A program made the translations under genes and the position numbers. From assembly GCA_963809895.1 (NCBI GenBank), contig CAWELD010000003.1, positions 3,200,001 to 3,264,000 on the forward strand: a DNA stretch of 64,000 nt. The letters run 5' to 3'. The DNA is from an uncultured Gemmatimonadales bacterium. GTDB lineage: Bacteria > Gemmatimonadota > Gemmatimonadetes > Longimicrobiales > Gaopeijiaceae. The notes beneath the pieces are model-generated. The model did not search any database, was not told the DNA's origin, and saw only the letters and a program-made list of their open reading frames with translations. How positions within the stretch are numbered: the first letter of the stretch is position 1; each line of letters starts with the position of its first letter. Of this stretch, positions 1 to 64,000 are shown one piece after another.

Positions 1-718
1 GGGAGCGGCCCTTGAAGCCACCGGTTTCCATGATGCGGGAACCGGCGGGCAGGCGGACCTGCCACGCCCGCTCCCGGACCTCGTCGAGCCAGTGCACGAA
101 GGCGAACGCCGTGCCGGCGACCAGCACCGGGGTCGCCTCGTCCACGGCCCGGCGGAGGGCCGCGCCGAAGGCTTCGTGGTCCACGCCCCGCTCCGGGTGC
201 GCGAAGCCGGTGCTTCCCGGTGCGCCGAAGTCCCGGACGGCGAAGTCCATCATGGTGGAGAGCGACGAGTGCGGCTGCGCCTCGGCCGAGGGGATCAGCG
301 ACAGGATGCGAATGCGGCCGCCCTCGGGGAGCAGATGCGCACGCAGGTTCGGGAGCGCGGACGCCCGGTAGAGATCCAGCGACAGGACGTGATGCTCGCC
401 CCGGTCGCTCCGGCCCCGGGAGGTGCCGCTGGTCCGGAAGACACGCTCCACGCGCGCAGGGTCGCCGGCCACCAGCGGCAGGTGCTTGAAGGCGGTGGTC
501 GGCACCGGGGGGATTCCCCGCCAGTCCTTCAGGTCGGTGGGCGTGATCCCCCGCCCCCGGGCGAAGGCGCCGTAGGCGTGGTTGGCCTCGAACTGATAGG
601 CGAACACCCGTAGCGCCAGGTCGCCGAAGCGCTCCTCGCCCCAGGGTGCGGCGACCCCTTCGGCGAACCCGTCGGCCAGCTCCCGGGCCAGACCGTCGAA
701 GGTGGCGGACGCTTGCAT
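1..718 (-). CDS. LuxE-like acyl-protein synthetase / acyl-CoA ligase family (partial, runs off window)
   Basis: Own translation from the ATG at 718: MQASATFDG...VFAYQFEANHAYGAF...WRGIPPVPTTAFKHLP...VFRTSGTS; abuts the stop of the upstream gene. Confidence 0.7.
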   Translation of the reverse strand, partial: MQASATFDGLARELADGFAEGVAAPWGEERFGDLALRVFAYQFEANHAYGAFARGRGITPTDLKDWRGIPPVPTTAFKHLPLVAGDPARVERVFRTSGTSRGRSDRGEHHVLSLDLYRASALPNLRAHLLPEGGRIRILSLIPSAEAQPHSSLSTMMDFAVRDFGAPGSTGFAHPERGVDHEAFGAALRRAVDEATPVLVAGTAFAFVHWLDEVRERAWQVRLPAGSRIMETGGFKGRS

Positions 719-1930
719 TCACGTGCCGAAGCGCCTCGGCGCCAGCAGCGCGGCTTCCGGTCCCGGGTCCCGGCCCTTCACGATGTCGGCCATGATGCGC
801 CCGCACTCGAAGGCGAAGGGGAGCCCGCCGCCGCTGAATCCCGACACCACCATCTCGGCTGTGGTGCCCGGGAGCGATCCCACCAGCGGCAGGTAGTCGG
901 CGGTCCAGCCGTAGATCCCGCTCCACTGGCTGGTGACCCGGAGCTCCACGCCGGGGAAGGCGGCCCGGAACCAGGCCAGCAGGCCGTCCTGCAGGTCCGT
1001 GTCCACCTCGGGCCGGGTCTTCCAGTAGGAGCGGTCCCATGCGTCGTGACGCCATCCCCCCAGATGCACCCGACCCTTGGGACTGCGGCGCCAGACGTTC
1101 AGCTTCCAGTGGGTCGTGTAGCCGCCGTCGGGCAGCTCGCCCTTCGCGATCTCGGCCGCCAGCGCCTGCCCGCGAATGGGTACGATCTCGTCGCCCAGGA
1201 GCGCCGAGAAGCGGCGGGACTCGGTGTGCACGGCGTAGACCACCATCTCGCACTGCACGGGCCCGGCGCTGGTCCGACACACGAGCCGGCCCTCTTCGCG
1301 GTCCACGGTGTCGACCTTCACGCCCTCGGCCACCCGAGCGCCGCGTCCGGCCGCGCCCCGTACGAGCAGACGGGCCGTGGCCGCGGGGTTCAACGCGCCG
1401 CCGCCCTCCAGGCGCATGCCTCCCACGAACCCGCGGCCGCGGGTGCGCTCGCGGATGTCGGCGCCGTCGAGCCAGGTGACCGGGAAGCCGGCCTCGTTGA
1501 GCGTACGGAAGGAGCGCTCCACCTCGTGGACCGTGTAGGGCTCGGCCAGCACGTAACCCCCGGACAGGTCGAGCTCGGCCTCGGCCGCGGCGCCCATGGC
1601 GGTGAGCGCCTCGCCCAGCGAGGTCACGGAGCGGTGCGCCAGACGCCAGATCGCCACCGCCTCCTCTTCGCCCCGGTCCCGGGCCGTCTCGTGGAAGGGC
1701 TGGCGCATGGGCGGGGACAGCACGCCCACCGCGGCGCCGGTGGCGCCGCCTCCTACCGTGCCCCGATCGAGGAGCAGGGCGTCGACCCCGGCGCCGGCCA
1801 GGTGATGGAGAACCGACGCCCCGGCAATGCCACCACCCACCACCACGACCTCCACACGCTCCGGGAGCGTGTCCACGGTTTCGATGGGAAGATCACGGGC
1901 CCGGGGGGCCTCGCTGCCGTCGTCGCGCAT
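719..1930 (-). CDS. FAD-dependent oxidoreductase (DAO/PuuB-like)
   Basis: VVVVGGGIAG Rossmann motif; C-terminal WSGIYGWTADYLPLVG and GFSGGG. Confidence 0.85.
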   Translation of the reverse strand: MRDDGSEAPRARDLPIETVDTLPERVEVVVVGGGIAGASVLHHLAGAGVDALLLDRGTVGGGATGAAVGVLSPPMRQPFHETARDRGEEEAVAIWRLAHRSVTSLGEALTAMGAAAEAELDLSGGYVLAEPYTVHEVERSFRTLNEAGFPVTWLDGADIRERTRGRGFVGGMRLEGGGALNPAATARLLVRGAAGRGARVAEGVKVDTVDREEGRLVCRTSAGPVQCEMVVYAVHTESRRFSALLGDEIVPIRGQALAAEIAKGELPDGGYTTHWKLNVWRRSPKGRVHLGGWRHDAWDRSYWKTRPEVDTDLQDGLLAWFRAAFPGVELRVTSQWSGIYGWTADYLPLVGSLPGTTAEMVVSGFSGGGLPFAFECGRIMADIVKGRDPGPEAALLAPRRFGT

Positions 1931-2087
1931 CCGTCCCTCCTCGGGAACCGGTCAGGAGAGGAGGTCATGGACGGCACACGGGATATGGCTCCCGCGCACC
2001 TGCTCGCTCCCCGTCCTGAAGGGTGGGGCGTCCTGTGGTTTGCCAGAAGGGGAGGGTCCGTTCCTCGAACATAATACTCCGGACGCG

Positions 2088-2351
2088 TCAGATCATGCGC
2101 CGGACCCGTCCCGGTTCCAGGCCGCCGGCATGCAGGATCTTTTCCTGGAGGCGCTGCGCTTCCTCGTCGACGAAGGTGCGGAGCTCCTCCAGCTTCGAGC
2201 GGGCGCCCGCATAGGCGTCGGCCGGAAAGTCCTCGGCTTCGGCGTGCTGGAGCGCGCCCTGGAGATCCCGCAGCTCCCGGAGGCTCTTCTCCACCGAGCG
2301 GCGCAGGCGCTGGAGCGCCTTGCGGGCTTCGGACTCTGCCGTCGTGCTCAC
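2088..2351 (-). CDS. small coiled-coil hypothetical protein
   Basis: 87 aa, helical composition, sits between co-oriented genes. Confidence 0.65.
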   Translation of the reverse strand: MSTTAESEARKALQRLRRSVEKSLRELRDLQGALQHAEAEDFPADAYAGARSKLEELRTFVDEEAQRLQEKILHAGGLEPGRVRRMI

Positions 2352-2367
2352 CGTGTCCCCTCCTGAT

Positions 2368-3606
2368 TCAAAGCACCCCCAGCGACTGGAAGACGCTGAT
2401 CAGGGCGCGCACCCCCAGCCCGGCGGCCACCAGGACCACCACCAACCCCACCAGATTGGCGAGCCACCCGTTGGCCCGCGCCCCCATCCAGCGGCGGTCG
2501 TTCACCGCCGCCAGCAGGAAGAGCGCCACCGCCGGGAGCAGAATGCCGTTGGCCGCCTGCGCGAACAGGATGGCGGGCACCGGCCGCAGTCCCACCAGCG
2601 CCAGCAGCACCCCCACCCCCAGCACGCCGCCCCACACCGTCCGCAGCCGCGGTGAGGTGAGGTCCTGGCTCCATCCCAGGGCGCCCGCGGTGGCGTAGGC
2701 CGCCGCCAGCGGGGCGGTGATGGCCGACGTCATGCCGGCGGCGAACAGGCCCACGGCGAACACGGCACGGGCCCAGGGTCCCAGAATCGGCTCCAGGCTC
2801 GCGGCCATGTCGGCGGCGCTGCTCACCTCGGCGCCGGTGCCCGCCAGCGTGCCCGCCGCCGTCACCAGGACCGCCATGCTCACCACTCCGCCGGCACCGA
2901 TGGAGAGCACCAGATCACGCCGCGCCGCGGGCAGGTCGTTCTCGCCCTCCCAGCGCTCCCGCACCGCCGACGCGTGCAAGAAGAGGTTGTAGGGCACCAC
3001 CGTCGTGCCCACCAATCCCACCACCAGGAAGAGCGAGCCGTCGGGGAGCGCCGGCACGAACAGTCCCCGGAGCAGGTCGCTCGCCGCGGGCAACACCAGG
3101 ACCGCGGTGGCCAGGAAGGCCACGGACATGAGGCCCACCATGAGCACCATGGCGCGCTCTACCGCACGATAGCTGCCCGACCACAGCAGGCCGGCGGCGA
3201 GGGCGCCGATGAGGAGGGCCCACAGCCGCACGTCGCCACCCACCGCGCCCTCCAGCCCGAGCGCGCCACCCAGGAGGTTGCCGGTCTCGTAGGCCGCGTT
3301 GCCGCCGGCGATGGCGGCGATCACCAGGGCCGCCGCGACCACGCGCCACGGGCCCTCGAAGCGTCGTCGCACCGCCTCGCCCAGCCCCTGCCCCGTGACC
3401 AGGCCGAGACGCGCCGCCATCTCCTGGAACGCCATGGTGGCCAGGGTCGAGAACAGCAACGCCCACAGAAGCGCCGTGCCGAATCCGGCGCCCGCCAGGG
3501 TGGCGGTGGTGACCGTGCCCGGTCCGATGAAGGCCGCGGCCACGATCCATCCGGGGCCACCGCCCCGGCGGCGTGGCGGCGGGACCGTCGAGTCGTCCTG
3601 GCTCAT
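2368..3606 (-). CDS. Nramp-family divalent metal transporter
   Basis: GPGWIVAAAFIGPGTVTT, QEMAARLG and GTTVVPYNLFLH motifs; many TM segments. Confidence 0.85.
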   Translation of the reverse strand: MSQDDSTVPPPRRRGGGPGWIVAAAFIGPGTVTTATLAGAGFGTALLWALLFSTLATMAFQEMAARLGLVTGQGLGEAVRRRFEGPWRVVAAALVIAAIAGGNAAYETGNLLGGALGLEGAVGGDVRLWALLIGALAAGLLWSGSYRAVERAMVLMVGLMSVAFLATAVLVLPAASDLLRGLFVPALPDGSLFLVVGLVGTTVVPYNLFLHASAVRERWEGENDLPAARRDLVLSIGAGGVVSMAVLVTAAGTLAGTGAEVSSAADMAASLEPILGPWARAVFAVGLFAAGMTSAITAPLAAAYATAGALGWSQDLTSPRLRTVWGGVLGVGVLLALVGLRPVPAILFAQAANGILLPAVALFLLAAVNDRRWMGARANGWLANLVGLVVVLVAAGLGVRALISVFQSLGVL

Positions 3607-3873
3607 GGCGGCTCTTCGATGGGGGGCTCATGGGCTCGGTCGCCCGCAGGCCGACCGGCCGGTGGCAACCTACGGGGCAGACCGCGTGGCGGAAACCGAG
3701 AGGGTTTGCCCGGGGCGCGGGCGCGGGACCCGACGGGCGGCTCGTCGGAACCCCGACCGGCACCACGGGTCTTGAAGGGCTGTCGAGAGACGAGAGCGCG
3801 CTGGCCCCGTGGTGCTTCACCCCGACGGGCCGGATGCGCGCTCCCGCCCGACCCGCATTCCGAAGGACGATTC

Positions 3874-4872
3874 ATGACCGACACACTGGACCTGGCCGTG
3901 GTAGGCGCCGGCCCCTGCGGCATCGCCGTGGGCGCCGCGGCGGCCCGAGAGGGCCTCTCCGCCACGCTCTACGATCGCGGCTGCATCACCAGCTCGCTGA
4001 TCGATTATCCGTACTACATGACGTTTTTCAGCACCGCCGCCAAGCTGGAGATCGGTGGCGTGCCCTTCACGATCCCCGAGCCCAAGCCCACGCGCCGTGA
4101 GGCGCTGGCGTATTACCGGTGCGTGGTGGACCACTACGGGATCCGGGTCAGGCAGTACGAGAACGTGGAGCGCATCGAAGGGAGCGACGGGGACTTCCGG
4201 CTGCACACCCGTCAGCGCGACGGCGAGGAACGCGAAGTGCGGGCCCGCGCCGTGGTGGTGGCCACCGGGGGATTCCATCAGCCCAACTACCTGGACGTGC
4301 CCGGCGAGGAGCTGTCCAAGGTGCTCCACTACTACAAGGAGCCCTATCCCTTCACCGATCAGGACGTCCTGGTCGTCGGCGGCGGCAACTCGTCGGTGGA
4401 ATCGGCGCTGGAGATGTTCCGGAACGGGGCCCGGGTCTCACTGGTGCACTTCGAAGACAAGATCGACCGGGGTGTGAAGCCCTGGGTCGTGCCCGACATC
4501 ACCAACCGCCTGGAGAAGGGTGAGATCCCCGTCTACTGGCGGCACCGCATCGCCGAGATCCGCTGGAGCGAGGTGGTTCTGCGACACGTGGACACCGGTG
4601 CCGCCACCACCATCCCCAACGACTGGGTGCTGGCCATGACCGGCTGGCGCGCCAACCCCGTGCTCCTGCAGCAGCTCGGCGTGAGCATCGACGCCGACAC
4701 GGGGATCCCCACGCACGATCCGGAGACCATGGAGACCGACGTGCCCGGGGTCTACATCGCCGGCGTGCTGGCGGCGGGTCACAACGCCAACAAGATCTTC
4801 ATCGAGAACGGCAAGGAGCACGGCGGCCTGATCGTGGCCGACCGCAAGGCACGGGTGGGCGCGGGCGACTGA
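3874..4872 (+). CDS. ypdA: YpdA-family putative bacillithiol disulfide reductase
   Basis: VVGAGPCG, FFSTAAKLEIGG, KPTRREALAYY, HYYKEPYP and IFIENGKEHG motifs; start placed at ATG 3874 after GAAGGA. Confidence 0.85.
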   Translation: MTDTLDLAVVGAGPCGIAVGAAAAREGLSATLYDRGCITSSLIDYPYYMTFFSTAAKLEIGGVPFTIPEPKPTRREALAYYRCVVDHYGIRVRQYENVERIEGSDGDFRLHTRQRDGEEREVRARAVVVATGGFHQPNYLDVPGEELSKVLHYYKEPYPFTDQDVLVVGGGNSSVESALEMFRNGARVSLVHFEDKIDRGVKPWVVPDITNRLEKGEIPVYWRHRIAEIRWSEVVLRHVDTGAATTIPNDWVLAMTGWRANPVLLQQLGVSIDADTGIPTHDPETMETDVPGVYIAGVLAAGHNANKIFIENGKEHGGLIVADRKARVGAGD

Positions 4873-4886
4873 CGCGCGGGGACGGG

Positions 4887-6041
4887 TCAGCCCGGCCGCT
4901 CCTCCGCCGCCTCCACCGCTTCCACCACGGCCGTCACCCCGTCCGCCGACCCCACTCGCACGCTCGCGCCCGGCTCCACCTCGCGGCGCACGTAGGCGAG
5001 GGCCAGGGTGCCCAGACGGGGGGAGAGCGCCACCGAGGTGACGACGCCCACGGGTCTGGCGGCGCGAGCGCTACCCTCGCTGCCTCCGTCTCCATCACGG
5101 CCGCTCGCCGCCTCTTCCGCCCACACCTCCACGCCGGGCGTGGGCGTGGGCGCATCGCCCAGGCGCAGCCGCCGCAGGTGGCGATTGACGTGGCCGCGGT
5201 CGCGGATGCGCACCACGACTTCCTGGCCCGTGTAGCAGCCCTTGGTCTGGTCCACCACGCGGCCCACCAGCCCGGTCTCGGGCAGCAGGGTGTCGATGTC
5301 CATGTCGGCGCCGTAGGCCGGGCGGCCGGCTTCGAGGCGGAGCGCCTCCCACACGCCCGAGCCCAGCGGCGACGCGCCGACCTCCAGCAGACGCGACCAG
5401 AGGGCCCGGATGGTGGCGCGATCGGCCACCACGTCCCAGGCGGGGGCGGCGATCTCGCTGGTCCGTATCACGAACAGGCCTTCGCCCACCCGCCGTAGGT
5501 CGCCTTCGGCCATGGCCTCCAGCACCGGGGGATCCACCCGGAGCCCGGTGACCTCGCGGCTCAACAGCGCCGGCGCCTCGGGGCCCACCAGGGTGAGCAT
5601 GCCGGTGTCGGCGCTCCTGTCCTCCACGGTGGCGAAACGGGGCGGCAGGTAGCGGCCCAGGTGCTCCATGAGCGGGCCGGCGCCGGCCGCGGGCACGTCG
5701 GCCTCCAGCATCTCGCCCTCACCCTCCGCCCGCCACAACCGCAGATCGGTGACCACGCGCCCCTTGGGCGTCAGCACCGCGTTGGGCTCGGCCCTGCCTT
5801 GCCACACCTCCGGCTCCACATCGGCCAGCGGGCCGGGAACGCGCCCGGTGACGATCCCCCGGAGCATGGCCGCGGGCTGCCGGCCGCTGAAGCGGAGGCG
5901 CACCCGGTGGCTGCGATCGCGAACGGCCGTGCCAGCGGTGGCGGCCTGGAATTCCCCGGCGGGATCCCCGTAGCGCCGTGGCACCTCCACGCCCCGCAGC
6001 ATCCCGAACACGGCCCCGGCGGCCTCGTGCAGATCCCTCAC
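4887..6041 (-). CDS. GcvT/YgfZ-family folate-binding aminomethyltransferase-like protein
   Basis: KGCYTGQEVV signature; LRLEAGRP. Confidence 0.85.
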   Translation of the reverse strand: MRDLHEAAGAVFGMLRGVEVPRRYGDPAGEFQAATAGTAVRDRSHRVRLRFSGRQPAAMLRGIVTGRVPGPLADVEPEVWQGRAEPNAVLTPKGRVVTDLRLWRAEGEGEMLEADVPAAGAGPLMEHLGRYLPPRFATVEDRSADTGMLTLVGPEAPALLSREVTGLRVDPPVLEAMAEGDLRRVGEGLFVIRTSEIAAPAWDVVADRATIRALWSRLLEVGASPLGSGVWEALRLEAGRPAYGADMDIDTLLPETGLVGRVVDQTKGCYTGQEVVVRIRDRGHVNRHLRRLRLGDAPTPTPGVEVWAEEAASGRDGDGGSEGSARAARPVGVVTSVALSPRLGTLALAYVRREVEPGASVRVGSADGVTAVVEAVEAAEERPG

Positions 6042-6961
6042 CCGTCACCCTCTCCGGCGTTGCCGGCCTCGGTCTCCTCGTCGAGTCCCTGCAGGAACGC
6101 GCGCACGCGAGGGGCCTCGGGGGAGCCGGGCTCCTCCTCGAGGAAGGTGCGCAGGTGCTCGGCGGCCTCGGCGGTGCGACCCATGCGCGCCAGCACCATC
6201 CCCAGAAGCCGGCGCTCGGGCGCGGCCCCGGGACGGAGCAGGAGGATGCGCTCCAGCGCCGCCGACGCCTTGAAGTCGTCGTTCACGTTCAGGTACAGGC
6301 TCTTCAGGTTCGTGAGCAGCCGCACCAGCATGTCCTGGCGCGTCGCCACGCGCAGGAACGAGGGACGCACGCGCACCATCCCCCCGTAGACCCGGTCCAG
6401 GAACTCCTGCGCCTGATCCTCGAAGCGCACCTGGCCGCCGTCGAAGGGATCCACCAGCAGGTCGAAGGCGTCGCCGCGATAACGCACCAGGAAGTGGTGC
6501 GGAAAGTTGACGCCCTCGAGGCGGAGCCCCAGGCGCCATCCCACTTCCAGGATCACGATGCCCAGGGTCAGGGGGATGCCCAGGCGCCGATCCAGGACGT
6601 CGTTGAGGAAGGAGTTGCGGGGATCGTAGTACGCCTCGCGATTCCCCTTGAAGCCGTTGCGCTCGTAGACGGTGGCCAGGAGCTCCTGCAACACCACCGG
6701 CGGCGCGGTCTCGTCGTCCAGCCGGTCACGCACCTCTTCGGCGAGCTGATCCAGCCGCCCCAGATACGGCTCCACCGGCATCTGGGGATACTCCTCCTTG
6801 GCCACCAGCAGCGACGCGCGGGCGAGGTCCAGGTCGGCCTCGCCGCGCGACACCTCGCGGGCGAACAACTGCCGTGCCGAGCGGGCGGGTGCGGTCACGT
6901 CTCGCGGTGCAGATCGGGGGGACTGTAGGTTGCTCTGCGCGGTACCCACGTGACCGCCCAT
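6038..6961 (-). CDS. SirB1/transglutaminase-like domain plus TPR protein (start may be ~6898)
   Basis: GFKGNREAYYDPRNSFLNDVLDRRLGIPLTL and GVNFPHHFLV. Confidence 0.85.
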   Translation of the reverse strand: MGGHVGTAQSNLQSPRSAPRDVTAPARSARQLFAREVSRGEADLDLARASLLVAKEEYPQMPVEPYLGRLDQLAEEVRDRLDDETAPPVVLQELLATVYERNGFKGNREAYYDPRNSFLNDVLDRRLGIPLTLGIVILEVGWRLGLRLEGVNFPHHFLVRYRGDAFDLLVDPFDGGQVRFEDQAQEFLDRVYGGMVRVRPSFLRVATRQDMLVRLLTNLKSLYLNVNDDFKASAALERILLLRPGAAPERRLLGMVLARMGRTAEAAEHLRTFLEEEPGSPEAPRVRAFLQGLDEETEAGNAGEGDG

Positions 6962-7005
6962 GTTTCCAACGTTCCAGTGACCGTTCCCTCGATCCCCAGG
7001 AGCCC

Positions 7006-8067
7006 ATGGCCGACGAGCCCCGGGACCAGCGTCCGCGCATCCGGCTCAGCCATCTGTCTCACGGCGCCGGTTGAGCGTGTAAGCTCGGGATGACCGAGCT
7101 GGCGCAGGTTCTGCGTCCCCTTCTGCCCGTCGACGACCCCAACGCCCTGGTGGACGCCTCCACCGGGGACGATGCCGCCGTGTATCGCATCGCCGGGGGA
7201 CGGGCGCTGGTGGTGACGCTGGACTTCTTCACGCCGGTGGTGGACGACCCCCTCGACTTCGGCCGCATCGCAGCCGCGAACTCCCTTTCGGATATCTACG
7301 CAATGGGAGCCCGGCCCCTCTTTGCCCTCAACCTTCTGGGATTCCCCCGGGATCTCCTGTCCGAGGGCCTGGTGGAGCGCATCATCGAGGGCGGCGCCAT
7401 GGTGGCCCGCGAGGCGGGGATTCCCATCCTGGGTGGCCACAGCATCGACGATCCCGAACCCAAGTACGGGATGGTGGCCGTCGGCGAGGTGGCCGAAGAT
7501 GCCCTCATGACCAACGCCGGCGCCCGCCCCGGCGACGTCCTGGTGCTCACCAAGGCACTGGGCACCGGCATCGTCACCACGGCGCTCAAGGCCGGCGAGG
7601 CGTCGGACGAGGCCGTGGCCGAGGCCGTGGCGTCCATGACCACGCTCAACGCCGGAGCCGCGGCGGCGGCCGGCGAGATCGGCGTGCACGCGGGCACCGA
7701 CGTCACCGGCTTCGGATTCCTGGGACACCTGCGGAGCCTGCTGCGGGCCTCGGGCGTGGCGGCGCAGGTCGAGGCCATCTCCATCCCCCTGCTCGAGGGT
7801 GCGCTGGAGCTGGCGGCGGCGGGTCACGTGCCCGGGGGGAGCAAGCGGAACCTCGAGGATCTGGTGGGCGACGTGGAGTTCGCCCATTCGCTCGGGCCCG
7901 AGCTCCGCACCGTGCTGGCCGACGCCCAGACCTCCGGGGGATTGCTCCTGGCCGTGGCCCGGGACCGCGTCGATGCCCTCCTGGAAGCGCTGGACGGCCG
8001 GGCGCCGTATGCGGCCGTCGTGGGGCGGATCGTCGAGGGCGAGGCCGGCACGATTCGGATATCCTGA
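7006..8067 (+). CDS. selD: selenide, water dikinase SelD; selenoprotein with UGA=Sec at 7072-7074
   Basis: RLSHLSHGAG-U-ACKLG is in frame across TGA 7072; GDDAAVY, DFFTPVVDDP, ANSLSDIYAMG, GGHS, TDVTGFG and DAQTSGGLL motifs; AGGAG before ATG 7006. Confidence 0.93.
7075..7105 (+). promoter_or_regulatory. SECIS-like hairpin downstream of the selD UGA
   Basis: Perfect stem AGCTCGG (7082-7088) / CCGAGCT (7094-7100) with loop GATGA, starting 7 nt after the UGA. Confidence 0.7.
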
Positions 8068-8137
8068 AGCTTCCTTGTAGGACCGAAGACCCGTTCGCAT
8101 ATTGGCCGACCATCACTCACCGTCCCGGAGACGCTTC

Positions 8138-9112
8138 ATGCTTCGCCTCCCTCGCTGGCAGCTCGGTGCCGCCGCCCTGCTCCTCACCCTGTCCGCGTGT
8201 CAGGACGACTCCGTGGTCACCCCCGAGGCGTCACCGTACGTCGCGCCTCCCGCGCTCGGGCGCGTCGTGCGGGGCCAGGACCCGGCGGCCCAGATCTCGG
8301 CGCAGATGGACGCGACGAACCGGGCGTTGGCCGCCAGCGGCTCCAACCTCCGGGTGGCGAAGGCGGAGTACATCGGCAGCGGGCAGGAGGCGGGTGCCCA
8401 GGTCGTGCAGAAGGATCTCGGCAACAAGCGGCTCCGGGATGGCGACTTCGTGCCCAACGATCCCCGGCGCACCTGGAGCGGCGCGCCCGGGGGCGCAACC
8501 GACGACATCACCTACGCCATCGATCAGGTGGACGCGGTCCCGTTGAGCCCCGGGCTCAGCGCGGCGGCCACGAACGCGGCCATCGACGCCGCCATGGCCA
8601 CCTGGAACGCGGTGCGCTGTTCGAACCTCGGGATTCGCAGGGTGTCGGATCAGGGCGCCGATCTAGGTGCCATCGCCGCCATCAACGGGCTCGGCGGAAG
8701 CCAGACCATCGCAGCCGACATCATGCACGCCGGCTTCAGCGACATCGACTTCGCGGGCCTGGTGATCGGCTCCACCTTCACCTTCATCTTCATCGACACG
8801 AGCACGGGCGATCCCACCGACATCGACAACAACGGCCTGCAGGACGTGGCGTTCCGGGAGATCTACTACGACCCGTCGTGGCTGTGGACCGACGGCAGCT
8901 TTGTCGGGGTCGACGTGCAGTCCATCGCGCTGCACGAGGCCGGCCACGGGCTGAGCCAGGCCCATTTCGGCAACCTGACCATGAAGAAGGGCGTGCTGAG
9001 CGCCTCGCCTCGTGCCGTCATGAACGCCCTCTACCAGGACGAACAGCGGAGCCTGTACGGTTCGGACGTCGGCGGACATTGCGGCAATTGGGCGCAGTGG
9101 CCCAACAACTGA
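8138..9112 (+). CDS. matrixin-like zinc metalloprotease, probable lipoprotein
   Basis: Lipobox LSAC; HEAGHGLSQAH zinc motif followed by AVM Met-turn. Confidence 0.75.
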   Translation: MLRLPRWQLGAAALLLTLSACQDDSVVTPEASPYVAPPALGRVVRGQDPAAQISAQMDATNRALAASGSNLRVAKAEYIGSGQEAGAQVVQKDLGNKRLRDGDFVPNDPRRTWSGAPGGATDDITYAIDQVDAVPLSPGLSAAATNAAIDAAMATWNAVRCSNLGIRRVSDQGADLGAIAAINGLGGSQTIAADIMHAGFSDIDFAGLVIGSTFTFIFIDTSTGDPTDIDNNGLQDVAFREIYYDPSWLWTDGSFVGVDVQSIALHEAGHGLSQAHFGNLTMKKGVLSASPRAVMNALYQDEQRSLYGSDVGGHCGNWAQWPNN

Positions 9113-9152
9113 CGGGCGAGGACCGACCGCGGACCGCCGGGCGGAAGGTCGC

Positions 9153-9500
9153 TCAGACCTCCACGGCCCGGTAGCGGGTGCCGGCCCACACCACCAGGAT
9201 GACGGCCCCCATCACCAGGTAGAAGTTGCGGGCCGTGCCCACCCATCCCGCCAGGAAGGGCAGCGCCACCAACGCCACGCCCACCCCCAGCTCCACCGCC
9301 GCGTGGATGGAAAGCGGGATCACCCCGCCCCGACCCGGCTCGAAGCTCGTCATCAGCGTCATGGCGAGATGAACGATGGCCAGCGCCCACGCCAGCCACG
9401 CGGCCGGACCCACCAGCCCCAGCGCCCAGGGGGCCACCGCGAAGATCAACACCGTCACGTAGTCCAGCGCTCCGTGCACCCCCACGCTCAGGAACTTCAT
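9153..9500 (-). CDS. small membrane protein (SPW-repeat-like)
   Basis: HGALDY...APWALG; four TM segments; GAGGAG before ATG 9500. Confidence 0.7.
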   Translation of the reverse strand: MKFLSVGVHGALDYVTVLIFAVAPWALGLVGPAAWLAWALAIVHLAMTLMTSFEPGRGGVIPLSIHAAVELGVGVALVALPFLAGWVGTARNFYLVMGAVILVVWAGTRYRAVEV

Positions 9501-9616
9501 GTCGGACTCCTCGTCCGAAGGAAGGAGGGCCTGCAAGGGCAATGTAGGGCGCGCCTGGTGATCCTGCCGCGAAATTTCCTGGCCCGACACGCGCCACGGG
9601 TGCATCTTGGCGCCCG

Positions 9617-11203
9617 ATGACCGACCTGCCCTCCCGCCAGTCCGCTGCCCTCTCCGACCGCGACCGCATCGGGCGGCCCGGCGAGCTCCTCTCGGAGCGG
9701 GTGGCGGGGGGGATGCTCCCGCGCGTCCTCAACACCTTCGACATGGTCGCGATCTTCGTGTCGATCGTGCTGTTCATCACCAACGCGGCGGTCATCCAGA
9801 GCGCGGGCCCCGCGGCCTTCGGCTGGTGGATCATCGGATTCCTGGCCTTCCTGATCCCCGGCGCCATCGTCACCGGTCAGCTGGGCCGCATGTTCCCCGG
9901 CGAGGGCTCCATCTACCTGTGGACCCAGAAGGCGTTCGGCCCGTTCTGGGGATTCTTCGCGGGATTCTGCGCGTGGTGGCCCGGAGTGCTCGTCATGGTC
10001 GCCACCGGCACCGTGGTGCTCAGCTACCTGGGCTACGTGTTTCCGTCGACCATCGGCTCGGCCGGCGTGCAGGCGCAGGGCGCGCTCATCATCGCCTTCA
10101 TCGTGGCCTCGGCGGTGCTGGCCAACCAGCGCTTCCGCCTGACCCAGAACATCGTCAACGTCGTGTTCGTGCTCTACGCGCTGGCCATCGGGCTCGTGGT
10201 CCTGGCCGGCGTGGTGCACGTGGCCGGCGGCGAGCCGGTGGCGACCGACCCCACCCAATGGTCGGCCTGGGCGCCCTCGGCACCCACCGGCCTCAACCTC
10301 GGCAACTGGAGCTTCTTCGGCCTGGTGGTGCTCGCGCTCCTGGGCGTGGAAGTGCCCCTCAACATGGGCGTGGAGATCAAGCACGAGCGCTCCATCACCC
10401 GTTATCTCCTGTGGGGATCGCTGGCCGTGATGGTGGCCTACCTGCTGTGCACCTGGTCCGTGATGGTGACCGTGCCCTCCGCCGGCGGCGAGTCCGCCGA
10501 GGTGACGGCGCTGGCTACCGCCGTGGGCACCACCCTGGGCGCCGCGGCCGGCAAGTTCGTGGCGATCCTCCTGGCCGGCTTCTTCCTGTTCATCACCGTG
10601 GTCTACAACTTCTCGTTCGCCCGCCTGGTGTTCGTCTCCGGACTCGATCAGACGCTCCCCGCGGCCATGGCCAGGGTGAACCGGCACCGGGTGCCCAGCA
10701 ACGCGGTGTGGGCCCAGACGGTGATCGCCTCGCTGTTCGCGCTGGTGGCCTTCATCGCGCTCCCGTCACTGGGCATCGGTGGCGGACGCCCCATCGACAT
10801 CCAGACCCGCACCTACGACGTGCTTCAGGCCGCCGTCACCGTGATCTGGTGCCTCTCCATGGTGGTGCTCTTCGTCGACGTGGTGATCATCATCCGGCGC
10901 TTCCTGCCCCGCTACCAGGAGACCAGGATGGCGCGCCCCGCCGTGTTCTACGCCTGCGCGGCCATCGGCGGCCTGTCCACGCTGATCGCCATGATCGCCA
11001 CTCTGAGCGGCTCCTGGACGCCGCTCATCTCCAACGATTCCGGTACCCTCGCCATGGGCGGCGCCGAGATCGCCTACGGGACCTGGTTCTATCTCGTCGG
11101 GGGGATGGCCGCGCTGTCGCTGCTGGTCGCGGTGGTCGTCTACTGGCTCGGCAACTTCTCGCGCGCGCGCGCGATGCGGGAAGTCGCTCCCGGGCAGGAG
11201 TAG
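9617..11203 (+). CDS. APC-family amino acid permease
   Basis: LGRMFPGEGSIYLWTQKAFGPFWGF; about 12 TM segments. Confidence 0.85.
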   Translation: MTDLPSRQSAALSDRDRIGRPGELLSERVAGGMLPRVLNTFDMVAIFVSIVLFITNAAVIQSAGPAAFGWWIIGFLAFLIPGAIVTGQLGRMFPGEGSIYLWTQKAFGPFWGFFAGFCAWWPGVLVMVATGTVVLSYLGYVFPSTIGSAGVQAQGALIIAFIVASAVLANQRFRLTQNIVNVVFVLYALAIGLVVLAGVVHVAGGEPVATDPTQWSAWAPSAPTGLNLGNWSFFGLVVLALLGVEVPLNMGVEIKHERSITRYLLWGSLAVMVAYLLCTWSVMVTVPSAGGESAEVTALATAVGTTLGAAAGKFVAILLAGFFLFITVVYNFSFARLVFVSGLDQTLPAAMARVNRHRVPSNAVWAQTVIASLFALVAFIALPSLGIGGGRPIDIQTRTYDVLQAAVTVIWCLSMVVLFVDVVIIIRRFLPRYQETRMARPAVFYACAAIGGLSTLIAMIATLSGSWTPLISNDSGTLAMGGAEIAYGTWFYLVGGMAALSLLVAVVVYWLGNFSRARAMREVAPGQE

Positions 11204-11290
11204 CCGGGGGACTTTCCAGGGCGGACGCCCTCCCCTCGATCCGTCCCGGTCCGTCATGGCTTCGCCCCGCTCCACGGGCGTCTTTCCGTC

Positions 11291-12394
11291 ATGGACACCT
11301 CACAGAAGCGCGCCCCGCCCCGTCGTCCATGCCTGGTCCGCGTGGCCGACCGCGGCGACGTGCTGGAGATCGCGTTCGGCCGGGGATTCACCGAGTCCGA
11401 TGTCGCCACCGTGAAGGCGCTCCCCCAGCGCCGCTGGGACGCCGAGCGGAGCGTCTGGATCGTGCCCAAGGCCGAGGGCGTCGACGAGGCGCTCGAGCGA
11501 AGCTTCGGCGCCCGCATCCGACGCACCCGGGCCGAGCCGCCCGCGAACCCCGAGGGTCCCGAGACCCTCCTGGACCGCACCCGCACCGAGCTCGTCATCC
11601 GGGGCTACGCGAGGCGCACACAGAAGATCTACCTCGGCCACCTGCGCCGCTTCCTGGAGTGGTGCGACCACGACCTCGGCTCCGATCCTCCTCGCCGCAT
11701 GCGTGCCTACCTGCTCCACCTGGTGGAGGACCGGGGCGCCTCGCGGAGCTATCACAACCAGGCCGTCAGCGCCCTGAAGCTCCTGTGCGAAGCGGTGCTC
11801 GGCGAGCCCCGCCTGGCCGAGCGGGTCCCCCGCCCCAAGCCCGAGAAGCGCCTGCCACAGGTCTTGAGCCGCGCCCAGGTGCGTCGCCTCGTGAACCAGA
11901 TCCGCCATCCCAAGCACCGCGCCATCGTTCTCCTGCTCTATTCCGCGGGACTCCGGGTCGGCGAGGTCGTCCGGCTCAAGAAGGAGGACCTGGACACCGA
12001 CCGCGGCCTCCTGCGCGTGCGCCAGGGCAAGGGCAGCAAGGACCGCTACACCCTGCTCTCCACCCGTGCCCTCGAAGCCGTCCGCATCTATCAAGCCGCG
12101 TATCCTTCAGAGGAGCGCTGGCTCTTTCCCGGCGAGCGCAGGGGGCGCCACTACGGCAGCCGCTCCGTGCAGAGGATCGTCCGCGAGGCCGCCCGCAAAG
12201 CCGGCCTCGGCGAGCACGTCACGCCCCACGTGCTCCGTCACTCCTTCGCCACCCACCTACTCGAGGCCGGCACCGACCTCCGCTACATCCAGGAGCTCCT
12301 CGGCCACAAGAGCAGCCGCACCACCGAGATCTACACCCACGTCAGCTCCACCCGCCTGGCGGCCATCCGGAGTCCGCTGGACGAGGAGGGGTGA
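11291..12394 (+). CDS. tyrosine recombinase (integron-integrase-like, lacking the IntI insertion) with an extra N-terminal HARP/DUF5710-like domain
   Basis: SAM-like RGYARRTQKIYLGHLRRF; catalytic YSAGLRVGE, GKGSKDR, HVLRHSFATH, LLGH and TTEIYTH; N-terminal VKALPQRRWDAERSVWIVP. Confidence 0.9.
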   Translation: MDTSQKRAPPRRPCLVRVADRGDVLEIAFGRGFTESDVATVKALPQRRWDAERSVWIVPKAEGVDEALERSFGARIRRTRAEPPANPEGPETLLDRTRTELVIRGYARRTQKIYLGHLRRFLEWCDHDLGSDPPRRMRAYLLHLVEDRGASRSYHNQAVSALKLLCEAVLGEPRLAERVPRPKPEKRLPQVLSRAQVRRLVNQIRHPKHRAIVLLLYSAGLRVGEVVRLKKEDLDTDRGLLRVRQGKGSKDRYTLLSTRALEAVRIYQAAYPSEERWLFPGERRGRHYGSRSVQRIVREAARKAGLGEHVTPHVLRHSFATHLLEAGTDLRYIQELLGHKSSRTTEIYTHVSSTRLAAIRSPLDEEG

Positions 12395-12484
12395 GCGAAG
12401 GACTCACGGAGTGGCCGCGACCAGCGCATCTCACCCACGCCCGGGTTAGATTGCCACTGATCGCGCACTCGACGGAGGGGCGCC

Positions 12485-12691
12485 ATGGCGGAAGTGACAG
12501 TGTCGACCAGGTACCGGATCGTAATCCCCAAAGCGGTACGGGAGACGCTCGGGGTCGAGATCGGCCAGAAGCTCCAGGCCTTCGCGGGCCCACGTCAGAT
12601 CATCCTCGTCCCCGTGGAGCCCCTACCCGTCATGAGGGGATTCCTGAGCAGGCTCGAGAACGACTTCGACCGCGCACTCGATGAAGGGTGA
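12485..12691 (+). CDS. AbrB/MazE/SpoVT-family antitoxin-like protein (no adjacent toxin)
   Basis: VSTRYRIVIPKAVRETLGVEIGQKL; GGAGG RBS. Confidence 0.8.
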   Translation: MAEVTVSTRYRIVIPKAVRETLGVEIGQKLQAFAGPRQIILVPVEPLPVMRGFLSRLENDFDRALDEG

Positions 12692-12959
12692 CGGCAGCGC
12701 GGGCCCGCCCCTCAGACGGTGGCAAGTGGCCTGCGTCATCGAGGGCGTAGCACTGATGATCGGGCTCGTGATGCCCGTCACGCCCAGTAAGACCGGATCC
12801 GATTGGAGCATGGCGCAGCTTGTCTTCCCGGAGCCCTCGTACCTCCAGGAGGTGCTCGTCTACTTCGTGCTGACGAACCTTCTGATCGTCGCGTTCGTCG
12901 GAACCCTGTGGCTGTTCGTCCGGCTCGAGCAGCGGCGCCCGAAGGCCTCGGGGGATTAG
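12681..12959 (+). CDS. small two-TM hypothetical protein
   Basis: Two hydrophobic segments. Confidence 0.5.
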   Translation: MKGDGSAGPPLRRWQVACVIEGVALMIGLVMPVTPSKTGSDWSMAQLVFPEPSYLQEVLVYFVLTNLLIVAFVGTLWLFVRLEQRRPKASGD

Positions 12960-13143
12960 GGGCCGATCCTCGCCGCCCAACCCACCGAGGCCCAAGCATT
13001 GCGGCTAGGGTGTGCCCGGTGCAATATGAAGTCGGGGGATTCACGAGGCGCAGAGGCCAGGGCCCGAAGAGGACCTAAGGCCCGACCACACCTTCGGAAA
13101 TCTCCGGGCGATGGGCGAACTCGTGCCAGACACACCCAACGCC

Positions 13144-13158
13144 CATAAGGAGTTATGC
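13144..13158 (+). other. candidate primary (attI-like) recombination site
   Basis: CATAAGGAGTTATGC; GTTATGC starts the first cassette; shares AAGGAG(T/C)TA with the sites at 23825 and 27253. Confidence 0.5.
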
Positions 13159-13472
13159 AAAATGCGGTGGTGCGGCCTGGGTCGCTGGCGCCGGACGAAG
13201 CCTTCGGAAAAGGGCGAGCGATCGGGTCGAGTGACCGCCTCCCCAGCCCCTCTTCATGGGTTGGCACCCTTCCCTTTCCCGACCCATTCTAAGCCGGCCA
13301 TGGCTTCGATCCCCGAGCTCCGGCAGGGGCTGGGTTCGGCTACCATCGTCGCCCCGGGGTCCAACTCAGCCTTCGAGAGGCAACGGCTTCCTCCGGCCTA
13401 CGGCTCCTCGCCGGGCTGCGGTACGTGGGCCATCGGTGATCACTCCGCAGCACCTCACGCACTCTGCATAAC
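13152..13472 (+). ncRNA. ORF-less structured cassette, copy 1 (putative ncRNA or ssDNA element)
   Basis: Bounded by GTTATGC/GCATAAC; nested stems CCCAGCCCCT/AGGGGCTGGG, ATGGGTTGG/CCGACCCAT and GCTGCGG/CCGCAGC. Confidence 0.55.
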
Positions 13473-13632
13473 AACAAGGCTTCCGGCTCCGCGCCCGCCG
13501 TGCACGGCGCGGCCTCCGCGCAACCGGCCCACGACCAAGTGGAAGACCCTGGCGAAGCCGGCAGCAACTCAGCGTAACCTGCGAGTCGAACGATTGGACG
13601 GGGGCCGGTTCGGAAGCCCCGTCACGTTATGC
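13466..13632 (+). repeat. attC-like site, family A (167 bp)
   Basis: GCATAAC-aacaa-GGCTTCCG...CGGAAGCC-ccgtcac-GTTATGC. Confidence 0.85.
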
Positions 13633-13941
13633 AAAATGCGTGGTGCGGCCTGGGTCGCTGGCGCCGGACGAAGCCTTCGGAAAAGGGCGAGCAATCGGGT
13701 CAGATGACCGCCTCCCCAGCCCCTCTTCATGGGTGGATGCCCTTCCCTTTCCCGGCCCATTCTAAGCCGGCCATGGCTTCGATTCCCGAGCTCCGGCAAG
13801 GGGCTGAGATCGGCTACCGTCGTCGCCCTGGGGTCCAACTCAGCCCTCGGCGGCCCGGCTTCCTCCGGCCTACACTCCTCGCCAGGCTGCGGTACATGGG
13901 CCATCGATGTCACTCCGCAGCACCCACGCACTCTGCATAAC
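13626..13941 (+). ncRNA. ORF-less structured cassette, copy 2
   Basis: Tandem diverged copy of 13152-13472 with indels that break any shared reading frame. Confidence 0.55.
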
Positions 13942-14100
13942 AACAACGCTTCCGGCTCCGCGCCACGCCTGAACGGCGCGGCCTCCGCGCAACCGGCCCA
14001 CGAGCAGGTGGAAGACCCTGGCGGAGCCGGCAGCAATCAGCGTAACCTGCGAGTCGAACGATTGGACGGGGGCCGGTTCGGAAGCCCCGACACGTTATCG
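13935..14100 (+). repeat. attC-like site, family A
   Basis: GCATAAC...GCTTCCG...CGGAAGC...gacac-GTTATCG. Confidence 0.85.
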
Positions 14101-14173
14101 GGCAGCGCGGAATCGGCGTGTCTGGAAGTACGGTTGTACGATGCTCGGCAACTGAGACGTGCGTGGTGTTCTC

Positions 14174-14341
14174 ATGGCAAACAGCGCGAAATCCCTTCAG
14201 AGAGTCCTGGCGGCCTTGGTGGGGTTGGGCCTTGGTGGTGTGGGGTCTGGCGTGTTGGTCATGCTGTGGGGCATCGCAGGTTGGCCCCTCTTGATTCCAA
14301 TGCTCGTGGGCCTCGCAGCGGGCGCGATGTTCGGGGATTGA
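14174..14341 (+). CDS. small membrane protein cassette (possibly truncated by a nonsense codon)
   Basis: Two TM segments; the frame continues GIGLLARALAGL after the TGA; cassette ends GTTATCGGGC/GCCCGATAAC. Confidence 0.5.
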   Translation: MANSAKSLQRVLAALVGLGLGGVGSGVLVMLWGIAGWPLLIPMLVGLAAGAMFGD

Positions 14342-14423
14342 GGAATCGGCCTCTTGGCCCGTGCCCTCGCTGGGCTGTAGTCGACCGGAGTCGGTGGATT
14401 GGGGAATGGTGGGCGGCGCCGCC

Positions 14424-14513
14424 CGATAACAATGCGGGTGGCGCCTGCGCTCGCTACGCTCGCTCCGGGGAACACGGCACGCGATGCGCGCCGCGCCGGA
14501 CCCTTGGAACGTT
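14424..14513 (+). repeat. attC-like site, family B, with its right box split by an IS1111
   Basis: CGATAAC...GGGT...ACCC-ttggaac-GTT, then the IS; ATGTGC resumes at 16019. Confidence 0.75.
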
Positions 14514-16018
14514 GATATGGAAGGGCCTGTCAAGGTATGTAGCGCGAAGTGTGGGGAGCCCGGGGCGGCTTCGACGATGAATCCTGCTGATATTCGATGG
14601 TTGAGCCCGTCAGGGCCCAGAGCATCAGGAGACGGATTCGTCGGGAGCTGGCTGGAGTCTATTCGCGGGGATTGGGCGCTGGGCCGTACCCCGTAACGTT
14701 TTCGGGCGTTCTCCTATCGTGCCCCGAGACTCCCCAATGTTCGCTCGCTGGTTGAATCAGGCGGCGCGGCTCACCTCCTGAAGCTGAGAGACATCCACGT
14801 CGCGGAGGACGGCCCAGAGGAAGCCGACCATCTCGCGGGCGACGGCCGTGGCGGCCACCGGCCTGGGCTTCTTGGCGGCGAGTCGATGGAAGAGAGTGTA
14901 GAGGCGATGCTGACACTTCCAGGCGTGCTGAATGACGGCGGGATCCTGGCCGCGTTGACGGCGGCGGAGGGACGCGCCGACGGCCGGGCGCTTCCGATAG
15001 TGCCATGCAGCCTGGATCAGGATATGGCGGCACACGTGTGTTGCCGGCCTTGGTGATGGCGCCCAGGCGTCGCCGCTCTCCCGAGGAGTGCTCGCTGGGG
15101 ATGAGGCCGACGTAGGCCATGAGCTGGCGCGGACTCTCGAAGCGGCGAACGTCGCCGAGCTCGGTAGCGAGGACCATGGCGGCCTGGGTCTTGAAGCCGC
15201 GGAAGCAGCGGAGGCGGTCGACCAGGGGCTTGTAGCGCGGCGTGAGGGCGAGGTCCTCGATGCGACGGTCCAGCTCGTCGCGTCGCTGGAGCTTGTACTC
15301 GAGCAGCGCGAGGTACTCCGAGAGCACGATCTGGTCTTCGTCGGCGAAGGTGCCGGGGTCGAGCATGTGGCGGATCCAGTCGAGGTGGCGCACGGTCCAG
15401 TGGGTGCCCTCGCGATAGATGAAGCCTCGGCGGCGCATGAACTTGAGGATATAGTGGCGCGATTTGACGATCTCGCGCTGGAAGGTCTCGCGGCAGCGGA
15501 CCAAGTCGCGCACCCGCTCGTCGGCCTCGGTGGGCACGTGAATGAGGACGAGGCGGTCGTCACGGAAGTCACGAGCGATCTTGATGGCGTCGCGGCGGTC
15601 GGACTTGCGGTGCTCGCCCGGCCGCGCGCGGGATCAGCGAGGGCGCGGCCAGATCGCAGGGCGACGCCCCAGTCGACGAGGGAGCGCTGGAGCACGTAAC
15701 CCGCACCCGAGGCCTCGTAGCAGGCGCGCACGGACGCCCTCGGCTTGGAGCCGCTGGAAGTAGCGGCGGACTTTGCGGAGATCGTAGGGGAGGCGGTCGA
15801 CGCGCATGGGCTCCGGATCACGGTCCCGGAACACGGCCGCAGTGACGGAATCCTTGTGGACGTCGAGGCCGACCCAGAAGATTGGGGCACGATGGGATGA
15901 TGACATGGGGCTGGTCTCCTGTCGGTTGCGGCTCGACCGCCGCATGTGGCGCTGGCGTTGCCTCTCACGCGACGCTAATCCACGACATCCGCGGGAGGCC
16001 AGCCCTTCCATCGTGTCT
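14514..16018 (-). mobile_element. IS110-family, IS1111-type element
   Basis: Sub-terminal IRs ATGGAAGGGC (14517-14526) / GCCCTTCCAT (16002-16011), 3 and 7 nt from the ends; no target duplication; ~240-bp non-coding region downstream of the transposase. Confidence 0.85.
14757..15906 (-). pseudogene. IS110 transposase, frameshifted
   Basis: VGLDVHKDS, CYEASG, DRRDA and GLIPSEHSSG...GAITKAGN motifs spread over three frames. Confidence 0.85.
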
Positions 16019-16071
16019 ATGTGCAATCGCGGGGACGAGAGGTCGCGCGAAGCGGAGCGTTCGACCTGGCG

Positions 16072-16569
16072 ATGATGACAGGAGATGCCTGGGTGGTCGA
16101 GTTTGACCGTAGGAAGCCGTTCGGAATCACGGTGGCCATGGTGTTCCTCGGCCTCCTTGCCAGTCTCGGGTCGGTTGCCGGCCTCGCCAATCTCCTCACG
16201 TCACTCTTCGGCGAAGGGCCGTTCCTAATGAACGGCGTCATCGTGCCAAGGCACGAGTTTCTCCGTTTCGCTCTTCCATTCATTCTATTCTACCTCAGTC
16301 TGTGCACTCTGGCTGGGGCCGCCGCGTGGTCCATCCATGTTGAGCATCCACGTTCCAGGCCCTTGTTGTTGATCTATGCGGCTTCTCTCGTCTTCACGAG
16401 CCCGTGGTCCCTTGCCCTTGGAGTGCCAGCCGCGGACGTGGCCTCATCAACGCTGTCCGCAGCCTTGGTCACAGGATTGGTCTGGTTCTACTTGTATCGA
16501 AAGAAGGCGGTGGTTCAGTACTACGACGCGATCAGGATCGCCCAGATGGCGCGCCCGGAACGACACTAG
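16072..16569 (+). CDS. hypothetical membrane protein (cassette)
   Basis: RKPFGITV...; four TM segments; single ORF filling the cassette. Confidence 0.7.
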   Translation: MMTGDAWVVEFDRRKPFGITVAMVFLGLLASLGSVAGLANLLTSLFGEGPFLMNGVIVPRHEFLRFALPFILFYLSLCTLAGAAAWSIHVEHPRSRPLLLIYAASLVFTSPWSLALGVPAADVASSTLSAALVTGLVWFYLYRKKAVVQYYDAIRIAQMARPERH

Positions 16570-16601
16570 CGGTGGCGCCTCAACGCAATTGTGGCGACCG
16601 C

Positions 16602-16761
16602 ACATAACAACAGGGCGTTCCGGCTCCGGCCGCAGGTGCGGCCTCCGCTGCAACCGGCCCACGAACATGAGGAAGACCCTGGCGCAGCCGGCAGCAATCA
16701 GCGTAACCTGCGAGTCGAACGGTTGGAGCGGGGCCGGTTCGGAAGCCCCTTCACGTTAAGC
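16602..16761 (+). repeat. attC-like site, family A
   Basis: ACATAAC...CGGAAGCCccttcac-GTTAAGC. Confidence 0.85.
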
Positions 16762-17017
16762 GAAGTCGCGACAATCCCTGGTTGGCGCGCATGTTCACCG
16801 TGAGTGGAGGTATGCTATCCGGACTTGGCGATTCCTGGCCGTAGCGACCGCCTGGGTCACTCCCGCCCTTGGCGCTTGCACGGCCGACGAGGAACCGACC
16901 GAAGACACGGCTCCTGCGGCGCGTCTTGAGGAGACGCTGCGTGTCGGATCGGTAGAGGGAGATCTGTCCTTCGGTACGATCCTGAACGTTGCCCGGGGAC
17001 CGGGAGGCCGGACGTAT

Positions 17018-18001
17018 GTGGTCGAGCCGGTCGGGTCTCGAGTCTCGATCCTAGATTCGGACGGGACACGGGTCGGAACGGTCGGTGGCGCCGGCATGGG
17101 CCCAGGGGAGTTTGCTCGTCCAGGTCGGATGGGATGGGTCGGGGACACTCTCTGGATCTTGGACGGGGCGAACTACCGGTTCTCGCTCTTCTCCCAGGCC
17201 GGCGAGTTCATCGGCGAGGTCAATCCGCAGATCGCCGAGCGGCAAGACCCTTCCGACATACCTCCTCGACCCGTGGGTCTCTTGCCGGGCGGCGTCCTCT
17301 TCGCGAGGACTTCGGTGCCCTCCCATCTGGTGGCGCAGGGTGTCATCGACAGCCTCACGTACTACTCGCTCGATCGGGACGGCGCCATTCTCCGAGAGCT
17401 GCATCGCACGCGGGCTACGCCGCCGCTATGGATTCACAACCCGGACTCGCGGAATCCGATCTCGGGCCGCTTCAAGGCACAGCCTTTCGTCACAGGGGAA
17501 CTTGTCGTGCCCAGCCCCGATGGCGCGTTCGTGACCGCCACGGCGAGTGAGGGTCGGACGGTCGTGACGAAGATCAGCCTCGACCTCGATACGATGTGGA
17601 GTCGCACTCTTCCTGTGAGTCCACCCCCACTCTCGGAAGCCACGATCGACAGTCTCATTGAAGCCGAGTCTGAGAGCTTCGCGCGGTCTCCGGCGGCTGA
17701 GGGCGCCACAGCAGCTCGTATCGCGACGTGGGTACGAGATGCTCTGGTGACTCCGGAGGTCAGGCCCGGATTGGAGGAGATGGTCGTCGGTCACGACGCC
17801 AGCATCTGGATCGCTCATCCGGACACTGCCGGAGCTCGGCAGTGGGTGGTTCTCTCGAGCGACGGGAGGGTCCAAGCGAGAGCAGCCCTGTCGCGAGAGG
17901 TGACGGTCTTCGATGGGTGGGAGAACGGACTGATCGGCGTAGTCCACGACGCTCTCGATGTCCCTCGGATCGTGAGGTACGAGCTACGAGGCGGAGGCTA
18001 G
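17018..18001 (+). CDS. 6-bladed beta-propeller lipoprotein (frame open upstream to ~16808; start uncertain)
   Basis: GGAGMGPGEF, GDTLWILD and DALDVPRIVRY; upstream in-frame lipobox LGAC. Confidence 0.75.
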   Translation: MVEPVGSRVSILDSDGTRVGTVGGAGMGPGEFARPGRMGWVGDTLWILDGANYRFSLFSQAGEFIGEVNPQIAERQDPSDIPPRPVGLLPGGVLFARTSVPSHLVAQGVIDSLTYYSLDRDGAILRELHRTRATPPLWIHNPDSRNPISGRFKAQPFVTGELVVPSPDGAFVTATASEGRTVVTKISLDLDTMWSRTLPVSPPPLSEATIDSLIEAESESFARSPAAEGATAARIATWVRDALVTPEVRPGLEEMVVGHDASIWIAHPDTAGARQWVVLSSDGRVQARAALSREVTVFDGWENGLIGVVHDALDVPRIVRYELRGGG

Positions 18002-18094
18002 CGGGGTTCGACGGACCGACCGCTGCTTCCTCCTCCAGAGGTCGGGCGCGTTGGCGCCGAAGGCCGGCGCGATGTGCGTCTCGATTGCGACCTC

Positions 18095-18258
18095 GCTTAA
18101 CTGCGGGCTTCCGGCTCCGCGCCGCTGAACGCGGCGCTCCGTCCCAACTGGCCGCGGCCGTCAGCGGAAGGGTCTGGCGGTCAGGCTGCGGGCGAACGTA
18201 CTCTGGCCACCTGAAGCACTGCTGACGGGGCCAGTTCGGAAGCCCTGACACGTTATGC
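18095..18258 (+). repeat. attC-like site, family A variant
   Basis: GCTTAAC-tgc-GGGCTTCCG...CGGAAGCCC-tgacac-GTTATGC. Confidence 0.85.
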
Positions 18259-18566
18259 CCAATGTGGAGGCGCGTCGTGATCGCGGGCACCGGAGGAAGC
18301 CTTCGATAGGTCGCGAGCGAGAAGGTCAGTTGACCGCCTCCCCAGCCCCTCTTCAGGGGTTGGCACCCTTCCCTTTCCCGACCCCTTGAGCCAGCCATGG
18401 CTTCGATCCTCGAGCTCCGGCTTGGGGCTGGGTTCGGCTACCATCGTCGCCCCGGCGCGCAACCCAGCCTTCGAGAAGCAAGGGCTTCCTCCGGTTTCGG
18501 CTCGTCGCCGGGCTGCGGTACGCGGGCGATCCCGACCACTTCCCAGCGCCTCCCCACAGGCATAAC
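18252..18566 (+). ncRNA. ORF-less structured cassette, copy 3 (more diverged)
   Basis: Same core as 13152-13472 with compensatory stem changes. Confidence 0.55.
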
Positions 18567-18729
18567 AACAAGGCTTCCGGCTCCGCGCCACGCCGTTGAA
18601 CGGCGCGGCGCTCCGTCCCAACCGTCCCACGACCAAGCGGAGGACCCTGGCGGAACCGGCTGCTCTCAGCGTACCCTGCGAGTCGAACGGTTGGACGGGG
18701 GCCGGTTCGGAAGCCCCTTCACGTTAGGC
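18560..18729 (+). repeat. attC-like site, family A (170 bp)
   Basis: GCATAAC-aacaa-GGCTTCCG...CGGAAGCC-ccttcac-GTTAGGC. Confidence 0.85.
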
Positions 18730-18772
18730 GTAATGTTCCGTGCCAAGTTATCCATTGTGACGGAGACAACTG

Positions 18773-20338
18773 GTGGTGCTTGAGCCCTTGCTAATTCCAA
18801 ACGTATCTTTGGAACCCCTTCGCGTTCTGTCAACATACGAGGGGGGCTTTGGTCGGGTTTACATCGTGGAGGCAAGCGACGGAGAGCGTTATGCCCTCAA
18901 GACACTGAAATGGGAGCTTGGCCAAGACCGTGCCACCCTACGCGACGAAGCAAGCAAGCTCGCCGACGTCACGAATCATGCAAATGTCGTCGAGATCATT
19001 GGTGTCTTCTGGCATCGAGACGATCCCTTCATCGGTATGCCATACTATCCCGCGACACTTCGCACCTACTTCTCCCAAGCCCACCTCTCCCTCGACCGCC
19101 TGACTAGTGCCATTGCCGATGTTGCCCGAGGTCTCGCTCATCTCCATGACCTTGGCGTGCTACACTTGGATCTCAAACCTGAGAACGTTCTTGCGTCTGC
19201 AGACGGCCACTTGGCCATTTCGGACTTCGGCTTATCTGCCGCCCTACCGCCGGTTACAGCCTCCAGCAAACATCGGCAGCTCTTCATGTCTGGTGTCACT
19301 GGCACCTTGGCGTATATGAGTCCCGAACACTTCGTCACGAGGCGTCTTAGCGCGAAGTCCGACGTCTTCGCACTTGGCACCATGATGTTTGAGGGGCTGA
19401 CGGGTCGTCATCCATTCCTTGCCGGATCACCAGAGGAAACGGTGCAGCATATCCTTCTGGTGAACCCGGCCTTTCAGCTTGCCGAGCGGCTTCGGCTGCC
19501 TGGGGTCTTGCGGGAACTTTGCCTGGCCTGCCTATCTAAGGCTCCGGAGCAGCGTCCGACCGCTCGCGAGGTGGCAACCTGTCTCCAAGGAAGGACCGGC
19601 CTTCCCACAGGGGCCAAGACACAAGACGTGGACCCATCTCGTCTGGTGAACAAGGCCAGCACGCTTCGCGCTGTGGGCAGGGTGGACGAGGCGCGCCAGA
19701 TACTTGAGGACTGTCTTCGCCACCACCCGTGGTATCTTTCGGCGCTCATCGGCCTTGCTTACACCCACTGGGACCAACACAACATACCGGAGGCGGCAGC
19801 AGTACTTGAGACTGCCCTTGAAGCCGAGGAGTGGATTGGGACCCCCGAGGAGATGGGAAACCTGCTCACCAATCTATCGTTCTACTATCTCAGTAGTGAT
19901 CCGGAGAGCAGCATACGTTTTGCCCGGCATGCCGCGGCCATCAATGAGAATGATTGGCAGGCGCTCGGCAATCTAGCCGAGGCATGCCGCCTCCTTGGCT
20001 CCCGTCGTCAGGGTTTGTTGGAGGAGGGACTGGATGTCTGTCGTCGCGCGATGAAGATCAACCCTGATGACTTGAAGCTGAAGGTGACTTACGGAGGTCT
20101 GCTGCTGGAGGCCAGTAATGCTGTCGAACTGTGGCCATTTGTTACGTCTCTGATCAACACTCATGGTGCTGATGACGTGCCGCTCCGCTTCTTGCTAATC
20201 GCTACCTTGGCATTCTACCGCAAGTTCGAAGACGCCGAACGGTGGCTGGCGCCTATGCGTCAGTACTCCAACCTACAACCGGTAGTGCAGGCAGCAGAGG
20301 AGGAGATCGCTCGGCGAAAGGGGGATGGACGCGTGTGA
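18773..20338 (+). CDS. Ser/Thr protein kinase with C-terminal TPR repeats (cassette)
   Basis: GGFGRVY, ALK, HLDLKPENV, DFG, GTLAYMSPE and SDVFALG; helical TPR-like tail. Confidence 0.9.
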   Translation: MVLEPLLIPNVSLEPLRVLSTYEGGFGRVYIVEASDGERYALKTLKWELGQDRATLRDEASKLADVTNHANVVEIIGVFWHRDDPFIGMPYYPATLRTYFSQAHLSLDRLTSAIADVARGLAHLHDLGVLHLDLKPENVLASADGHLAISDFGLSAALPPVTASSKHRQLFMSGVTGTLAYMSPEHFVTRRLSAKSDVFALGTMMFEGLTGRHPFLAGSPEETVQHILLVNPAFQLAERLRLPGVLRELCLACLSKAPEQRPTAREVATCLQGRTGLPTGAKTQDVDPSRLVNKASTLRAVGRVDEARQILEDCLRHHPWYLSALIGLAYTHWDQHNIPEAAAVLETALEAEEWIGTPEEMGNLLTNLSFYYLSSDPESSIRFARHAAAINENDWQALGNLAEACRLLGSRRQGLLEEGLDVCRRAMKINPDDLKLKVTYGGLLLEASNAVELWPFVTSLINTHGADDVPLRFLLIATLAFYRKFEDAERWLAPMRQYSNLQPVVQAAEEEIARRKGDGRV

Positions 20339-20409
20339 TGTCGATATCATCCGAGCGCAAGGCGGTGTCGCGATCATCATGCTAACGCCGACCAGGCACT
20401 GAACACTAC

Positions 20410-20567
20410 GCCTAACAAATGCGTTGCGCCTACGCCGCGCAAGCGCGGCTCCGGAGAACACCGGCGCAGCGGGGCTGGTGGCCCGCAGGAAGCGGACGGA
20501 GTGATCGCCTGGAGCGCACCGTTCGCAGGTTGTGATGCGCCGACGTCGCAACTCTTGAACGTTAAGT
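20410..20567 (+). repeat. attC-like site, distinct family (158 bp)
   Basis: GCCTAAC...GTTGCG...CGCAAC-tcttgaac-GTTAAGT. Confidence 0.75.
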
Positions 20568-20655
20568 GTCATGCCGCGGCTGGCCGAACAAACGCCGAAA
20601 GGCTATCTTTCCCAAACAGAACGTAACCGTCCCCACTTCCGTCGAGAGGATCGAA

Positions 20656-21447
20656 TTGGCTGATCGGAGCGACATCGAGTGGACCGACGCTACGTGGAAC
20701 CCTACGACGGGTTGCACAAAGGTCTCACGCGGGTGTGACAACTGCTACGCCGAGGCCTTGGCACATCGCCTTCTTTCTGACACCTATCGTCGTCGACTCC
20801 CGGTAGTCCAGTCCCCTGAGAATCTGGCTGATCCGTTTGCAGTTCGGGTCTGGCCAGACCGTCTAGGAATTCCCCGGTCGTGGAAGGCGCCGCGGCGGGT
20901 GTTCGTGAATTCCATGTCAGATCTGTTCCACGCAGACGTGCCGGAACTCTTCGTTAGGCGGTGCTTCGAGGCGATGCTCGAAGCGGACTGGCATGAGTAC
21001 CAGATCCTGACAAAGAGGCCGTCGCGGGCTGCCAGATTCGTCGCTCGCAACTCTGATCTCTTCGAGCAGAACGGACTTCCAGCCCATATCTGGATCGGAA
21101 CGTCGGTGGAGGATCAGGCCGTTTCCCATCGCATCCGACACCTCCTCGCGGTGCCGGCAGCCGTACGATTCCTCAGTTGTGAGCCGCTTATCGGGGCTCT
21201 GTCCATTGCTGGCGATCTGGAGGAGCCGGACCCTGGAGTCCACTGGGTTATCGCGGGTGGCGAGAGCGGTGTCGGGGCGCGTCCAATGGAGCTGAGTTGG
21301 GCCCGCCGCCTCCGAGATGAGTGTGACGCGCTAGGGATCCCGTTTTTCTTCAAGCAGTGGGGAGGTAGGACCCCCAAGGCCGGAGGACGGGAACTCGATG
21401 GACGAACGTGGGACGAGTATCCCGAGAGTCGGCTTGCGTCGAAGTAG
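20656..21447 (+). CDS. DUF5131 / phage Gp37-Gp68 family radical-SAM-like protein
   Basis: IEWTDATWNPTTGCTKVSRGCDNCYA, FVNSMSDLFH, WVIAGGESG and FFFKQWGG; TTG start after GAGAGG. Confidence 0.9.
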   Translation: MADRSDIEWTDATWNPTTGCTKVSRGCDNCYAEALAHRLLSDTYRRRLPVVQSPENLADPFAVRVWPDRLGIPRSWKAPRRVFVNSMSDLFHADVPELFVRRCFEAMLEADWHEYQILTKRPSRAARFVARNSDLFEQNGLPAHIWIGTSVEDQAVSHRIRHLLAVPAAVRFLSCEPLIGALSIAGDLEEPDPGVHWVIAGGESGVGARPMELSWARRLRDECDALGIPFFFKQWGGRTPKAGGRELDGRTWDEYPESRLASK

Positions 21448-21454
21448 ATCAATC

Positions 21455-22548
21455 ATGGCGCAAGACGATGGAACGCTCTGGCCGCGGGGACCTCACACGG
21501 AGGGGAAGCACCTGGTCCTGAAGAACTACCTCGACGCATGGCTGCCAATCCTCGGTAGTTGGAACGGCCGCATCCTCTTCGTCGACGGGTTCGCGGGACC
21601 GGGCGAATACGAAGACGGAGAGGACGGATCTCCGATAATCGCTCTAAAGGCCTTCATCGACCATGCGCACAAGAGGGTCATTCGCGGCGAAGTGGCGTTC
21701 TTCTTTGTCGAGGAGGATGAGGCGCGTGCCACTCATCTCCGTGGGCGTGTGGAAGCGCTCAAGCCCGACCTGCCAGAAAACGCCAGGATTGAGATCCGCA
21801 CGGATCGATTCGAAGAGTCGATGAACGCGGTGCTGGACGAGATCGAAGATCGGGGTAAGAGACTCGCCCCATCGTTGGTGATGGCCGATCCTTTCGGTGT
21901 GTCGGGCACGCCGATGAGCGTGATGGAGCGCATTCTCGGGTATCCGACCTGCGAGCTTTACATCTCGTTCATGTACGAGAGCATCAATCGCTTCCTTGGC
22001 ACCGAGGAATTTGCTCCCCACCTCGATGGTCTCTTCGGCACAGATGAGTGGAGAGCCGGACTCGATTTGGCTGGTGAGGAAAGAAAACGGCTCCTGTACG
22101 CGCTTTACGCGCGCCGCCTTAAGGACATCGGAGCCGAGCATGTGGTGCACTTCGACTTGTATGAGGGCAATCGGCTGGTGTATGCCATCTTCTTCGCGAC
22201 GCGGCACTTGAAGGGGTGCGACCTGATGAAGAAGGCGATCTGGAAGGTCGCACCGTCTGGGGACTTCGCGTTTCGCGGTGCCAGGAATGATCAGCTGGTG
22301 CTTGGAGTCGACAACCCGGATTTTTCCCGCTGAGGGCGCTACTCGCGGAGCGGTTCCGCGGGCAGGAATGGGTGGAGATCGACGACGTCCTCGAGTTCAT
22401 GGCGTCTGACGAGGTGGAGTATCACACGGGCCACCTGAAGAAGCAGGTTCTGAAGCCAATGGAGATCGAAGGTCAGATCGAAGTGGACGAGTCGAGTCGT
22501 AATCGCAAGAAGACCTACCCGAGCGGAAGCCGGATCCGCTTCATTTAG
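21455..22548 (+). CDS. tcmP: three-Cys-motif partner protein TcmP, frameshifted near 22321-22330
   Basis: HTEGKHLVLKNYL..W, FVDGFAGPG and DPFG; the C-terminal domain continues in another frame after TTTTTCCC to TAG 22548. Confidence 0.8.
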
Positions 22549-22586
22549 GCATTGAGTCAGGCCACCGTGCGGAACGAAGGCACGAC

Positions 22587-22682
22587 ACTTAACTCAAGGT
22601 TGCCGCCTCCGTTCGCCTTCGCTCACTTCGGTGAATCACGGCGCCTCCTGGGCGCCGCGCCGGCAACCCCGACACGTTAACC
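22587..22682 (+). repeat. attC-like site, family C (96 bp)
   Basis: ACTTAAC-tcaa-GGTTGCCG...CGGCAACC-ccgacac-GTTAACC. Confidence 0.85.
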
Positions 22683-22745
22683 GACATGGCTCAAGGCCTG
22701 CAACCTGAAAGGAGGCAGTGGCATGCGACACGCAAAGGCCTTCCG

Positions 22746-23765
22746 ATGACCGCGAAATCTAAGGGGCTGGATGAGAGTGGCTTCCAGAACTTGGGGATCA
22801 TCTACTCGTTATTGTTTTTTCTCTTGGGGATCGCCCTCCTCGTGGGAAGCACGTATGTGACACATGAGCTCGTGTCGCATCTGTTGAGGGATATGGGGCT
22901 CGCGGCGTTAGTCGGCCTCTATCTCATGTGGACACTCGAGAGACTGAACAAACGCCGAGTACAGGCCGAGGTGCAGGAGTATATCGAAAGCGTCGGGGAA
23001 AACTTTATAAGTACCGTCTATGGGCGCTTCCTGCCGCCCGCTCTGTTCGACGTGATCCGCCGTTCCCTGTTCGACCAGAGCTTCTTAAGGACGGTATATA
23101 GCATTGACCTCTCTCTACAGAACCTCACATCAGCCGCGATCGATTCTGCGTCAGGCCCGGTGCGAGACATGCTAAGCGCATTCGTCGCGAGAGCTGACGC
23201 TGAAAGCTTGGATCGCCAGGACCTCATAGTCTTGCAGATGACCCTGTATTACGAGGTCCGGAACGTCGCCGCGGCAGCAGATGACTACGCTGTACGGTTG
23301 GAGATTCCGAAACCCTTCGGCAGAGAATACGAGGGTCTGGCCGGCATAACATCGGTGAGTATAGACGGACGGGAGATGATCAGTGAAGCGCCGTACTGGG
23401 GTGAGGAGTCCGAAGGACGCAACCCGAATATGGTCTTTTTCTCGGAGGGCGTGAGAATGAAGCCCGATCAGACGATCCGGGTGACACTTGAAGCATACTC
23501 TGTCCGGCGAATGGATGACTGGGAGCCGTGGCAGACCATGGTCCCTTCGCACGGCATGACGGTGAGAGCAAGGGATCTCGATGGTGACAAGGACATCACG
23601 TTAAGCTTGGACGCGCCCCTGTTGGAAGGAGAGGCGACATACGCGGACAAGGACCAACGGACCAACCGGGCAGTGTTGATGGTTTCCCAGTACTTGCTAC
23701 CGTTTCAGGGGGTGACGATTAGTTGGAGGAGACGGCGGGACGCGAAGGAGGATGGGGTGGAGTAG
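22746..23765 (+). CDS. hypothetical protein with two N-terminal TM helices (cassette)
   Basis: Long ORF filling the cassette. Confidence 0.7.
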   Translation: MTAKSKGLDESGFQNLGIIYSLLFFLLGIALLVGSTYVTHELVSHLLRDMGLAALVGLYLMWTLERLNKRRVQAEVQEYIESVGENFISTVYGRFLPPALFDVIRRSLFDQSFLRTVYSIDLSLQNLTSAAIDSASGPVRDMLSAFVARADAESLDRQDLIVLQMTLYYEVRNVAAAADDYAVRLEIPKPFGREYEGLAGITSVSIDGREMISEAPYWGEESEGRNPNMVFFSEGVRMKPDQTIRVTLEAYSVRRMDDWEPWQTMVPSHGMTVRARDLDGDKDITLSLDAPLLEGEATYADKDQRTNRAVLMVSQYLLPFQGVTISWRRRRDAKEDGVE

Positions 23766-23824
23766 TAGTGGGGGGACCTTGGGCGGGGGTGTGAGAGCGT
23801 GGAAGTGGTGAGCTGCGCCACGTC

Positions 23825-23842
23825 GGTTAAAAGGAGTTAAGT
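23825..23842 (+). repeat. minimal 18-bp cassette boundary site
   Basis: GGTTAAA-AGGA-GTTAAGT; left arm GTCGGTTAA complements the cassette start TTAACCGAC; right arm complements CACTTAAC at 26240. Confidence 0.75.
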
Positions 23843-23910
23843 GCCACTGCCATTGGAACGGTCTCCGTACGGGGCTCACTGGAAACCTAGAGCTGGAAGA
23901 GGGTGCGGCG

Positions 23911-25653
23911 ATGCGAATCGAGAGCGTTGAGATCGAGGGATTTAGGTCGTTCGGGCTCGACCCTGTCTTGATCCGCTTCCCGGAGATTGACGTGCCGATA
24001 TCAGTCATCGGGCACAACAACTCGGGGAAGAGCAACTTCCTCGCCGCGCTGCTGCACGGCACCGCCACGCGGCCGTCCTACCCGAACAACTTCAGTCTGG
24101 ATGACCTTTTTGGACGGGATGAAGGGACGATCTGCAACATCGACGTGCGGATCTCGCCACCCCTACTGAGTGCGAATGCCTTCAACAACGTGACCGAGAT
24201 GCCTTCGCTTCGGCTTCGGATACAATGCGAGGCGGGCGTGATCGAAACGTCCCATTACTGCTTCGATCCTGACGGGAAGCAGGTCTACAACGTTCGGTCG
24301 GTCAAGCGAAGTAAGAGCAAGGTCTATTCGGAGGACGAAAAGGAGACGCTGACGACGTACGCGCGCACCGGCGCGGAGCAGGTGCACAAATGGCGCTCCA
24401 AGATCCCCATCTACTACATCGGTCCGGAGACGCTGTATAAGGAGCTGACTCCGTCCCGGTTCAGTCTGCTGGGGAAGGTGATCGACTCGTTCCGGGCCGA
24501 GTTTGAGGACCCGGAGAGCACGATGGAGGCGGCGGACGGCGTGGTGGACTCCCACATCGGGCGACCGCGTGCCGAGATCTACGAACAGGCGATGCGATAC
24601 ATCGAGGAGCACGTTCTCCCGGCATCTGGCTTTCGGGCTTTCGTAGATGAAGTTGAGGCGATCGTCCGGGAGCAACTCGCCGTAGACGAGGAGTCGTTCG
24701 GGGTTCGATTCAGACCACCAGTTGCGGACGCGTTCTTCAAGAACCTTCGGTTTCACATCAGGGAGAATGAGCATCGACCGTTGCTCCCGATCGACCGGAT
24801 GGGGTCCGGCTTCGTCTCTCTGTTTGTGGTGGCCCTACTGCGAGCCCTCGTCGACACCGACGAGGGTGGAAAGATCTTCTTGCTCGAAGAGCCCGAGACC
24901 TATCTCCACGAGCACTACCAGGACTACTTCTACGAAGTGCTGTGCGAGCTCGCTGAGTCAAACCAGGTGGTCTACACGACTCACTCGAAGAAATTCGTGA
25001 ACGTCTTCCGGCCGGAGTCCATCATTCGACTTAGCGCGACTCCCGACGGGACTGTCCCCGTGACGGCGGGGGGCGGGGCCGTAGACTTCCCGGACGGCGT
25101 TGACGGCTACGAGCTGAAGAGCCCCGAGGACTTCCCGAAGTTTCTTTGTACCCTGGAGCCGAATCTCGGGAACACAGTGTTCGCTTCACGCGTCGTTGTG
25201 GTAGAGGGCCCGCACGACCTCTTGGCCTACCGAACCGCCCTCGACGGATCCGTCGAATGGGGACTTCGGAACACCGCGGTGGTCAGTGCGTGGGGTAAGG
25301 ACACCGTCGCGGCGCTAGTTGAACTCTGCCACGCCTTCGAAGTACCTGTCTTCGCGATCCACGACCGAGATCTTCCGCAAGAGATCAGTGACGACGATCC
25401 GGTTGATTCCCTGACTCCCGGTCAGAAAGCCCAGCGGACCAAGAATGCACGGATCGCGGGCTTGTCGGGACCCAATCACGTCCACCAGAATCGACCGAAT
25501 CTCGAGGGCGTCCTGGGGATCCCACCGGAGGAGAAGTCCGCCGAAGCCGTCTTCGGCGCGTTAGCTGGGAAGGATCTCCACGAGGTTCGGACCGAGTTCC
25601 CTGGGCTGATTCCCGACGCTCTCCTCGAGTTTCTTCAAGTACCGACCGATTAG
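23911..25653 (+). CDS. OLD-family ATP-dependent endonuclease (AAA plus TOPRIM)
   Basis: IEGFRSF, GHNNSGKSN, MGSG, LLEEPETYLH, TTHS, VVVEGPHD and IHDRD. Confidence 0.9.
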   Translation: MRIESVEIEGFRSFGLDPVLIRFPEIDVPISVIGHNNSGKSNFLAALLHGTATRPSYPNNFSLDDLFGRDEGTICNIDVRISPPLLSANAFNNVTEMPSLRLRIQCEAGVIETSHYCFDPDGKQVYNVRSVKRSKSKVYSEDEKETLTTYARTGAEQVHKWRSKIPIYYIGPETLYKELTPSRFSLLGKVIDSFRAEFEDPESTMEAADGVVDSHIGRPRAEIYEQAMRYIEEHVLPASGFRAFVDEVEAIVREQLAVDEESFGVRFRPPVADAFFKNLRFHIRENEHRPLLPIDRMGSGFVSLFVVALLRALVDTDEGGKIFLLEEPETYLHEHYQDYFYEVLCELAESNQVVYTTHSKKFVNVFRPESIIRLSATPDGTVPVTAGGGAVDFPDGVDGYELKSPEDFPKFLCTLEPNLGNTVFASRVVVVEGPHDLLAYRTALDGSVEWGLRNTAVVSAWGKDTVAALVELCHAFEVPVFAIHDRDLPQEISDDDPVDSLTPGQKAQRTKNARIAGLSGPNHVHQNRPNLEGVLGIPPEEKSAEAVFGALAGKDLHEVRTEFPGLIPDALLEFLQVPTD

Positions 25654-25686
25654 GGTGTGCTCGCGTGCGCCCGAGAGGCGATTCAT

Positions 25687-26232
25687 ATGAGGATTAGGTC
25701 CCTCAAAGGCCTTCTCGCGAAGTACGATGCGGCCCCAGGACGGGTGCGTGCCTACTTCCCTCACTTCAAGCAACTCGCTGAAGACTTCCCGTATGACGTA
25801 GTCCTTGCCTACGTGTTTGGTCAGGTCGAGCTAGCGCAGAACATGACGCTGTATTGTGGGATCGTGAAGCTGCATCGCGCCGATGCGAGCTTGGCTCGAA
25901 AGGTGGTCGACTCCCACCACATGACCCGACCGGGGTTCAGGGAGAAGGTCAAGGTGGTTTACGGCACGCCAATCCCCGCCGATATCACCGCGAAACTCGA
26001 CAGGGCCGAGAAGACGCGAGACAAAGTGATGCACGGGAAGGCCTGTACGGACGCTGAGAAGCGGAACGCGTTGGGCTACGTTCTAGAGTATGCCGAGGAC
26101 TTGAATGCCCACCTAGAGGAGTTGGCCGGCATTCAGCCGTTCGGGGACCTTCGTGGCTTCAAGGGACGAGCCAAGAGTCTCGATAAGAAAACGACCAGGT
26201 GGATCCTGAAGGGTATGGGTTTCGGCGCATGA
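25687..26232 (+). CDS. hypothetical protein with a HEPN-like R-x4-H motif
   Basis: TRDKVMHG; helical; same cassette as the OLD gene. Confidence 0.65.
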   Translation: MRIRSLKGLLAKYDAAPGRVRAYFPHFKQLAEDFPYDVVLAYVFGQVELAQNMTLYCGIVKLHRADASLARKVVDSHHMTRPGFREKVKVVYGTPIPADITAKLDRAEKTRDKVMHGKACTDAEKRNALGYVLEYAEDLNAHLEELAGIQPFGDLRGFKGRAKSLDKKTTRWILKGMGFGA

Positions 26233-26240
26233 GCAGCGTC

Positions 26241-26399
26241 ACTTAACTGAGTGTTGCCGCCTTCGTTCGCTTCGCTCACTTCGGTGAATCACGGCCCCGA
26301 ACTCTTCTGGCTGTTGGAGCAGTAGCTGGAGCGTGAGCTGACCGGTGTGCCAGGCCGGCTCGGTTTTCGGGCCGCGCCGGCAACACAATCACGTTATAT
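26241..26399 (+). repeat. attC-like site, family C long form (159 bp)
   Basis: ACTTAAC-tga-GTGTTGCCG...CGGCAACAC-aatcac-GTTATAT. Confidence 0.85.
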
Positions 26400-26482
26400 G
26401 AAACTCGGAACGAGCATGTGGAGGGGACGGACCTGAGGGTGTATACTCTGGTGAACCTCATGTTGTCCGGGAGGGCTGAGCC

Positions 26483-26713
26483 ATGAACGACGAGTCTACA
26501 AAGGATGAGGTGGTCGAGGAGTTGAACCGATTGGCCGAAGCCGATCGGCGTCGGGTCCTGGACTACGCTCGTTCACTCGGCCGCCGCGTTTCGAAGGGCG
26601 TGGCCGGCGACTCACTTCTGTCGCTGGCTGGGTCGTTACCAGAGGCGGAGGCATCGGCCATGGAGGCGGCCATTGAGGATGGGTGTGAGCGGGTGAACCT
26701 CGGTGCCTGGTAG
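26483..26713 (+). CDS. putative VapB-like antitoxin
   Basis: 76 aa, overlaps the downstream PIN gene; duplicated at 34718. Confidence 0.7.
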   Translation: MNDESTKDEVVEELNRLAEADRRRVLDYARSLGRRVSKGVAGDSLLSLAGSLPEAEASAMEAAIEDGCERVNLGAW

Positions 26714-27221
26714 GGCACTTCTCGATACGAGTGCCGTCGTCGGGCTCCTGCGCGGCGACAAGTCTGCAGTGAAGAAGGTCGGATCTCTGGACGAGGCATT
26801 CACGAGCATCGTGGTGATCGGCGAACTCCTTTACGGAGCTCGCCTCTCGACGGGTGCAGAAACGAACCTGGCGCTGGTTGCCTCGTTTGCGTCGTCGATC
26901 ACCGTCCTCGTTGCCAAGGAACTGGACGTGTCTCTATCGAAGGTGCCGGAACTTAGGGCAAGGTTCGAGCGGGCCCGCGACATTGTGGACGCGGCAACCC
27001 CCGCAGACGCCTTCCGGAGAGGTGTCCGCTATTCGATCCAGGACGCCCTCGAGGAAGGTCTGGGGTCCCCCGAGGCGATCGAACGCCTGGTCGTACAGAT
27101 TTGCTACAGGGCTGCCGATCTGAGTGTGTTGTTGGACTCGGAGGGGAGTGCGTTGTCCGACTACTCCGCCGAGCTCCGTGTCGAATCGGATGTCTCAGGT
27201 CTTGGCGGCGAGGGTATGTAA
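26703..27221 (+). pseudogene. VapC/PIN toxin N-terminus fused in frame to an unrelated gene fragment
   Basis: LLDTS...IVVIGELLYG; diverges from the 34938 copy at 26910/26911. Confidence 0.7.
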
Positions 27222-27252
27222 TGGCGGGCTGAGCCTTGGGGCGGGCCAACAG

Positions 27253-27272
27253 CAGATAAAAGGAGCTATCTG
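27253..27272 (+). repeat. minimal cassette boundary site (GTT mutated to GCT)
   Basis: CAGATAAA-AGGA-GCTATCTG; the duplicate cassette at 33727 begins GTTATCTG. Confidence 0.7.
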
Positions 27273-27334
27273 AAGCTGGCTTCGCAACCCGCACTCACGC
27301 GTCGCGACGGGAACTGACTGGGAGAGTCTGGCGT

Positions 27335-27358
27335 GAGTATACTAGTATCGGTATACTC
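27335..27358. promoter_or_regulatory. palindromic operator/promoter of the RelE-HTH TA cassette
   Basis: GAGTATAC-N8-GTATACTC containing TATACT, immediately upstream of the toxin; nearly conserved in the second copy. Confidence 0.5.
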
Positions 27359-27387
27359 GTTCATGAGCAGACGCGACGCCCAAGCCG

Positions 27388-27732
27388 GTGGTCTGGCTCG
27401 GATCGGCCCGATCGGACCTACGCTCGTTCCCGGAGGAGGTCCGTACAGACGTGGGCTTCGCCCTCTGGGTGGCACAACGGGGTGGACGGCCCGCCCAGGC
27501 GAAGACGCTCAAGGGAATCGTCTCCGGTGCGGGCGTGCTCGAGCTGGTCGAGCGCCGCGACGGGGACACCTATCGAGTGGTGTACACAGTACGGTTCGCG
27601 GATGCGGTGTACGTACTCCACGCATTCCAGAAGAAGTCGAAGCGCGGAATCAAGACGCCGAAGCATGAGATCGACCTGATTCGGTCGCGGCTCAAGGCCG
27701 CGGAAGAGCACTACGGTGGGAGCGGACGATGA
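27388..27732 (+). CDS. RelE/HigB (Gp49-like) toxin, copy 1 (5' +1 indel relative to copy 2)
   Basis: WLGSARSDLRSFP...YRVVY...YVLHAFQKKS. Confidence 0.8.
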   Translation: MVWLGSARSDLRSFPEEVRTDVGFALWVAQRGGRPAQAKTLKGIVSGAGVLELVERRDGDTYRVVYTVRFADAVYVLHAFQKKSKRGIKTPKHEIDLIRSRLKAAEEHYGGSGR

Positions 27733-28058
27733 CCAAGGACCAGATTGAGGAGAGTTCGGGGAACGTATTCGCGGACCTAGGTCTCGCCGAGGCGGAAGAA
27801 CTCCATACAAAGGCTCAGCTTGCGCATCGGATCGGCGAGATCGTTCGCGGTCGCCACCTCACGCAGGCCGAGGCTGCGGACGTGCTTGGTGCGACGCAGC
27901 CGATCGTCTCGAGGCTGATGCGTGGCCAGCTGCACGGATTCTCGCTAGAGCGTCTCATGCGGTTCCTCAACGCTCTGGACCGCGACGTTGAGATCGTGGT
28001 CCGGCGCCGGCCACGGAGTCGAGATCACGGCGAGACACGGGTGAAGGTCACCGGCTGA
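27729..28058 (+). CDS. XRE/HigA-type HTH antitoxin, copy 1
   Basis: SSGNVFADLG, LTQAEAA and FSLERL. Confidence 0.85.
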   Translation: MTKDQIEESSGNVFADLGLAEAEELHTKAQLAHRIGEIVRGRHLTQAEAADVLGATQPIVSRLMRGQLHGFSLERLMRFLNALDRDVEIVVRRRPRSRDHGETRVKVTG

Positions 28059-28150
28059 CCCGCCGGGTAACGACAGTCACCCGCTTGGAGAGACGCCCGA
28101 GTTGGGTTCGTTTAAGCCGCTCTGGTTCTCCGACCAACGAAGCCATCAAC

Positions 28151-28314
28151 AGATAACTCCAGGCTCCCGGCTCCGCACCGCTGAACGCGGCGCTCCGTCC
28201 CAACTGGCCTCGGCCGTCTCGGAAGGGGGTTTCGCATCGGCTGCGAAGGGACGTATGCTGGCCGCATGAAGCCGTGCTAACGGGGGCCAGTTCGGAAGCC
28301 CCTTCACGTTAGAC
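28151..28314 (+). repeat. attC-like site, family A variant
   Basis: AGATAAC...GGCTCCCG...CGGAAGCC-ccttcac-GTTAGAC; similar to the site at 18095. Confidence 0.85.
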
Positions 28315-28362
28315 GGAATGGCATCGTCAACGAGTGGACCATCTGGCTTGGAAGCGGAGTCT

Positions 28363-28857
28363 ATGGAGGTAAGTAGAGCGAACTCGGCCGACCAACAGGT
28401 CGCAGAGGCCCTTCGCTGGATTAGCGAGATCTTCGATCGCATCGGCGCACAGTACCAAGTCGTGGGCGGACTCGCCGCGCGTGCGTATGGGGCGACTCGT
28501 CCCCTGATCGACCTCGACTTCTATGTCCGAGCCGAAGATCTGCCCCGAGTATTGGCTTGTGTGGGCGACTCATGTGTTTGGGGACCAGAGCATTTCAAGG
28601 ACGAGAACTGGGACCTGACGTTCGCCAAGCTCGAGAGGCGGGGAGTTCAGATTGAGTTGGCCGAAGCGGAAGGAGCTCGATACTACAGTCCGGGCACCGG
28701 TGAGTGGCTGGACCAGGACATCGCATTCCAGGACTCCGAGCGACACACGGTGCTTGGGGTGGAGATACAAGTGATGCGCAGGGGCCAGCTCGTCGCGTAC
28801 AAGCGAGCCTTGGATCGCCCGGTAGACAGGCTGGACCTCAGTGAGATAGCGGAATGA
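28363..28857 (+). CDS. nucleotidyltransferase-superfamily protein
   Basis: VVGGLAARAYG..R...DLDF and YKRALDRPVDRLD. Confidence 0.75.
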   Translation: MEVSRANSADQQVAEALRWISEIFDRIGAQYQVVGGLAARAYGATRPLIDLDFYVRAEDLPRVLACVGDSCVWGPEHFKDENWDLTFAKLERRGVQIELAEAEGARYYSPGTGEWLDQDIAFQDSERHTVLGVEIQVMRRGQLVAYKRALDRPVDRLDLSEIAE

Positions 28858-28931
28858 GCGTGGGGCGATGCCGAGGAAGTAGCCCGACTGAGAACCGGAT
28901 CCAACAGGCGGGTCGCCGACCATGCCACTGC

Positions 28932-29023
28932 GTATATCAAACGGGTACCGCCTTCGCTCACTACGTTCGCTCCAGAGAACACGGCTCGCGTTGCAGCCGC
29001 GTCGGTACCCCGACACGTTATCA
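28932..29023 (+). repeat. attC-like site, family B (left box degenerate)
   Basis: GGGTACCG...CGGTACCC-cgacac-GTTATCA; core similar to the site at 14424. Confidence 0.75.
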
Positions 29024-29113
29024 GACACACGAACAAGAAGGCGGAGTGGAGCCGGGGCGCGTTGGCGGGGTAGAAGGCCCATTGCGCTGCTCAGATTGCC
29101 ATGGAGGTCTCAA

Positions 29114-29344
29114 ATGCGAACCGGTGCCGAAGAGCTCGAATTGGCGGTTCTCTCTCTCCCGGCGGGAGATCGTGCTCGGTTGGCGAGACGCCTGATCGAG
29201 AGCCTTGATCAGGACCCCGAGATCGAAGCGGCTTGGGAGAAGGAAATCGCTCGACGGGTAGCCAAGATCGAGTCCGGCGACGCGACACTCGTTGCTGCGA
29301 AGGACGTGTTCTCGGAGGCGCGTCGCCTGATCGATGCGTCGTGA
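29114..29344 (+). CDS. addiction-module antitoxin
   Basis: LSLPAGDRARLARRLIESLD...AWEKEIARR. Confidence 0.85.
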   Translation: MRTGAEELELAVLSLPAGDRARLARRLIESLDQDPEIEAAWEKEIARRVAKIESGDATLVAAKDVFSEARRLIDAS

Positions 29345-29631
29345 CCCTCCGGTTCGAAGCGGAAGCAGCTGAGGAGTTCTACCGCGCGATCCAGTACTAC
29401 GAGGGCCAGTCTCCAGGCCTCGGTGCGGAACTCCTCGCCGATCTCGAGCGCTTGGAAGGCCTGCTCATCGCGAATCCTGAGATGGGCAGTCCTGGTCCAA
29501 TACACACCCGCCGTGTGCTTCTCTCACGGTTTCCATTTGTTCTGGTCTACCGGCTCTTTGACGGTGAGCCGGTCGTCCTCGCCTTCGCTCATCAACGGAA
29601 GAAGCCAGGGTATTGGCTAGATCGGGTCTGA
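29341..29631 (+). CDS. ParE/RelE-family toxin
   Basis: AIQYYEGQSPGLG, RFPFVLVY and AHQRKKPGYW. Confidence 0.85.
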   Translation: MTLRFEAEAAEEFYRAIQYYEGQSPGLGAELLADLERLEGLLIANPEMGSPGPIHTRRVLLSRFPFVLVYRLFDGEPVVLAFAHQRKKPGYWLDRV

Positions 29632-29640
29632 GCGCTGTAC

Positions 29641-29665
29641 CGGTCGGTACCCTGGAACGTTAAGC
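29641..29665 (+). repeat. truncated attC-like site (right half of family B)
   Basis: GTCGGTACCC-tggaac-GTTAAGC. Confidence 0.65.
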
Positions 29666-29721
29666 GCCATGACGTGGACGGAGTGCAGGAGGCAGCATTC
29701 GTCTCGAAGGAGGAGGTGTGT

Positions 29722-29949
29722 GTGACCCGGCTCCAAGGTCAGTACTTAGCGTTCATCGCTGTCTATACCAAGATCAATGGCAAGGCGCCTGCGGAAGCTG
29801 ATTTGCAGAGGTACTTCAAGGTGACCCCACCGAGCGTCCACGATATGATTCTGCGGCTTGAAGCATCGGGATACGTACGCCGCACGCCGGGACGGGCGCG
29901 ATCGCTGGAGGTTCTCATACCAGAGGAGGAGGTGCCACAACTTGAATAG
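29722..29949 (+). CDS. LexA/MarR-like winged-HTH protein
   Basis: QGQYLAFI...PAEADLQRYFKVTPPSVHDMILRLE..G. Confidence 0.75.
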   Translation: MTRLQGQYLAFIAVYTKINGKAPAEADLQRYFKVTPPSVHDMILRLEASGYVRRTPGRARSLEVLIPEEEVPQLE

Positions 29950-30321
29950 TACCTGTCGGAGGTCGGCACGCATCCGATGGTGTGAAGGATGTGGTCTCGT
30001 GAGGTCCGACAAGAGCTTCAATCGGATAGGGCTCATTGGATAGGATCCGCATTCCCTTCGGGTCGAGAATCGACGTCCCGCTGGCTCAGAAGCATCGTGA
30101 GCTGATCCGTGAGCATACGTTCATCGATCCTGAGACTGAACGTGCCTTGAACCTGGCAGTCTCTGATGGGGCGAACCTCCTGGCCCGATTGAGAATGGAG
30201 GACCTCGACGATCTCATTAGGGGGATCCGTAGATAGGAAGGCGAGTTGGCTACAGTATGGATGGTGGGTGGAGGAGGTCGGCCCGTTCTCGTTACGGCTT
30301 ATCCATGGAAGGGGGAGACGC

Positions 30322-30546
30322 ATGAACGAACTAGACACGGTTGTGCTACGACGCGCTCTGCCGGACTTCGGTCTGGTGGAAGGTGATGTCGGAGCCATCG
30401 TCCATGTCCACGCCCCCGATGCATTCGAGGTTGAATTCGCGACCGGTGAGGGAACGACGCTGGCTGTCGTGACGCTCCGGGCAGCCGACCTGCGGCCGAT
30501 CGACGCTCACGAGTTGCTTCACGTCCGCACGGTCGCGCACGGCTGA
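30322..30546 (+). CDS. DUF4926 domain protein
   Basis: ELDTVVL...GLVEGDVGAIVHV....FEVEF. Confidence 0.8.
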   Translation: MNELDTVVLRRALPDFGLVEGDVGAIVHVHAPDAFEVEFATGEGTTLAVVTLRAADLRPIDAHELLHVRTVAHG

Positions 30547-30589
30547 CCCGGCGGATGTCGACGGTGGGACCTGCACGGACAGCGGCAGC

Positions 30590-30684
30590 AGCGAACTGAA
30601 AAGTTGCCGCCGCCGTTCGCTCACGCTCACTTCGGTGAAGCACGGCCCTGTTCGGGCCGCGCCGGCAACTCCGACACGTTAGAA
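30590..30684 (+). repeat. attC-like site, family C
   Basis: AGTTGCCG...CGGCAACT-ccgacac-GTTAGAA; core similar to the site at 22587. Confidence 0.8.
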
Positions 30685-30687
30685 GAA

Positions 30688-31173
30688 ATGGGCCGTGTCA
30701 CGGGCGAAGTCGAAGGAGTAGCGGTGTTGAACAGTGCATTTCGCCTTGCGACGGTTTCTCTTCTGATCGTATGCTTCGGAGCCAAAGGCACTCAACTCTC
30801 CTCGTTACCCGCCTGTTTCGACGTGACGTCCTCGCCCTGGAACCTGCGGGCCGATGAGGTGCCTCGTGCGGCCCGACTGACGCTGACTTCCGAGCCATTC
30901 TACTTCGAGCTCTACGGCCCCGATCCTCTCGGATTCCGCGCGACACTCTTCTTCGAAACCGGCGACTCTGCCTCCTTGGCCTGGCATCTCTCCGAGGGGA
31001 ACGACACTCTGTCCGCGTCGTTCGGGGTCCACGAGCGCTATGCCCTGATCGTGACTCCCGCCGGCGATCGGACTCTCGACGGCGAACTGCGGTGGGAAGA
31101 CGACGGCGGGGGAACCGCAGTGTCATCTGTGCTGCTCCATCCTGTGGGTTGCGCCGAGGTGGCTAGACGATGA
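30688..31173 (+). CDS. hypothetical exported protein (cassette)
   Basis: Single ORF between GTTAGAAG and CTTCTAAC. Confidence 0.55.
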   Translation: MGRVTGEVEGVAVLNSAFRLATVSLLIVCFGAKGTQLSSLPACFDVTSSPWNLRADEVPRAARLTLTSEPFYFELYGPDPLGFRATLFFETGDSASLAWHLSEGNDTLSASFGVHERYALIVTPAGDRTLDGELRWEDDGGGTAVSSVLLHPVGCAEVARR

Positions 31174-31317
31174 CGGTCAACGCCCGGCGGTCGAGGGAGA
31201 CCTGACTACCCAAGTTGAGGAGAGTCAGCGGTCAGCTTCGTCCGACCGCGGCCCACTCCTTCTAACAGGAAGGCTTCCGGCTCCGCGCCGCTGGCGCGGC
31301 CTCCGTCCCAACCGGCC

Positions 31318-32781
31318 TCCATGAGAAGGCCCGCCGTGTCAAGCTCGGTCGCATCATAGTTCGAGTCGTGCCCTCGCCGTGCCTCCATTCGCAGTCCTGG
31401 TCGGCCGCTCGGGCCTGCTGCATGCTGGTGTCCGTCCCTGCCGGGCGCTGCAATCCCTTTGACGGTCTTGAGAGACCTGGGCCGGTAGCGCAGTCACCCG
31501 GACAGGGCGTCGAGCGCGTCTCGTGTCGTGAAGCGACCTCGTGGTCGTCGGAACCTCCGAGTGTGATCGGTGCGATTCGTGTCGGTTCAGGGGATCAGGC
31601 GGCGACCTCCGCGCCGGCCTCCGGGACCTCCGTGTCGGCGTTGTGCAGCGGCTCGTAGACCTCACCCGTGACCCAGAGTCGGTGAAGGAGCACGGCCAGT
31701 TTGCGGGCAACCGCGATGATGGCCCTCCTCTTGGCCGCCGGCCCGCCTCGTTCCGCGAGCCGGAGTCCCCAGCGTCTCAGATCGGTGTCCGGTCCGAAGG
31801 GTCCGAGGACGTAGTGGGCCGACTGCACGAGGAGGGTGCGGAGCATCCGGTCGCCGGCCTTCGTGGTCGAGAGCTCCGGACTCGACTCGCCTGACTGGTG
31901 CCGTCGAGGCACAAGCCCCAGGTAGGGGCCCACAGCCCGGCTCGTGGAGAACCGATCCGGGCTCTCGAGCGTCAGCAGGTAGGTGAGCGCCGTGAGCGTT
32001 CCCACGCCTTGCACCTGCGTGAGCACCCTCGTCTCCGGATAGTTCGTGCGCGCCAGCTCCTCGATCCAGCGATCCATCTCTCTGATCTGCGACGTGAGCT
32101 CGGCGATCGTGTCGAGGACCGGGAGCAACGCCGCGTACAGCGGTTCGGGGATATCCTCCTCGACCTTCCAGTGGAAGCTCTCCGTCGAGCAGGGCGGCAA
32201 CCGACCACCCATCGCCTTGACGGTCGAGCGCATGTGATTGACCAGCGCCGTCCGGGCCTCGACCAGGGCGCTCCGGGACCGGATCACCGCCAGGTCCGCC
32301 TGCGCGTCCTCGCTCCGGTGGATGACCGGTGCCAGTAGCTTCGGATCGAGCCGTCCGACCCGAGCCAGGTACTCGGCATCGGCGCGGTCGCTCTTCTGAT
32401 CGTTCTCGTAGATGAACCGGAGCTTGCGAGGATTGGCGACGATCACCTCGTGGCCCAGGCCGTGGAGCAGCCGACTGATCCACGGCGAGTGGGGCCCCAC
32501 CTCGAGAACCACCCGCGTCGGCTCCTCGCGCTCGAACCGACGGGTCAGCGCCGGCGCCGAGGTCGAGAGCCGCGATTCCTCGACCACCTCGCCCGACGCG
32601 TCCACCACGCACAGGTGACTCACTCGGTCGCTCACGTCCAATCCGATTGTCCGCTCCGGTGCCTTCGCCGTATCTTGCATTCGGCCAACCTCCGTGCCTT
32701 GGGCTTCGAGCCCGCTTCTAGTTTGGGGCGCCCGAAAGGGTAACCCCGACTCCGCCGGGGGTTGGCCTTCTCATTTCATCC
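31318..32781 (-). mobile_element. IS110-family, IS1111-type element
   Basis: IRs ATGAGAAGGCC (31321-31331) / GGCCTTCTCAT (32764-32774), 3 and 7 nt from the ends; no target duplication. Confidence 0.88.
31595..32680 (-). CDS. IS110 transposase, intact
   Basis: IGLDVSD, VLEVG, KSDRADA, GLVPRRHQSG and AVARKLA. Confidence 0.92.
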   Translation of the reverse strand: MQDTAKAPERTIGLDVSDRVSHLCVVDASGEVVEESRLSTSAPALTRRFEREEPTRVVLEVGPHSPWISRLLHGLGHEVIVANPRKLRFIYENDQKSDRADAEYLARVGRLDPKLLAPVIHRSEDAQADLAVIRSRSALVEARTALVNHMRSTVKAMGGRLPPCSTESFHWKVEEDIPEPLYAALLPVLDTIAELTSQIREMDRWIEELARTNYPETRVLTQVQGVGTLTALTYLLTLESPDRFSTSRAVGPYLGLVPRRHQSGESSPELSTTKAGDRMLRTLLVQSAHYVLGPFGPDTDLRRWGLRLAERGGPAAKRRAIIAVARKLAVLLHRLWVTGEVYEPLHNADTEVPEAGAEVAA

Positions 32782-33052
32782 CACGAGCAGCTGGAAGACC
32801 CTGGCGGAGCGGGCGGCACTCAGCGTCACCTGCGAGTGAGCGGTTGGGACGGGGGCCGGTTCGGAGGCCCTAGAACGTTATCAGCCATTGCCCGGACGAG
32901 AGGATCGCGGGAGCGTGAGTGAGGCATGCTGCGCGCCGCGCGCCTCTGGCCGGGTGCGGCCCGGAGGTCGAGGATCTTGCGAGCATGAGTGCCCGGAGCA
33001 AGTGTTGGCGAACGAGGAGGGCCCTCCCGAGCGAGTGAGGGGTAATCAAAGC

Positions 33053-33280
33053 ATGAACTACCGAGACCGAATCACCATCGAACCAGGCAAGCGGAGCGGC
33101 AAGCCGTGTATCCGTGGCATGCGGATCACGGTTTCGGACGTGCTCGACTACCTGGCGTCCGGGATGACGGAGGACGAGATCCTGGCGGAGTTCCCAGATC
33201 TCGAGAAGGACGACATCAAGGCGGCTCTTGCGTTCGCAGCGGACCGGGAGCGTCGGTTGATGTCGGTGCCTCCAGCATGA
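33053..33280 (+). CDS. DUF433 antitoxin-like protein
   Basis: RITIEPGKRSGKPCIRGMRITV. Confidence 0.88.
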   Translation: MNYRDRITIEPGKRSGKPCIRGMRITVSDVLDYLASGMTEDEILAEFPDLEKDDIKAALAFAADRERRLMSVPPA

Positions 33281-33284
33281 TCCT

Positions 33285-33617
33285 GTGAAGCTCCTTTTCG
33301 ATCAGAATCTCGCTCCCCGCTTGGCTCGCGATCTCGCCGACATCTTCCCGGGCTCGGTGCACGTTCGTGGCCTGGGAATGGCACAGGCCTCGGATCGACA
33401 GATCTGGGATCACGCGAGAGAGGAGGGCTTCGTGATCGTGTCGAAGGACAACGACTTCCAGCAAATGAGCTTCGTATTCGGCGCTCCGCCGAAGGTCATC
33501 TGGATCCGCCGCGGGAACTGCAGTGTGGAAGAATCCGCAGGGGTCCTGCGGGAGAACGCAGCTCGGATAGGCGAGTTCGAGATCGATCAAGTGGCTACCT
33601 ACCTTGTCCTGTCCTGA
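33285..33617 (+). CDS. DUF5615 PIN-like toxin
   Basis: MKLLFDQNL, IVSKDNDF and PPKVIWIRRGN. Confidence 0.88.
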   Translation: MKLLFDQNLAPRLARDLADIFPGSVHVRGLGMAQASDRQIWDHAREEGFVIVSKDNDFQQMSFVFGAPPKVIWIRRGNCSVEESAGVLRENAARIGEFEIDQVATYLVLS

Positions 33618-33631
33618 CAGACGGCAACGGC

Positions 33632-33733
33632 TGATAACAGGCTGGGTTGCCACTCGCGTCGGCCTGCGGCCGGTGCGGCCCTTCGGGACACCCGCCCCGC
33701 GGGCGGGCGTCGGGAACCGCCGGAACGTTATCT
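33632..33733 (+). repeat. attC-like site, distinct family (102 bp)
   Basis: TGATAAC...GGTT...AACC-gccggaac-GTTATCT. Confidence 0.75.
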
Positions 33734-33824
33734 GAAGCTGGCTTCGCAACCCCCACTCACGCGTCGCGACGGGAACTGACTCGGAGGCTCTGGCGTAAGT
33801 ATACCAGTATCGGTATACTCGTTC

Positions 33825-34193
33825 ATGAGTGACGCGACGCCCAAGCCGGTGTTCTGGCTCGGATCGGCCCGATCGGACCTACGCTCGTTCCCGGAGGAGG
33901 TCCGCACGGACGTGGGCTTCGCCCTCTGGGTGGCACAACGGGGTGGACGGCCCGCCCAAGCGAAGACGCTCAAGGGAATCGTCTCCGGTGCGGGCGTGCT
34001 CGAGCTGGTCGAGCGCCACGACGGGGACACCTATCGGGTGGTGTACACAGTACGGTTCGCGGATGCCGTGTACGTACTCCACGCATTCCAGAAGAAGTCG
34101 AAGCGCGGAATCAAGACGCCGAAGCATGAGATCGACCTGATTCGGTCGCGGCTCAAGGCCGCGGAAGAGCACTACGGTGGGAGCGGACGATGA
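33825..34193 (+). CDS. RelE/HigB (Gp49-like) toxin, copy 2
   Basis: Near-identical to the copy at 27388, with an intact start. Confidence 0.85.
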   Translation: MSDATPKPVFWLGSARSDLRSFPEEVRTDVGFALWVAQRGGRPAQAKTLKGIVSGAGVLELVERHDGDTYRVVYTVRFADAVYVLHAFQKKSKRGIKTPKHEIDLIRSRLKAAEEHYGGSGR

Positions 34194-34519
34194 CCAAGGA
34201 CCAGATCGAGGAGAGTTCGGGGAACGTATTCGCGGACCTAGGTCTCGCCGAGGCGGAAGAACTCCATACAAAGGCTCAGCTTGCGCATCGGATCGGCGAG
34301 ATCGTTCGCGGTCGCCACCTCACGCAGGCCGAGGCTGCGGACGTGCTTGGTGCGACGCAGCCGATCGTCTCGAGGCTGATGCGTGGCCAGCTGCACGGAT
34401 TCTCGCTAGAGCGTCTCATGCGGTTCCTCAACGCTCTGGACCGCGACGTTGAGATCGTGGTCCGGCGCCGGCCACGGAGTCGAGATCACGGCGAGACACG
34501 GGTGAAGGTCACCGGCTGA
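34190..34519 (+). CDS. XRE/HigA-type antitoxin, copy 2
   Basis: Protein identical to 27729-28058. Confidence 0.85.
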   Translation: MTKDQIEESSGNVFADLGLAEAEELHTKAQLAHRIGEIVRGRHLTQAEAADVLGATQPIVSRLMRGQLHGFSLERLMRFLNALDRDVEIVVRRRPRSRDHGETRVKVTG

Positions 34520-34611
34520 CCCGTCGAGTAACGACAGTCACCCGCTTGGAGAGACGCCCGAGTTGGGTTCGTTTCAGCCGCTCTGGTTCTCCGACCAGCG
34601 AAGCCATCAAC

Positions 34612-34680
34612 AGATAACTCCAGGCTCCCGGCTCCGCACCGCTGAACGCGGCGCTCCGTCCCAACTGGCCTCGGCCGTCT
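34612..34680 (+). repeat. truncated attC-like site (left half only)
   Basis: Matches the 28151 site up to CGGCCGTCT, then joins the VapBC cassette leader. Confidence 0.8.
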
Positions 34681-34717
34681 CTCCGGTGAGCCTCATGTTG
34701 TCCGGGAGGGCTGAGCC

Positions 34718-34948
34718 ATGAACGACGAGTCTACAAAGGATGAGGTGGTCGAGGAGTTGAACCGATTGGCCGAAGCCGATCGGCGTCGGGTCCTGGACTA
34801 CGCTCGTTCACTCGGCCGCCGCGTCTCGAAGGGCGTGGCCGGCGACTCACTTCTGTCGTTGGCTGGGTCGTTACCAGAGGCGGAGGCATCGGCCATGGAG
34901 GCGGCCATTGAGGATGGGTGTGAGCGAGTGAACCTCGGTGCCTGCTAG
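34718..34948 (+). CDS. putative VapB-like antitoxin, copy 2
   Basis: Near-identical to 26483-26713. Confidence 0.7.
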   Translation: MNDESTKDEVVEELNRLAEADRRRVLDYARSLGRRVSKGVAGDSLLSLAGSLPEAEASAMEAAIEDGCERVNLGAC

Positions 34949-35324
34949 GGCACTTCTCGATACGAGTGCTGTCGTCGGGCTCCTGCGCGGCGATACGTCT
35001 GCAGTAAAGAAGGTCTGATCTCTGGACGAGGCATTCACGAGCATCGTGGTAATCGGCGACTCCTTTACGGAGCTCGCCTCTCGACGGGTGCAGAAACGAA
35101 CCTGGCGCTGGTTGCCTCGTTTGCGTCGTCGATCACCGTCCTCGCCTGCGACCGCGTGACGGCGGAAGCGTACGCACGTCTGAAGCATGGCCTGCGAGCC
35201 AAGGGGCGTCCGATCCCGGATAACGACCTATGGATCGCGGCCACGGCGGCGCGAGCGTGGTGACCCTCATCTCACGCGACGCGCACTTCGTGGTATCGAG
35301 GAACTCGGCCACGAGTCCGTGTAG
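34938..35324 (+). pseudogene. VapC/PIN toxin pseudogene
   Basis: GGA>TGA change relative to copy 1 plus indels; retains KGRPIPDNDLWIAATA and SRDAHF. Confidence 0.8.
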
Positions 35325-35471
35325 GCCTCGAGCTTCATAAACGGGACGTTACGCGAAAACCGACACCGACCGGAGAGACGTGGCGTTCAGGAGTCGAACG
35401 CTGCAGCGTAGGGTATGGGGTGAAGGTCGGAACTGGGTGGGCTCGCGCCAACTGGTTGATTTGGAGGACGG

Positions 35472-35930
35472 ATGTCGGAGCGAATCGTCTCGGACCCTGA
35501 GATTATGCTTGGTAAGCCCGTGGTCCGTGGCACTCGGATCACGGTGAGAGCATCGTCGAGCGACTCGGAGCCGGCGAATCGGTTCAGGCGATCGTCGATG
35601 CCCATCTACGCCTCACGCGACAAGACGTCCTCGCTGCGATCGCCTTTGCTGCTGAGGCACCAAGTCGGTGGGTGCATACCGGATTTCCACCGGCGCCGCG
35701 TGAAGCTCCTCTGCGACGAGGGAGTCGAACGCCATATCGTCGACGCTCTGCGCTCGTCCGCTCACGAGGTCACCTACGTTGCCGAGATCGCTCCAGCATC
35801 CCAGCGGAGGTCCTCCGGCGGGCCGCCGAGCGGGAGGCCATCCTGGTCACCTCTGACAAGGACTTCGGTGAACTCGTCTACCGGCAGGGACGAGCGCACG
35901 CAGGTATTGTCCTGCGGGACTGGGATGGAG
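35472..35930 (+). pseudogene. DUF433 plus DUF5615 TA pair, frameshifted
   Basis: RIVSDPEIMLGKPVVRGTRITV, KLLCDEGV and LVTSDKDFGELVY lie in different frames. Confidence 0.75.
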
Positions 35931-36175
35931 TCCGAGCGCTCTTCTACCCGAGCGCCCTTCTTCATAGCGAACTGACCTTGCCGGACAGGAGCCACCAGTC
36001 CGGGACTTGGACGGCTCTCCGGACTCTGATCCCGTGGGGCGCGGCATCAATGCCGTACATCTTCTGCGCCGGGACGGGGCGTGGCGCATCACCGGCCTCA
36101 TCTTCCAGATGGAGAGAGGCACGGCCGGGATTCCAGATCGCTACCTCTGACCTGCGGGTACCTGGACACGGGCCG

Positions 36176-36244
36176 CCGTAACGGATAGGCGAGGCGAGGG
36201 GGAGGAACTCGTTGCGAACTCCGGTTCGCGCGCACACGTTGGCC
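36176..36244 (+). repeat. degenerate attC-like site
   Basis: CCGTAAC...cacac-GTTGGCC; left box nearly complements GTTACGC at 35348. Confidence 0.45.
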
Positions 36245-36335
36245 GGGCTCAGTAATCCCGATCGTCCGTCCGGCTGGACGCCGCAGCCAATGGAGAGAGG
36301 CCATTCGTAGATCGTATCGTTCGATCCTGATCCTG

Positions 36336-37001
36336 GTGATGGGGCTGAGTCCGGCCGTGGTGCTTCCAGCGCGGGCCAATGCTCAGGCCGCAGAGCGGAA
36401 TGCCGCGATCGTAGAGCATTGGGTCAACCAGTCCTTGGCTGGCGACCTTTCCGGAGCGGACACCCTCCTCGCTGCGCACGTCACGTTGCACGCCGTCCCC
36501 GGCACGACCACGAGGACTCGTCGCGCCTTCCTCGATTTCCTCAGCAACGGTGTTGCGGAGGGCGGCAGGCTTCAGGTTAGCCAGATCGAGGTGTTCGGAG
36601 AGGGCGACGAGGTTTGTGTCCTGTATTCGGCTGACGGCCATGACGGTCCGGTGAGCGCGGTCCGGTTCTATCGTGTCGTGGATGAGCGAATTGCCGAAGC
36701 CTGGTGGGGGCCATCGGCTGAAGTACGCTGGTCTTGGGACAACGAGCTCAATGGTGACCTCGATGTCCAAGCGAACCGGCAGGTCCTGGCCCGCTGGTAC
36801 GAGGACGTCTACGCTGAGGGGGACTGGCAGCTGGTTCCTGACCTCGTTGGCCCGACCTTCCTGCGCCATGAGGACCGGGAGTTCTCCAGGGCCCGGAAGA
36901 GTACCGTGACCGTCTCAGCCGCATGTTTGGAAGCTGCTCTGAGGCTCAGGTATGAAGTAGTGGGGACACGACAAGGTCGCCGTCATCGGGAGAGTACCTG
37001 A
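36336..37001 (+). CDS. SnoaL/NTF2-like protein, probably frameshifted at the 3' end
   Basis: NAAIVEHW...GD...FYRVVDERIAEAW, repeated architecture. Confidence 0.55.
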   Translation: MMGLSPAVVLPARANAQAAERNAAIVEHWVNQSLAGDLSGADTLLAAHVTLHAVPGTTTRTRRAFLDFLSNGVAEGGRLQVSQIEVFGEGDEVCVLYSADGHDGPVSAVRFYRVVDERIAEAWWGPSAEVRWSWDNELNGDLDVQANRQVLARWYEDVYAEGDWQLVPDLVGPTFLRHEDREFSRARKSTVTVSAACLEAALRLRYEVVGTRQGRRHREST

Positions 37002-37250
37002 TGGGAGGGGGTTCCTTCAGGCCTGGCGCGTTCGTGACGGCCGCCTTGTGGAGAGTTGGTGGGCGCCGGGTCTTGCTGAATGGTGAACCTCGTGCGGGGC
37101 GGCCATCGCTGGCACCGCCTGACCAGGGTTTCAGCCTCACGGCGGAGGCCGGAGGGTCGGCTGGTTGTTCGGCTTGCACCTACAACCGCCGCTGCGCATG
37201 TTGCTCCCGCGCGTTGAACCCCAAGTCTTCAGGCGGCGGAGGACGTCGAC

Positions 37251-37714
37251 TTGAGTGCCGAGAACAAGAAGGATTCGCGCTGGCTCGAGATCCTTGGAGT
37301 GGTCACCGTCATCGTGTCCGTTCTGTTGCTCGCATGGGAAATCCGGCAGAACACGCAGACGGCAACGGCTCAGGCGATGCTCGACCTCAACACGATGGCG
37401 AACGAAGTGCTGAGTGCTGAAGCCCAGAGCGCGCAGTTGGCTGCGGTGCTGGTGAAAGGAGAGGAAGATCTGGGTTCCCTGTCACCGGTGGAGTACCGGC
37501 AGTTTCAATCCCACGTATATGCGTCGATAAATGCAATCAAGGCTGCACACGGCTTCTTCACTCAGGGTATCCTGGACGAAGAAGACTTTTCAGGGTGGAG
37601 GACTATACCTGCCCCTACCTGGGCGGTTCCTCCGTCAATGCGATATAGGAGTCTTTCAAGCCCACATGGGGGACTGAGTTTGTAGCCTTCGTGGAGGAGA
37701 CCTGCGGGCTTTGA
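37251..37714 (+). pseudogene. conserved-type hypothetical protein (one TM plus IRQNT motif), frameshifted
   Basis: LEILGVVTVIVSVLLLAWEIRQNT; paralogous to the next two genes. Confidence 0.55.
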
Positions 37715-37874
37715 TCGCGGCGAACTAGGTACCAGCGCCGCCTGACCATGGAGAACCCGCCGGCTGGGGACATCCAGCGGCTGCTGCCGTCCTCCCTCGA
37801 GCCAGAGCTCGCTACGAGTCGAAACCACTCGCTCTGACGCCCCGCTAGGCGGCACAATCCAATGAGATTCCCCC

Positions 37875-38340
37875 ATGACGAAGCGGAACCTGTCCGAATC
37901 GCTGCACCTGCTCGCCAACCTGGGCGTCATCGCCAGCATCGTGTTCCTCGGCGTCGAACTCAGCAGAACAACCAGCTGATGGAGATGGAGGCGCGAGCGA
38001 CCCTCACGGAAAACCTGCAGGACGGCTGGTACCAGCTGTCCAGCGATCCGGGCCTCACGGAGTTGTTCATCAAGGACCGGAGCGGCCAGGAGCTGTCCGA
38101 GGCTGACGAAATGCGTCTCAACGCCTACTGGATGGGGATGCTGCTGCGCCGCGAGTGGCAGCACGAGCATTTTCCCGACGCCGTGACGGCATGGCCGGCC
38201 TGCAACGCCTCTTTTCGACCTACGGCTCCCTGCGCCGGGCATGGGGTGGCACCAACAGCGCCTCGCGTGGGGCGGGCAAGGACAACTTCTCTCCGGAGTT
38301 CGTGCGTTTCATCGAGACAGAGATCCTGCCCGCGTCCTGA
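37875..38340 (+). pseudogene. hypothetical paralog (ANLGVIASIVFL...QNNQ), frameshifted
   Basis: Pieces in three frames. Confidence 0.5.
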
Positions 38341-38387
38341 GCAGTGGAGACCTTCTTCAGTCAAGACCAGCCGGAGGTGACCGGGCG

Positions 38388-38700
38388 ATGGCAATAGGGA
38401 TGACAGGATGGAAGGAAGTGATAGCAGCTCTCGGAGTCGTCCTCTCACTCGTGTTTGTCGGCTTCGAGGTTCGGCAGAACACGAGGGATCCCAGGCTACG
38501 GTACGCAATGATCTGGCTACGGCATCTCGGGAGTACCTGCTCGCGCAGGCGACAAGCCCTGAGTTGAGCGCCGCCTACGAACTCTGGCTCAGCGGTGGAG
38601 AGATAGCCCGGTTCAAGACCGGATGGTGATGACCTCCACCATGGCCTTGATTCGCAACATCGAGAACGTCTTCCTCCAAGCGGAATTGAGGAGCATCAGA
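38388..38700 (+). pseudogene. hypothetical paralog (LGVVLSLVFVGFEVRQNT), frameshifted
   Basis: Pieces in several frames. Confidence 0.45.
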
Positions 38701-38860
38701 CTCTGACGTTGTCGGGTCGTTTGAGCCATGAGAGCCCCGATCTTTCAGTCTGAGAAGTTTCGACAGTTCTGGGAATCAGGGACCAGGGGCAGCGTAGACC
38801 CCGGATTCGCGGAGGCCTTTGGTACGGCGAACGGGTATTAGGGCCTGAAAGGGAGACCTG

Positions 38861-39625
38861 GTGGCGAATTCTGCTCACACACATCGACGAGGGCACCCTC
38901 TGCTGGTCGAGGGCATCGTCATTCTTGCCAGTATTCTGGTGGCTTTCTGGTTGGATGGATGGCGTGCAGACCGTGAAATGGATCGCGATCTCACCCAGGA
39001 GTTGGAAAGCGTCTACCGCGAGGTCCAACGGAACCGGGACCTGGTGGTCGCCGAGTTGATCGTCCTCAACCGACTCACGGCGAGCGCGGATGCGCTGTTG
39101 GCTGACCTCAGCGCCAGCCCACGATCATCGACGATGGCGGTCACGGATTCGATCGCCTGGCTCGCAACGTCCTGGTCCGCGACCATCGATCCTTCACTGG
39201 GCGCCGTGCAAGCCATGATCGACTCGGGCCGGCTGGCCCAGGTCCCCAACCCCCGGCTCCGGCAGGGCCTCGCGGGGCTGAGGGATCAGTTCGAGGACGC
39301 CGTCGAAGAGGAGGTGTTGGCCCGCGAGGTATTCAGCAATCAGATATTTCCGCTGACTCGGGACCGCTTGGACTATCAAGCCTTCGGCGCACTCTTGCCG
39401 CAGCTCCTGGGACCAGCGAGTGGCGGCAGGCTGAGTCAGGAGAGCTTGTCCAAGCGGTCGTTTCCCACCCAAGGAACGATCGAGTACCCGAACAGCCCTG
39501 CCATTCGCAATGCCTTGGAGTTGAGGAGGGAATGGAACGTCGCGGCTCAAGATGAGATGGCCCAGCTGAAGATCGTCCTGAATGAACTTCTTACGGCCCT
39601 GGAAGACGAGTTGGCGGATCAATGA
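38861..39625 (+). CDS. hypothetical protein (EGIVILASILVAFWLDGW family)
   Basis: One TM plus coiled coil; paralogs at 44569 and 46186. Confidence 0.7.
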   Translation: MANSAHTHRRGHPLLVEGIVILASILVAFWLDGWRADREMDRDLTQELESVYREVQRNRDLVVAELIVLNRLTASADALLADLSASPRSSTMAVTDSIAWLATSWSATIDPSLGAVQAMIDSGRLAQVPNPRLRQGLAGLRDQFEDAVEEEVLAREVFSNQIFPLTRDRLDYQAFGALLPQLLGPASGGRLSQESLSKRSFPTQGTIEYPNSPAIRNALELRREWNVAAQDEMAQLKIVLNELLTALEDELADQ

Positions 39626-39755
39626 TCTTTCCCGTCGCACAGATTTCGGCTCTCCAACAAGTTTTCGCGGCTCTGGCGCCGGACGTTGCAGGTGAATGTT
39701 CGAACATGCCGTTGGAAAGACATCGGGGTGGGCACTTCGGCTGGGTGGACGTGAC

Positions 39756-40506
39756 ATGAAACCGGAACTGGGCCTCGGACGATGGGCAGGCGGAGCGGCG
39801 ACGGCTGTTGCGCTGGTCATGACCGGCTGTCAGGCCGGAGGCGATGGGCCAAGAGAACCCGAATCGACCGCCCTCGACCTGGTTCTGGAGCCGGTGACAG
39901 TAATCGGTGAGATCGAGGGGCCGGCGGACTACGTGTTTGGAGATGTGCGTGCCGTTGCGGTCGACGATCAGGGCCACGTCTACGTAGGAGCCCGGATCGG
40001 AGCAACGGTTCGGGTCTACTCAGCGCGAGGGGAGTTCATCACCGGCGGAGCTGTCTAGCGACACGCTGATGGTGCCATACTACGCGGGGATGGAGGCGCA
40101 GCGCACGGCGTTCGATCTCATCGGGCAGTCGAACGGCCGCATCGTCGAGGGACTGAGCCACATGCCGTTCGCAGCTGTTCCCACGTGGGACGTATCCGGC
40201 CGAGGAACGGTCCTTAGCACGGACGGAGACAGTGGTGACCTCTTGGAGTCGACCTTTGGAGGCGACACCGTCGGCGTCCTGGCGTTGGCGAGCAGCCCCC
40301 GCCGCCCCATCCCCCCGGCGGAGCGCGCCGACAGCCTGAAGGCCTTGGAGGCCCGCATCGATTCGCTTCCCGTCCCGCTGGACGAGGTCGTGAACCTCGG
40401 GAGGGGTGTCGCTGATCGGCATCTCCCGGAGTTCCTCCCGACGACGGTATCCTTGCGGGTCGCGACAGGTGGCCTGATTTGGGTAGAGCGGTGGCCCCAA
40501 CATTGA
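39756..40506 (+). pseudogene. 6-bladed beta-propeller lipoprotein with an internal deletion
   Basis: Lipobox TGC and IGEIEGPADYVFG; a stop at 40058 followed by a C-terminal-like fragment. Confidence 0.55.
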
Positions 40507-40656
40507 GGCTCCGACGTCTTCCAACACGGTGCCGAGAGACTCGCGCGGTAGGTAGGTGGGCTGCATGTGCCTCTTGAACTCATATGCCCCGTACCAGATT
40601 TCGAAAACAGCTTGGTGAAGTGCGGCAAGCGTGCCGTTTCCTCAGGGAGCTATCCG

Positions 40657-41826
40657 ATGACCGCCCCGAACCAGATCGTGCTGCTGATCGCGCTCGGCTC
40701 CGTGTGCGCGACGCCCGCCATCGCTCAGCAATCCACCGGAGAGAGGGCGAGAGATCTCGGCATTCCGCTCAATGGGACGCCCGGGTCACACAACGCCATT
40801 ACGGATGTGCCCGGCGTTGAGGTCGGCTATTCGACCGTTGTCAAAGGAACGGGCGCCTGGCGAATCGGCGAAGGACCTATTCGGACAGGTGTGACGGTCG
40901 TTTTGCCACGAGGGAAGACGGAGGGCTCCTACAACGTCGGTCAATTCGTGTTCAATGGCGACGGCGAGATGACCGGCGTCCCGTACATCCAGGACTATGG
41001 CCGGGCTGGAGGCCCCATAGGCATTACCAACACCAACAGTGTCGGCGTTGTCAGGGATGCAATCGGGGAGTGGATGTACAGGAGGTTTGCTTCCAACGGT
41101 CCGATGGATTTCTCATTCGGCTTGCCCATCGTCGGCGAGACCTGGGACGGCGGACTCAACGACATCAATGGCCACCACGTCAAGCGGGAACACGTATTCG
41201 AGGCGATCGATGGCGCCGCGGGTGGGCCTATCGCCGAGGGCAATGTAGGTGGGGGGACGGGGATGACCTGCTATTGGTTCAAGTGCGGAACCGGCACGTC
41301 GTCCCGGGTGCTACGGATCGGCACGAGGGACTATACCGTTGGTGTGCTTGTGCAGGCGAACTTCGGCAGACGGGACGATCTCGTCATCGCCGGCGTACCG
41401 GTCGGGAAGGAGATCACCGACTTCGACATGGTGGGGGCACCGGAGCAGGACGGGTCCATCATCATCGTGATCGGGACCGACGCACCTCTGACTTCGTCAC
41501 AGTTGAATCTCGTTGCAAGACGGGCAACGCTAGGGATGGGGCGCACGGGAACAATCGGCGACAGCCGATCCGGCGATATCTTCCTCGCGTTCTCGACGAA
41601 TACCGGGCAATACGATGAGGCGACCGACATCATCTCGGCCGATCGGCTGTCCACAGCAGGACTCAGTCAGGTGTTTCGCGCTACCGTGGAGGCAACAGAA
41701 GAGGCAATCATCAACGCCCTCGTTGCTGCCAAGGACATGGAGGGAATCAACGGGAACAAGGCATTCGCGATTCCACACGACAGGTTGCGAGAAGTAATGA
41801 GGATGTACAACCGACTGACACCATAG
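40657..41826 (+). CDS. P1/DmpA (S58) family aminopeptidase
   Basis: RARDLGI, NAITDVPGVEVG, EGNVGGGTGM, DGSIII and SGDIFLAFST. Confidence 0.9.
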   Translation: MTAPNQIVLLIALGSVCATPAIAQQSTGERARDLGIPLNGTPGSHNAITDVPGVEVGYSTVVKGTGAWRIGEGPIRTGVTVVLPRGKTEGSYNVGQFVFNGDGEMTGVPYIQDYGRAGGPIGITNTNSVGVVRDAIGEWMYRRFASNGPMDFSFGLPIVGETWDGGLNDINGHHVKREHVFEAIDGAAGGPIAEGNVGGGTGMTCYWFKCGTGTSSRVLRIGTRDYTVGVLVQANFGRRDDLVIAGVPVGKEITDFDMVGAPEQDGSIIIVIGTDAPLTSSQLNLVARRATLGMGRTGTIGDSRSGDIFLAFSTNTGQYDEATDIISADRLSTAGLSQVFRATVEATEEAIINALVAAKDMEGINGNKAFAIPHDRLREVMRMYNRLTP

Positions 41827-41965
41827 GCCGCTGTTCGCCAGGCTATTGCCTCATCTCGGGCCTACTACTGCCCCTGGGGCTCGAGAGGTCGCGAAGGGAA
41901 GTGAGGGCCGCTTCGTAGATCCTAGATGTGGACCCCATAGCACAGCTTCCTGGAGCATCTCTTTG

Positions 41966-42433
41966 ATGCACCGCCCCGTGGACCCGGACTCGCCTCGACA
42001 CAATGATGAACAGACGTTGATCCGACGTGCCCTACGGCTGGGCGCCTGGCCTGTGGTAATCGCCCTGTTCATCACTCCGATTCGCTTCTTCCTCGAATTG
42101 GCAGGCGTCCCGACGGTCTACGTGTTCCTGCTCGGACTGCTCTGGTTGTCGTTGGGGCTCTCAATCTACTGGGGCTTCAGATTGTCCGCCGAACCCCATC
42201 CGTACCGGCTCCTTTGGTTGAGTCTCGCGTTCTTCTCACCCCCTTCCAGGTTTCCGGTGTTCCTGCTCTGGTGGATTACCACCACCTGGGGGCTTGGCAC
42301 CCACTACAACATCTTTGACAGCTGGGACCAAGCGCTCGTCGGGCAGCTCTTCTACGGGTCCCTACTCCAGATCATCCCCGGTGGCTTGCTGGGTTCACTG
42401 ACGCTCGCTATCAGACGGGCAAGAACTGCGTGA
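41966..42433 (+). CDS. hypothetical membrane protein
   Basis: Four TM segments. Confidence 0.6.
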   Translation: MHRPVDPDSPRHNDEQTLIRRALRLGAWPVVIALFITPIRFFLELAGVPTVYVFLLGLLWLSLGLSIYWGFRLSAEPHPYRLLWLSLAFFSPPSRFPVFLLWWITTTWGLGTHYNIFDSWDQALVGQLFYGSLLQIIPGGLLGSLTLAIRRARTA

Positions 42434-42508
42434 GGCCGTCCTCATGCGTTACTTGACCAGGTGTATCCTATTGGCAATAGCCGGGCGGGTGCGGCCTCGG
42501 GTCACTCA

Positions 42509-42550
42509 GGCTTCCGGCTCCGCGCCGCTGAACGCGCGCTCTGTCCCAAT
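42509..42550 (+). repeat. remnant of a family A site (left arm)
   Basis: GGCTTCCGGCTCCGCGCCGCTGAACGCG...TCCCAA. Confidence 0.75.
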
Positions 42551-42663
42551 TCGCTACGCGGAAATACGCCTCATGGCGCGAAGTGGGTCGGGTCGCCACT
42601 TTCCCTTCCGTGAGGGTTCTTGACGATGAGGTCAGAAGCAACGGATGGGCAGAGTGGTAGGAC

Positions 42664-43392
42664 ATGACTCGGAATAGGTTTCGCTTTCTATCCCGCGGTA
42701 CGGCCACGATGGCCTTGACTGCGTTCTTGGGGTTGAGTCCTCGCTCGCTTTCCAGTCAGAACGCGGTGAGGGATTCGACCTGGACGGCGTTGATCCTTTA
42801 CAACCGAACTTTGGTGAGTTCGTTTGCCGCTGCGATGCGAGCTGTCCGCAGTGCTGATTCGCTCCTCGCGATCGCCGCTGGGAAAGACGTCCAAAGCCCC
42901 TCTGATTCCGTGGGGATGTGGGTGGCCCGAGTCGTAGAACCGCCATTGACCGACTTTCGCCCCTATAGCCGCTTCGTGAGCGACGACATTCTGAATGCGA
43001 TTGTCGACGACTCGCTCCTTCTCGCCGCCCGGACTCACCTCGTGAGGTCGTCCTCGGACATTGAGGCCAAGAATCGCCTTGTTCTCGATTATCTGAGCTC
43101 GTTCCAAGATTCGGGGATGTCCGCGCGCCTGGGGTGGCAGGGTACCACCCGAGACCCACGAGAACGGACCATCACGCGAGCGCAGATTGCAGAGGACCGG
43201 GAGTTCGTCAGGTTTGTTCGCGATCTCCGCGTGATTCTGTTGGATCTCGCTCGCACCGCAGGGAGTGCGGCGCGGGAAGGGGGGGGCGTTGGCGGCGGCC
43301 TTCGAACGAGCCTTCGGGCACAGACGGCACGGCGGGCGAGGCATTCATGCTCTACTTTGACGAGCGTACCGTCTCGAGGAAGTTCGACGTGA
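42664..43392 (+). CDS. hypothetical protein (3' end uncertain)
   Basis: ORF with a signal-like N-terminus. Confidence 0.45.
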   Translation: MTRNRFRFLSRGTATMALTAFLGLSPRSLSSQNAVRDSTWTALILYNRTLVSSFAAAMRAVRSADSLLAIAAGKDVQSPSDSVGMWVARVVEPPLTDFRPYSRFVSDDILNAIVDDSLLLAARTHLVRSSSDIEAKNRLVLDYLSSFQDSGMSARLGWQGTTRDPRERTITRAQIAEDREFVRFVRDLRVILLDLARTAGSAAREGGGVGGGLRTSLRAQTARRARHSCSTLTSVPSRGSST

Positions 43393-43735
43393 ACCTGCGA
43401 GGCAACGTGCTGAAGTGGTGGCGTGATGATGCCGCATTCTCACAGCGCTTTGTGGGTACGATCAGCGAGGACGGCAACGCAATCGTCTGGAAAGGGGAGA
43501 TGTCGCGGGGCGGCTCACCCTGGGAAGACGACTTGGAGCTGACCTACACGAGGGTGCGTTGAGAGAAAGAGGCAGGCCAGCGGGAACGACCAGCTCGAAG
43601 CAGCGATCGAGTTCTACACCGCGACGTTTCCGAACTCCGAAGTACGCACCGGCGCCCGCACCTGACGGGTCAGGGCTGGCCCTTGCATGCGCGGGCGCCG
43701 GTGAACCCGGGCGGTCCGTCTGAGAGCGGTTCCCA

Positions 43736-44255
43736 ATGGAGGCAAGCAGGATGCATCCGGCTGACGATCAGGTAGCGAAGGTCTTGCACTGGATCAGCGA
43801 TGTCTTCGCCCGGGCCGGCGCACAGTATCAAGTCGTAGGTGGACTCGCCGCGCGTGCGTATGGGGCGACTCGTCCTCTCGTCGACCTCGACTTCTACGTC
43901 TCGAGCTCGAGACATGCCCCGAGTATTGGTAACTGTGGGCGACTCCTGCGTGTGGGGGCCCGAGCACTTCAGGGACGAAAACTGGGATCTGACCTTCGCC
44001 AAGCTCGAGAAGAACGGTGTGCAGATTGAGGTGGCCGAAGCAGAAGGGGCTCGGTTCTACAGCCCGAGTGCCGGCCGATGGCTAGACCAGAACATCGCAT
44101 TCCATGACTCCGATAGGAGGGTGATTCTCGGAGTGGAGATGGAGGTCATGCCAAAGGATCAGCTCGTCGAGTACAAGAGAGCTTTGAATCGACCGGTGGA
44201 CCGATTGGACCTCAGCGAGATTCTTGGAATGAGGTTGAACGAGAGGCACGAGTAA
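43736..44255 (+). pseudogene. nucleotidyltransferase paralog of 28363, frameshifted near 43900
   Basis: YQVVGGLAARAYGATRPL.DLDFY, then CVWGPEHF.DENWDLTFAKLE in another frame. Confidence 0.8.
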
Positions 44256-44568
44256 GGCGGTCGGGGAGGATCCCCGTCCGTGAACTGGGGATTCATGATG
44301 ACAGCACAGGCTTCGGGATCGGGGTCGTCCTTTTCGCATGGGCTCCGACCGCCGCTCTCCGCGCACGTGTCCGAGAGCTGGAAAGCCGACTCGGTAGCTC
44401 GTGACAGGGGTCACCTGGCCGCTCGTGGCGGTCGCCTACCAAGCGATCGCCGGTCAGCCCACGGCTACTTGCAGCAACACAAATTCTGGCATACTACGTT
44501 GAGGCCACGCCGTCTGCCGCATCCGCGGCGGGTCCACGGACAAGCCAGAGAACCTCTACCACGCGCCG

Positions 44569-45319
44569 ATGGCCGCCGAGACCTCCCGCAGGCAGCGTTG
44601 GATCAAGCTCGGCCTCGAGTCCGCTGCCGTCTTGCTGAGCATCCTGACCGCGTTCGCGATCGACGCTGGCTGGGACCACCACACTGCCCGCCAGGATGAG
44701 CAGGCGGCGCTCGCCAGACTGCTCGACGAGTTCGAGGCCAACCAGGAAGAACTGGAGGCAGTCCGAGCGGGCCATCAGATCCTGCACGACAACGGGGTTC
44801 AACTTCTCCGGGTCGCGTACGGCCTCAGTCAGCCAGCGAGGAATCCCCCGAGCAACTTCGCCGTGTGCTCGGAATGTCGATCTACTTCGACCCGAGCATG
44901 GGGGCTCTGAACCGATTCCTTGCGAGCGACGAGACGGGAAACGTGGCCGGCCCCGAGCTTCTCGATCGGCTCGCGGGCTATCCCGCGAAGGTGGACGAGC
45001 TCTGGCAACAAGAACGGATGCTGCGGGAGATGATCGCTAGCTCATCGACCCCTTTGTCGTTCAATCCGCAGACCGACTCGTCCTCCTGCCCCCTGCCACG
45101 TCGTCGGAAGACCTGCAGAGCCTTCGAACTGAGGTGCCCCGTCAGGTAGACACCGAGATGCTCATGTCGCTCCTCGCGCAGCGCGAACTCCGCAACCTCA
45201 TCACGACACGGGTCATCCTCGAAGCACAATCGCTGATGAAATACGAGGTCGTGGCGGCCGAGTTCGACGCGATCTTGACCGAACTCCGCAGGATCGCGGG
45301 GACGGGTGAGCATCCCTAG
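44569..45319 (+). pseudogene. hypothetical protein (ESAAVLLSILTAFAIDAGW family), frameshifted
   Basis: Three consecutive frame pieces. Confidence 0.6.
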
Positions 45320-45397
45320 ATCCTCCTCTCGCTCGGGAGCCTGCCAGATGGGGAATTCGCGACTGCGGACAGAAGTCTCAGCGCGCGGTAATCGTAG

Positions 45398-46129
45398 GTG
45401 GTGCATGCAAGCTCTCCTACAGAAAGTGACTCATGCGTGATTGGTCTGATCCTTCTGGCCGTGTCCTTCGTCCTGCTGCGGCTCGAAGGGAAGAGTCTCA
45501 GGTCTATCGGACTCGACAAGCCGGCCCAACGCTCCCGGGAGTTTCTGGTCGGGCTCCTCGCCGCCGCACTGGTGGTGGTCGTTCAGCAGCTGGGCCTCGC
45601 CATCTCAGTCGGAACGAGCTGGACCGTAAACCCGGCGTTTGATGCTTCGCTGGGACTCGAACTCCTCAGGCTGAACGTCAATTCAGTCCTGTTCGAGGAG
45701 CTCATGTTCCGCGGGTACCTCCTCCTTCTTGCGATCCGGTACCTGGGTACCCGCCGAGCGGTCGTGGCGGACGCCGTACTCTTCGGGATCTATCACTGGT
45801 TCAGCTACGGCGTAGTCGGCGACCCCGTCTCGATGTTCTTCGTCTTCATACTGACCGCGTCGGCTGGCATGATGTTCGCGACGGCGTTCGCGGCGACCGA
45901 ATCCGTCATTGCCCCGATCTCGCTGCACCTCGGATGGAATCTGACGAGCTACGGCGTGTTCTCTGGTGGCCCGTGGGGCCCGGGGCTGCTGCTCCCGTCT
46001 GATGGCTCGGTGCCATTGCAGGCGGATAGCGCGACGGGATTGCTTCTGAGCCTGGTCTTGCCGATCGGATTTGCGGTTGGCACGACACTGTTTCTGCGTC
46101 GCTTCGCGCTCCGTGGTCGACTACCTTGA
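45398..46129 (+). CDS. CPBP/Abi-family intramembrane metalloprotease (start uncertain)
   Basis: FEELMFRG, LFGIYH and HLGWN. Confidence 0.85.
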   Translation: MVHASSPTESDSCVIGLILLAVSFVLLRLEGKSLRSIGLDKPAQRSREFLVGLLAAALVVVVQQLGLAISVGTSWTVNPAFDASLGLELLRLNVNSVLFEELMFRGYLLLLAIRYLGTRRAVVADAVLFGIYHWFSYGVVGDPVSMFFVFILTASAGMMFATAFAATESVIAPISLHLGWNLTSYGVFSGGPWGPGLLLPSDGSVPLQADSATGLLLSLVLPIGFAVGTTLFLRRFALRGRLP

Positions 46130-46185
46130 CCCCCGAAACGTGCATCGGCACCAGATCTTCCTCTCATTCGGGATCCCCGTAGACC

Positions 46186-46881
46186 GTGCGAGCCCCATCC
46201 CACTGGAAGCGAATTCTCGCGGAGTTCCTGGCGATCTTCGCTGGCGTCGTACTGGGCCTGTTGGCCGACGATTGGCGCGAGGCCCGGCAGGACAGGGAGC
46301 GGGAATCGTTCGCACTCCAGGAGATCCTCGCCGACCTGAAGGGAGATTCTGCGGAGCTGGCATCCTTCGATCGCCAGGCGAGAGACTGGAACTCGGCCGG
46401 GCTTTGGGTTGCGAAGCATCGTGGGGTATCCGTTCCCGCAGATTCGGTGGTCAACGCCATCCGTCCGGTCTACTTCACCTACGTGTATCGGCCTCAGCAC
46501 GCAGCGTATGTCGGGCTACGTGACGCAGGGGAGCTGGACCTCATCCGCGATCGAGCGTTGCGTCGCCAGTTGGTGGATTACTTCGAGACGCAACAGCCAT
46601 ACGCCGAATCCCTGTATCAACGAACGAACGAGATGTACTTCGACGCGGGAAAGGCCACCCGAGCGTACTTCAGATTGACCGTGACAGCGGATGCCCAGTC
46701 CCTGCGAGGCGACACGGGTCTGGAACTCCTGCGACCCTGGTTGGACGCGTCTCGAGACCAGGAGTTCACCGCAGCGGTGATCATGCTCGGGGTGGGCGGC
46801 GCGACGGTGGCACTCAGGCTCCCGGATGTGCGGAAGGCTAACGCTTCGCTGATGGCGGCGATTGCAGAACACATCCGGTGA
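46186..46881 (+). CDS. hypothetical protein (EFLAIFAGVVLGLLADDW family)
   Basis: One TM plus helical domain. Confidence 0.7.
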   Translation: MRAPSHWKRILAEFLAIFAGVVLGLLADDWREARQDRERESFALQEILADLKGDSAELASFDRQARDWNSAGLWVAKHRGVSVPADSVVNAIRPVYFTYVYRPQHAAYVGLRDAGELDLIRDRALRRQLVDYFETQQPYAESLYQRTNEMYFDAGKATRAYFRLTVTADAQSLRGDTGLELLRPWLDASRDQEFTAAVIMLGVGGATVALRLPDVRKANASLMAAIAEHIR

Positions 46882-46975
46882 TCATCGAGCGGAATGAGAG
46901 AGGGTGCGCTCAGGAACGGCACCGCCCGCGGATGATGTGAACGGCGCGGGGTACCGCGTACGAAGAGGAGGGGGT

Positions 46976-47506
46976 ATGGCCAGGCTCGTGTTCGGAATGA
47001 ATCAGTCGCTGGACGGCTACGTCGACCATACGGGCTTTGCACCGGGGCCGACGCTCTTCCGGCACTTCGTCGAAGAGGCTCAGGGACAGGCGGGCAGCGT
47101 GTACGGTCGCCGGATCTACGAGATCATGCGCTACTGGGACGACGATCATCCCGAATGGGATGCCGACGAATACGCCTTCGCGGAGGCGTGGCGGGACCAG
47201 CCGAAATGGGTCGTCTCGCGCACGTTGAAGTCCGTCGGCCCCAACGCCACGCTCATCGGGGACGACCTGGAGAGCGCGATTCGCAGGATCAAGGCCGAGC
47301 GCGATGGAGAGATCGAGGTCGCGGGTCCGGCCTTGGCGCACAGTCTCACCCAGCTCGGCTTGATCGACGAATACCGCATCTACCTGCACCCCGTCGTCCT
47401 CGGGCACGGCAAGCCGTATTTCGCCGGACCCCGGCCGCGCCTCCGCCTCGTGACCCATGATCGGATTGGCGAGGACGTGATCCGGCTGACCTACGTTCCT
47501 GCTTGA
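46976..47506 (+). CDS. dihydrofolate reductase-like (RibD C-terminal) protein
   Basis: SLDGYV, GRRIYE and LIDEYRIYLHPVVLGHG. Confidence 0.88.
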   Translation: MARLVFGMNQSLDGYVDHTGFAPGPTLFRHFVEEAQGQAGSVYGRRIYEIMRYWDDDHPEWDADEYAFAEAWRDQPKWVVSRTLKSVGPNATLIGDDLESAIRRIKAERDGEIEVAGPALAHSLTQLGLIDEYRIYLHPVVLGHGKPYFAGPRPRLRLVTHDRIGEDVIRLTYVPA

Positions 47507-47615
47507 TCGCATCGACCGAGGACACCCGGCATGGTCGCGGGGCACCAATCCCCCCGGATGCGCAGGTCGCACCTCGAGGCTACGATGGGGCGTCCTTCTG
47601 CCTGAACCCTGAGGG

Positions 47616-48221
47616 GTGTGCTTGGACCAATTCGAATACGTCATGGTCCTGGTGTCGATCATCATCGGCCTCGGGATCGCACACCAGCTTCTTGGTCTCG
47701 CTGGGGTCGTGGACCGCGTTGCCGGGGGCAAGAATCCGCTCGGTCTGAGCGTCGCCTACTTCTCCTGGCTCGGCGTCGTGTTCTTGTGGACCGTCACCTT
47801 CTGGTGGTGGGAATTCCGGTTCACCGAGTTCGTGACGGAATGGACGATCGGCCTGTACTTCTTCCTCGTGGTCTACGCCGTGGTGCTCTTCCTGCTGGCG
47901 GCGATTCTGGTTCCTCAGACCTGGGATGGAGTCGCCGAGCTCAATCAGTATTTCCTCGAGAGGAGGGCCTGGTTCTACTCCCTGCTGCTGCTGGCCAACA
48001 GCCTGGATATCCTCGACTCCTATTTGAAGGGGGGGATGGGAAATCTGATTGCGACACCTCCTGTGACCTATGCGATGTGGGGCTCGTTGGCGGTGGCCGG
48101 CGTCGTGGGACTGCGCGCCAAGTCCATCCGTGTACACAAGGTTCTGGGGCTGATGGTTCTCGCGTTGCAGGTCCTGTCGGCCTTCGAAGCGCTGCCGAAG
48201 CTCGGGCAGCTGAACGGTTAG
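47616..48221 (+). CDS. hypothetical membrane protein
   Basis: FEYVMVLVSIIIGLGI...FWWW; about six TM segments. Confidence 0.75.
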   Translation: MCLDQFEYVMVLVSIIIGLGIAHQLLGLAGVVDRVAGGKNPLGLSVAYFSWLGVVFLWTVTFWWWEFRFTEFVTEWTIGLYFFLVVYAVVLFLLAAILVPQTWDGVAELNQYFLERRAWFYSLLLLANSLDILDSYLKGGMGNLIATPPVTYAMWGSLAVAGVVGLRAKSIRVHKVLGLMVLALQVLSAFEALPKLGQLNG

Positions 48222-48261
48222 ATAGAGAAGCTTGTGTCCCCTTCCGGCTGTGGAGGAATCG

Positions 48262-48708
48262 ATGCGGCCCCGACATCACGTTACGCTGTTCACGGTTGCG
48301 GCCGTCTTGGGCCTGAGTCCCAGTCTCGTGGCCGGGCAGGCCCGCCGATACGTGGAACCGGTTATGGCGGGCGACACGGCCAGCCTTCCGTTCAGCGACG
48401 CCGTCCTGGTCGGCAACACGCTCTACGTCGGCGGTACGGTGGGCCGCCTGCGTCAACAGGTACCCGAGACCGCTGCCGAGGAGGCCCGCGCTCTCATGGA
48501 GTACTTGCAGGAGACCCTGGCGGACGCCGACATGACCATGGACGACCTGGTCATGGTGCAGGTGTTCTGCTCGGACTTATCCGCATATGCCGATTTCAAC
48601 CGGGTCTACCGCACATTCTTCACGAGAGAGGTTCCGCCACGAGCGTTCGTTGGGGCGGAACTCCTGGGTGGCCGGTTCGAGGTCACAGCCATCGCAGTGA
48701 AGCGGTGA
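48262..48708 (+). CDS. RidA-family protein with a signal peptide
   Basis: PFSDAVLVGNTLYVGG, FNRVY..FF and PPRAFVG. Confidence 0.85.
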   Translation: MRPRHHVTLFTVAAVLGLSPSLVAGQARRYVEPVMAGDTASLPFSDAVLVGNTLYVGGTVGRLRQQVPETAAEEARALMEYLQETLADADMTMDDLVMVQVFCSDLSAYADFNRVYRTFFTREVPPRAFVGAELLGGRFEVTAIAVKR

Positions 48709-49045
48709 TGCCGGAGAGCCGGTCACGCCAGCGACCAGGGGTCGCGCGGCGGTTCCTGATGGTCTGTCCGGCACGTGTTCTCAGGCAGATCTCGCTGTGT
48801 TCGAACCTCCCCCGCCGCCTCATGAACACGCGTCGACTCCATAGCCTCTGCTGCCTTCTCGCGTTGCTGGCCACGCCCGGCAGGACCATTGATCTATCCC
48901 TGGACGTGCACTGGGGCTCCTATCCCACCCCGGCTCTGGAGGGACCGGCGCCCCAGGACCCGGACCTGGAGGCCATCAGTCGTCAGATCGGACTCTCCTT
49001 GGGGGTGACGTGGGTGGTTTCTCTTGGAAGAGAGGAGGAAAACAG

Positions 49046-49699
49046 ATGACACGGATTCGAGTCGAGAGCTTCACGATCTCCCTCGATGGATACGGGGCTG
49101 GTCCGAACCAGGACCTGGACCATCCACTCGGCGTGGGCGGGACGGAGCTGCACGAGTGGTTCCTGCCGACTCGCACCTTCCGCCGAGCGCACACCGGTGC
49201 CGAGGACGGTACCACGGGACTCGACGACGAGTTTGCTGCCCGGGGCTTCGAGAACATCGGCGCCTGGATCCTGGGCAGGAACATGTTCGGGCCGATCCGC
49301 GGGCCCTGGCCGGACTTGGATTGGAGAGGGTGGTGGGGTGACGATCCGCCCTATCACGTGCCGGTGTTCGTCCTGACCCACTACCCGCGGCCACCGATCG
49401 AGATGCAGGGCGGCACCACGTTCCAGTTCGTCACAGGGGGGATTCACGATGCGCTGGCCCTGGCGCGGGAAGCCGCCGCGGGCATGGACGTGCGCATCGG
49501 TGGCGGGTGCGATGTGATTCGACAGTATCTTCGCGCCGGCCTCATCGATGAGCTGCACATCGCCATCGCGCCGATCCTCCTCGGCAGCGGCGAGCGCCTC
49601 TTCGAGGACCTCGACATGCGGGCCCTGGGCTATCACTGCATCCGCTTCGCAGCGTCGGACAAGGCGACACACATGGTGCTGCGGCGCCAGGCGCCGTGA
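49046..49699 (+). CDS. dihydrofolate reductase-like (RibD C-terminal) protein
   Basis: ISLDGYGAGP, GRNMF and LIDELHIAIAPILLGSG. Confidence 0.88.
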   Translation: MTRIRVESFTISLDGYGAGPNQDLDHPLGVGGTELHEWFLPTRTFRRAHTGAEDGTTGLDDEFAARGFENIGAWILGRNMFGPIRGPWPDLDWRGWWGDDPPYHVPVFVLTHYPRPPIEMQGGTTFQFVTGGIHDALALAREAAAGMDVRIGGGCDVIRQYLRAGLIDELHIAIAPILLGSGERLFEDLDMRALGYHCIRFAASDKATHMVLRRQAP

Positions 49700-49824
49700 T
49701 CGGCGCGAATGAGTCGGAAGACAGCACTGCCCGCGAATTTGCCCGCCCAAGGTCCGCGTAGCAGAATCACTTGGCCAGACCCCGAGGCTCGTCGTTCCTC
49801 TGCCCCCCACTGACGCGCGCTGCC

Positions 49825-50319
49825 ATGACTGTCCTGGACTCGATGGGAACGCTGGCGGAGCTGTCCATCACCGTGGTCGGGTTCACGGGCGTCGTCATCG
49901 CGCTTCGAACCGGATCGAGGGAGCCGTTGCGAGAGGCGGTGATGAGCATGCTGTTCGGCTTTGGGTTCAGTGGAGTCGTGTGGGCGATGCTACCCCAGGT
50001 CCTTCTGGGCGCGGGGATCGACCAGACGCTGGTGTGGCGGGGCCTCAGCGCCGCCTTCGCCGCGACCATGATGTCGTTGGCGGTTCTTCGCCGCAGTCAG
50101 GCCCGTCGGCTCGGCGCATCGTGGAACCAGATCGGCGCGATCGTCCCGATTCTGTCCGCGTGTCAGTTCTGCGTGCTCGGCCTGAACATCTTCCTGGGCT
50201 CCGCATCGCTCTTCCTGACCGCGTTGCTCTCCAACCTCTCCATCGGTGTTCTGCTGTTCTGGCGGCTCATCCAGCCGAGCGACGGGCCGCTTCGCGGCGC
50301 CGGATCGGAATCCCCCTGA
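49825..50319 (+). CDS. hypothetical membrane protein
   Basis: LAELSITVVGFTGVV; five TM segments. Confidence 0.7.
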   Translation: MTVLDSMGTLAELSITVVGFTGVVIALRTGSREPLREAVMSMLFGFGFSGVVWAMLPQVLLGAGIDQTLVWRGLSAAFAATMMSLAVLRRSQARRLGASWNQIGAIVPILSACQFCVLGLNIFLGSASLFLTALLSNLSIGVLLFWRLIQPSDGPLRGAGSESP

Positions 50320-50758
50320 CCGGGCACGCAACGCGAGCCGGAGTTCGAGATGCGGTTGTGCCCTGACCGGCAGCGTATCCGGCAAGCGCAAAGCTCACGA
50401 GTTCACGGGACTGAAGGTGCGGCTCCAGACCTCAGACATCGCGGCAACGGTCTCCTTCTATCGCGACGTGCTGGGGCTCGACGTCGTGGATCAGTGGTCG
50501 GAAGAGGATGATGCCGGGGTCATCTTCGGGCTCGAAGGCGTGGACGGCCGGGCGTTTCTGGAATTCGGGCAAGTGAAATCCCCGGACAACGGTGCCGCGT
50601 CTGTCCAGCTTCGGATCGGAGATATGGCGAGCTTTGTCGCACGGCTGGGCGATGCCTGGGCGATCGACGGACCCCATGAGCGGCCCTGGGGCAGCGTCTA
50701 TAGCTACCTGCGCGACCCGAACGGCGTTCAGGTCATCGTGTACGCGGGGACGGTGTGA
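50246..50758 (+). CDS. VOC/glyoxalase-family protein (true start probably ~50390-50420)
   Basis: FYRDVLGL, RPWG and RDPNG. Confidence 0.75.
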   Translation: MFCCSGGSSSRATGRFAAPDRNPPDRARNASRSSRCGCALTGSVSGKRKAHEFTGLKVRLQTSDIAATVSFYRDVLGLDVVDQWSEEDDAGVIFGLEGVDGRAFLEFGQVKSPDNGAASVQLRIGDMASFVARLGDAWAIDGPHERPWGSVYSYLRDPNGVQVIVYAGTV

Positions 50759-50777
50759 GGCGATGGCTCGCGAGCCC

Positions 50778-50815
50778 ACCCTGGCGCAACCGACGGCAAT
50801 CAGCGTAACCTGCGA
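50778..50815 (+). repeat. orphan central motif of family A sites
   Basis: ACCCTGGCG...CAGCGTAACCTGCGA. Confidence 0.75.
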
Positions 50816-50893
50816 AGGGAAGATATGAACGGGGGATTGGCCCGTAGGTGGTGGGCGACCCAGCCTCCTGACGACGAAGAGGAGAATGAAGAG

Positions 50894-51421
50894 ATGTCGC
50901 GCTTGCTGACCTCCCTGGCCGGTCTGGTATTCGTCTCGGGGTGCGCGAGCGCCCCTGCCCCCCAGCCAGCGCCGGATGCTGCGGACCTGGCGACGTTCGA
51001 GCTTCTGGACGTCTCTCCCGCTCCGGGAGAGGGCATCCAGGAGGGCACGGTGATGAAGGCCCGACTGCACTACGCGGTCCGAGACACCGAGGCCTTCCCC
51101 GGACCGTACACCGTCCAGCTGATGTTCAAGTCGGATGGCAAGTATACGCGCATCGCGACTCCGGAAGAGCGCGAGGCGGGCGGCCTCACGTCGCCTCGAT
51201 TCGATGAGGCCGAGCGTGACGTCGTCGTCGAGTATCCTCTGGACCTGGCGCGGCAGTCCCCGGACGTGGTGCAACCGGTTACGGTCGTGTTCCTCTTCCG
51301 TCAGGCCTTGAACCCGCGTGATGACCCGGCGGTGTACCAAGAAGAGGCCGGAGGATGGCAGGTTCAAGGCACGCTCGGGAAGCTCTGGCGGACGATCGAG
51401 GCGCCGTTCGATGGCGGCTGA
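50894..51421 (+). CDS. hypothetical lipoprotein
   Basis: Lipobox VSGC; GAGGAG RBS. Confidence 0.65.
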   Translation: MSRLLTSLAGLVFVSGCASAPAPQPAPDAADLATFELLDVSPAPGEGIQEGTVMKARLHYAVRDTEAFPGPYTVQLMFKSDGKYTRIATPEEREAGGLTSPRFDEAERDVVVEYPLDLARQSPDVVQPVTVVFLFRQALNPRDDPAVYQEEAGGWQVQGTLGKLWRTIEAPFDGG

Positions 51422-51472
51422 CCTGAGCGGCCACGAGCCGGGGGCCTGGCCTCCGCAAGATTTCGCGGCACT

Positions 51473-51853
51473 GTGGCTCTGATCCCCTGCCCTGGTTGCG
51501 GCGCCGAGATCTCCTCGGCAGCCCCGGCGTGGGTCCTCGTCGCATTCGCTCTCCTCTGGATCGTGCGCAGGATCCGGAAGAAGCCCCGCCAGACACTTCG
51601 ATGGTACGCCGTCCTGGGCGTCGGTGTGCTCGGCTCGATGTCGATTGGTGGATTCGCAGCCGCCGCAGCGACGTACCCGGACGAACTGCTGGGTGGTGCC
51701 TTGATGGCCGGCATCGCCGTGGTGGTCTCGGTGCCGTTCGGCCTCGCATTCGGCCTTGTCTTCGGGACGGCCGCGGCGCTGCTCCTCTACGGCGTACGGG
51801 GTCCGGCGCAGCGGCCTACCGCGGACGGATCCTCATCCCCTCCGGTCGGATGA
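51473..51853 (+). CDS. hypothetical membrane protein with an N-terminal zinc-ribbon remnant
   Basis: MALIPCPGCGAEIS followed by TM segments. Confidence 0.5.
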   Translation: MALIPCPGCGAEISSAAPAWVLVAFALLWIVRRIRKKPRQTLRWYAVLGVGVLGSMSIGGFAAAAATYPDELLGGALMAGIAVVVSVPFGLAFGLVFGTAAALLLYGVRGPAQRPTADGSSSPPVG

Positions 51854-51881
51854 TGGGCAGCTCGGAATGGACGGCGCGCAG

Positions 51882-51920
51882 GACCCTGGCGCGGCAGGCG
51901 ACGCTCAGCGTAACCTGCGA
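51882..51920 (+). repeat. orphan central motif of family A sites
   Basis: GACCCTGGCG...CAGCGTAACCTGCGA. Confidence 0.75.
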
Positions 51921-51989
51921 ACGGAAGACGTGAGCGGGGCTCGGCCCGGAGCCGGTGGGCGACCCATCCTCCTGCCGACGAAGAGGGGA

Positions 51990-53207
51990 ATGAAGCGATG
52001 TCTCGGCCTCGGGCTGCTTGTTATCGCCACAACGGGGGCCAGTGGCTGTGAGAAGCAGGGGGCGCTGCCGCCTCCTGAGCTGGTTCGGATGGACTCGGCG
52101 GGGGTCGAGGTGGTCCGGATCCCCGGTAGCCTCCTGGACTCGCTTCGATTGGCGAGCCTCTCGCCCCCGACGGTCGAGTTCGGTGGCGATCAGCTACCCG
52201 ATTTTCCTCTTTCCAGGATCGAGGGCGGCGTATTCCTGCCTTCCGGAAACGTCAGTCTCGCAGACGGCATCCTGAATCGGGTGGCCATCGTCAGCCCGAA
52301 GGGCGAGTTGCTGAAGACGTTCGGGCGGGTCGGAGAGGGCCCCGGTGAGTTCTCGGGAATCGACGGCCTTCGTCGCGCACCGGACGGCGGCCTCGCCGTA
52401 TGGGACGAAGTGCGGGGCCGGACGTTCCTGTATGACACCACCGGATCGTTCACCGGCATGATTCAGACGCCACCGATGAGGACCGCCCAGCGGATGTTGC
52501 CGTTCAAGGGATTCCTCGAAGACGGGACGCTGCTATTCGAGCGACGAAGCCTTGATCCCAGCGTGCAGAGCCACGAAGAGGGTCGGTATCGACCTGAGTT
52601 CACGGTTGATCAGTTCGGCACGGACGGCGGGCTCGTGGGGGCGATGGCTTCGGTGCCGGGCGCCGAACGAATCGGACAAGTGGACGCTCGAGGCAACTTC
52701 TCCGCAGCACCCGTCGTGCTCTCGGGCTCGGCGCACCTGGCGGTAGGCGGCGGTCGGGGATTCGTCGGAAATGGACGGCGGTTCGTGATCCAGCAGCTCT
52801 CGAGTTCGGGCCTCGTCGGGATCCTCGAGATACAACGTCCACAACGGCCAGCCTCGTCCGCCCGGAAACGGTCCGAGATCCGGAAGATAAGACAGCGCTG
52901 GGCGCAGGTCGTCGCATCCGGTCCAGGGTCGGCAGAGGTCTCCGTCTTCGTCGCTTCTGACTCGCTGCCCTTCTTCGATCGACTCGAAGCCGATCAGGAC
53001 GGCCGACTCTGGGTGCGTGAGGTTCCTGCCGATGACGAGGAATGCTGCAACTGGATGGTGTTCGACTCCACCGGCGTGCCGACCTTTCAAGTCCGGATAC
53101 CTGAGGCCTTCACGTTTCTCGATGCCCAGGACAGCCTGGTGCTGGGATTCATGCAGGACAGGTTCGATGTGCCCACCCTCACCGTGCAGAAGCTCTTGTT
53201 CAGGTGA
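51990..53207 (+). CDS. 6-bladed beta-propeller lipoprotein
   Basis: Lipobox ASGC; DSAGVEVV, FGRVGEGPGEF and GRLWVR. Confidence 0.8.
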   Translation: MKRCLGLGLLVIATTGASGCEKQGALPPPELVRMDSAGVEVVRIPGSLLDSLRLASLSPPTVEFGGDQLPDFPLSRIEGGVFLPSGNVSLADGILNRVAIVSPKGELLKTFGRVGEGPGEFSGIDGLRRAPDGGLAVWDEVRGRTFLYDTTGSFTGMIQTPPMRTAQRMLPFKGFLEDGTLLFERRSLDPSVQSHEEGRYRPEFTVDQFGTDGGLVGAMASVPGAERIGQVDARGNFSAAPVVLSGSAHLAVGGGRGFVGNGRRFVIQQLSSSGLVGILEIQRPQRPASSARKRSEIRKIRQRWAQVVASGPGSAEVSVFVASDSLPFFDRLEADQDGRLWVREVPADDEECCNWMVFDSTGVPTFQVRIPEAFTFLDAQDSLVLGFMQDRFDVPTLTVQKLLFR

Positions 53208-53234
53208 TCGCCCCGTAGCCGGAGAACCCGATCC

Positions 53235-54341
53235 ATGACAGACGCGCTTCGACCGCAACGGCGGTTCACCACCTGGCTCCTCCTTGCCCTCGTCTTGCTC
53301 GTCGCCTCTTCCTGCAGCGACTCCGGCGGCTCAGACGCCGATCCCGATAGTCTCGGATATCGTGAGGTGATCCGGCTCGGAGTCCGGGAGGGCCCAGGCG
53401 AGTTGGGCGGCATGCCCATGGACCTGCTCGCATCGAGCGACGGCCGACTCACGCTGCTGTCGTCCTTTTCGGGTGGGGATGGGCTGCCCATGCGCTTCGA
53501 TCCCCAAGGTCAGTTCGTCGAGAAGATCGGTGCTCTCGGCCAGGGACCGGGGGAATTCCTGGCGGCCCTCGCGGGCTTCTTCACACCGGAAGACAGCCTC
53601 GTCATCCACGACCTCCGCCAGCGTCGACTAACCGTGCTCTCCCCGACCGGGGAGGCCGGGCGTTCCATCTCGTTCGGAGGAGGTCAGGTAGCCAAGCTGA
53701 TCCCGATCGCGTGGCCCGACACTGTGTTGGCCGTCCTGGGGCCATTCGGACGCGAGGGCCGATCGTTCCATCTGGTCTCCCTCTCGGGGTCCGACGCGGA
53801 GACGCTGCGGGAGTTCGGCGAGCCCTGGCCAACGGAGCCCCAGGCCATCAACCGCTTCCGTCGCTTCGCCAGCCAACCGCTCGATGGCAGGCTCTGGACC
53901 GCAGCGAACTATAGCTACCGACTCACGGAATGGAGCACCCGGGGCGACAGCCTGACGACGCTGGCTCTCAGCTCGAAATGGTTCGAACAGCCCGGTATGG
54001 GTTTCGCGCCCGACTCCATCCCCGAGACCCGGATCGTGGCAGTCCAGCAGTTGAAGGGGGATACCCTCGCCGTCGGGCTGAGCGTGGCTCGCGAAGGATG
54101 GCAGAAAGCCTGGGACGGGATCGATGTCTCCCACGGCGAATTCCGAGGACCGGAGCTCTCCGGGCTGTACGAGGGCCTGATCGAACTTCGCAACGCACGC
54201 ACCGGCGAGCTGCTGGGATCCCAGAGACTCCGCGGCGTCATCTTCGCGATCCTGCCGGATGGCCGCGTCGCCACGCACTACACCGAAGGCCCGGGCTTCC
54301 CGTTCGTGACCGTGTACGCGCGGAGCGGCGCGGCACCGTAG
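53235..54341 (+). CDS. 6-bladed beta-propeller lipoprotein
   Basis: Lipobox SSC; IGALGQGPGEF. Confidence 0.75.
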   Translation: MTDALRPQRRFTTWLLLALVLLVASSCSDSGGSDADPDSLGYREVIRLGVREGPGELGGMPMDLLASSDGRLTLLSSFSGGDGLPMRFDPQGQFVEKIGALGQGPGEFLAALAGFFTPEDSLVIHDLRQRRLTVLSPTGEAGRSISFGGGQVAKLIPIAWPDTVLAVLGPFGREGRSFHLVSLSGSDAETLREFGEPWPTEPQAINRFRRFASQPLDGRLWTAANYSYRLTEWSTRGDSLTTLALSSKWFEQPGMGFAPDSIPETRIVAVQQLKGDTLAVGLSVAREGWQKAWDGIDVSHGEFRGPELSGLYEGLIELRNARTGELLGSQRLRGVIFAILPDGRVATHYTEGPGFPFVTVYARSGAAP

Positions 54342-54352
54342 GCCTGGTTCTG

Positions 54353-54398
54353 TTGACAGGAGGACGTCCGCGGAGCATTGTGAGTCACAATGTGACTC
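54353..54398 (+). promoter_or_regulatory. sigma70-like promoter with overlapping palindromic operator
   Basis: TTGACA (54353)-17 bp-CATTGT; palindromes ATTGTGA-G-TCACAAT and GAGTCACA-A-TGTGACTC. Confidence 0.65.
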
Positions 54399-54413
54399 TT
54401 TACGGGTTTCCTC

Positions 54414-54746
54414 ATGTCCAGTTCTCTCGCTGAGTTCGAGTTCCTCGTCATGCTCGCCACGCTCAGGTTGGGCCCCGACGAGGCCTACACGGTGTCCATC
54501 GCCGCGGACATCGCCGAGCGGACAGGTCGATCCGTGCGGCGGGCGAACGTATTCACCACGCTTCAGCGCCTGGAGTCGAAGGGTCTCGTCTCTACGCGCC
54601 TGAGTGAGCCGCGCGATGAACGGGGCGGCCGACCACGCCGTTTGGTGACGGTGGAGCCCGACGGGCTCGCCGCATTGCGCGCAACCACCGGCGCGATCCG
54701 CTCGATGATCGGCAATCTGGGAGACACCGTCGGGGGCGTGGGATGA
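54414..54746 (+). CDS. PadR-family transcriptional regulator
   Basis: LAEFEFLVML, TTLQRLESKGLV and ERGGRPRR. Confidence 0.88.
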   Translation: MSSSLAEFEFLVMLATLRLGPDEAYTVSIAADIAERTGRSVRRANVFTTLQRLESKGLVSTRLSEPRDERGGRPRRLVTVEPDGLAALRATTGAIRSMIGNLGDTVGGVG

Positions 54747-57442
54747 GCCTCCCTCGCCTGGCCGCGTTCGTGGTGAGGCGCCTGGCCCAGCCCGGCCGGG
54801 TGAAGGAACTCCTGGGTGACCTGGAGGAAGTGCACCGGGAGCGACTGCTGCGACGGAGCCGGGCCATCGCGACGCTGCTCACCGTGCTCGAGGCGGTGGA
54901 GTGCGCCGCCGCCTCGGGGCTCATGCGGCTTGGCACCTCATGGGCTCCCCCCGTCTCCTGGATCGACTTCAAGCTCGGCGCTCGCATGCTCGTGAAGTAC
55001 CCGGGGCTCACGCTGGTAGGCGGAGCCGCCATGGCTTTCGGAATCTTCGCCGGAGCGGCCTGCTACGAGGGCTACTCCCAGGTGCTCCACCCCCGTCTCC
55101 CCTTCGACGAGGGCGAGCGCGTCGTCATGGTCGACCTCCTGGACGACCGCACCCAGGCCCGGGAGCTCCGGGTTCTGCACGACTTCGCCCAGTGGCGAAC
55201 CGATCTTTCCACGGTCGAGCAACTCGGGGCGGCGAACTCACTCGCTCCGTATCTCGTCACCGATAACGGCCGTGGCCAACCCGTCCGCGCCGCGGCCATG
55301 ACAGGCTCCGCGTTCCAGATGACCCGCGTACCTCCCCTGATGGGTCGAACCCTGGACGCCGCCGACGAGTCACCGGCCGCGCCCGACGTGCTCGTCCTCG
55401 GCTACGACGTCTGGCAGAGCCGCTTCGGCGGTGACCTCGACGTGCTCGGCCGGAAGGTTGTCGTCGGCGACACCGAGTACGCGATCGTCGGCGTCATGCC
55501 GCAGGGGTTCGGCTTCCCGGCGAGAGAGCAGGCGTGGTTCCCTCTGCGATTCGATCCGTCCGTCGAGACCCTCCAGGGACCGGCGACCCTCGTCTTCGGT
55601 CGCTTGGCCCCCGGCGTCTCCTTCGACCAGGCGCAGGCGGAAGTGAATCGCTACATCGCTCAGGCTGCGGCAGAGCGACCCGCGGAGTACGCGCATCTCC
55701 ACGCGCGGGTGATGCCCTACGCGGAGGCCATGCTGGACATCCGCGAGCGCGCGGACCGGCTCGGGGTCATGTCCGTCAACGTGTTCGCGGGCCTCTTCCT
55801 CATGTTGGTCTGCGGCAACGTCGCACTCCTGATGTTCGCCCGCGCCGCGGCCCGGGAGGGCGAGCTCGTCGTGCGTAACGCCCTGGGTGCGACTCGGCGC
55901 CGCATCGTCTCCCAGCTCTTCGCCGAGGCGCTGGTGCTGGGCTTGGTCGCCGCCTTCGTGGGCGTGGCGGCAGCGGGCTGGGGCCTCGATCGGTTCGCGA
56001 ACGCCTTCCAGAGCACGGTACCCCTGATGTTCTGGTACCACACCTCGCTGTCACCTCGGACCTACGTATACGCCGCCCTGCTGACGCTGTTCGCGGCGGC
56101 CATCGCTGGCGTGGTGCCAGGACTCAAGGTCACGTCGGGAAAGGTCGATTCACGCCTCCGGCGTCTCACCGCCGGCGGCGGCGGACTCCGGTTCGGAGGG
56201 CTCTGGACGGCGGTGATCGTCGTGCAGATCGCGGCGACGGTGACATTCCCGGTCGTGGGCTACTTCGTGCGTCGCGACGCCGTGAACATCGAAAGCTACG
56301 AGTTCGGCGTGCCTACCGAGGAGTATGTTTCGGCACGACTGCACCTGAATCCCGCCATGTCTGGAGAGATTGGCGAGGATGCCGACACTCTTCCGTTCAC
56401 CACTCGCTTCGGGAGCGCGGCACGAGGTCTCATGCAGCGCCTGGAAGCCGAGCCGGAGGTCGCCGGCGTCACCATGAGCCGTACCGAGCCCGGGACGTAC
56501 CACGCGTGGCGCCGTATCGAGATGGACGCGGGATACCAGACGCCCCGCACGGAGTTGGACGAGAAGGGCCCGGGCCGGTGGGTGGCTGGCGGCGTGGTGG
56601 CGCCGAACTTCTTCGACGTGATGGGAACCGAGCCGCTGCAGGGGCGCACGTTCCATGCTGACGACGCGGACCCCGAGGCGCGCACCGTGATCGTCAACCA
56701 ACCGTTCGTGGACGTGGTCCTGGGCGGAAGGAACCCCATCGGGCGCCGGCTGCGCTACGTGGCCTCGCCCGACGGCTGGGATGGTGTGGAGCGAGCCGGC
56801 AGCGAGCCCGGCCCGTGGTACCGCATCGTCGGTGTCGTGCCAGAGCTGGGAATGAGGAACGGGGCCAACGTCGGAATCTACCATGCCCGAGAGCCGGAGT
56901 CCCTGTGGACGCCGACGCTTCTCGTGCACGTGAACGGCGATGCCCGCGCGTTCACGGGTCGTCTCATCGCGATCGCCGGCGAGGTGGAGCCGGATCTGGC
57001 CCTCCTGGCGCCTCGCACGCTGGATATGGTGAAGGAGAACGATCTCCGGCTCTATTCCTACTGGCTCTGGCTCATCGCGGGCGTCAGTGGCCTGGCGGTC
57101 CTTCTCTCCTTGGCCGGGATCTACTCGGTGATGGCGTTCACCGTAGCCCGCCGCACGCGAGAAATCGGTGTGCGCGTGGCGCTGGGCGGAAGGTCCGCTC
57201 GCATTGCCGGAGCCATCTTCAGAAAGCCGCTACTACAGGTGGCGTGGGGGATCCTCCTGGGCCTCCTGATCTCGACGTACCTGGGGTGGGGCATCGACGC
57301 CGAGGGACTTTGGGGCAAGCCCCTGCTGGTGCTATTGGGCTATGGCACGGTCATGACGGGAGTATGTTTGTTGGCCTGCTTGCTCCCACTGCGGCGCGCC
57401 CTGAGCGTGGAGCCGAGCCAGGCACTGGCTGCGGATGGGTAG
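54743..57442 (+). CDS. duplicated MacB/FtsX-type ABC permease (ADOP-like)
   Basis: IVGVMPQGF.FP, CGNVALL..AR...RE.E..VR.ALGA and RRTREIGVRVALG. Confidence 0.9.
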   Translation: MSLPRLAAFVVRRLAQPGRVKELLGDLEEVHRERLLRRSRAIATLLTVLEAVECAAASGLMRLGTSWAPPVSWIDFKLGARMLVKYPGLTLVGGAAMAFGIFAGAACYEGYSQVLHPRLPFDEGERVVMVDLLDDRTQARELRVLHDFAQWRTDLSTVEQLGAANSLAPYLVTDNGRGQPVRAAAMTGSAFQMTRVPPLMGRTLDAADESPAAPDVLVLGYDVWQSRFGGDLDVLGRKVVVGDTEYAIVGVMPQGFGFPAREQAWFPLRFDPSVETLQGPATLVFGRLAPGVSFDQAQAEVNRYIAQAAAERPAEYAHLHARVMPYAEAMLDIRERADRLGVMSVNVFAGLFLMLVCGNVALLMFARAAAREGELVVRNALGATRRRIVSQLFAEALVLGLVAAFVGVAAAGWGLDRFANAFQSTVPLMFWYHTSLSPRTYVYAALLTLFAAAIAGVVPGLKVTSGKVDSRLRRLTAGGGGLRFGGLWTAVIVVQIAATVTFPVVGYFVRRDAVNIESYEFGVPTEEYVSARLHLNPAMSGEIGEDADTLPFTTRFGSAARGLMQRLEAEPEVAGVTMSRTEPGTYHAWRRIEMDAGYQTPRTELDEKGPGRWVAGGVVAPNFFDVMGTEPLQGRTFHADDADPEARTVIVNQPFVDVVLGGRNPIGRRLRYVASPDGWDGVERAGSEPGPWYRIVGVVPELGMRNGANVGIYHAREPESLWTPTLLVHVNGDARAFTGRLIAIAGEVEPDLALLAPRTLDMVKENDLRLYSYWLWLIAGVSGLAVLLSLAGIYSVMAFTVARRTREIGVRVALGGRSARIAGAIFRKPLLQVAWGILLGLLISTYLGWGIDAEGLWGKPLLVLLGYGTVMTGVCLLACLLPLRRALSVEPSQALAADG

Positions 57443-57662
57443 TCGAGACCGCATTTTTGCAGCCGGGCGACGCTTCGGGCTGGGTGCGGTCGGTTCCGAT
57501 CAGCTCTAGATTCGGTCCATGAGCTCTCGCCCTCTGGATACGTCGCCCGCCGCATGGGCCAAGTACCGCTCCGTCCTCGATCAAATGGACGGCGCGGCGC
57601 GCGTTCAGGCCGCAATCGACTCCAGCCACCACGGGGGGTAGCACCGGAGAATGGAGCCTGGA

Positions 57663-58265
57663 ATGGGACGTATCGTCGTGATGAACCACGTGACCCTCGA
57701 CGGCGTGATGCAGGCGCCGGGCCGGGTTGACGAAGATACCCGAGGCGGATTCGCGCACGGTGGCTGGGGCAGCCGCTCCGCATCGCCTGACGACGCTGCG
57801 GCCAGGGCGATGGGTGAGCGGATGGCCGCCGGTGGCGGCTTGAAGGGGTGGCTGTTCGGACGGCGCACCTACGAGGACCTGCTCGCGACCTGGAACGCCC
57901 GCGGAGGCCCGTTCAAGGACGGGCTCAACAACACACCGAAGTATGTGGCCTCGACCACCCTGAGCGAACCGCTTCCCTGGCCCAACTCGACCCTCCTGCG
58001 CGGTGACGTCGCCGAGGCTGTAGGCGCCCTCAAGACCCAGGTCGAAGGCGTGTTGGCGATCATGGGCAGCGGCGAACTGACCAACGCCCTGATGCGTGCC
58101 GACCTGATAGACGAGTACCTGCTGTTCATTCACCCGCTCGTGCTGGGCACTGGACGGCGGTTGTTCGCCGAGGGCACGCCTCCGCGCACGCTTCAGCTCG
58201 TCGGCTCGACCACATCCACCACCGGCATTGTCGTCGCCACATACGAACCGGCCATTACCCCATGA
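57663..58265 (+). CDS. dihydrofolate reductase-like (RibD C-terminal) protein
   Basis: TLDGVMQAPG, FGRRTYE and LIDEYLLFIHPLVLGTG. Confidence 0.88.
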   Translation: MGRIVVMNHVTLDGVMQAPGRVDEDTRGGFAHGGWGSRSASPDDAAARAMGERMAAGGGLKGWLFGRRTYEDLLATWNARGGPFKDGLNNTPKYVASTTLSEPLPWPNSTLLRGDVAEAVGALKTQVEGVLAIMGSGELTNALMRADLIDEYLLFIHPLVLGTGRRLFAEGTPPRTLQLVGSTTSTTGIVVATYEPAITP

Positions 58266-58744
58266 CGAATCCAGCCCCCGACACGGCGATCCTCCGCTGC
58301 CCATCGTGTGGGCGGGACACGGAAGAGGTTATGCCGCGGAACGCCTGTCGGTTCTTCTGGACGTGTCCCCATTGCGACACGCGTCACCGGCCCGAGCCCG
58401 GCGACTGCTGCGTCTTCTGCTCCTACGGCAGCCGGCCGTGCCCACCCGTGGAGAACAACATGCCTGCAGACTGTAAGGACCCGGCCGTACTGAAGGCGCT
58501 ACAACGGATTCCCGGCGTCGGACGACAGGTCAGCGTCGACCTCTGGAATCTGGGGATGCGCGAAGTCGGCGACCTTCGAGAGAGGGATCCCGAAGAGCTG
58601 TACGCGCGCTTGTGCCAGATCCAGGGCCAGCACGTCGACCGCTGCATGCTCTACACCCTGCGATGCGCCGTCTACTTCGCATCCACGGAGGATCCGGATC
58701 CCGAGCTCCTGAAGTGGTGGAACTGGAAGGACTCCGACGCATAA
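58262..58744 (+). CDS. GDCCVxC-domain protein fused to a helix-hairpin-helix (Cdd1/pathogenicity-locus-like) domain
   Basis: CPSCG...GDCCVFCSYG..PCPP, then LQRIPGVG...DPEELY...DRCMLY..RCAVY...WWNWKD. Confidence 0.8.
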   Translation: MTNPAPDTAILRCPSCGRDTEEVMPRNACRFFWTCPHCDTRHRPEPGDCCVFCSYGSRPCPPVENNMPADCKDPAVLKALQRIPGVGRQVSVDLWNLGMREVGDLRERDPEELYARLCQIQGQHVDRCMLYTLRCAVYFASTEDPDPELLKWWNWKDSDA

Positions 58745-58840
58745 CGCGGGACGGCGACGTTGCAGGCGTGAGCGCGCGGGGAGCACATTCGGTCCGGGGT
58801 GGCGGCGATACGACTGGACCGTCCTGACAGGAGTCGTTGC

Positions 58841-59443
58841 ATGATCCGGCGAGCGGTGCGAGGCCTTTGGATTCCCGCGATGGTGCTCTGCACCGTGCCG
58901 GAGGTAGCGGCGTGTCAGCACGTCTTGATCGTCTACCACAGTCGGACCGGACACACGGCACAACTGGCTCAGGCAGTGGCGGAAGGGGCGCGCGGAGTCG
59001 AGGGCAGCGAGGTTCGACTGTTGCCTGTCGACAGTGCCTCACAGGACGACGTGGCCTGGGCAGATGCCCTGATCGTCGGCAGTCCCGTGCATTCCGCCAA
59101 CATCGCTACGCCGATCCTGGACTTCCTGAACACGCTCCCGTTCGATGGGGGGATGCGCGACAAGATCGGGGCTGCGTTCGTGACAGGGGCTGGCATCTCT
59201 TCGGGCGAGGAGACCGTTCAACTCGCCATTCTGCGCGCGCTGTTGGTTTACAACATGATCGTGGTCGGAGGACCCGATTGGACCGAGCCGTTCGGCGCCT
59301 CCGCGGTTACCGGAGAACCCCCATTCGCGGATACTGCAGACACAGCCGCGATCGACTCCATGTTCGCGACGAAAGGCTCGAGGCTGGGTGCCCGGGTCGC
59401 GGAGGTGGCCAAGATGGTGAAGGGCGGTAGCGAGCCACCGTGA
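58841..59443 (+). CDS. flavodoxin/WrbA-like protein
   Basis: VYHSRTGHT, ADALIVGSP and KIGAAF. Confidence 0.85.
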   Translation: MIRRAVRGLWIPAMVLCTVPEVAACQHVLIVYHSRTGHTAQLAQAVAEGARGVEGSEVRLLPVDSASQDDVAWADALIVGSPVHSANIATPILDFLNTLPFDGGMRDKIGAAFVTGAGISSGEETVQLAILRALLVYNMIVVGGPDWTEPFGASAVTGEPPFADTADTAAIDSMFATKGSRLGARVAEVAKMVKGGSEPP

Positions 59444-59554
59444 CCCCGGCCCGGCTGGCTTGGGTCGCGCTGGCAAGAATGGACGGCGCGTGGCATGATG
59501 GCGGGAATCGGGCTGCCGACCGGCAGCGATGCCCCCCCGTCCCGAGCCATTCCC

Positions 59555-61585
59555 ATGTGGACCCCAGTCGTGCATCTCATCACCCCCCGCCGGTCAGCGC
59601 TCATCCTGTGCGTTACCCTCGCCGCCTGCGAATCGACCCAACTCTCGTTCTACACCGCGGACCAGGCCGCCCGAGGCGCCGCCGTCTATGAGAGCCAGTG
59701 CTCGTCCTGCCACCAGCCGGACCTGAGTGGCGGAGGACTCGTCCCCGCCCTGGCGGGTGAGGGGGTGCTGGCGGGATGGGAGGACAGCGGCCTGACGGTA
59801 GACGACCTCTTCTACATCGTCCGCGCCAACATGCCGCCCGGGGCGTCAGCTTCGTTGAGCCCCGACCAACGCCTGGACGTCGTCGCCTACCTGCTTCAGG
59901 AGAACGGCCTGCAAGCAGGCGGCACACCGCTTCGGGCCGAGGCCGACTACCTCTCCGGTCTCGCCCTCAGGGCTGGCAACTCCGAGGCGTCCGGCGCGCG
60001 CGGTGAAGCTCCCACGTACATCGAAGGACCGGGAGGCACGAGCCCGCAGGGGTCCGCGCCCACGGCCACCGAATTGGCCGCGAAACGTACCGGTGACGAG
60101 GATTGGCTCTATCACACGGGCAACTACAGCGGGAGTCGCTATTCCGGCTTGCGACAGATCACCGCCGAGAACGTCGGCGACCTCGGGGTCGTCTGCCGCT
60201 ACACGATGGGCGAACAGTCCAACATGGAGACCGGCCCCATCGTGCATGCGGGCACCATCTACGTCACGACCCTCCATGAGACCGCGGCCATCGACGCCAC
60301 GACCTGCGCGGAGCGTTGGACCCACATGTGGGATGCGCCCGCGGGCGACGTGTGGGGCGTCAATCGCGGCGTGGCCGTATCGTCGGGACGCGTGATTCGG
60401 GGCACCTCGGACGGCTACCTCGTCGCCCTCGACGCCGAAACCGGGACTCTGTTGTGGGCGCGACAGGTCGCCGACGCGAGAAAGGGCGAGACCATCACCA
60501 TGGCGCCACTCATCTGGGAGGACCTGGTGCTGGTGGGTCCGGCGGGCAACGAGAACGCCGTCCAGGGATGGGTGGGCGCCTTCTCCGTCGAGGACGGAAC
60601 GCCGCTGTGGAAGTTCGATCTGGTGCCCGGCCCTGGCGAACCCGGCTACGACAGTTGGGACCACTCCAACGGATTTCCCATGGGAGGCGGGGCGACGTGG
60701 ACGCCCATGTCCATGGACGTGGATGAGGGCCTCGTGTTTGTCGCGGCAGGAAATCCCTCTCCTGACTTCCCCGCAGCGCTGAGGGGCGGCGACAACCTCT
60801 ATACCAACTCGGTGGTCGCCCTCGACGCCCGCACCGGTCAGCTCGTCTGGCACGAGCAGCTCGTCCCCTCGGACGACCACGACTGGGATCTAACGCAGGT
60901 GAGTCCCGCCTTCTCGGGCTCCGCCCAGGGCCAGAACAGGAAGCTGCTGGCAACCGTGGGGAAGGAAGGGGTGCTCCGCCTTCTGGACCGGGACGCGCAC
61001 CAGATCCTGTGGGAGACCGCGGTGACGACGCGTGAGAACGCGGATGCGCCCGTGACCGTGGAGGGGACGCATGCGTGTCCTGGGGTCCTCGGGGGCGTCG
61101 AATGGAATGGGCCGGCCTACAATCCGGCCACCCACATGCTCTACACGCCCGCCGTAGACTGGTGTGGAACCTTCTATGCCGCGGACACGGTCCGATATGT
61201 TCCAGGTGCCAACTACCTGGGCGGAACCTACATGGCCGATGCAGACGCGAGCGGTTGGCTCACCGCCGTCGATGTCGAGACCGGTGAGGTGGCATGGCGG
61301 TACGCCTCCCCGCGACCGATGGTCGGGGCGGTGCTCTCGACGGCCGGGGGTCTGGTGCTGGCCGGCGAGGTCACCGGTGATCTGATTGCATTTCAGGCCG
61401 ACTCGGGCGAGGAGTTGGCCAGGATCCCCACCGGTGCGCCCATCGGCGGCGGTGTCGTCACCTACGGGGTGGACCAGCGCCAGTACGTGGCGGTAGCGAC
61501 CGGAATGCCGTCCCCCTTCTGGGCCTCGGAGGATGTCGGGCCGCCGACGATCGTGGTGTTGGCGTTGGGCAGGGGGGGCCCCTGA
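59555..61585 (+). CDS. cytochrome c plus PQQ-dependent dehydrogenase fusion
   Basis: CSSCH heme motif; NRGVA, GDNLYTNSVVALD, HDWD and CPGVLGGVEW. Confidence 0.88.
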   Translation: MWTPVVHLITPRRSALILCVTLAACESTQLSFYTADQAARGAAVYESQCSSCHQPDLSGGGLVPALAGEGVLAGWEDSGLTVDDLFYIVRANMPPGASASLSPDQRLDVVAYLLQENGLQAGGTPLRAEADYLSGLALRAGNSEASGARGEAPTYIEGPGGTSPQGSAPTATELAAKRTGDEDWLYHTGNYSGSRYSGLRQITAENVGDLGVVCRYTMGEQSNMETGPIVHAGTIYVTTLHETAAIDATTCAERWTHMWDAPAGDVWGVNRGVAVSSGRVIRGTSDGYLVALDAETGTLLWARQVADARKGETITMAPLIWEDLVLVGPAGNENAVQGWVGAFSVEDGTPLWKFDLVPGPGEPGYDSWDHSNGFPMGGGATWTPMSMDVDEGLVFVAAGNPSPDFPAALRGGDNLYTNSVVALDARTGQLVWHEQLVPSDDHDWDLTQVSPAFSGSAQGQNRKLLATVGKEGVLRLLDRDAHQILWETAVTTRENADAPVTVEGTHACPGVLGGVEWNGPAYNPATHMLYTPAVDWCGTFYAADTVRYVPGANYLGGTYMADADASGWLTAVDVETGEVAWRYASPRPMVGAVLSTAGGLVLAGEVTGDLIAFQADSGEELARIPTGAPIGGGVVTYGVDQRQYVAVATGMPSPFWASEDVGPPTIVVLALGRGGP

Positions 61586-61683
61586 GGCCCGGAGAAGCCC
61601 GCCGGTCATCCGCAGCGGAGCGCGCGCGTATGCTTCTATAGTTCGCGCGTTTGAGCACGTAGTATGGCAGCCGGAGAAGAGCA

Positions 61684-62115
61684 TTGAGTCGAGGTTCTGA
61701 GCCTGGTGACCATACGCGGGCGATCGGCCGGAGAATACTGTTGATATCTCTCTTGGCGTGGCTCGCTTGCACGGATCCCCTGGCATCGAAGACAGACGGG
61801 ATGGCAGCCGTCTTCCCGGACTTCCCTCCGGTATTCGAGCTCGAGGGTCCCTCCGTCCTAAGCTGGCAATTCGCCTTCGGGACCGGCGCCTGTTGTGGGG
61901 TGGAGTCCAAGTTGGAGCGTGAGATCGAAGGGAACCTCGTGACCTTCGTCCCCCGATTCCGATACGTGCCGTGTGGGGATCGTTGTTTCGCATGGATCAC
62001 AGATGCGGGGGTACACGACTTCTCCGGTCACTCCGAGGTCCGCTTCCGCGTGATGGGGTGGGACGAAGACCGTAGGCTCGTGGAGAAATGGGACTCCGTC
62101 GTCCCCCTCCGGTGA
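61684..62115 (+). CDS. hypothetical lipoprotein
   Basis: Lipobox LAC. Confidence 0.5.
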   Translation: MSRGSEPGDHTRAIGRRILLISLLAWLACTDPLASKTDGMAAVFPDFPPVFELEGPSVLSWQFAFGTGACCGVESKLEREIEGNLVTFVPRFRYVPCGDRCFAWITDAGVHDFSGHSEVRFRVMGWDEDRRLVEKWDSVVPLR

Positions 62116-62670
62116 TGGGGAAGCACCAGAGTGCTCGAGAGATCTTCAACCGGTCGCAGGCGTGTCTGACGTCACTTCTCCTCTGTACCCTGACGGTCGG
62201 TTGGGGCTGTGAAGCCCGCACCGCCGTCTCACCCGGTCTCAGCGGAACCTGTCTCGCTCCTGAAGTCCAACATTGGTCGTGGAAGGCCACTGCCATGGAG
62301 CCGGCGCCCACGCGTCCACATCCCAAATCGCTGCCTCCGGGCGTGCCTGCAGCGTTCGCGTTGACAGATTCGGTCGGACACGGCTTGTTCGGGCGTATTT
62401 CGTCCGAGAAGTCTGGATGGAAGCTCACTTCTCCGGCCCCTGACGAAGTGGGAGTCAGGCGGAGAATACAGGGTGCGAAACTGGCGAGTTGAAGGTGACT
62501 CCCTTCATCTTTCGTGGTCGACCGGCTGGCAGTGGGCCACCGGTGAGTTTGTCCGCGTGGCGCACTCCAACTCATGGCAGGGAGAGCTCAGTTCGGATAC
62601 CGACGAGGTCGGTCCAGGCACCTGGGTCGGCTCAGCGATTCTCCGGGAGGTCGAATGCCCTCGACGCTGA
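62115..62670 (+). pseudogene. hypothetical exported protein, frameshifted; resembles 30688-31173
   Basis: Two frame pieces; WRVEGDSL...WQGEL...VECP. Confidence 0.4.
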
Positions 62671-62691
62671 GGGGCCGGGGGTCGAGCCGAA

Positions 62692-62730
62692 GACCCTGGC
62701 GGAGCAGGCGGCACTCGGCGTAACCTGCGA
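62692..62730 (+). repeat. orphan central motif of family A sites
   Basis: GACCCTGGCGGAGC...GCGTAACCTGCGA. Confidence 0.75.
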
Positions 62731-62837
62731 GTGGCGCCGTTGGATGAGGCTGCGCCGACCAATCGCTTCCGCGGCACCAGCGAGCCCAGAAGCAGAGAGG
62801 CTCGGGGGGACTCGGGCAGGAACACAGGAGCTGAACA

Positions 62838-63494
62838 GTGGCTGTTGAAGCAGGCCCTCTGGTTCCGACCAGCGACGACGCACAGCACCGCGCGTACGTA
62901 AGAAGATTCGCCTGGATCGGCATTGCAGTGGTCATTCTGGCCTTGATCCCCGTGTTCCTCGCGATCGGTCAGGAGGAGTTTCGTACTGTCGGCTGGCTGC
63001 TCGCTCCCGGCGGCTTCTTGATCTTCCGGGCAATTCAGGCGCTCCGTCATCCCGAGCGCGTGGCGCGATTCCAGAAACGAGTGAAGACCGACCAACTCCT
63101 CGGCCCAGTAGTGCCGTACATCGAAGAGGGCCTGTCTGAGGCCAATAGGGCTAGCCGACGACTGGCCGTTCAGGACGCGCTCGACGCCATAGAGCGCCAG
63201 AGGGGTACTCTGCGCGGGTCGGCGGGCGGGCAGATCGCAGCCGGCATCGGGACCGTGGGGTGGCTGATTGGCGCCATCGTCTCTCTGGTCAAGCATGACC
63301 TGGCCTCGGCCGGCATCTGTGTCATCCCAGCGGTCGGATTCGGAAGTCTCTGGCTGTACCTGACCCGAGTGAGCAAACGACTCAAGAGTTCACAGGTTGT
63401 GCTCGAAGAGCAGCTGCGATCGCTGGAAGCACACGATGACATGCCGGCTGGGGGCCGTCTCAGCGGCCCGCAGACCGAACCTCCGGATTCATGA
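62838..63494 (+). CDS. hypothetical membrane protein
   Basis: Four TM segments. Confidence 0.65.
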   Translation: MAVEAGPLVPTSDDAQHRAYVRRFAWIGIAVVILALIPVFLAIGQEEFRTVGWLLAPGGFLIFRAIQALRHPERVARFQKRVKTDQLLGPVVPYIEEGLSEANRASRRLAVQDALDAIERQRGTLRGSAGGQIAAGIGTVGWLIGAIVSLVKHDLASAGICVIPAVGFGSLWLYLTRVSKRLKSSQVVLEEQLRSLEAHDDMPAGGRLSGPQTEPPDS

Positions 63495-63539
63495 GTGATC
63501 TCGGGGCCCCTGTGGAGTCCGACACCGGGAGGGGACCCA

Positions 63540-64000
63540 TCACGGCATGCGGACCATGGGCGGTTTGTGGAAGAGGCACCCCCCCGCTCCGATCACCAGC
63601 AGAGACATGACCCCGCAGTAGCGGTCGCCGTGTCCGGTCACGAGTCCCACAGGCCGGACACCGGTTGGGATTCGGAATGATCGAGAGGTGGCAAGCGACT
63701 CGCCGGGACCCAGGAGTGTGTCGAGGGGGATTGCGTCGCTCGCCACCTCGGGCGCGAACCGTCGCCCGTGCTCGTCAAGAAGGTAGATCCAGGCCCCCCG
63801 TGCCCGCTGGGATACGCGACGAGCGCGGCTGTAGAGGCGAAGGCCCACATCGTAGGAGAGCCCTGCGGGGGCGGACATGGTGGCGACGGTCACGGCCTCG
63901 ACGGTCAGACACCAGTCGTCGAAGCACCACGGCTCGCCCACGCGAACGACTCGCTGCGGCTTCAAGAAGGACACGCCGAGGCCAACCACGAGGTACCCGG
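63540..64000 (-). CDS. hypothetical protein (partial)
   Basis: GEPWCFDDWCLTV...IYLLDEHGRRF; first non-IS minus-strand gene after the array. Confidence 0.6.
   Translation of the reverse strand, partial: GYLVVGLGVSFLKPQRVVRVGEPWCFDDWCLTVEAVTVATMSAPAGLSYDVGLRLYSRARRVSQRARGAWIYLLDEHGRRFAPEVASDAIPLDTLLGPGESLATSRSFRIPTGVRPVGLVTGHGDRYCGVMSLLVIGAGGCLFHKPPMVRMP

Follow-up and report, generated by a model that had tools for sequence, protein, structure and literature searches.

Sedentary chromosomal integrons combine an IntI recombinase with an attI insertion site and attC cassette sites, and the I2 insertion of IntI is held to be something that cassette capture cannot do without and the innovation behind integrons (PMC7790495). 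The insertion is likewise called essential for integron function in the accessible part of the study by Smyshlyaev et al. 2021 of an integron-like subgroup (PMC8138268), which describes no arrays there for proteins that lack it. In surveys, recombinases that stand near attC sites but lack I2 have not been counted as IntI (PMC4889954), and integrons are reported to be extremely rare in Bacillota and Bacteroidota. No account of cassette arrays with an I2-less enzyme turned up in a literature search that had most subscription papers outside its reach.

The window analysed here, a 64,000-nucleotide stretch from an uncultured Gemmatimonadales bacterium, carries a row of cassettes downstream of a tyrosine recombinase without I2. 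Judging from the sequence, it is probably an integron-like chromosomal gene-capture platform run by an I2-less, HARP-bearing recombinase with a site grammar of its own. The crossover position, the co-orientation of the units, the attI-like site, the duplicated units and the tie between site grammar and enzyme family are established at the level of sequence comparison; the best reading is that the system would be integron-like in its working while standing outside the usual definitions of IntI and attC.

Layout of the array

The features of the locus are as follows.
11291..12394 (+): tyrosine recombinase, 367 aa, catalytic R222 K247 H313 R316 H339 Y348, without I2 insertion
11330..11533 (+): its N-terminal HARP-like domain, residues 14-81, from profile, Pfam and fold comparison
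12485..12691 (+): AbrB/MazE-type ORF, within the 700 bp that separate recombinase and attI-like site
13090..13154 (+): attI-like site with an inverted repeat, 13111-13117/13140-13146, and an upstream motif around -55
13152..13625 (+): cassette 1, apparently ORF-less; site 13469-13629
13626..14093 (+): cassette 2, repeating cassette 1 at 92%; site 13938-14097
14094..14510 (+): cassette 3, short-site type, 14427-14514
14511..14697 (+): unit 4, decayed; end without match
14698..16754 (+): cassette 5, IS110 at crossover, body from 16018; site 16605-16758
16755..18251 (+): cassette 6, 327-aa ORF with weak NHL-repeat match; site 18098-18255
18252..18722 (+): cassette 7, related to cassette 1 at 85%; site 18563-18726
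18723..20560 (+): cassette 8, Ser/Thr kinase-TPR protein; site 20413-20564
20561..22675 (+): cassette 9, DUF5131 and TcmP pair (PADLOC PDC-M30/M41-like); site 22590-22679
22676..23835 (+): cassette 10, 359-aa ORF; its end is a hybrid junction
23836..26392 (+): cassette 11, OLD-type ATPase/TOPRIM nuclease and 191-aa ORF; site 26244-26396
26393..27264 (+): unit 12, in which an antitoxin/PIN 5' part meets another cassette's end in a fusion at about 26910; second hybrid junction
27265..28307 (+): cassette 13, Gp49 (RelE-like)/HTH toxin-antitoxin; site 28154-28311
28308..29016 (+): cassette 14, 179-aa ORF from +11; site 28936-29020
29017..29658 (+): unit 15, ParE-type toxin-antitoxin; truncated site
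29659..30677 (+): unit 16, wHTH and DUF4926 ORFs; site 30593-30681
30678..32876 (+): cassette 17, site in two parts, 31263-31322 and 32779-32880, with IS110 between
32877..33726 (+): cassette 18, DUF433/DUF5615 toxin-antitoxin; site 33635-33730
33727..35347 (+): unit 19, cassette 13 copy up to a deletion at about 34680, which joins it to copied antitoxin/PIN genes of unit 12
35348..36237 (+): unit 20, weakly bounded, with DUF433/DUF5615 genes in decay
36238..62746 (+): decayed tail, with relics of window-type sites at 42508, 50779 and 62686 and, at 43736, a gene related at 78% to that of cassette 14

The original prediction described about 20 co-oriented tandem units, and this number stands (the 21 crossover points are the first positions of the 20 units and of the tail, those at 35348 and 36238 being weak), but the row extends further than was thought, with relic sites reaching 62746. 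The recombinase does lie upstream, although not immediately so: 757 bp, including the AbrB-type ORF, separate the end of its gene at 12394 from the first crossover. The row is not a product of chance: when GTT...AAC units are chained through sites of 40-260 nt, the longest chain has eight members and shuffled sequences (n=30) give at most four, and a search of the genome for the fold-back signature returned, on its two large contigs, a single large cluster, namely the window array. The cassettes are bounded, as those of integrons are, by a G|TT core and a complementary inverse core. Units generally start with GTT, as predicted, but the one at 27265 starts with GCT, and the inverted-repeat site ending in ACGTT that was said to follow each unit does not stand ahead of 13152, 23836 and 27265, where AAGGA takes the place of an AC-ending hairpin. 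The recurrence of whole units at other positions was borne out by the copy of the RelE-like/HTH cassette (27267-28220 against 33729-34681, 954 bp, 97.9%) and by two other sets of repeats (13152-13630 against 13626-14098, 92%, and against 18252-18735, 85%; 26446-26910 against 34681-35144, 97%).

An attI-like site lies on the array side of the recombinase gene, as attI does in integrons, with the core CAT-AAGGAG|TT, the crossover G at 13152, and a copy of this core in the two hybrid junctions. The consensus of 45 family sites has A at -8 in 40 and T at -7 in 34, and a palindrome beside the site in 22 of them, compared with 5.7% of shuffles; relative to this consensus the window site has its AT one base nearer to GTT and stands 757 bp away from the gene. 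A sigma-70 scan for a cassette promoter Pc gave no passing match, a weak candidate with 17-bp spacing near 13000-13028 being visible by eye only. Rfam matched nothing within the window and ARAGORN found no tRNA. The permease upstream was not found at the relatives' loci examined, many of which had only 1.5 kb of flank, and no circle junction of cassettes appeared in the contigs compared, which were short and shallow.

An array built by the window enzyme may by now be largely inactive and decaying, a possibility that we rate as less likely than not. Two IS110 elements have inserted at or in sites (one at about 14700-16017, minus strand, frameshifted, which splits cassette 5 at its crossover, and one with its transposase at 31595-32680, minus strand, which interrupts the site of cassette 17), some units are fused by deletion, the tail is decayed over 26 kb, and the 700-bp gap before attI resembles an insert. 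Against this, the recombinase gene is intact, cassettes 1-3 are cleanly ended and duplicated units are 97-98% identical. The mechanism proposed for the gene-capture platform would in any case be the same under decay.

A tyrosine recombinase without I2

The catalytic residues that IntI must have as a tyrosine recombinase are intact in the window enzyme and are invariant or near-invariant across 119 sequences. The insertion of about 40 residues called I2, near patch III, appears as an alignment gap against VchIntIA (2a3v) and the IntI encoded on contig C10 of the same genome, and the distance from the Lys to box II (68 against 108 aa) is 66-69 aa in 26/26 family members and 108-109 in the IntI proteins measured. 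With the IntI model TIGR02249 the enzyme scores 210.6, below the cut-off of 265, whereas the C10 control passes with 388; in a tree, a branch with 100/99 support sets 15 IntI sequences apart and leaves the window enzyme on the other side, which agrees with the prediction that this is no IntI. Monophyly of its own family has a support of just 69/81. The enzyme barely exceeds the cut-off of NF040815 (227 against 220) and stays far under those of the XerC and XerD profiles. The alignment-based structure model (pLDDT 92.3; a single-sequence model at 39.6 was discarded) has an Xer-like catalytic domain with 4a8e as its best structural match, and the Foldseek matches listed for the whole model are recombinases throughout. 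The gene does not have the housekeeping distribution expected of a XerA or XerCD resolvase: it is present in 25/61 related genomes (17/43 of the near-complete ones), and separate XerC-like and XerD-like genes, with flanks that lack the array signature, are found in the same genome.

The N-terminal part is assigned to the HARP domain by both sequence and fold similarity, with scores that are individually modest. Its family profile has the HARP domain of SMARCAL1 (4o66, E 0.0028) as top PDB match, Pfam HARP is detected in 6/52 family members, and fold comparison retrieves the N-terminal domain of UvsW (Z 5.6, rmsd 2.5, 57 aligned). The window fragment alone gave no HARP match, and an Atlas search with this part returned unnamed clusters only, under 0.9. 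HARP domains bind forks or junctions between single- and double-stranded DNA.

Cassette sites and the integron of the same genome

The window sites have the general fold of attC (R box, unpaired spacer, second stem, variable terminal part), with 6-10 of 11 stem positions paired in 13/14 curated sites. They are distinguished by an asymmetric spacer and by a fold-back of about 15 bp in which an A·C mispair is fixed at +11. The extrahelical base at position 9 after AAC in the L box, which is present in the class 1, Gemmatirosa and C10 controls, is preferred by 0/14 window sites (with 2 ties) and by 16/19 C10 sites. Among 114 sites from 22/47 homolog loci, 107 have no bulge at this position, 5 have one and 2 are ties, while all 25 sites in three IntI arrays are bulged. 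Two elements of the grammar are shared in part, since C10 IntI sites also have a spacer offset of 4 and an A·C at +12, without resumed pairing, occurs in 13/25 IntI units (19 of the 25 being from Gemmatirosa). Folding energies are weak evidence for fold-back sites: they go modestly beyond shuffles, with z <= -2 in 5/13 sites, and the bottom strand is the more stable one in 8/13. Ranking AAC...GTT hairpins by energy alone was dropped as too noisy in GC-rich DNA. An ATG at +11, found at 9/20 unit starts and 22/655 background positions, was at one point read together with AAGGAG as a ribosome-site design, and this too was dropped; we take it for a by-product with possible co-option, because a cassette's gene begins at only 3/9 of them and their A coincides with the conserved base at +11.

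A canonical intI elsewhere in the genome, which the original prediction said would count against it if homologs of the recombinase also lacked arrays, does exist on C10, co-oriented with an array of its own. It is nevertheless highly improbable that the window array has no integrase of its own and depends on this true IntI acting in trans, the adjacent recombinase being a bystander. The decayed tail does hold one IntI-type relic site (37122-37224) and one gene 73% identical to a gene of the C10 array. However, intact sites of the two types do not mix between the arrays, and the extrahelical base that IntI needs is absent from the window sites. Because the sites of the ordinary integron in this genome are of another build, the window row looks like a separate capture system. 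The homologs are, moreover, strongly array-associated, and the different site grammar foreseen by the prediction follows them: units with the +11 A·C make up 93/147 downstream of recombinase homologs, in 32/42 GTDB loci of several phyla, against 5/126 upstream, 1-4 of 41-59 in three shuffles and 1/22 in three IntI arrays. They are absent at 10/42 GTDB loci and in three further genomes (G008, G011, G027). Sites near-identical to the window type stand behind a homolog in G020 (one contig, 97% complete), G055, G063, G065 and G001, a complete Desulfitobacterium chromosome with A·C in 32/39 units, and IntI was not found in these five genomes. G003 does not offer a second side-by-side control, since no array is discernible within 26-33 kb of its IntI.

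Proposed mechanism and known systems

The same enzyme and array could also operate through a conventional double-strand, Xer/Cre-like reaction on sites with a 6-bp core, the hairpin being accessory. The Xer-like catalytic domain with its match to 4a8e is in keeping with such a reaction, as is cassette 10, whose hybrid junction joins its own inverse core to the AAGGAG of the attI-like site without a hairpin and, once circularised, would have long inverted arms around a 6-bp spacer equal to the attI core. Yet 18/21 junctions lack the AAGGAG core, the core halves of intact sites are 80-160 nt apart, the bases ahead of GTT differ between partners, and over 114 units pairing covaries and sequence does not; we consider this alternative improbable.

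In the hairpin-based platform that we favour, the recombinase would take in cassette circles at G|TT of the attI-like site, which lies downstream of its gene, and would excise cassettes between hairpin sites. Each cassette site would be recognised as one strand folded back on itself, given that its distant core halves pair only upon folding. Strand choice and the block of the second cut would be achieved without extrahelical base or I2, by the spacer, with its 2-4 extra bases on the R' arm, and the +11 mispair, which is T·G on the bottom strand and A·C on the top. The HARP-like domain would probably bind the junction of single and double strand and help in both tasks. The hybrid junctions (2/21, with none in about 310 kb of homolog arrays) suggest an occasional cut at the left side of the 6-bp attI core, in the manner of the ancestral two-strand chemistry. 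We give about even chances to a broader proposal, a second ancient integron lineage, sister or predecessor to the IntI integrons, that solved hairpin recombination independently, with HARP and wobble replacing I2 and extrahelical bases; it would be orthogonal to IntI in one cell and would explain gene capture in Bacillota and Bacteroidota.

If it works, an I2-less system would make the story of integron origin directly testable, could explain the apparent lack of integrons in some phyla, and would open up numerous arrays whose cassettes abound in toxin-antitoxin and defence genes. As one genome holds both systems, it supplies matched enzymes and sites for a test of cross-recognition, and possibly two orthogonal structure-specific recombination tools.

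With archaeal XerA and XerC/XerD the window enzyme shares a catalytic domain without insertion, but it differs from them in its patchy, array-linked distribution. Class 1 cassettes in which part of attI1 replaces attC (blaGES-1, aadA10; PMC4670013) likewise end directly on an attI core, as at 23836 and 27265, although the core copied in the window is 6 bp. The closest relatives in organization are the sedentary chromosomal integrons, including those with co-oriented intI at C10 and in Gemmatirosa (L135): they share the G|TT crossover, start/end complementarity, fold-back sites, a single insertion site beside the recombinase, toxin-antitoxin and defence cargo, and ORF-less cassettes. Unlike them, the window system has no I2 and no extrahelical base at position 9, and it has an additional HARP-like domain, a fold-back extending to about +15 with the fixed +11 mispair, a palindrome beside attI, and family members in Bacillota and Bacteroidota.

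A tyrosine recombinase outside the IntI clade

The recombinase upstream of the cassette array, P0001, occupies the following stretch of the window:

11291-12394, recombinase P0001, with core-binding and catalytic domains

Across an alignment of 119 sequences its catalytic residues vary little or not at all, and a tyrosine of the core-binding domain, Y114, is invariant in 119/119. P0001 scored 227.2 bits on NF040815 (cut-off 220) and 210.6 on TIGR02249, under the cut-off of 265, and is therefore not an IntI by profile, as originally predicted. The IntI-specific insertion (I2), which the same prediction held to be missing, is skipped in the alignment with VchIntIA, which falls into two pieces; the catalytic Lys-box II spacing is 66-69 residues in 26/26 tree members of the family (P0001 and its I2-less homologs), versus 108-109 in IntI (nine proteins with a correct pattern match; two further IntI proteins gave a false match and four none). 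In a tree with IntI and Xer sequences, P0001 likewise lies outside the 15 IntI rows, which form one side of a branch with support 100/99. Because this unrooted tree contains only two Xer outgroups and the family's own branch has support 69/81, it fits ancestral lack of I2 or its later loss alike. Sub-groups of the family largely track host phylum, which suggests long residence. The named close homologs of P0001 belong to Longimicrobiales and other Gemmatimonadota, so that the host is probably a member of this phylum too. In genomes G004 (that of locus L039) and G033, shorter recombinases of 281-305 aa, also I2-less, occur in many near-identical copies and probably form a subfamily linked to transposons.

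The structural model of P0001 built from the alignment (pLDDT 92.3) has an additional alpha/beta domain at the N-terminus. A 52-member profile of this domain gave the SMARCAL1 HARP domain as first match (E 0.0028), Pfam HARP matched 6/52 members, and the N-terminal domain of T4 UvsW aligns with it (Z 5.6). HARP domains bind forks and junctions, and we consider the chances of the HARP-like domain having its proposed role in recombination to be roughly even.

The array and the grammar of its sites

The predicted tandem array was recovered as 21 crossover points spanning 13152 to 36238, and the longest chain of linked units was 8, a length that never exceeded 4 in 30 shuffles. GC content in this region is mostly 57-65%, down from ~70%, and profile searches found site relics as far as 62746. 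Whole units recur with new neighbours, as had been proposed for the RelE-like Gp49/HTH cassette (27265 and 33727; 954 bp, 97.9%). A further cassette, without an ORF, is present three times (13152, 13626 and 18252) among differing neighbours. These apparently ORF-less copies (13152-14093, 18252-18722) are each ~320 bp, and the first cassettes of relatives L086 and L087 look like them. Besides several toxin-antitoxin pairs, the cassettes carry, among others, a kinase-TPR protein, a DUF5131/TcmP pair and an OLD-type nuclease; the Gp49/HTH module has a 73% relative within the array of genome G020, and in G011 (L093/L111) the same module directly follows the recombinase homolog, attI not being recognisable. 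One IS110 (14698-16018) lies precisely on a crossover, following GT, and the interrupted cassette start continues at 16018. A second (31263-32880), in opposite orientation, cuts one hairpin site into two, reminiscent of IS1111 elements, which target attC.

Pairing between cassette start and end runs to about +15 from the crossover (G|TT) and is broken at +11, where A stands opposite C in 85/114 units and opposite T in 1/114. This mispair, outside the core, is the diagnostic mark of family sites. The curated window units show it in 9/17, with one more at +10, the remainder being decayed or variant. When +11 was ignored in unit choice, A·C was found in 93/147 units downstream of recombinase homologs versus 5/126 upstream, in 1-4 in each of three shuffles and in 1/22 in IntI arrays. 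Marked units lay downstream in 32/42 loci (those with flanks of 1.5 kb or more, from 80 collected), which bears out the anticipated association of homologs with arrays. The mark is polar, in the orientation of the recombinase gene, and its bottom-strand form, a T·G wobble, would give that strand an advantage; folding energies of the sites by themselves do not decide strand choice. A solitary window-type site (G000:C3:1892759-1892914, locus L114, minus strand) was seen elsewhere in the host genome, 1.3 Mb off, downstream of genes resembling, by eye, a reverse transcriptase and a membrane protein.

Position 9 after AAC is bulged in class 1 and Gemmatirosa sites and in those of C10, the host contig with a canonical IntI. 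The bulge was preferred in 16/19 C10 sites (20 sites, one without left arm; one with a junk score) and in 0/14 curated window sites (2 ties; duplicate row 16611 left out). Among 114 family sites, automated calling found 107 without the bulge, 5 with it and 2 ties, against a bulge in 25/25 IntI sites. The R' arm has 2-4 extra bases in 111/112 family sites (automated calls); spacer asymmetry by itself is not diagnostic, because C10 sites are likewise offset by 4.

In the complete Desulfitobacterium chromosome G001 (32/39 units), and in relatives G020, G055, G063 and G065 (95-97% complete, 1-20 contigs), the recombinase homolog is followed by a marked array, and no match above the IntI cut-off was found in any of these genomes. 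No +11 A·C units were found in the homolog flanks of G008 and G027, or in the short G011 flank.

The canonical IntI on C10 and the attI-like site

A canonical intI elsewhere in the genome could have accounted for the window array. One is indeed present on C10 (388 bits), followed by its own co-oriented array (26 profile matches across 603-641 kb), which has its own sites: the C10 right-arm matrix scored 0/15 window sites above -0.2, the window matrix scored 0/18 C10 sites above 8.5, and at threshold 14 neither matched in the other array. A C10-type relic (37122-37224) lies within the decayed tail of the window and a gene at 42018-42325 has 73% identity to one of the C10 array, so old traffic between the arrays, or an earlier array, is possible. 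The spacer on the R' side is unusually long in the C10 attC sites (G000:C10:600921-641000; L001, L002), with an offset of 4 against 1 in class 1 and Gemmatirosa sites, and the top-strand bulge of the C10 sites is G, C or T. A solitary IntI-type attC lies far from the C10 array, at G000:C3:653419-653517, and in an unannotated Gemmatirosa plasmid record (L135 12885-24885) an IntI is accompanied by at least 19 attC sites, which are homogeneous and co-oriented.

In homolog loci the first crossover falls ~40-260 nt past the recombinase gene. Curated first sites (n=45) have A at -8 in 40/45 and T at -7 in 34/45, with an adjoining palindrome in 22/45 versus 5.7% of shuffles. At 13152, the attI-like site of the window carries this palindrome (p 0.01), has its AT displaced by one base, and shares an upstream motif with relative L088. 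The ~700 bp separating it from the recombinase (12395-13090) hold an AbrB/MazE-type ORF, and near-identical pieces were found in contigs of three runs. Its 6-bp core, AAGGAG, is found again at 23836 and 27265, directly abutting a cassette's inverse core without a hairpin; at 23836 the left arm is still mispaired at +11 with the start of the cassette it belongs to. With this core copied into both junctions, the array is tied to the 13152 site rather than to C10. No such hybrid junctions were found across ~310 kb of homolog arrays.

Relation to known integrons

By two tested features, I2 and the extrahelical base, the window system is not an IntI integron. Cassette anatomy, crossover point and recombinase-family linkage are shown at the level of sequence, coupling of enzyme and array with hairpin sites is likely, and the system would be integron-like in its working, judging from sequence. 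The recombinase would excise and insert cassettes via folded bottom-strand sites, the lopsided spacer would shift the second scissile bond from its register, and I2 and the extrahelical bases may be replaced jointly by the +11 wobble and the HARP-like domain.

Outside the supplementary figures of Cury 2016 and Smyshlyaev 2021, which may include P0001-family members, we found no description of I2-less cassette arrays in the papers searched. Beyond those figures, Cury 2016 (PMC4889954) found, and dismissed, four recombinases without I2 that fall between IntI and Xer and lie close to a few attC sites, and Smyshlyaev 2021 (PMC8138268) describes the insertion as not fully conserved within its integron-like subgroup. 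Left-side reactions would put attI downstream of a cassette, and are normally suppressed via the I2-attC interaction (PMC4792948). The hybrid junctions at 23836 and 27265 resemble the sites replaced by attI1 that are known in class 1 integrons (PMC4670013).

Follow-up and report, generated by a model that had tools for sequence, protein, structure and literature searches.

Canonical integrons combine the recombinase IntI with an attI site and attC sites, and in the available parts of PMC5027507 and PMC7790495 the I2 helix of IntI and the extrahelical bases (EHB) of attC are described as the pair that enables recombination of folded single strands in one orientation. In the same part of PMC5027507, EHB-deleted aadA7 and oxa2 sites were still recombined by IntI1 and only strand choice was lost. 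Xer recombinases can use folded single strands as well (parts of PMC5027507 and PMC7790495). XerC, XerD, XerA and the single-strand integration of CTX phage also do without I2. A series of repeats in the 64,000-nt window, meaning the whole stretch of DNA that was analysed, shares with canonical integrons, including sedentary ones with a co-oriented intI, the RYYYAAC/GTTRRRY cores, the crossover between G and TT, a spacer, a paired arm and a variable centre, together with toxin-antitoxin and defence-like cargo and an attI beside the recombinase gene. The recombinase here, P0001, differs from IntI in having no insert and an extra N-terminal domain. The sites differ from canonical attC in lacking extrahelical bases at positions 9 and 16. 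Their arm is unbroken and ends in a branch point or mismatch, the left core is followed by A, and GTT is preceded by A/C-C. A literature search of papers outside subscription found no prior description of an I2-less cassette system. Judged from sequence, the repeats are quite probably the closing sites of an integron-like cassette array, on which the I2-less recombinase would act while their bottom strand is folded. They likely represent a second way of building an integron, beside an ordinary integron in one genome.

The array lies on the plus strand 3′ of the P0001 gene, on the same strand (Table 1). The initial annotation had described one layout in at least five sequence families of long sites, with perfect arms in the best-preserved families. 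Thirteen full sites of 92–170 nt were found, in 5–6 families by global identity, all on one strand and with the formula TAAC, N4/5, 8-bp arm, branched centre, arm, N5, AC, GTT. One layout does not hold throughout, as TAAC is absent from the sites at 28932 (arm GGGTACCG; GTATATC) and 30590 (AGCGAAC), and the junctions at 23825 and 27254, inside 13466..33733, form no hairpin at all. In addition there is one IS110-split site, and half-sites lie at about 29659, 34612 and 35348. Perfect arms occur in seven full sites (13466, 18095, 18560, 22587, 26241, 28932 and 30590), and the remaining six have 5–7 of 8 arm pairs. A strict grammar (TAAC, N3–6, at least 7/8 arm pairs, N6–8 ending in AC, GTT) matched eight times on both strands of the 5.33-Mb genome, every time on the plus strand within the array, and 300 dinucleotide shuffles of 13466–33733 gave a mean of 0.013 matches with a maximum of 1. 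The site layout is real and well above chance expectation.

Table 1. Features of the P0001 locus, in window positions.
Feature	Position	Strand	Score or remark
P0001 tyrosine recombinase, 367 aa	11291..12394	+	NF040815 227 bits (cut-off 220); TIGR02249 211 (cut-off 265)
Putative attI, without hairpin	13090..13158	+	Core CATAAGGAG followed by TTATGC, crossover after G13152
Cassette cargo between crossovers	13153..35348	+	
S1, family A1, perfect arm GGCTTCCG/CGGAAGCC	13466..13632	+	57.5 bits
S2, family A1, arm pairs 7/8	13935..14100	+	49.5 bits
S3, family C, arm decayed (5/8)	14424..14517	+	38.3 bits
IS110-family element	14757..15968	-	Weak, frameshifted match; ends right before TATGTGC, where the S4-closed cassette starts
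S4, family A1, extra G at left-side position 9	16602..16761	+	33.5 bits
S5, family A2, perfect 9-bp arm	18095..18258	+	68.1 bits
S6, family A1, perfect arm; other next cassette in metagenome contig	18560..18729	+	53.4 bits
S7, family D, perfect 6-bp core	20410..20567	+	57.6 bits
S8, family B, perfect arm GGTTGCCG/CGGCAACC	22587..22682	+	52.2 bits
Putative attI-remnant junction, hairpin-free, TAA + AAGGAG + TTA replacing attC-like site	23825..23842	+	Pattern
S9, family B left part, long centre, perfect 9-bp arm	26241..26399	+	46.6 bits
Second putative attI-remnant junction, TAA + AAGGAG + CTA	27254..27271	+	Pattern
S10, family A2, one arm A.C mismatch (bottom strand: G.T)	28151..28314	+	47.6 bits
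S11, family C, perfect arm GGGTACCG/CGGTACCC, left core decayed	28932..29023	+	57.9 bits
Family C right half-site, left half deleted	29640..29665	+	
S13, family B, perfect arm, left core decayed	30590..30684	+	32.6 bits
S14, family A1, centre split by IS110 (transposase 31595-32680, minus strand)	31260..32883	+	
S15, family E, imperfect arm	33632..33733	+	44.7 bits
Family A2 left half-site at deletion or duplication junction	34612..34680	+	24.9 bits
Right half-site (GGGAC-GTTA), closes duplicated toxin-antitoxin cassette	35335..35354	+	

The cassettes begin at the G-TT joint with complementary ends, and some 18 of them stand in a single orientation. Their ends were perfectly complementary in 12/16 cassettes versus 2/16 when paired with the next cassette, a count in which two rows were adjusted by hand for an off-by-one. 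As in integrons, the sites have attC-type cores, an unpaired central spacer and a variable terminal structure. The cargo comprises toxin-antitoxin pairs (Gp49/HTH_37 twice, PIN, ParE, DUF433/DUF5615), an OLD-like ATPase/TOPRIM, a DUF5131-TcmP pair, a kinase-TPR and unknown ORFs, and includes three homologous 470-nt cassettes. The putative attI adjoins the recombinase gene (13143-13158) and was assigned from position and pattern; CCTTCGGAAATC, about 60 nt upstream, is common to the relative L085, and 21 other loci likewise have hairpin-free first-cassette starts, 41–259 nt past their recombinase gene. Loss of two A's from attI by homopolymer error was dropped as an explanation, since L107 has the identical ATA-N4-GTT spacing. 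Cassettes would excise as circles and then insert at this hairpin-free attI (13152). In one metagenome contig, a single 270-nt record of depth 4.8, S6 is followed directly by the beginning of cassette 1, with the joint precisely at GTTA.

The attI-remnant pattern occurs three times in the genome, at attI and at the junctions 23825 and 27254, which suggests occasional cleavage by the enzyme at the left core and at another place in attI, 6 nt away from the crossover. Class 1 and 2 integrons have delta-attI cassettes that, as far as described in the available part of PMC12901181, are alike in that an attI spacer and GTT replace attC after the left core. They differ from the present case, in which the spacer is the 6-nt AAGGAG, a recombinase other than IntI is involved and one array has two such junctions. 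As read from the sequences, the CTNCG motif described below, the attI with two in-array remnants and the metagenome contig re-joined at GTT are new here.

P0001 consists of an N-terminal alpha/beta domain (about 65 aa, weakly HARP-like), SAM_4 and a catalytic domain with intact residues R222, K247, H313-x-x-R316, H339 and Y348, and its gene adjoins the array. The insert of IntI (about 41 residues, with the I2 helix) was not found in it, which bears out the earlier call of an integrase without I2: the K250-H313 span is 64 aa versus 104–107 in IntI, and the K-to-H span is 62–66 aa in 34 family members versus 104–107 aa in 15 IntI. The alignment to 2a3v was split, and the closest solved structure was the archaeal Xer 4a8e. 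An alignment-based structure model (pLDDT 92.5) retrieved only recombinase folds with Foldseek, with no structural match for the N-terminal domain. The HARP match is weak, being present at E≤0.1 in 21/111 family members, P0001 itself not among them; in a protein atlas, residues 10–85 matched only unnamed Bacteroidota clusters (0.81–0.83), a lead only. P0001 grouped apart from the host genome's own two Xer-like genes, and the I2-less group had an SH-aLRT of 88, in a quick tree that gives grouping and not the order of events. IS91-associated tyrosine recombinases, 44% identical, also lack I2 and are near in the tree. They differ in being multi-copy, followed by a transposase-like gene and without an array of their own, and were left out of counts. 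Seven P0001-like genes in one genome (G028) were likewise rejected as class members, since they belong to IS91-like elements, one copy of which lies inside a canonical IntI array.

Association of sites with this kind of enzyme extends beyond the window. Downstream of 80 GTDB homologues 87 sites were found in 286 kb, and upstream controls gave 1 site in 608 kb, on the other strand, and 0 on the same strand. Of the 42 loci with 1.5 kb or more of downstream sequence, 27 had at least one site. Across many phyla the I2-less gene has such arrays and attI-like starts on its 3′ side, and in four genomes with arrays (G015, G050, G058 and G060) a search for IntI found none. A left half-site after tet(X3) matched the site collection over 14 nt only.

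The host genome also has a canonical IntI array on contig C10, with an intact IntI at C10:600939-601880 (388 bits), which provided an internal control. Canonical attC have 2–3 extrahelical bases about 6 bp apart on the R″-L″ arm, a feature absent from the P0001 array. A bulge at position 8–10 was found in 0/38 detected sites near I2-less enzymes versus 171/178 near IntI; the first count becomes 1/39, because S4, which has a true bulge, was missed by the detector. The extra G of S4 is at position 9, counted after AAC, where canonical sites have their first extrahelical base, so that the claim of arms free of extra bases stands with this one exception: among 14 window sites one bulge occurred in 1/14 and two bulges in none. 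Sequencing error at S4 was ruled out by contigs from two other public runs, which span the region gap-free. Held-out covariance models separate the two arrays. The IntI-site model, built here from 44 sites, gave 26–58 bits on the C10 array and ≤15.5 bits on the I2-less array, as the initial annotation had expected of a canonical attC model, and the I2-less-site model gave 33–68 bits on its own array and ≤20 bits on the C10 array. On the relative L109 the IntI model gave 16–25 bits for nine sites. CALINs have canonical attC with no IntI near; the P0001 array also has no nearby IntI, but its sites are non-canonical and it has its own recombinase and attI.

It is unlikely that the repeats are an atypical attC cluster served in trans by the C10 IntI, with P0001 as bystander or helper. 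The presence of that IntI in the same genome fits such a reading, as do the recombination of EHB-deleted sites by IntI1 (part of PMC5027507) and the judgement, in the available part of Cury 2016 (PMC4889954), that recombinases near attC without the IntI region are non-IntI. The distal array also contains one decayed site of the IntI type (37117-37234), with 80% similarity to those of C10, so that cross-talk between both systems is possible. However, the C10 array contains no site of the I2-less type (best 20 bits), the I2-less gene is accompanied by arrays and attI-like starts in many phyla and also in near-complete IntI-negative genomes, and the single orientation of all cassettes is what IntI1 loses on EHB-less sites. 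Activity of IntI1 on the sites would be a weak refutation of the reading in the initial annotation, because IntI1 still recombines EHB-deleted sites.

The covariation claimed for the arms was confirmed. In 34 sites from other genomes the arm helix was 99.2% paired with 7/8 pairs compensatory, and covariation was 0.48 versus 0.15 shuffled and ≤0.09 slid. Because sites inside arrays and genomes are related, these and the other site counts overstate independence. The arm sequence itself varies freely between sites. Xer/dif sites have conserved inverted arms and a 6–8 bp spacer; the array sites are not dif-like, having no fixed arm sequence and a centre of 50–130 nt. Action of P0001 on double-stranded DNA by two Xer-like strand exchanges, the arms being inverted binding sites, is slightly less probable still than service in trans. 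It would fit the lack of I2, which is tied to single-strand recognition (available part of Escudero 2020, PMC7790495), the attI remnants, which imply another cut at a distance of 6 nt from the crossover, the proposal that EHB loss biases IntI1 toward a double-strand route (part of PMC12901181), and the folding energy, which had no strand bias in 35 sites of this lineage (16 bottom versus 19 top). Against it, the arm keeps its pairing and not its sequence, and centre length varies between less than 60 and about 200 nt. The spacers, moreover, vary among sites and from attI, and classical strand exchange tolerates spacer differences poorly. Of 117 top-strand mismatches in other phyla, 92 were A.C and 3 G.T, so that the bottom strand folds better; canonical integrons, in which single-strand recombination is specific to the bottom strand and resolved by replication, and the I2-less sites of other phyla share this bottom-strand mismatch bias, of which this lineage shows none.

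Several of the features first proposed as unusual are not distinctive. The spacer offset had a mode of +3 (right longer) in I2-less sites and equally in the IntI-associated sites of this phylum and this genome, which leaves spacer asymmetry unsupported as a substitute for bulges. Only 8/13 full sites exceed 141 nt, and in loci of Desulfitobacterium and Nitrospirae, members of this enzyme family have simple hairpins of 60–80 nt beside them; neither length nor branching sets the sites apart, and chromosomal attC centres can also be branched (Nivina 2016, part of PMC5027507). The ACGTT described as invariant was present at 16/16 right ends of array sites, and AC before GTT in 33/38 sites of this lineage, but in only 44/126 in other phyla, where CC accounts for 40; AC is limited to the lineage. 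The motif CTNCG lies just inside the arm, at position 12–17, in 11/13 window sites and 27/30 of relatives versus 2/170 IntI sites. It was found in 4/99 sites of other phyla, and is not a universal strand signal because it is absent from most of them. That the fold matters as RNA, signalling processing, termination or retro-mobility within the array transcript, is very improbable: the sites are strongly structured and directly follow stop codons, and CTTCGG resembles the RNA UUCG tetraloop, but the three-base-loop register of CTNCG pairs better than the tetraloop (28 versus 4 in the window, 65 versus 3 in relatives), by which the tetraloop was rejected, sense-strand A.C mismatches would weaken an RNA fold, an Rfam search of the array sites gave no match, and complementary cassette ends with the G-TT joint point to DNA recombination.

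The preferred reading is recombination of a folded bottom strand by the I2-less enzyme. The sequences show in each site an R box (TAAC/GTTA), a spacer that is unpaired and has its longer side on the right, and an unbroken 8-bp arm conserved in pairing and not in sequence, with, in this lineage, a branch point with CTNCG just inside the arm. As both a flipped-out base and an I2 pocket are missing, the choice of strand may tentatively be ascribed to structure that only the bottom strand forms where the arm meets the centre (C-GNA-G loops in this lineage; G.T wobbles in other phyla). The extra N-terminal domain could perhaps read this structure, and the spacer and the base pair adjoining GTT may help. 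The chances are about even that these are a widespread second kind of integron, of Gemmatimonadota, Bacteroidota, Bacillota, Nitrospirae, Ignavibacteria and some archaea, in which an I2-less recombinase reads bulge-free hairpins (branch point or wobble) via a structure-sensing N-terminal domain of its own, largely separate from canonical integrons even in one cell and for the most part escaping IntI-based searches; as a sister line they would show that I2 is dispensable for single-strand cassette capture.

I2 and extrahelical bases are absent together from this locus, yet some 18 cassettes stand in one orientation, and a genome with both systems suits testing of the need for I2 and of integron origin. 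The findings point to a large pool of cassettes that standard tools miss, and the platform is possibly the one from which tet(X3) was acquired, as a lead only.

The window (C3:3200001-3264000) probably comes from the phylum Gemmatimonadota, the names on its best protein matches being Longimicrobiales or Gemmatimonadota. The tyrosine recombinase P0001 opens an array of about 22 kb of short co-oriented genes with lower GC, located downstream on the same strand, and the main features are listed in the table below. Full sites in the window number 13, at 92-170 nt and in 5-6 families; a further site is interrupted by IS110, three are half-sites, and two junctions have no hairpin. A strict grammar of the shared layout described in the initial annotation matched eight times genome-wide, always in the window array and on a single strand, against 0.013 matches per shuffle. 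TAAC is lost in two sites. Perfect arms, noted there for the best-preserved families, are present in 7 of the 13 full sites and not in the other six, and one site (S4, at 16602) has a single additional G at position 9, which was the same in two other public runs. Eight of the 13 full sites exceed the 57-141 bp range given for attC (PMC5027507). Centres that are both long and branched are a feature of this lineage; Desulfitobacterium and Nitrospirae loci have hairpins of 60-80 nt with the same outer grammar.

Features of the array and related elements in the source genome (window positions unless a contig, C3 or C10, is named)
Feature	Position	Strand	Remark
Tyrosine recombinase P0001, 367 aa	11291-12394	+	opens array
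AbrB/MazE-like gene and small ORF	12485-12959		between P0001 and attI
Array cargo: toxin-antitoxin pairs, OLD-like ATPase, DUF5131-TcmP pair, unknowns	~22 kb behind P0001	same as P0001
Homologous ~470-nt cassettes (~310-nt body)	13153-13466, 13627-13935, 18253-18560		two are first in array
IS110-family elements	14757-15968, 31330-32780		the first ends where a cassette begins; the second interrupts the centre of a site
Two toxin-antitoxin cassettes, duplicated at 98%	26446-28218, 33729-35340		order changed
Older, decayed continuation of array	35354-64000		many frameshifted ORFs
Family A remnants in continuation	about 42500, 50771, 51876, 62686
80% copy of cassette gene at 28318	43736		in continuation
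Gene 73% like a C10 cassette gene	near 42018-42325		in continuation
Orphan single sites	C3:1892756-1892913, C3:653418-653517		one decayed family A, one IntI-type
Canonical integron (L189-L191)	C10:600939-644217	co-oriented	IntI 388 bits; attI near C10:602191

The sites of the window are cassette ends. With the crossover taken as G|TT, the left core of a site agreed with the beginning of its own cassette for 12 of 16 cassettes (ten directly and two off-by-one rows read by hand) and with that of the next cassette for 2/16; among the remaining four, two match at 3/4 positions, an IS110 interrupts the third and the fourth has decayed. Cassette 1 begins at 13153 without a hairpin, directly after CATAAGGAG. 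The genome has three copies of the pattern TAA(A0-2)GGAG(T/C)TA, one at this start and two at in-array junctions, in which AAGGAG comes straight after a left core and leads into the next cassette. By sequence, these junctions tie the putative attI to the window array, and the two in-array ones are similar to what class 1 and 2 integrons have as delta-attI cassettes, proposed to originate when R'' crosses over with the left box of attI (PMC12901181). The putative attI lies ~760 nt from the recombinase gene, compared with 41-259 nt in relatives, because the AbrB/MazE-like gene and the small ORF intervene. In public run X3, one contig carries the S6 site (18560) without any difference and switches at GTTA to where cassette 1 begins, and one contig of run X2 departs from the window sequence at the S4 end, which is direct if thin evidence for re-ordering at the crossover. 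The three ~470-nt cassettes each have an open frame of ~100 codons, and since frames or strands differ a non-coding or promoter role is possible. Sites are also targets of IS elements, as in the C10 array, where an attC near C10:606786 is likewise split.

P0001 passes NF040815 and fails TIGR02249, and its alignment to VchIntIA is split in two. The absence of I2 that had been proposed was borne out, the span from K250 to H313 being 62-66 aa in 34 family members versus 104-107 in 15 IntI proteins. These 34 form one group in a quick tree (SH-aLRT 88), with IntI and an IS91-type recombinase as neighbours and the two Xer-like proteins of the genome outside it. An alignment-based structure model of P0001 (pLDDT 92.5) has a separate alpha/beta domain at 16-80; Pfam HARP matches weakly in 21 of 111 family members and not in P0001 itself.

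The C10 array, with at least 16 attC and distal decay, allowed both site classes to be compared using one bulge detector with equal penalty on either strand. In C10 sites the left arm bulges at positions 9 and 16. Within the phylum, a bulge at 8-10 was detected in 171/178 sites of 21 IntI loci versus 0/38 sites of seven I2-less loci, although S4 escaped the detector, so that the fair I2-less figure is 1/39 and the claim that arms hold no extra base has this one exception; each set includes a few chance matches. In other phyla the figure was 3/126 against 3/47 in upstream background. A covariance model of 44 IntI sites, none from this genome, gave 26-58 bits for 12 C10 sites and at most 15.5 for window sites, and the converse model, built on 34 I2-less sites from outside the window, gave 33-68 bits for the 13 full window sites and at most 20 for C10. 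Two results blur this split: the IntI model scored nine sites of another locus (L109) at 16-25 bits, and a decayed IntI-type attC, 80% like C10 sites and with both cores mutated, lies at 37117-37234 in the distal window array. This latter site indicates at least one episode of mixing between the two systems.

The feature special to the I2-less class is the arm as an unbroken helix, 99.2% paired and with 7/8 pairs compensatory. Covariation of the arms, as initially noted, was 0.48 versus at most 0.09 in slid registers, a shuffle control being inflated by relatedness of the sites. Both classes have the longer spacer on the right (mode +3) and share C before GTT. The ACGTT described as invariant is found at 16/16 right ends in the window, and AC precedes GTT in 33/38 sites of this lineage, but in only 44/126 elsewhere and 15/178 beside IntI. 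Spacer and ACGTT may contribute to strand choice but do not distinguish the I2-less class. CTNCG, a motif absent from the initial annotation, starts at position 12-17 in 11/13 window sites and 27/30 of relatives, versus 4/99 sites of other phyla and 2/170 IntI sites, usually with a second copy past a side hairpin. On the bottom strand it reads C-GNA-G, and most family A sites have the full GCGGAGC, which is among very stable DNA mini-hairpins (PMC13037366) and would probably fold so here.

Across 80 GTDB loci containing a homologue of P0001, a site filter chosen after the data were seen, and identical for controls, found 87 sites in 286 kb downstream; upstream there was one on the other strand, in 608 kb, and none on the same strand. 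Of the 42 loci with sufficient DNA downstream, 27 have at least one site. At 21 loci, three from phylum relatives, the first cassette begins without a hairpin 41-259 nt after the gene. Four genomes with I2-less arrays (G015, G050, G058 and G060, 95-97% complete) gave no IntI match in a genome search. In G015, family A sites also occur far from its own array (L194, L195). In a Chryseobacterium plasmid (L162:13100-13260 and repeats), a 148-nt element with perfect 14-bp ends abutting AAC and GTT has three copies in one I2-less array and may be a small element nested at the sites. Contig C1 of G028 carries seven copies (L111-L116) of an IS91-like element whose tyrosine recombinase is 44% like P0001, one immediately behind a canonical intI. 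The tet(X3) gene lies directly behind a 5′-truncated P0001-family member annotated as TnpF (L160:6001-8160, FJ012881.1; L161, Acinetobacter plasmid) and is bounded like a first cassette, from GTTA at L160:6865 to TAAC-A ~20 nt past the stop; its ends agree in the 4-nt core only and no right half-site follows. Tet(X3) as a first cassette is a lead only.

The window system works in the manner of an integron; it lacks two defining features, I2 and extrahelical bases, and is therefore not classed as one. Cury 2016 noted 21 recombinases without the IntI region near a few attC matches and judged them not IntI (PMC4889954), and Ghaly 2022 required the IntI domain (bioRxiv 2022.02.06.479319). No prior description of an I2-less bulge-free system was found in the literature searched, which covered few subscription papers.

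P0001 would probably recombine the folded bottom strand of the sites. In support, the arms covary without sequence conservation and top-strand mismatches are more often A.C than G.T (92 versus 3 in other phyla), although folding of both strands, as proposed at the outset, gave no energy bias in this lineage. For IntI1, bulge removal depolarises recombination, and spacer and centre also act on strand choice (Nivina 2016, PMC5027507), so that a one-way bulge-free array requires some other cue. The favoured candidate, at somewhat under even chances, is a structure of the bottom strand where the arm ends towards the centre, which the extra domain of P0001 would recognise. The two attI remnants hint that the I2-less enzyme does not always avoid second strand exchange.

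Follow-up and report, generated by a model that had tools for sequence, protein, structure and literature searches.

An IS1111-family element inside an attC-type cassette site, with predicted guides that fit mainly one half of the target

The DNA analysed here (the window; 64,000 nt, G000:C3:3200001-3264000) carries an element of the IS1111 family on the minus strand at 31318-32781, inserted in a palindromic attC-type site of a cassette array. The best explanation, to which as a whole we give a probability of about 0.6, is that the element is intact and recently mobile, and that it homes on the conserved arm of this site family under the dominance of the right-target guide of an RNA predicted in its non-coding end. 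That the element is an RNA-guided member of IS1111 is nearly certain, and is common to this reading and to three of the alternatives weighed below (an unseen other target, a folded single-stranded target and a decayed guide). The sequence-only reading had announced a bridge-RNA system. An IS1111-type seek/bridge RNA is indeed a supported prediction for the non-coding end, but the element belongs to a kind of system known since 2024 (PMC11187229, PMC11208160). The one feature of this element that stands out is the mismatch of its left-target guide.

At the left junction ACCGGCC runs into TCCATG, and at the right one TCATCC runs into CACGA. In the empty sites of this family at 13523, 13992 and 16653, which read ACCGGCCCA, ACCGGCC is followed directly by CACGA. 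By comparison with these, an insert of 1464 bp splits ACCGGCC from CACGA at 31317/32782, and the coordinates and insertion point (ACCGGCC|CACGA) given earlier are all correct. On the minus strand the insert is composed of GG, 5 nt, an 11-bp repeat, a 361-aa frame, 263 non-coding nucleotides downstream of the transposase gene (from stop codon to right repeat), the inverse repeat and 3 nt. The subterminal repeats match at 11 of 11 positions. The terminal extensions are 7 nt (left) and 3 nt (right), and target duplication is absent when the junctions are set against the empty sites. The element is a member of the IS1111 family, and has every feature of that family that is testable here. A blastn search finds one full-length copy in the genome. 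A 27-nt match to the left end also occurs at C5:35486-35512 and C6:7126-7152 of the same genome, in a stretch present on two contigs; it has the repeat with one change plus TTCAT, lacks the CC core (E 3e-4), and is either a relic or chance.

Table 1. Features of the element, its target site and related genes, in window coordinates
Feature	Coordinates	Strand	Basis
Tyrosine recombinase, points towards the array	11291..12394	+	PF00589, PF13495
First IS, another IS1111-type element, at GTT|A of a site outside the family	14514..16018	-	
Left part of attC-type site, R'' TTCTAAC to core; carries the right-target half	31260..31317	+	
Right subterminal inverted repeat, 11 bp, 3 nt from right end	31321..31331	-	sequence; homologues
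TTGACA, likely -35 box of a promoter formed at the circle junction	31337..31342	-	TTGAC conserved in relatives
Predicted seek/bridge RNA, target-binding loop then donor-binding loop; ends unmapped	31376..31509	-	anchors; stem covariation
Left-donor guide, last 5 nt of right end plus core, 7/7 (CCTCCAT)	31382..31388	-	
Right-donor guide slot, weak, 2/5 fit to left end	31425..31429	-	loosely matched across the family too
Left-target guide slot, TCAAAG plus core GG	31455..31462	-	covaries with left flank in homologues
Two letters after the core, completing the 9-mer of the sequence-only reading; probably no guide	31478..31479	-	
Right-target guide, 7 nt (6/7 fit right flank) plus two core-pairing C	31480..31488	-	
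DEDD transposase/recombinase, 361 aa, single open frame	31595..32680	-	PF01548, PF02371, NF033542
Left subterminal inverted repeat, 11 bp	32764..32774	-	sequence; same layout in homologues
Left-end spacing, 7 nt outside left repeat, including GG core at 32780-32781		-	
Right part of attC-type site, to R' GTTATCA; starts with the left-target half	32782..32883	+	

The transposase had been called intact, and this holds. The gene forms a single open frame, encodes both Pfam IS110 domains (the DEDD RuvC-like domain and the C-terminal domain with its SG motif) and scores 220.7 bits against the NCBIfam model NF033542 (cut-off 140). All five catalytic residues are present (D15, E60, D98, D101 and S263) and are conserved as D in 78/78, E in 80/81, D in 81/81, D in 81/81 and S in 81/81 sequences, counts that include the protein itself. 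It is only distantly like IS621 (E 2.5e-7) and ISCro4 (E 2e-6), and its best plasmid matches reach 33–40%. The C-terminal motifs GPFGPDTDLRR and AVARKLAVLLH are, by eye, common to this protein and those of ISAcp5 and ISCARN52 (ISfinder names; proteins taken from supplement file 6 of PMC11187229), which look like the nearest named kin in a motif look-up read by eye. A literature search on these two led only to the seekRNA paper and found no guide or target work on them. In a quick tree of 78 rows, midpoint-rooted for drawing only, the element is paired at 99% support with a sister element, L192 (74% identity). The genome has one more IS110-family transposase gene, the third (C10:605682-606692), which is 31% identical and contains one stop codon.

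On this sequence alone, the matches between the non-coding end and the junctions exceed chance only moderately. Of 2000 dinucleotide shuffles of that region, 3.6% give a target match of at least 9 across the core, 15% a donor match of at least 7, and 0.5% both. The single-sequence fold of the predicted RNA is slightly better than that of shuffles (z -1.5), and a search of Rfam gave no match to it.

Comparison of homologous sequences, on the other hand, proves RNA guidance in this family by covariation. A total of 219 loci were examined (80 from genome contigs, 80 from metagenomes and more from related genomes), and 162 of them have three fixed anchors downstream of the transposase. Both ends and flanks are available for 123 of these, yielding 111 distinct homologue sites and 78 distinct right guides. 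Left out were 57 loci without RNA anchors, 39 without both ends or flanks, the element itself, two with unequal cores, and repeats of one site; L092 is among the examined loci in which the RNA was not found. Across the 78 relatives, the right-target slot, which follows the first anchor, fits the reverse complement of the right flank at 334/390 positions, compared with a mean of 174 and a maximum of 196 for shuffled pairings; its register (7, 8 or 9) is that of best fit, chosen alike in real and shuffled pairs. The left-target slot before the second anchor fits the left flank at 327/390 positions (105 on average and 138 at most for shuffled pairings). In 77 of 78 relatives, the left-donor guide (the 7-mer behind the third anchor) is identical to the element's final 5 nt with the core attached, and it tracks the element-end variants ATAGA (13) and ATGGG (3). 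Since the relatives are not independent by kinship, these counts are not probabilities, although they lie far from the shuffled values.

Core and guides also change together. The left-target and the left-donor guide both end in AG in 153 of the 162 predicted RNAs, in GG in three (this element, L192 and L121) and in TG in two (L175 and L209); the remaining four have other guide ends and look mis-registered. In all five GG or TG RNAs, the junction core is the same dinucleotide. The predicted structure likewise covaries: an alignment of 25 RNAs has 17 consensus pairs, of which 8 change on both sides, a level reached by 0 of 500 shuffles and approached by no slid structure.

Both matches singled out by the sequence-only reading fall in these slots. 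CCTCCAT, read there as the match to the circle junction, is the left-donor guide, and the adjoining TCG belongs to the scaffold, within the third anchor. The 9-mer TGGGCCGGT (31478-31486), taken as the target guide, does sit in the right-target slot, but the guide itself consists of 7 nt plus the core. Of the 9-mer, the first seven letters (five for the right flank, two for the core) are guide, and the slot runs two letters further out, one of which fits. The five letters nearest the core thus fit the right flank at 5/5, as does the core, and there is a misfit at +6. For the last two letters of the 9-mer, a fit to the left flank is seen in 1/60 relatives (0/6 among those sharing the register) and a fit to the donor in 0/60; here they probably fit by luck. 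A handshake role for these letters (the term is that of PMC13626964, in the part of its text available) was tried and rejected on the counts of 1/60 for target and 0/60 for donor, and a handshake-like role may be entertained at most. Mutating the 9-mer as a unit, the experiment suggested earlier, would alter seven letters of the guide together with two that probably do not belong to it. The earlier description was also incomplete in that the left-target slot had been missed. Here TCAAAG faces the flank CTCGTG and fits only at position -1 (1/5), plus the core.

Such a poor left fit is exceptional. Among the 111 relatives' sites, 46 fit at 5/5, 38 at 4, 19 at 3, 7 at 2 and 1 at 1; the sole 1/5 case is mis-registered, as are the slots behind the low left scores of L007, L202 and L205. 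Position -1 is matched in 96% of relatives. In multi-copy relatives the right flanks are steadier than the left flanks.

The target lies in an array that extends over ~13.1–35.4 kb of the window and consists of single genes or toxin-antitoxin pairs between imperfect palindromes of 85–165 nt, which start with TAAC and end with GTTA. A mark of integron cassettes is that R'' is complementary to the 7-mer at the start of its cassette. In the 13 cassettes compared, all four variable letters are complementary in 10, three in 2 and two in 1. The recombinase gene at one side of the array scores above the cut-off of NF040815, and below that of TIGR02249 (210.6 vs 265) with its match split in two stretches; it is the probable integrase of the array. 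The sites are called attC-type here because this recombinase passes the former model but not the latter. R'' of the occupied site (TTCTAAC) is complementary to GTTAGAA at 30678, with which the upstream cassette starts. The element has entered this 154-nt site 53 nt from TAAC. The transposase gene is on the minus strand and the cassettes are on the plus strand, placing the element antisense to the array, and in its orientation the top strand of the element is the attC bottom strand. A hairpin z-score computed on 40-nt flanks is uninformative here, as the partner arm of the site is further off.

The repeat family of the occupied site, which we take to be family A of the sequence-only reading, is represented in the genome by eight left arms, all of which lie in this array. 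Sites of the family were also compared from seven related genomes: there the right-target half, or the arm as far as the core, is constant and the sequence after the core varies, although the constancy comes partly from selection, the query and pattern having contained that half. Outside the array, at window positions 42509, 50771, 51876 and 62686, there are partial copies of these sites that lack TAAC/GTTA cores, and a lone decayed site of the family lies far from the array at C3:1892660-1892900 (minus strand). The array includes many toxin-antitoxin cassettes, duplicated cassettes (27267-28250 and 33729-34680), an OLD-family ATPase/TOPRIM gene (23911-25653) and a DUF5131 pair. Three of its short cassettes (13111-13470, 13630-13940 and 18250-18565) are related to one another (~310–340 nt, 62–93% alike), have no Pfam match and are possibly non-coding.

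Parts of the window occur in 17 public runs, and contigs of four of these (X1, X2, X5 and X11) were compared with it. A 231-nt contig of X11 covers 32711-32870. In it, the element's left end is joined to a different family site, with the junction at the same base as here. The contig differs from the window at 12 letters, of which the 10 listed all fall from 32787 on, and by 2 gaps; the listed substitutions and the gaps lie in the site part, and the cassette start behind the site is not that of the window. This flank is identical to none of the five window sites compared (76–81 of 89 positions). A second site of the family has therefore received the same left end, at an identical position; the contig is short, and the guide region is outside its cover. 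The cassette start behind the lone decayed site resembles the one behind this junction. In X2, the guide region is letter-identical (31350-32326), and a left-end contig departs from the window one base past the core, with 7 unlike letters. The flank in X2 is unlike the occupied site, and the element therefore also uses another flank. The contig of X1 stops at the base where X2 departs. In the RNA run, the contigs do not reach the guides. All four junctions agree at position -1.

How well the sequences fit is by itself not enough to account for two hits in this family. The genome contains 619 copies of G-GG-CCGGT, four of them in the left arm of family sites, making a second family hit unlikely from this 8-nt address alone; in addition, 665 sites fit the right guide as well as the occupied site does, and the left guide better. 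The fully matched predicted target has 0 matches in the genome. Among 314 genomes of the host family it has 36 matches in 30, fewer than a reversed-pattern control, and none of the 30 loci read is an attC or a shared repeat. In 401 genomes of the class, the same right guide occurs at the level of the reversed control, with no exact match outside the present genome. The same right junction gave two matches in the 314 family genomes, both in unrelated coding DNA. Viral contigs yielded 21 matches to the left-donor motif, none with RNA anchors, and 66 matches to the site arm, none of them a family site with both arms.

In the homing reading, the element would form a circle whose junction makes a promoter, and the non-coding end would yield a two-loop seek/bridge RNA bound by the transposase, both steps being modelled on the family as presented in the available text of PMC11187229. 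In 72 of 79 elements TTGAC stands 24–26 nt ahead of the core, where a junction promoter would have it, and the predicted junction of this element supplies a -10 box with a 3/6 fit to consensus. A sigma-70 scan of the linear element found no promoter, and the joint of a circle was not seen among the contigs of X1, X2, X5 and X11, of which the uncovered parts prove nothing. The left-donor guide would read the circle junction and the right-target guide GG plus CCGGT, with strand exchange at the GG core in one orientation and without target duplication. Target choice would be lopsided, in that the right guide, the core and left position -1 fit and the rest of the left guide does not. The half-address read in this manner would be the conserved arm of the attC family of this host group, the other half varying between sites. 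The element would then home repeatedly on one mid-stem position, antisense to the cassettes, and the palindromic fold of the site would probably add the missing specificity.

The anatomy, which matches that of IS1111 as defined in the portion of PMC11187229 consulted, favours this reading, as do the covariation of guides and stems, the X11 junction and the steadier right flanks of multi-copy relatives, and ISPpu10 (below) sets a precedent. Against it, only two insertions in family sites have been seen, one of them from a short contig, and a 1/5 left match is far outside the family norm (103/111 relatives fit at 3 or more positions). IS621 tolerates mismatches poorly, according to the available part of PMC11208160, and the sister L192 has a 4/5 left match at a flank without the look of an attC. 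It is rather improbable that the recombinase has outright given up most left-target pairing and finds the attC family by half address plus site fold, possibly through attack on the extruded bottom strand with exchange of one strand. If this were true, four mismatches would go beyond what any tested member tolerates. A different view is that the guides are programmed for another, unseen target (TCAAAG, core GG, CCGGTAG) and that the attC insertions are tolerated secondary sites, the array being favoured as non-essential DNA rich in the right half-site. We regard this as possible but doubtful. Both guides deviate from the attC family (the left at 4/5, the right at +6) while those of relatives mostly fit their targets; the X2 contig combines identical guides with a different left flank, and the X1 contig stops at the same base. 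Half-matched insertions are also known among relatives, such as L053-L055 (left 2/5) and L004 and L017 (poor on the right). However, no repeat with the predicted target was found, either in the genome or above control in the 314 family genomes, and in two family sites the junction is at one and the same base.

The left guide might alternatively pair with the opposite hairpin arm of a folded, single-stranded attC. The 9-nt left guide plus core fits GTCGAACGG at 7/9 positions in two window sites (16605 and 18563) as well as in the flank from X11, the element's strand orientation relative to attC agrees with such an attack, and top-strand-only insertion is reported for another IS110 element in the accessible text of 10.1101/2025.10.25.684509. 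The match was found post hoc, however: shuffled guides reach 7/9 in a 25-nt arm in 7.7% of trials, and the guides of 4 of 78 relatives do so as well, which is chance level. The motif is moreover absent from the occupied site (best 6/9, elsewhere), and the match stands 3 nt away from the core, with a misfit at -1, where nearly all relatives match. This makes pairing with the opposite arm very unlikely. Still less probable is a left guide that fitted at insertion and has since decayed, or a flank that was replaced, leaving the copy stranded. The single copy in the genome agrees with that, as does the need of seek-RNA elements for target-derived flanks in order to excise (PMC11187229, in the text available). 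Yet stems, anchors and transposase are all intact, which is hardly expected beside four changes in five guide letters; X2 has the guide region letter for letter, and the flank continues as a normal family site. Finally, the matches could be chance in GC-rich DNA with targeting by the protein alone, for which the values on sequence alone (P ~0.036 for the target, 0.15 for the donor) leave some room. For the family this is refuted by the covariation of slots in 78 relatives, the co-changes of the core and the covariation of stems, and for this element it is barely credible.

Another IS1111-type element, the first IS of the window, provides a comparison within the same array. The two elements had been described as using different positions of the family A site, and as two distinct recombinases that converged on the sites of this array. 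The former does not hold, as the first IS is inserted at GTT|A of a site of another family; the latter holds to the extent that two distant transposases (~29% identity) have entered cassette sites of the array, but not sites of one family. Removing the first IS restores GTTATGT, the complement of the next R''. Its transposase is frameshifted and spread over three frames. The shared geometry noted earlier is confirmed: the donor match is 2+5 nt followed by TCG in both (CCTCCAT at 31382; CTGATAT at 14587 in the first IS), the donor matches lie 64 and 73 nt and the target matches 160 and 181 nt from the ends, and the guide order is the same. The target match of the first IS is AACGTT at 14695. 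After its insertion the left junction has AG and the right AA; the donor and target cores therefore differ. By eye, its transposase resembles ISCARN28/ISSfr2.

The closest described systems are the IS1111 seekRNA elements ISEc11, ISPa11, ISKpn4 and ISPst6 (Siddiquee et al. 2024, PMC11187229). As far as the accessible text of that paper goes, the present element resembles them in its subterminal repeats (11–13 bp in those elements), extensions of 7 and 3 nt and non-coding region that lies downstream of the gene for the transposase, in a top-strand match located 5' of the bottom-strand slot, and in its one orientation in a folded target. In those elements both strand matches fit, whereas the bottom-strand slot here fits at 1/5; their RNAs were purified and shown to be essential, whereas the RNA of this element is a prediction from sequence. 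The IS621 bridge RNA and predicted bridge RNAs of the IS1111 group are described by Durrant et al. 2024 (PMC11208160), whose loop names are used here. In the available part of that work, as in the present prediction, two loops hold left and right guides for target and donor, each with the core, and the IS1111-group RNA is in the right end. Unlike those RNAs, the one predicted here has a GG core (AG in most relatives), a right guide that precedes the left, and a weak right-donor guide.

Insertion in attC, antisense to cassettes, is shared with the IS1111-attC group (ISPa21, ISPst6, ISKpn4) of Tetu and Holmes 2008 and Post and Hall 2009, known through the consulted parts of PMC3001079 and PMC11187229. 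As presented there, members of that group form one clade and insert near one end of attC, whereas the present element is mid-stem; it also probably belongs to another lineage. The position of the first IS, at GTT|A, fits that group better. ISPpu10, in the available text of 10.64898/2026.03.19.712850, is strict in its right guide, tolerates mismatches in its left guide at positions away from the core, and requires a target stem-loop to be efficient; the stem-loop could not replace lost pairing, and single mismatches were tested. The palindromic repeat target is similar here, and in the homing reading so are the strict right guide and a left guide strict only next to the core. However, ISPpu10 is of the IS110 group with an upstream RNA, and the four left mismatches of this element go beyond what is described for it. 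A literature search, with most subscription papers outside its reach, found no study of the guides of the present lineage.

For the kind of system described in 2024, the element adds one more readable IS1111 guide RNA. Its poor left match, together with the hit in a sister site, bears on how much pairing is needed and on whether target structure compensates, and this pairing requirement sets the off-target behaviour of IS1111/IS110 recombinases as editing tools. The lineage as a whole constitutes a natural reprogramming set, with 78 distinct guide sets and their targets and with cores AG, GG and TG in step with the guides. The sister L192 has the same GG core as the present element and other guides, and the pair is a case of natural retargeting. 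Members of the lineage mostly use targets other than attC. Nevertheless, attC is reached in at least three ways: mid-stem here, internally in L194 and on the R'' side in L124, L125, L151 and L177. The last four, a separate clade in the quick tree, are inserted in attC-like sites right after YAAC-A on the top strand, and L194 lies 31 nt inside an attC-like site on the bottom strand; the left guides of all five fit normally. In three further loci, L036, L117 and L119, the left flank reads TTTTTCAAC, which resembles the end of another insertion sequence.
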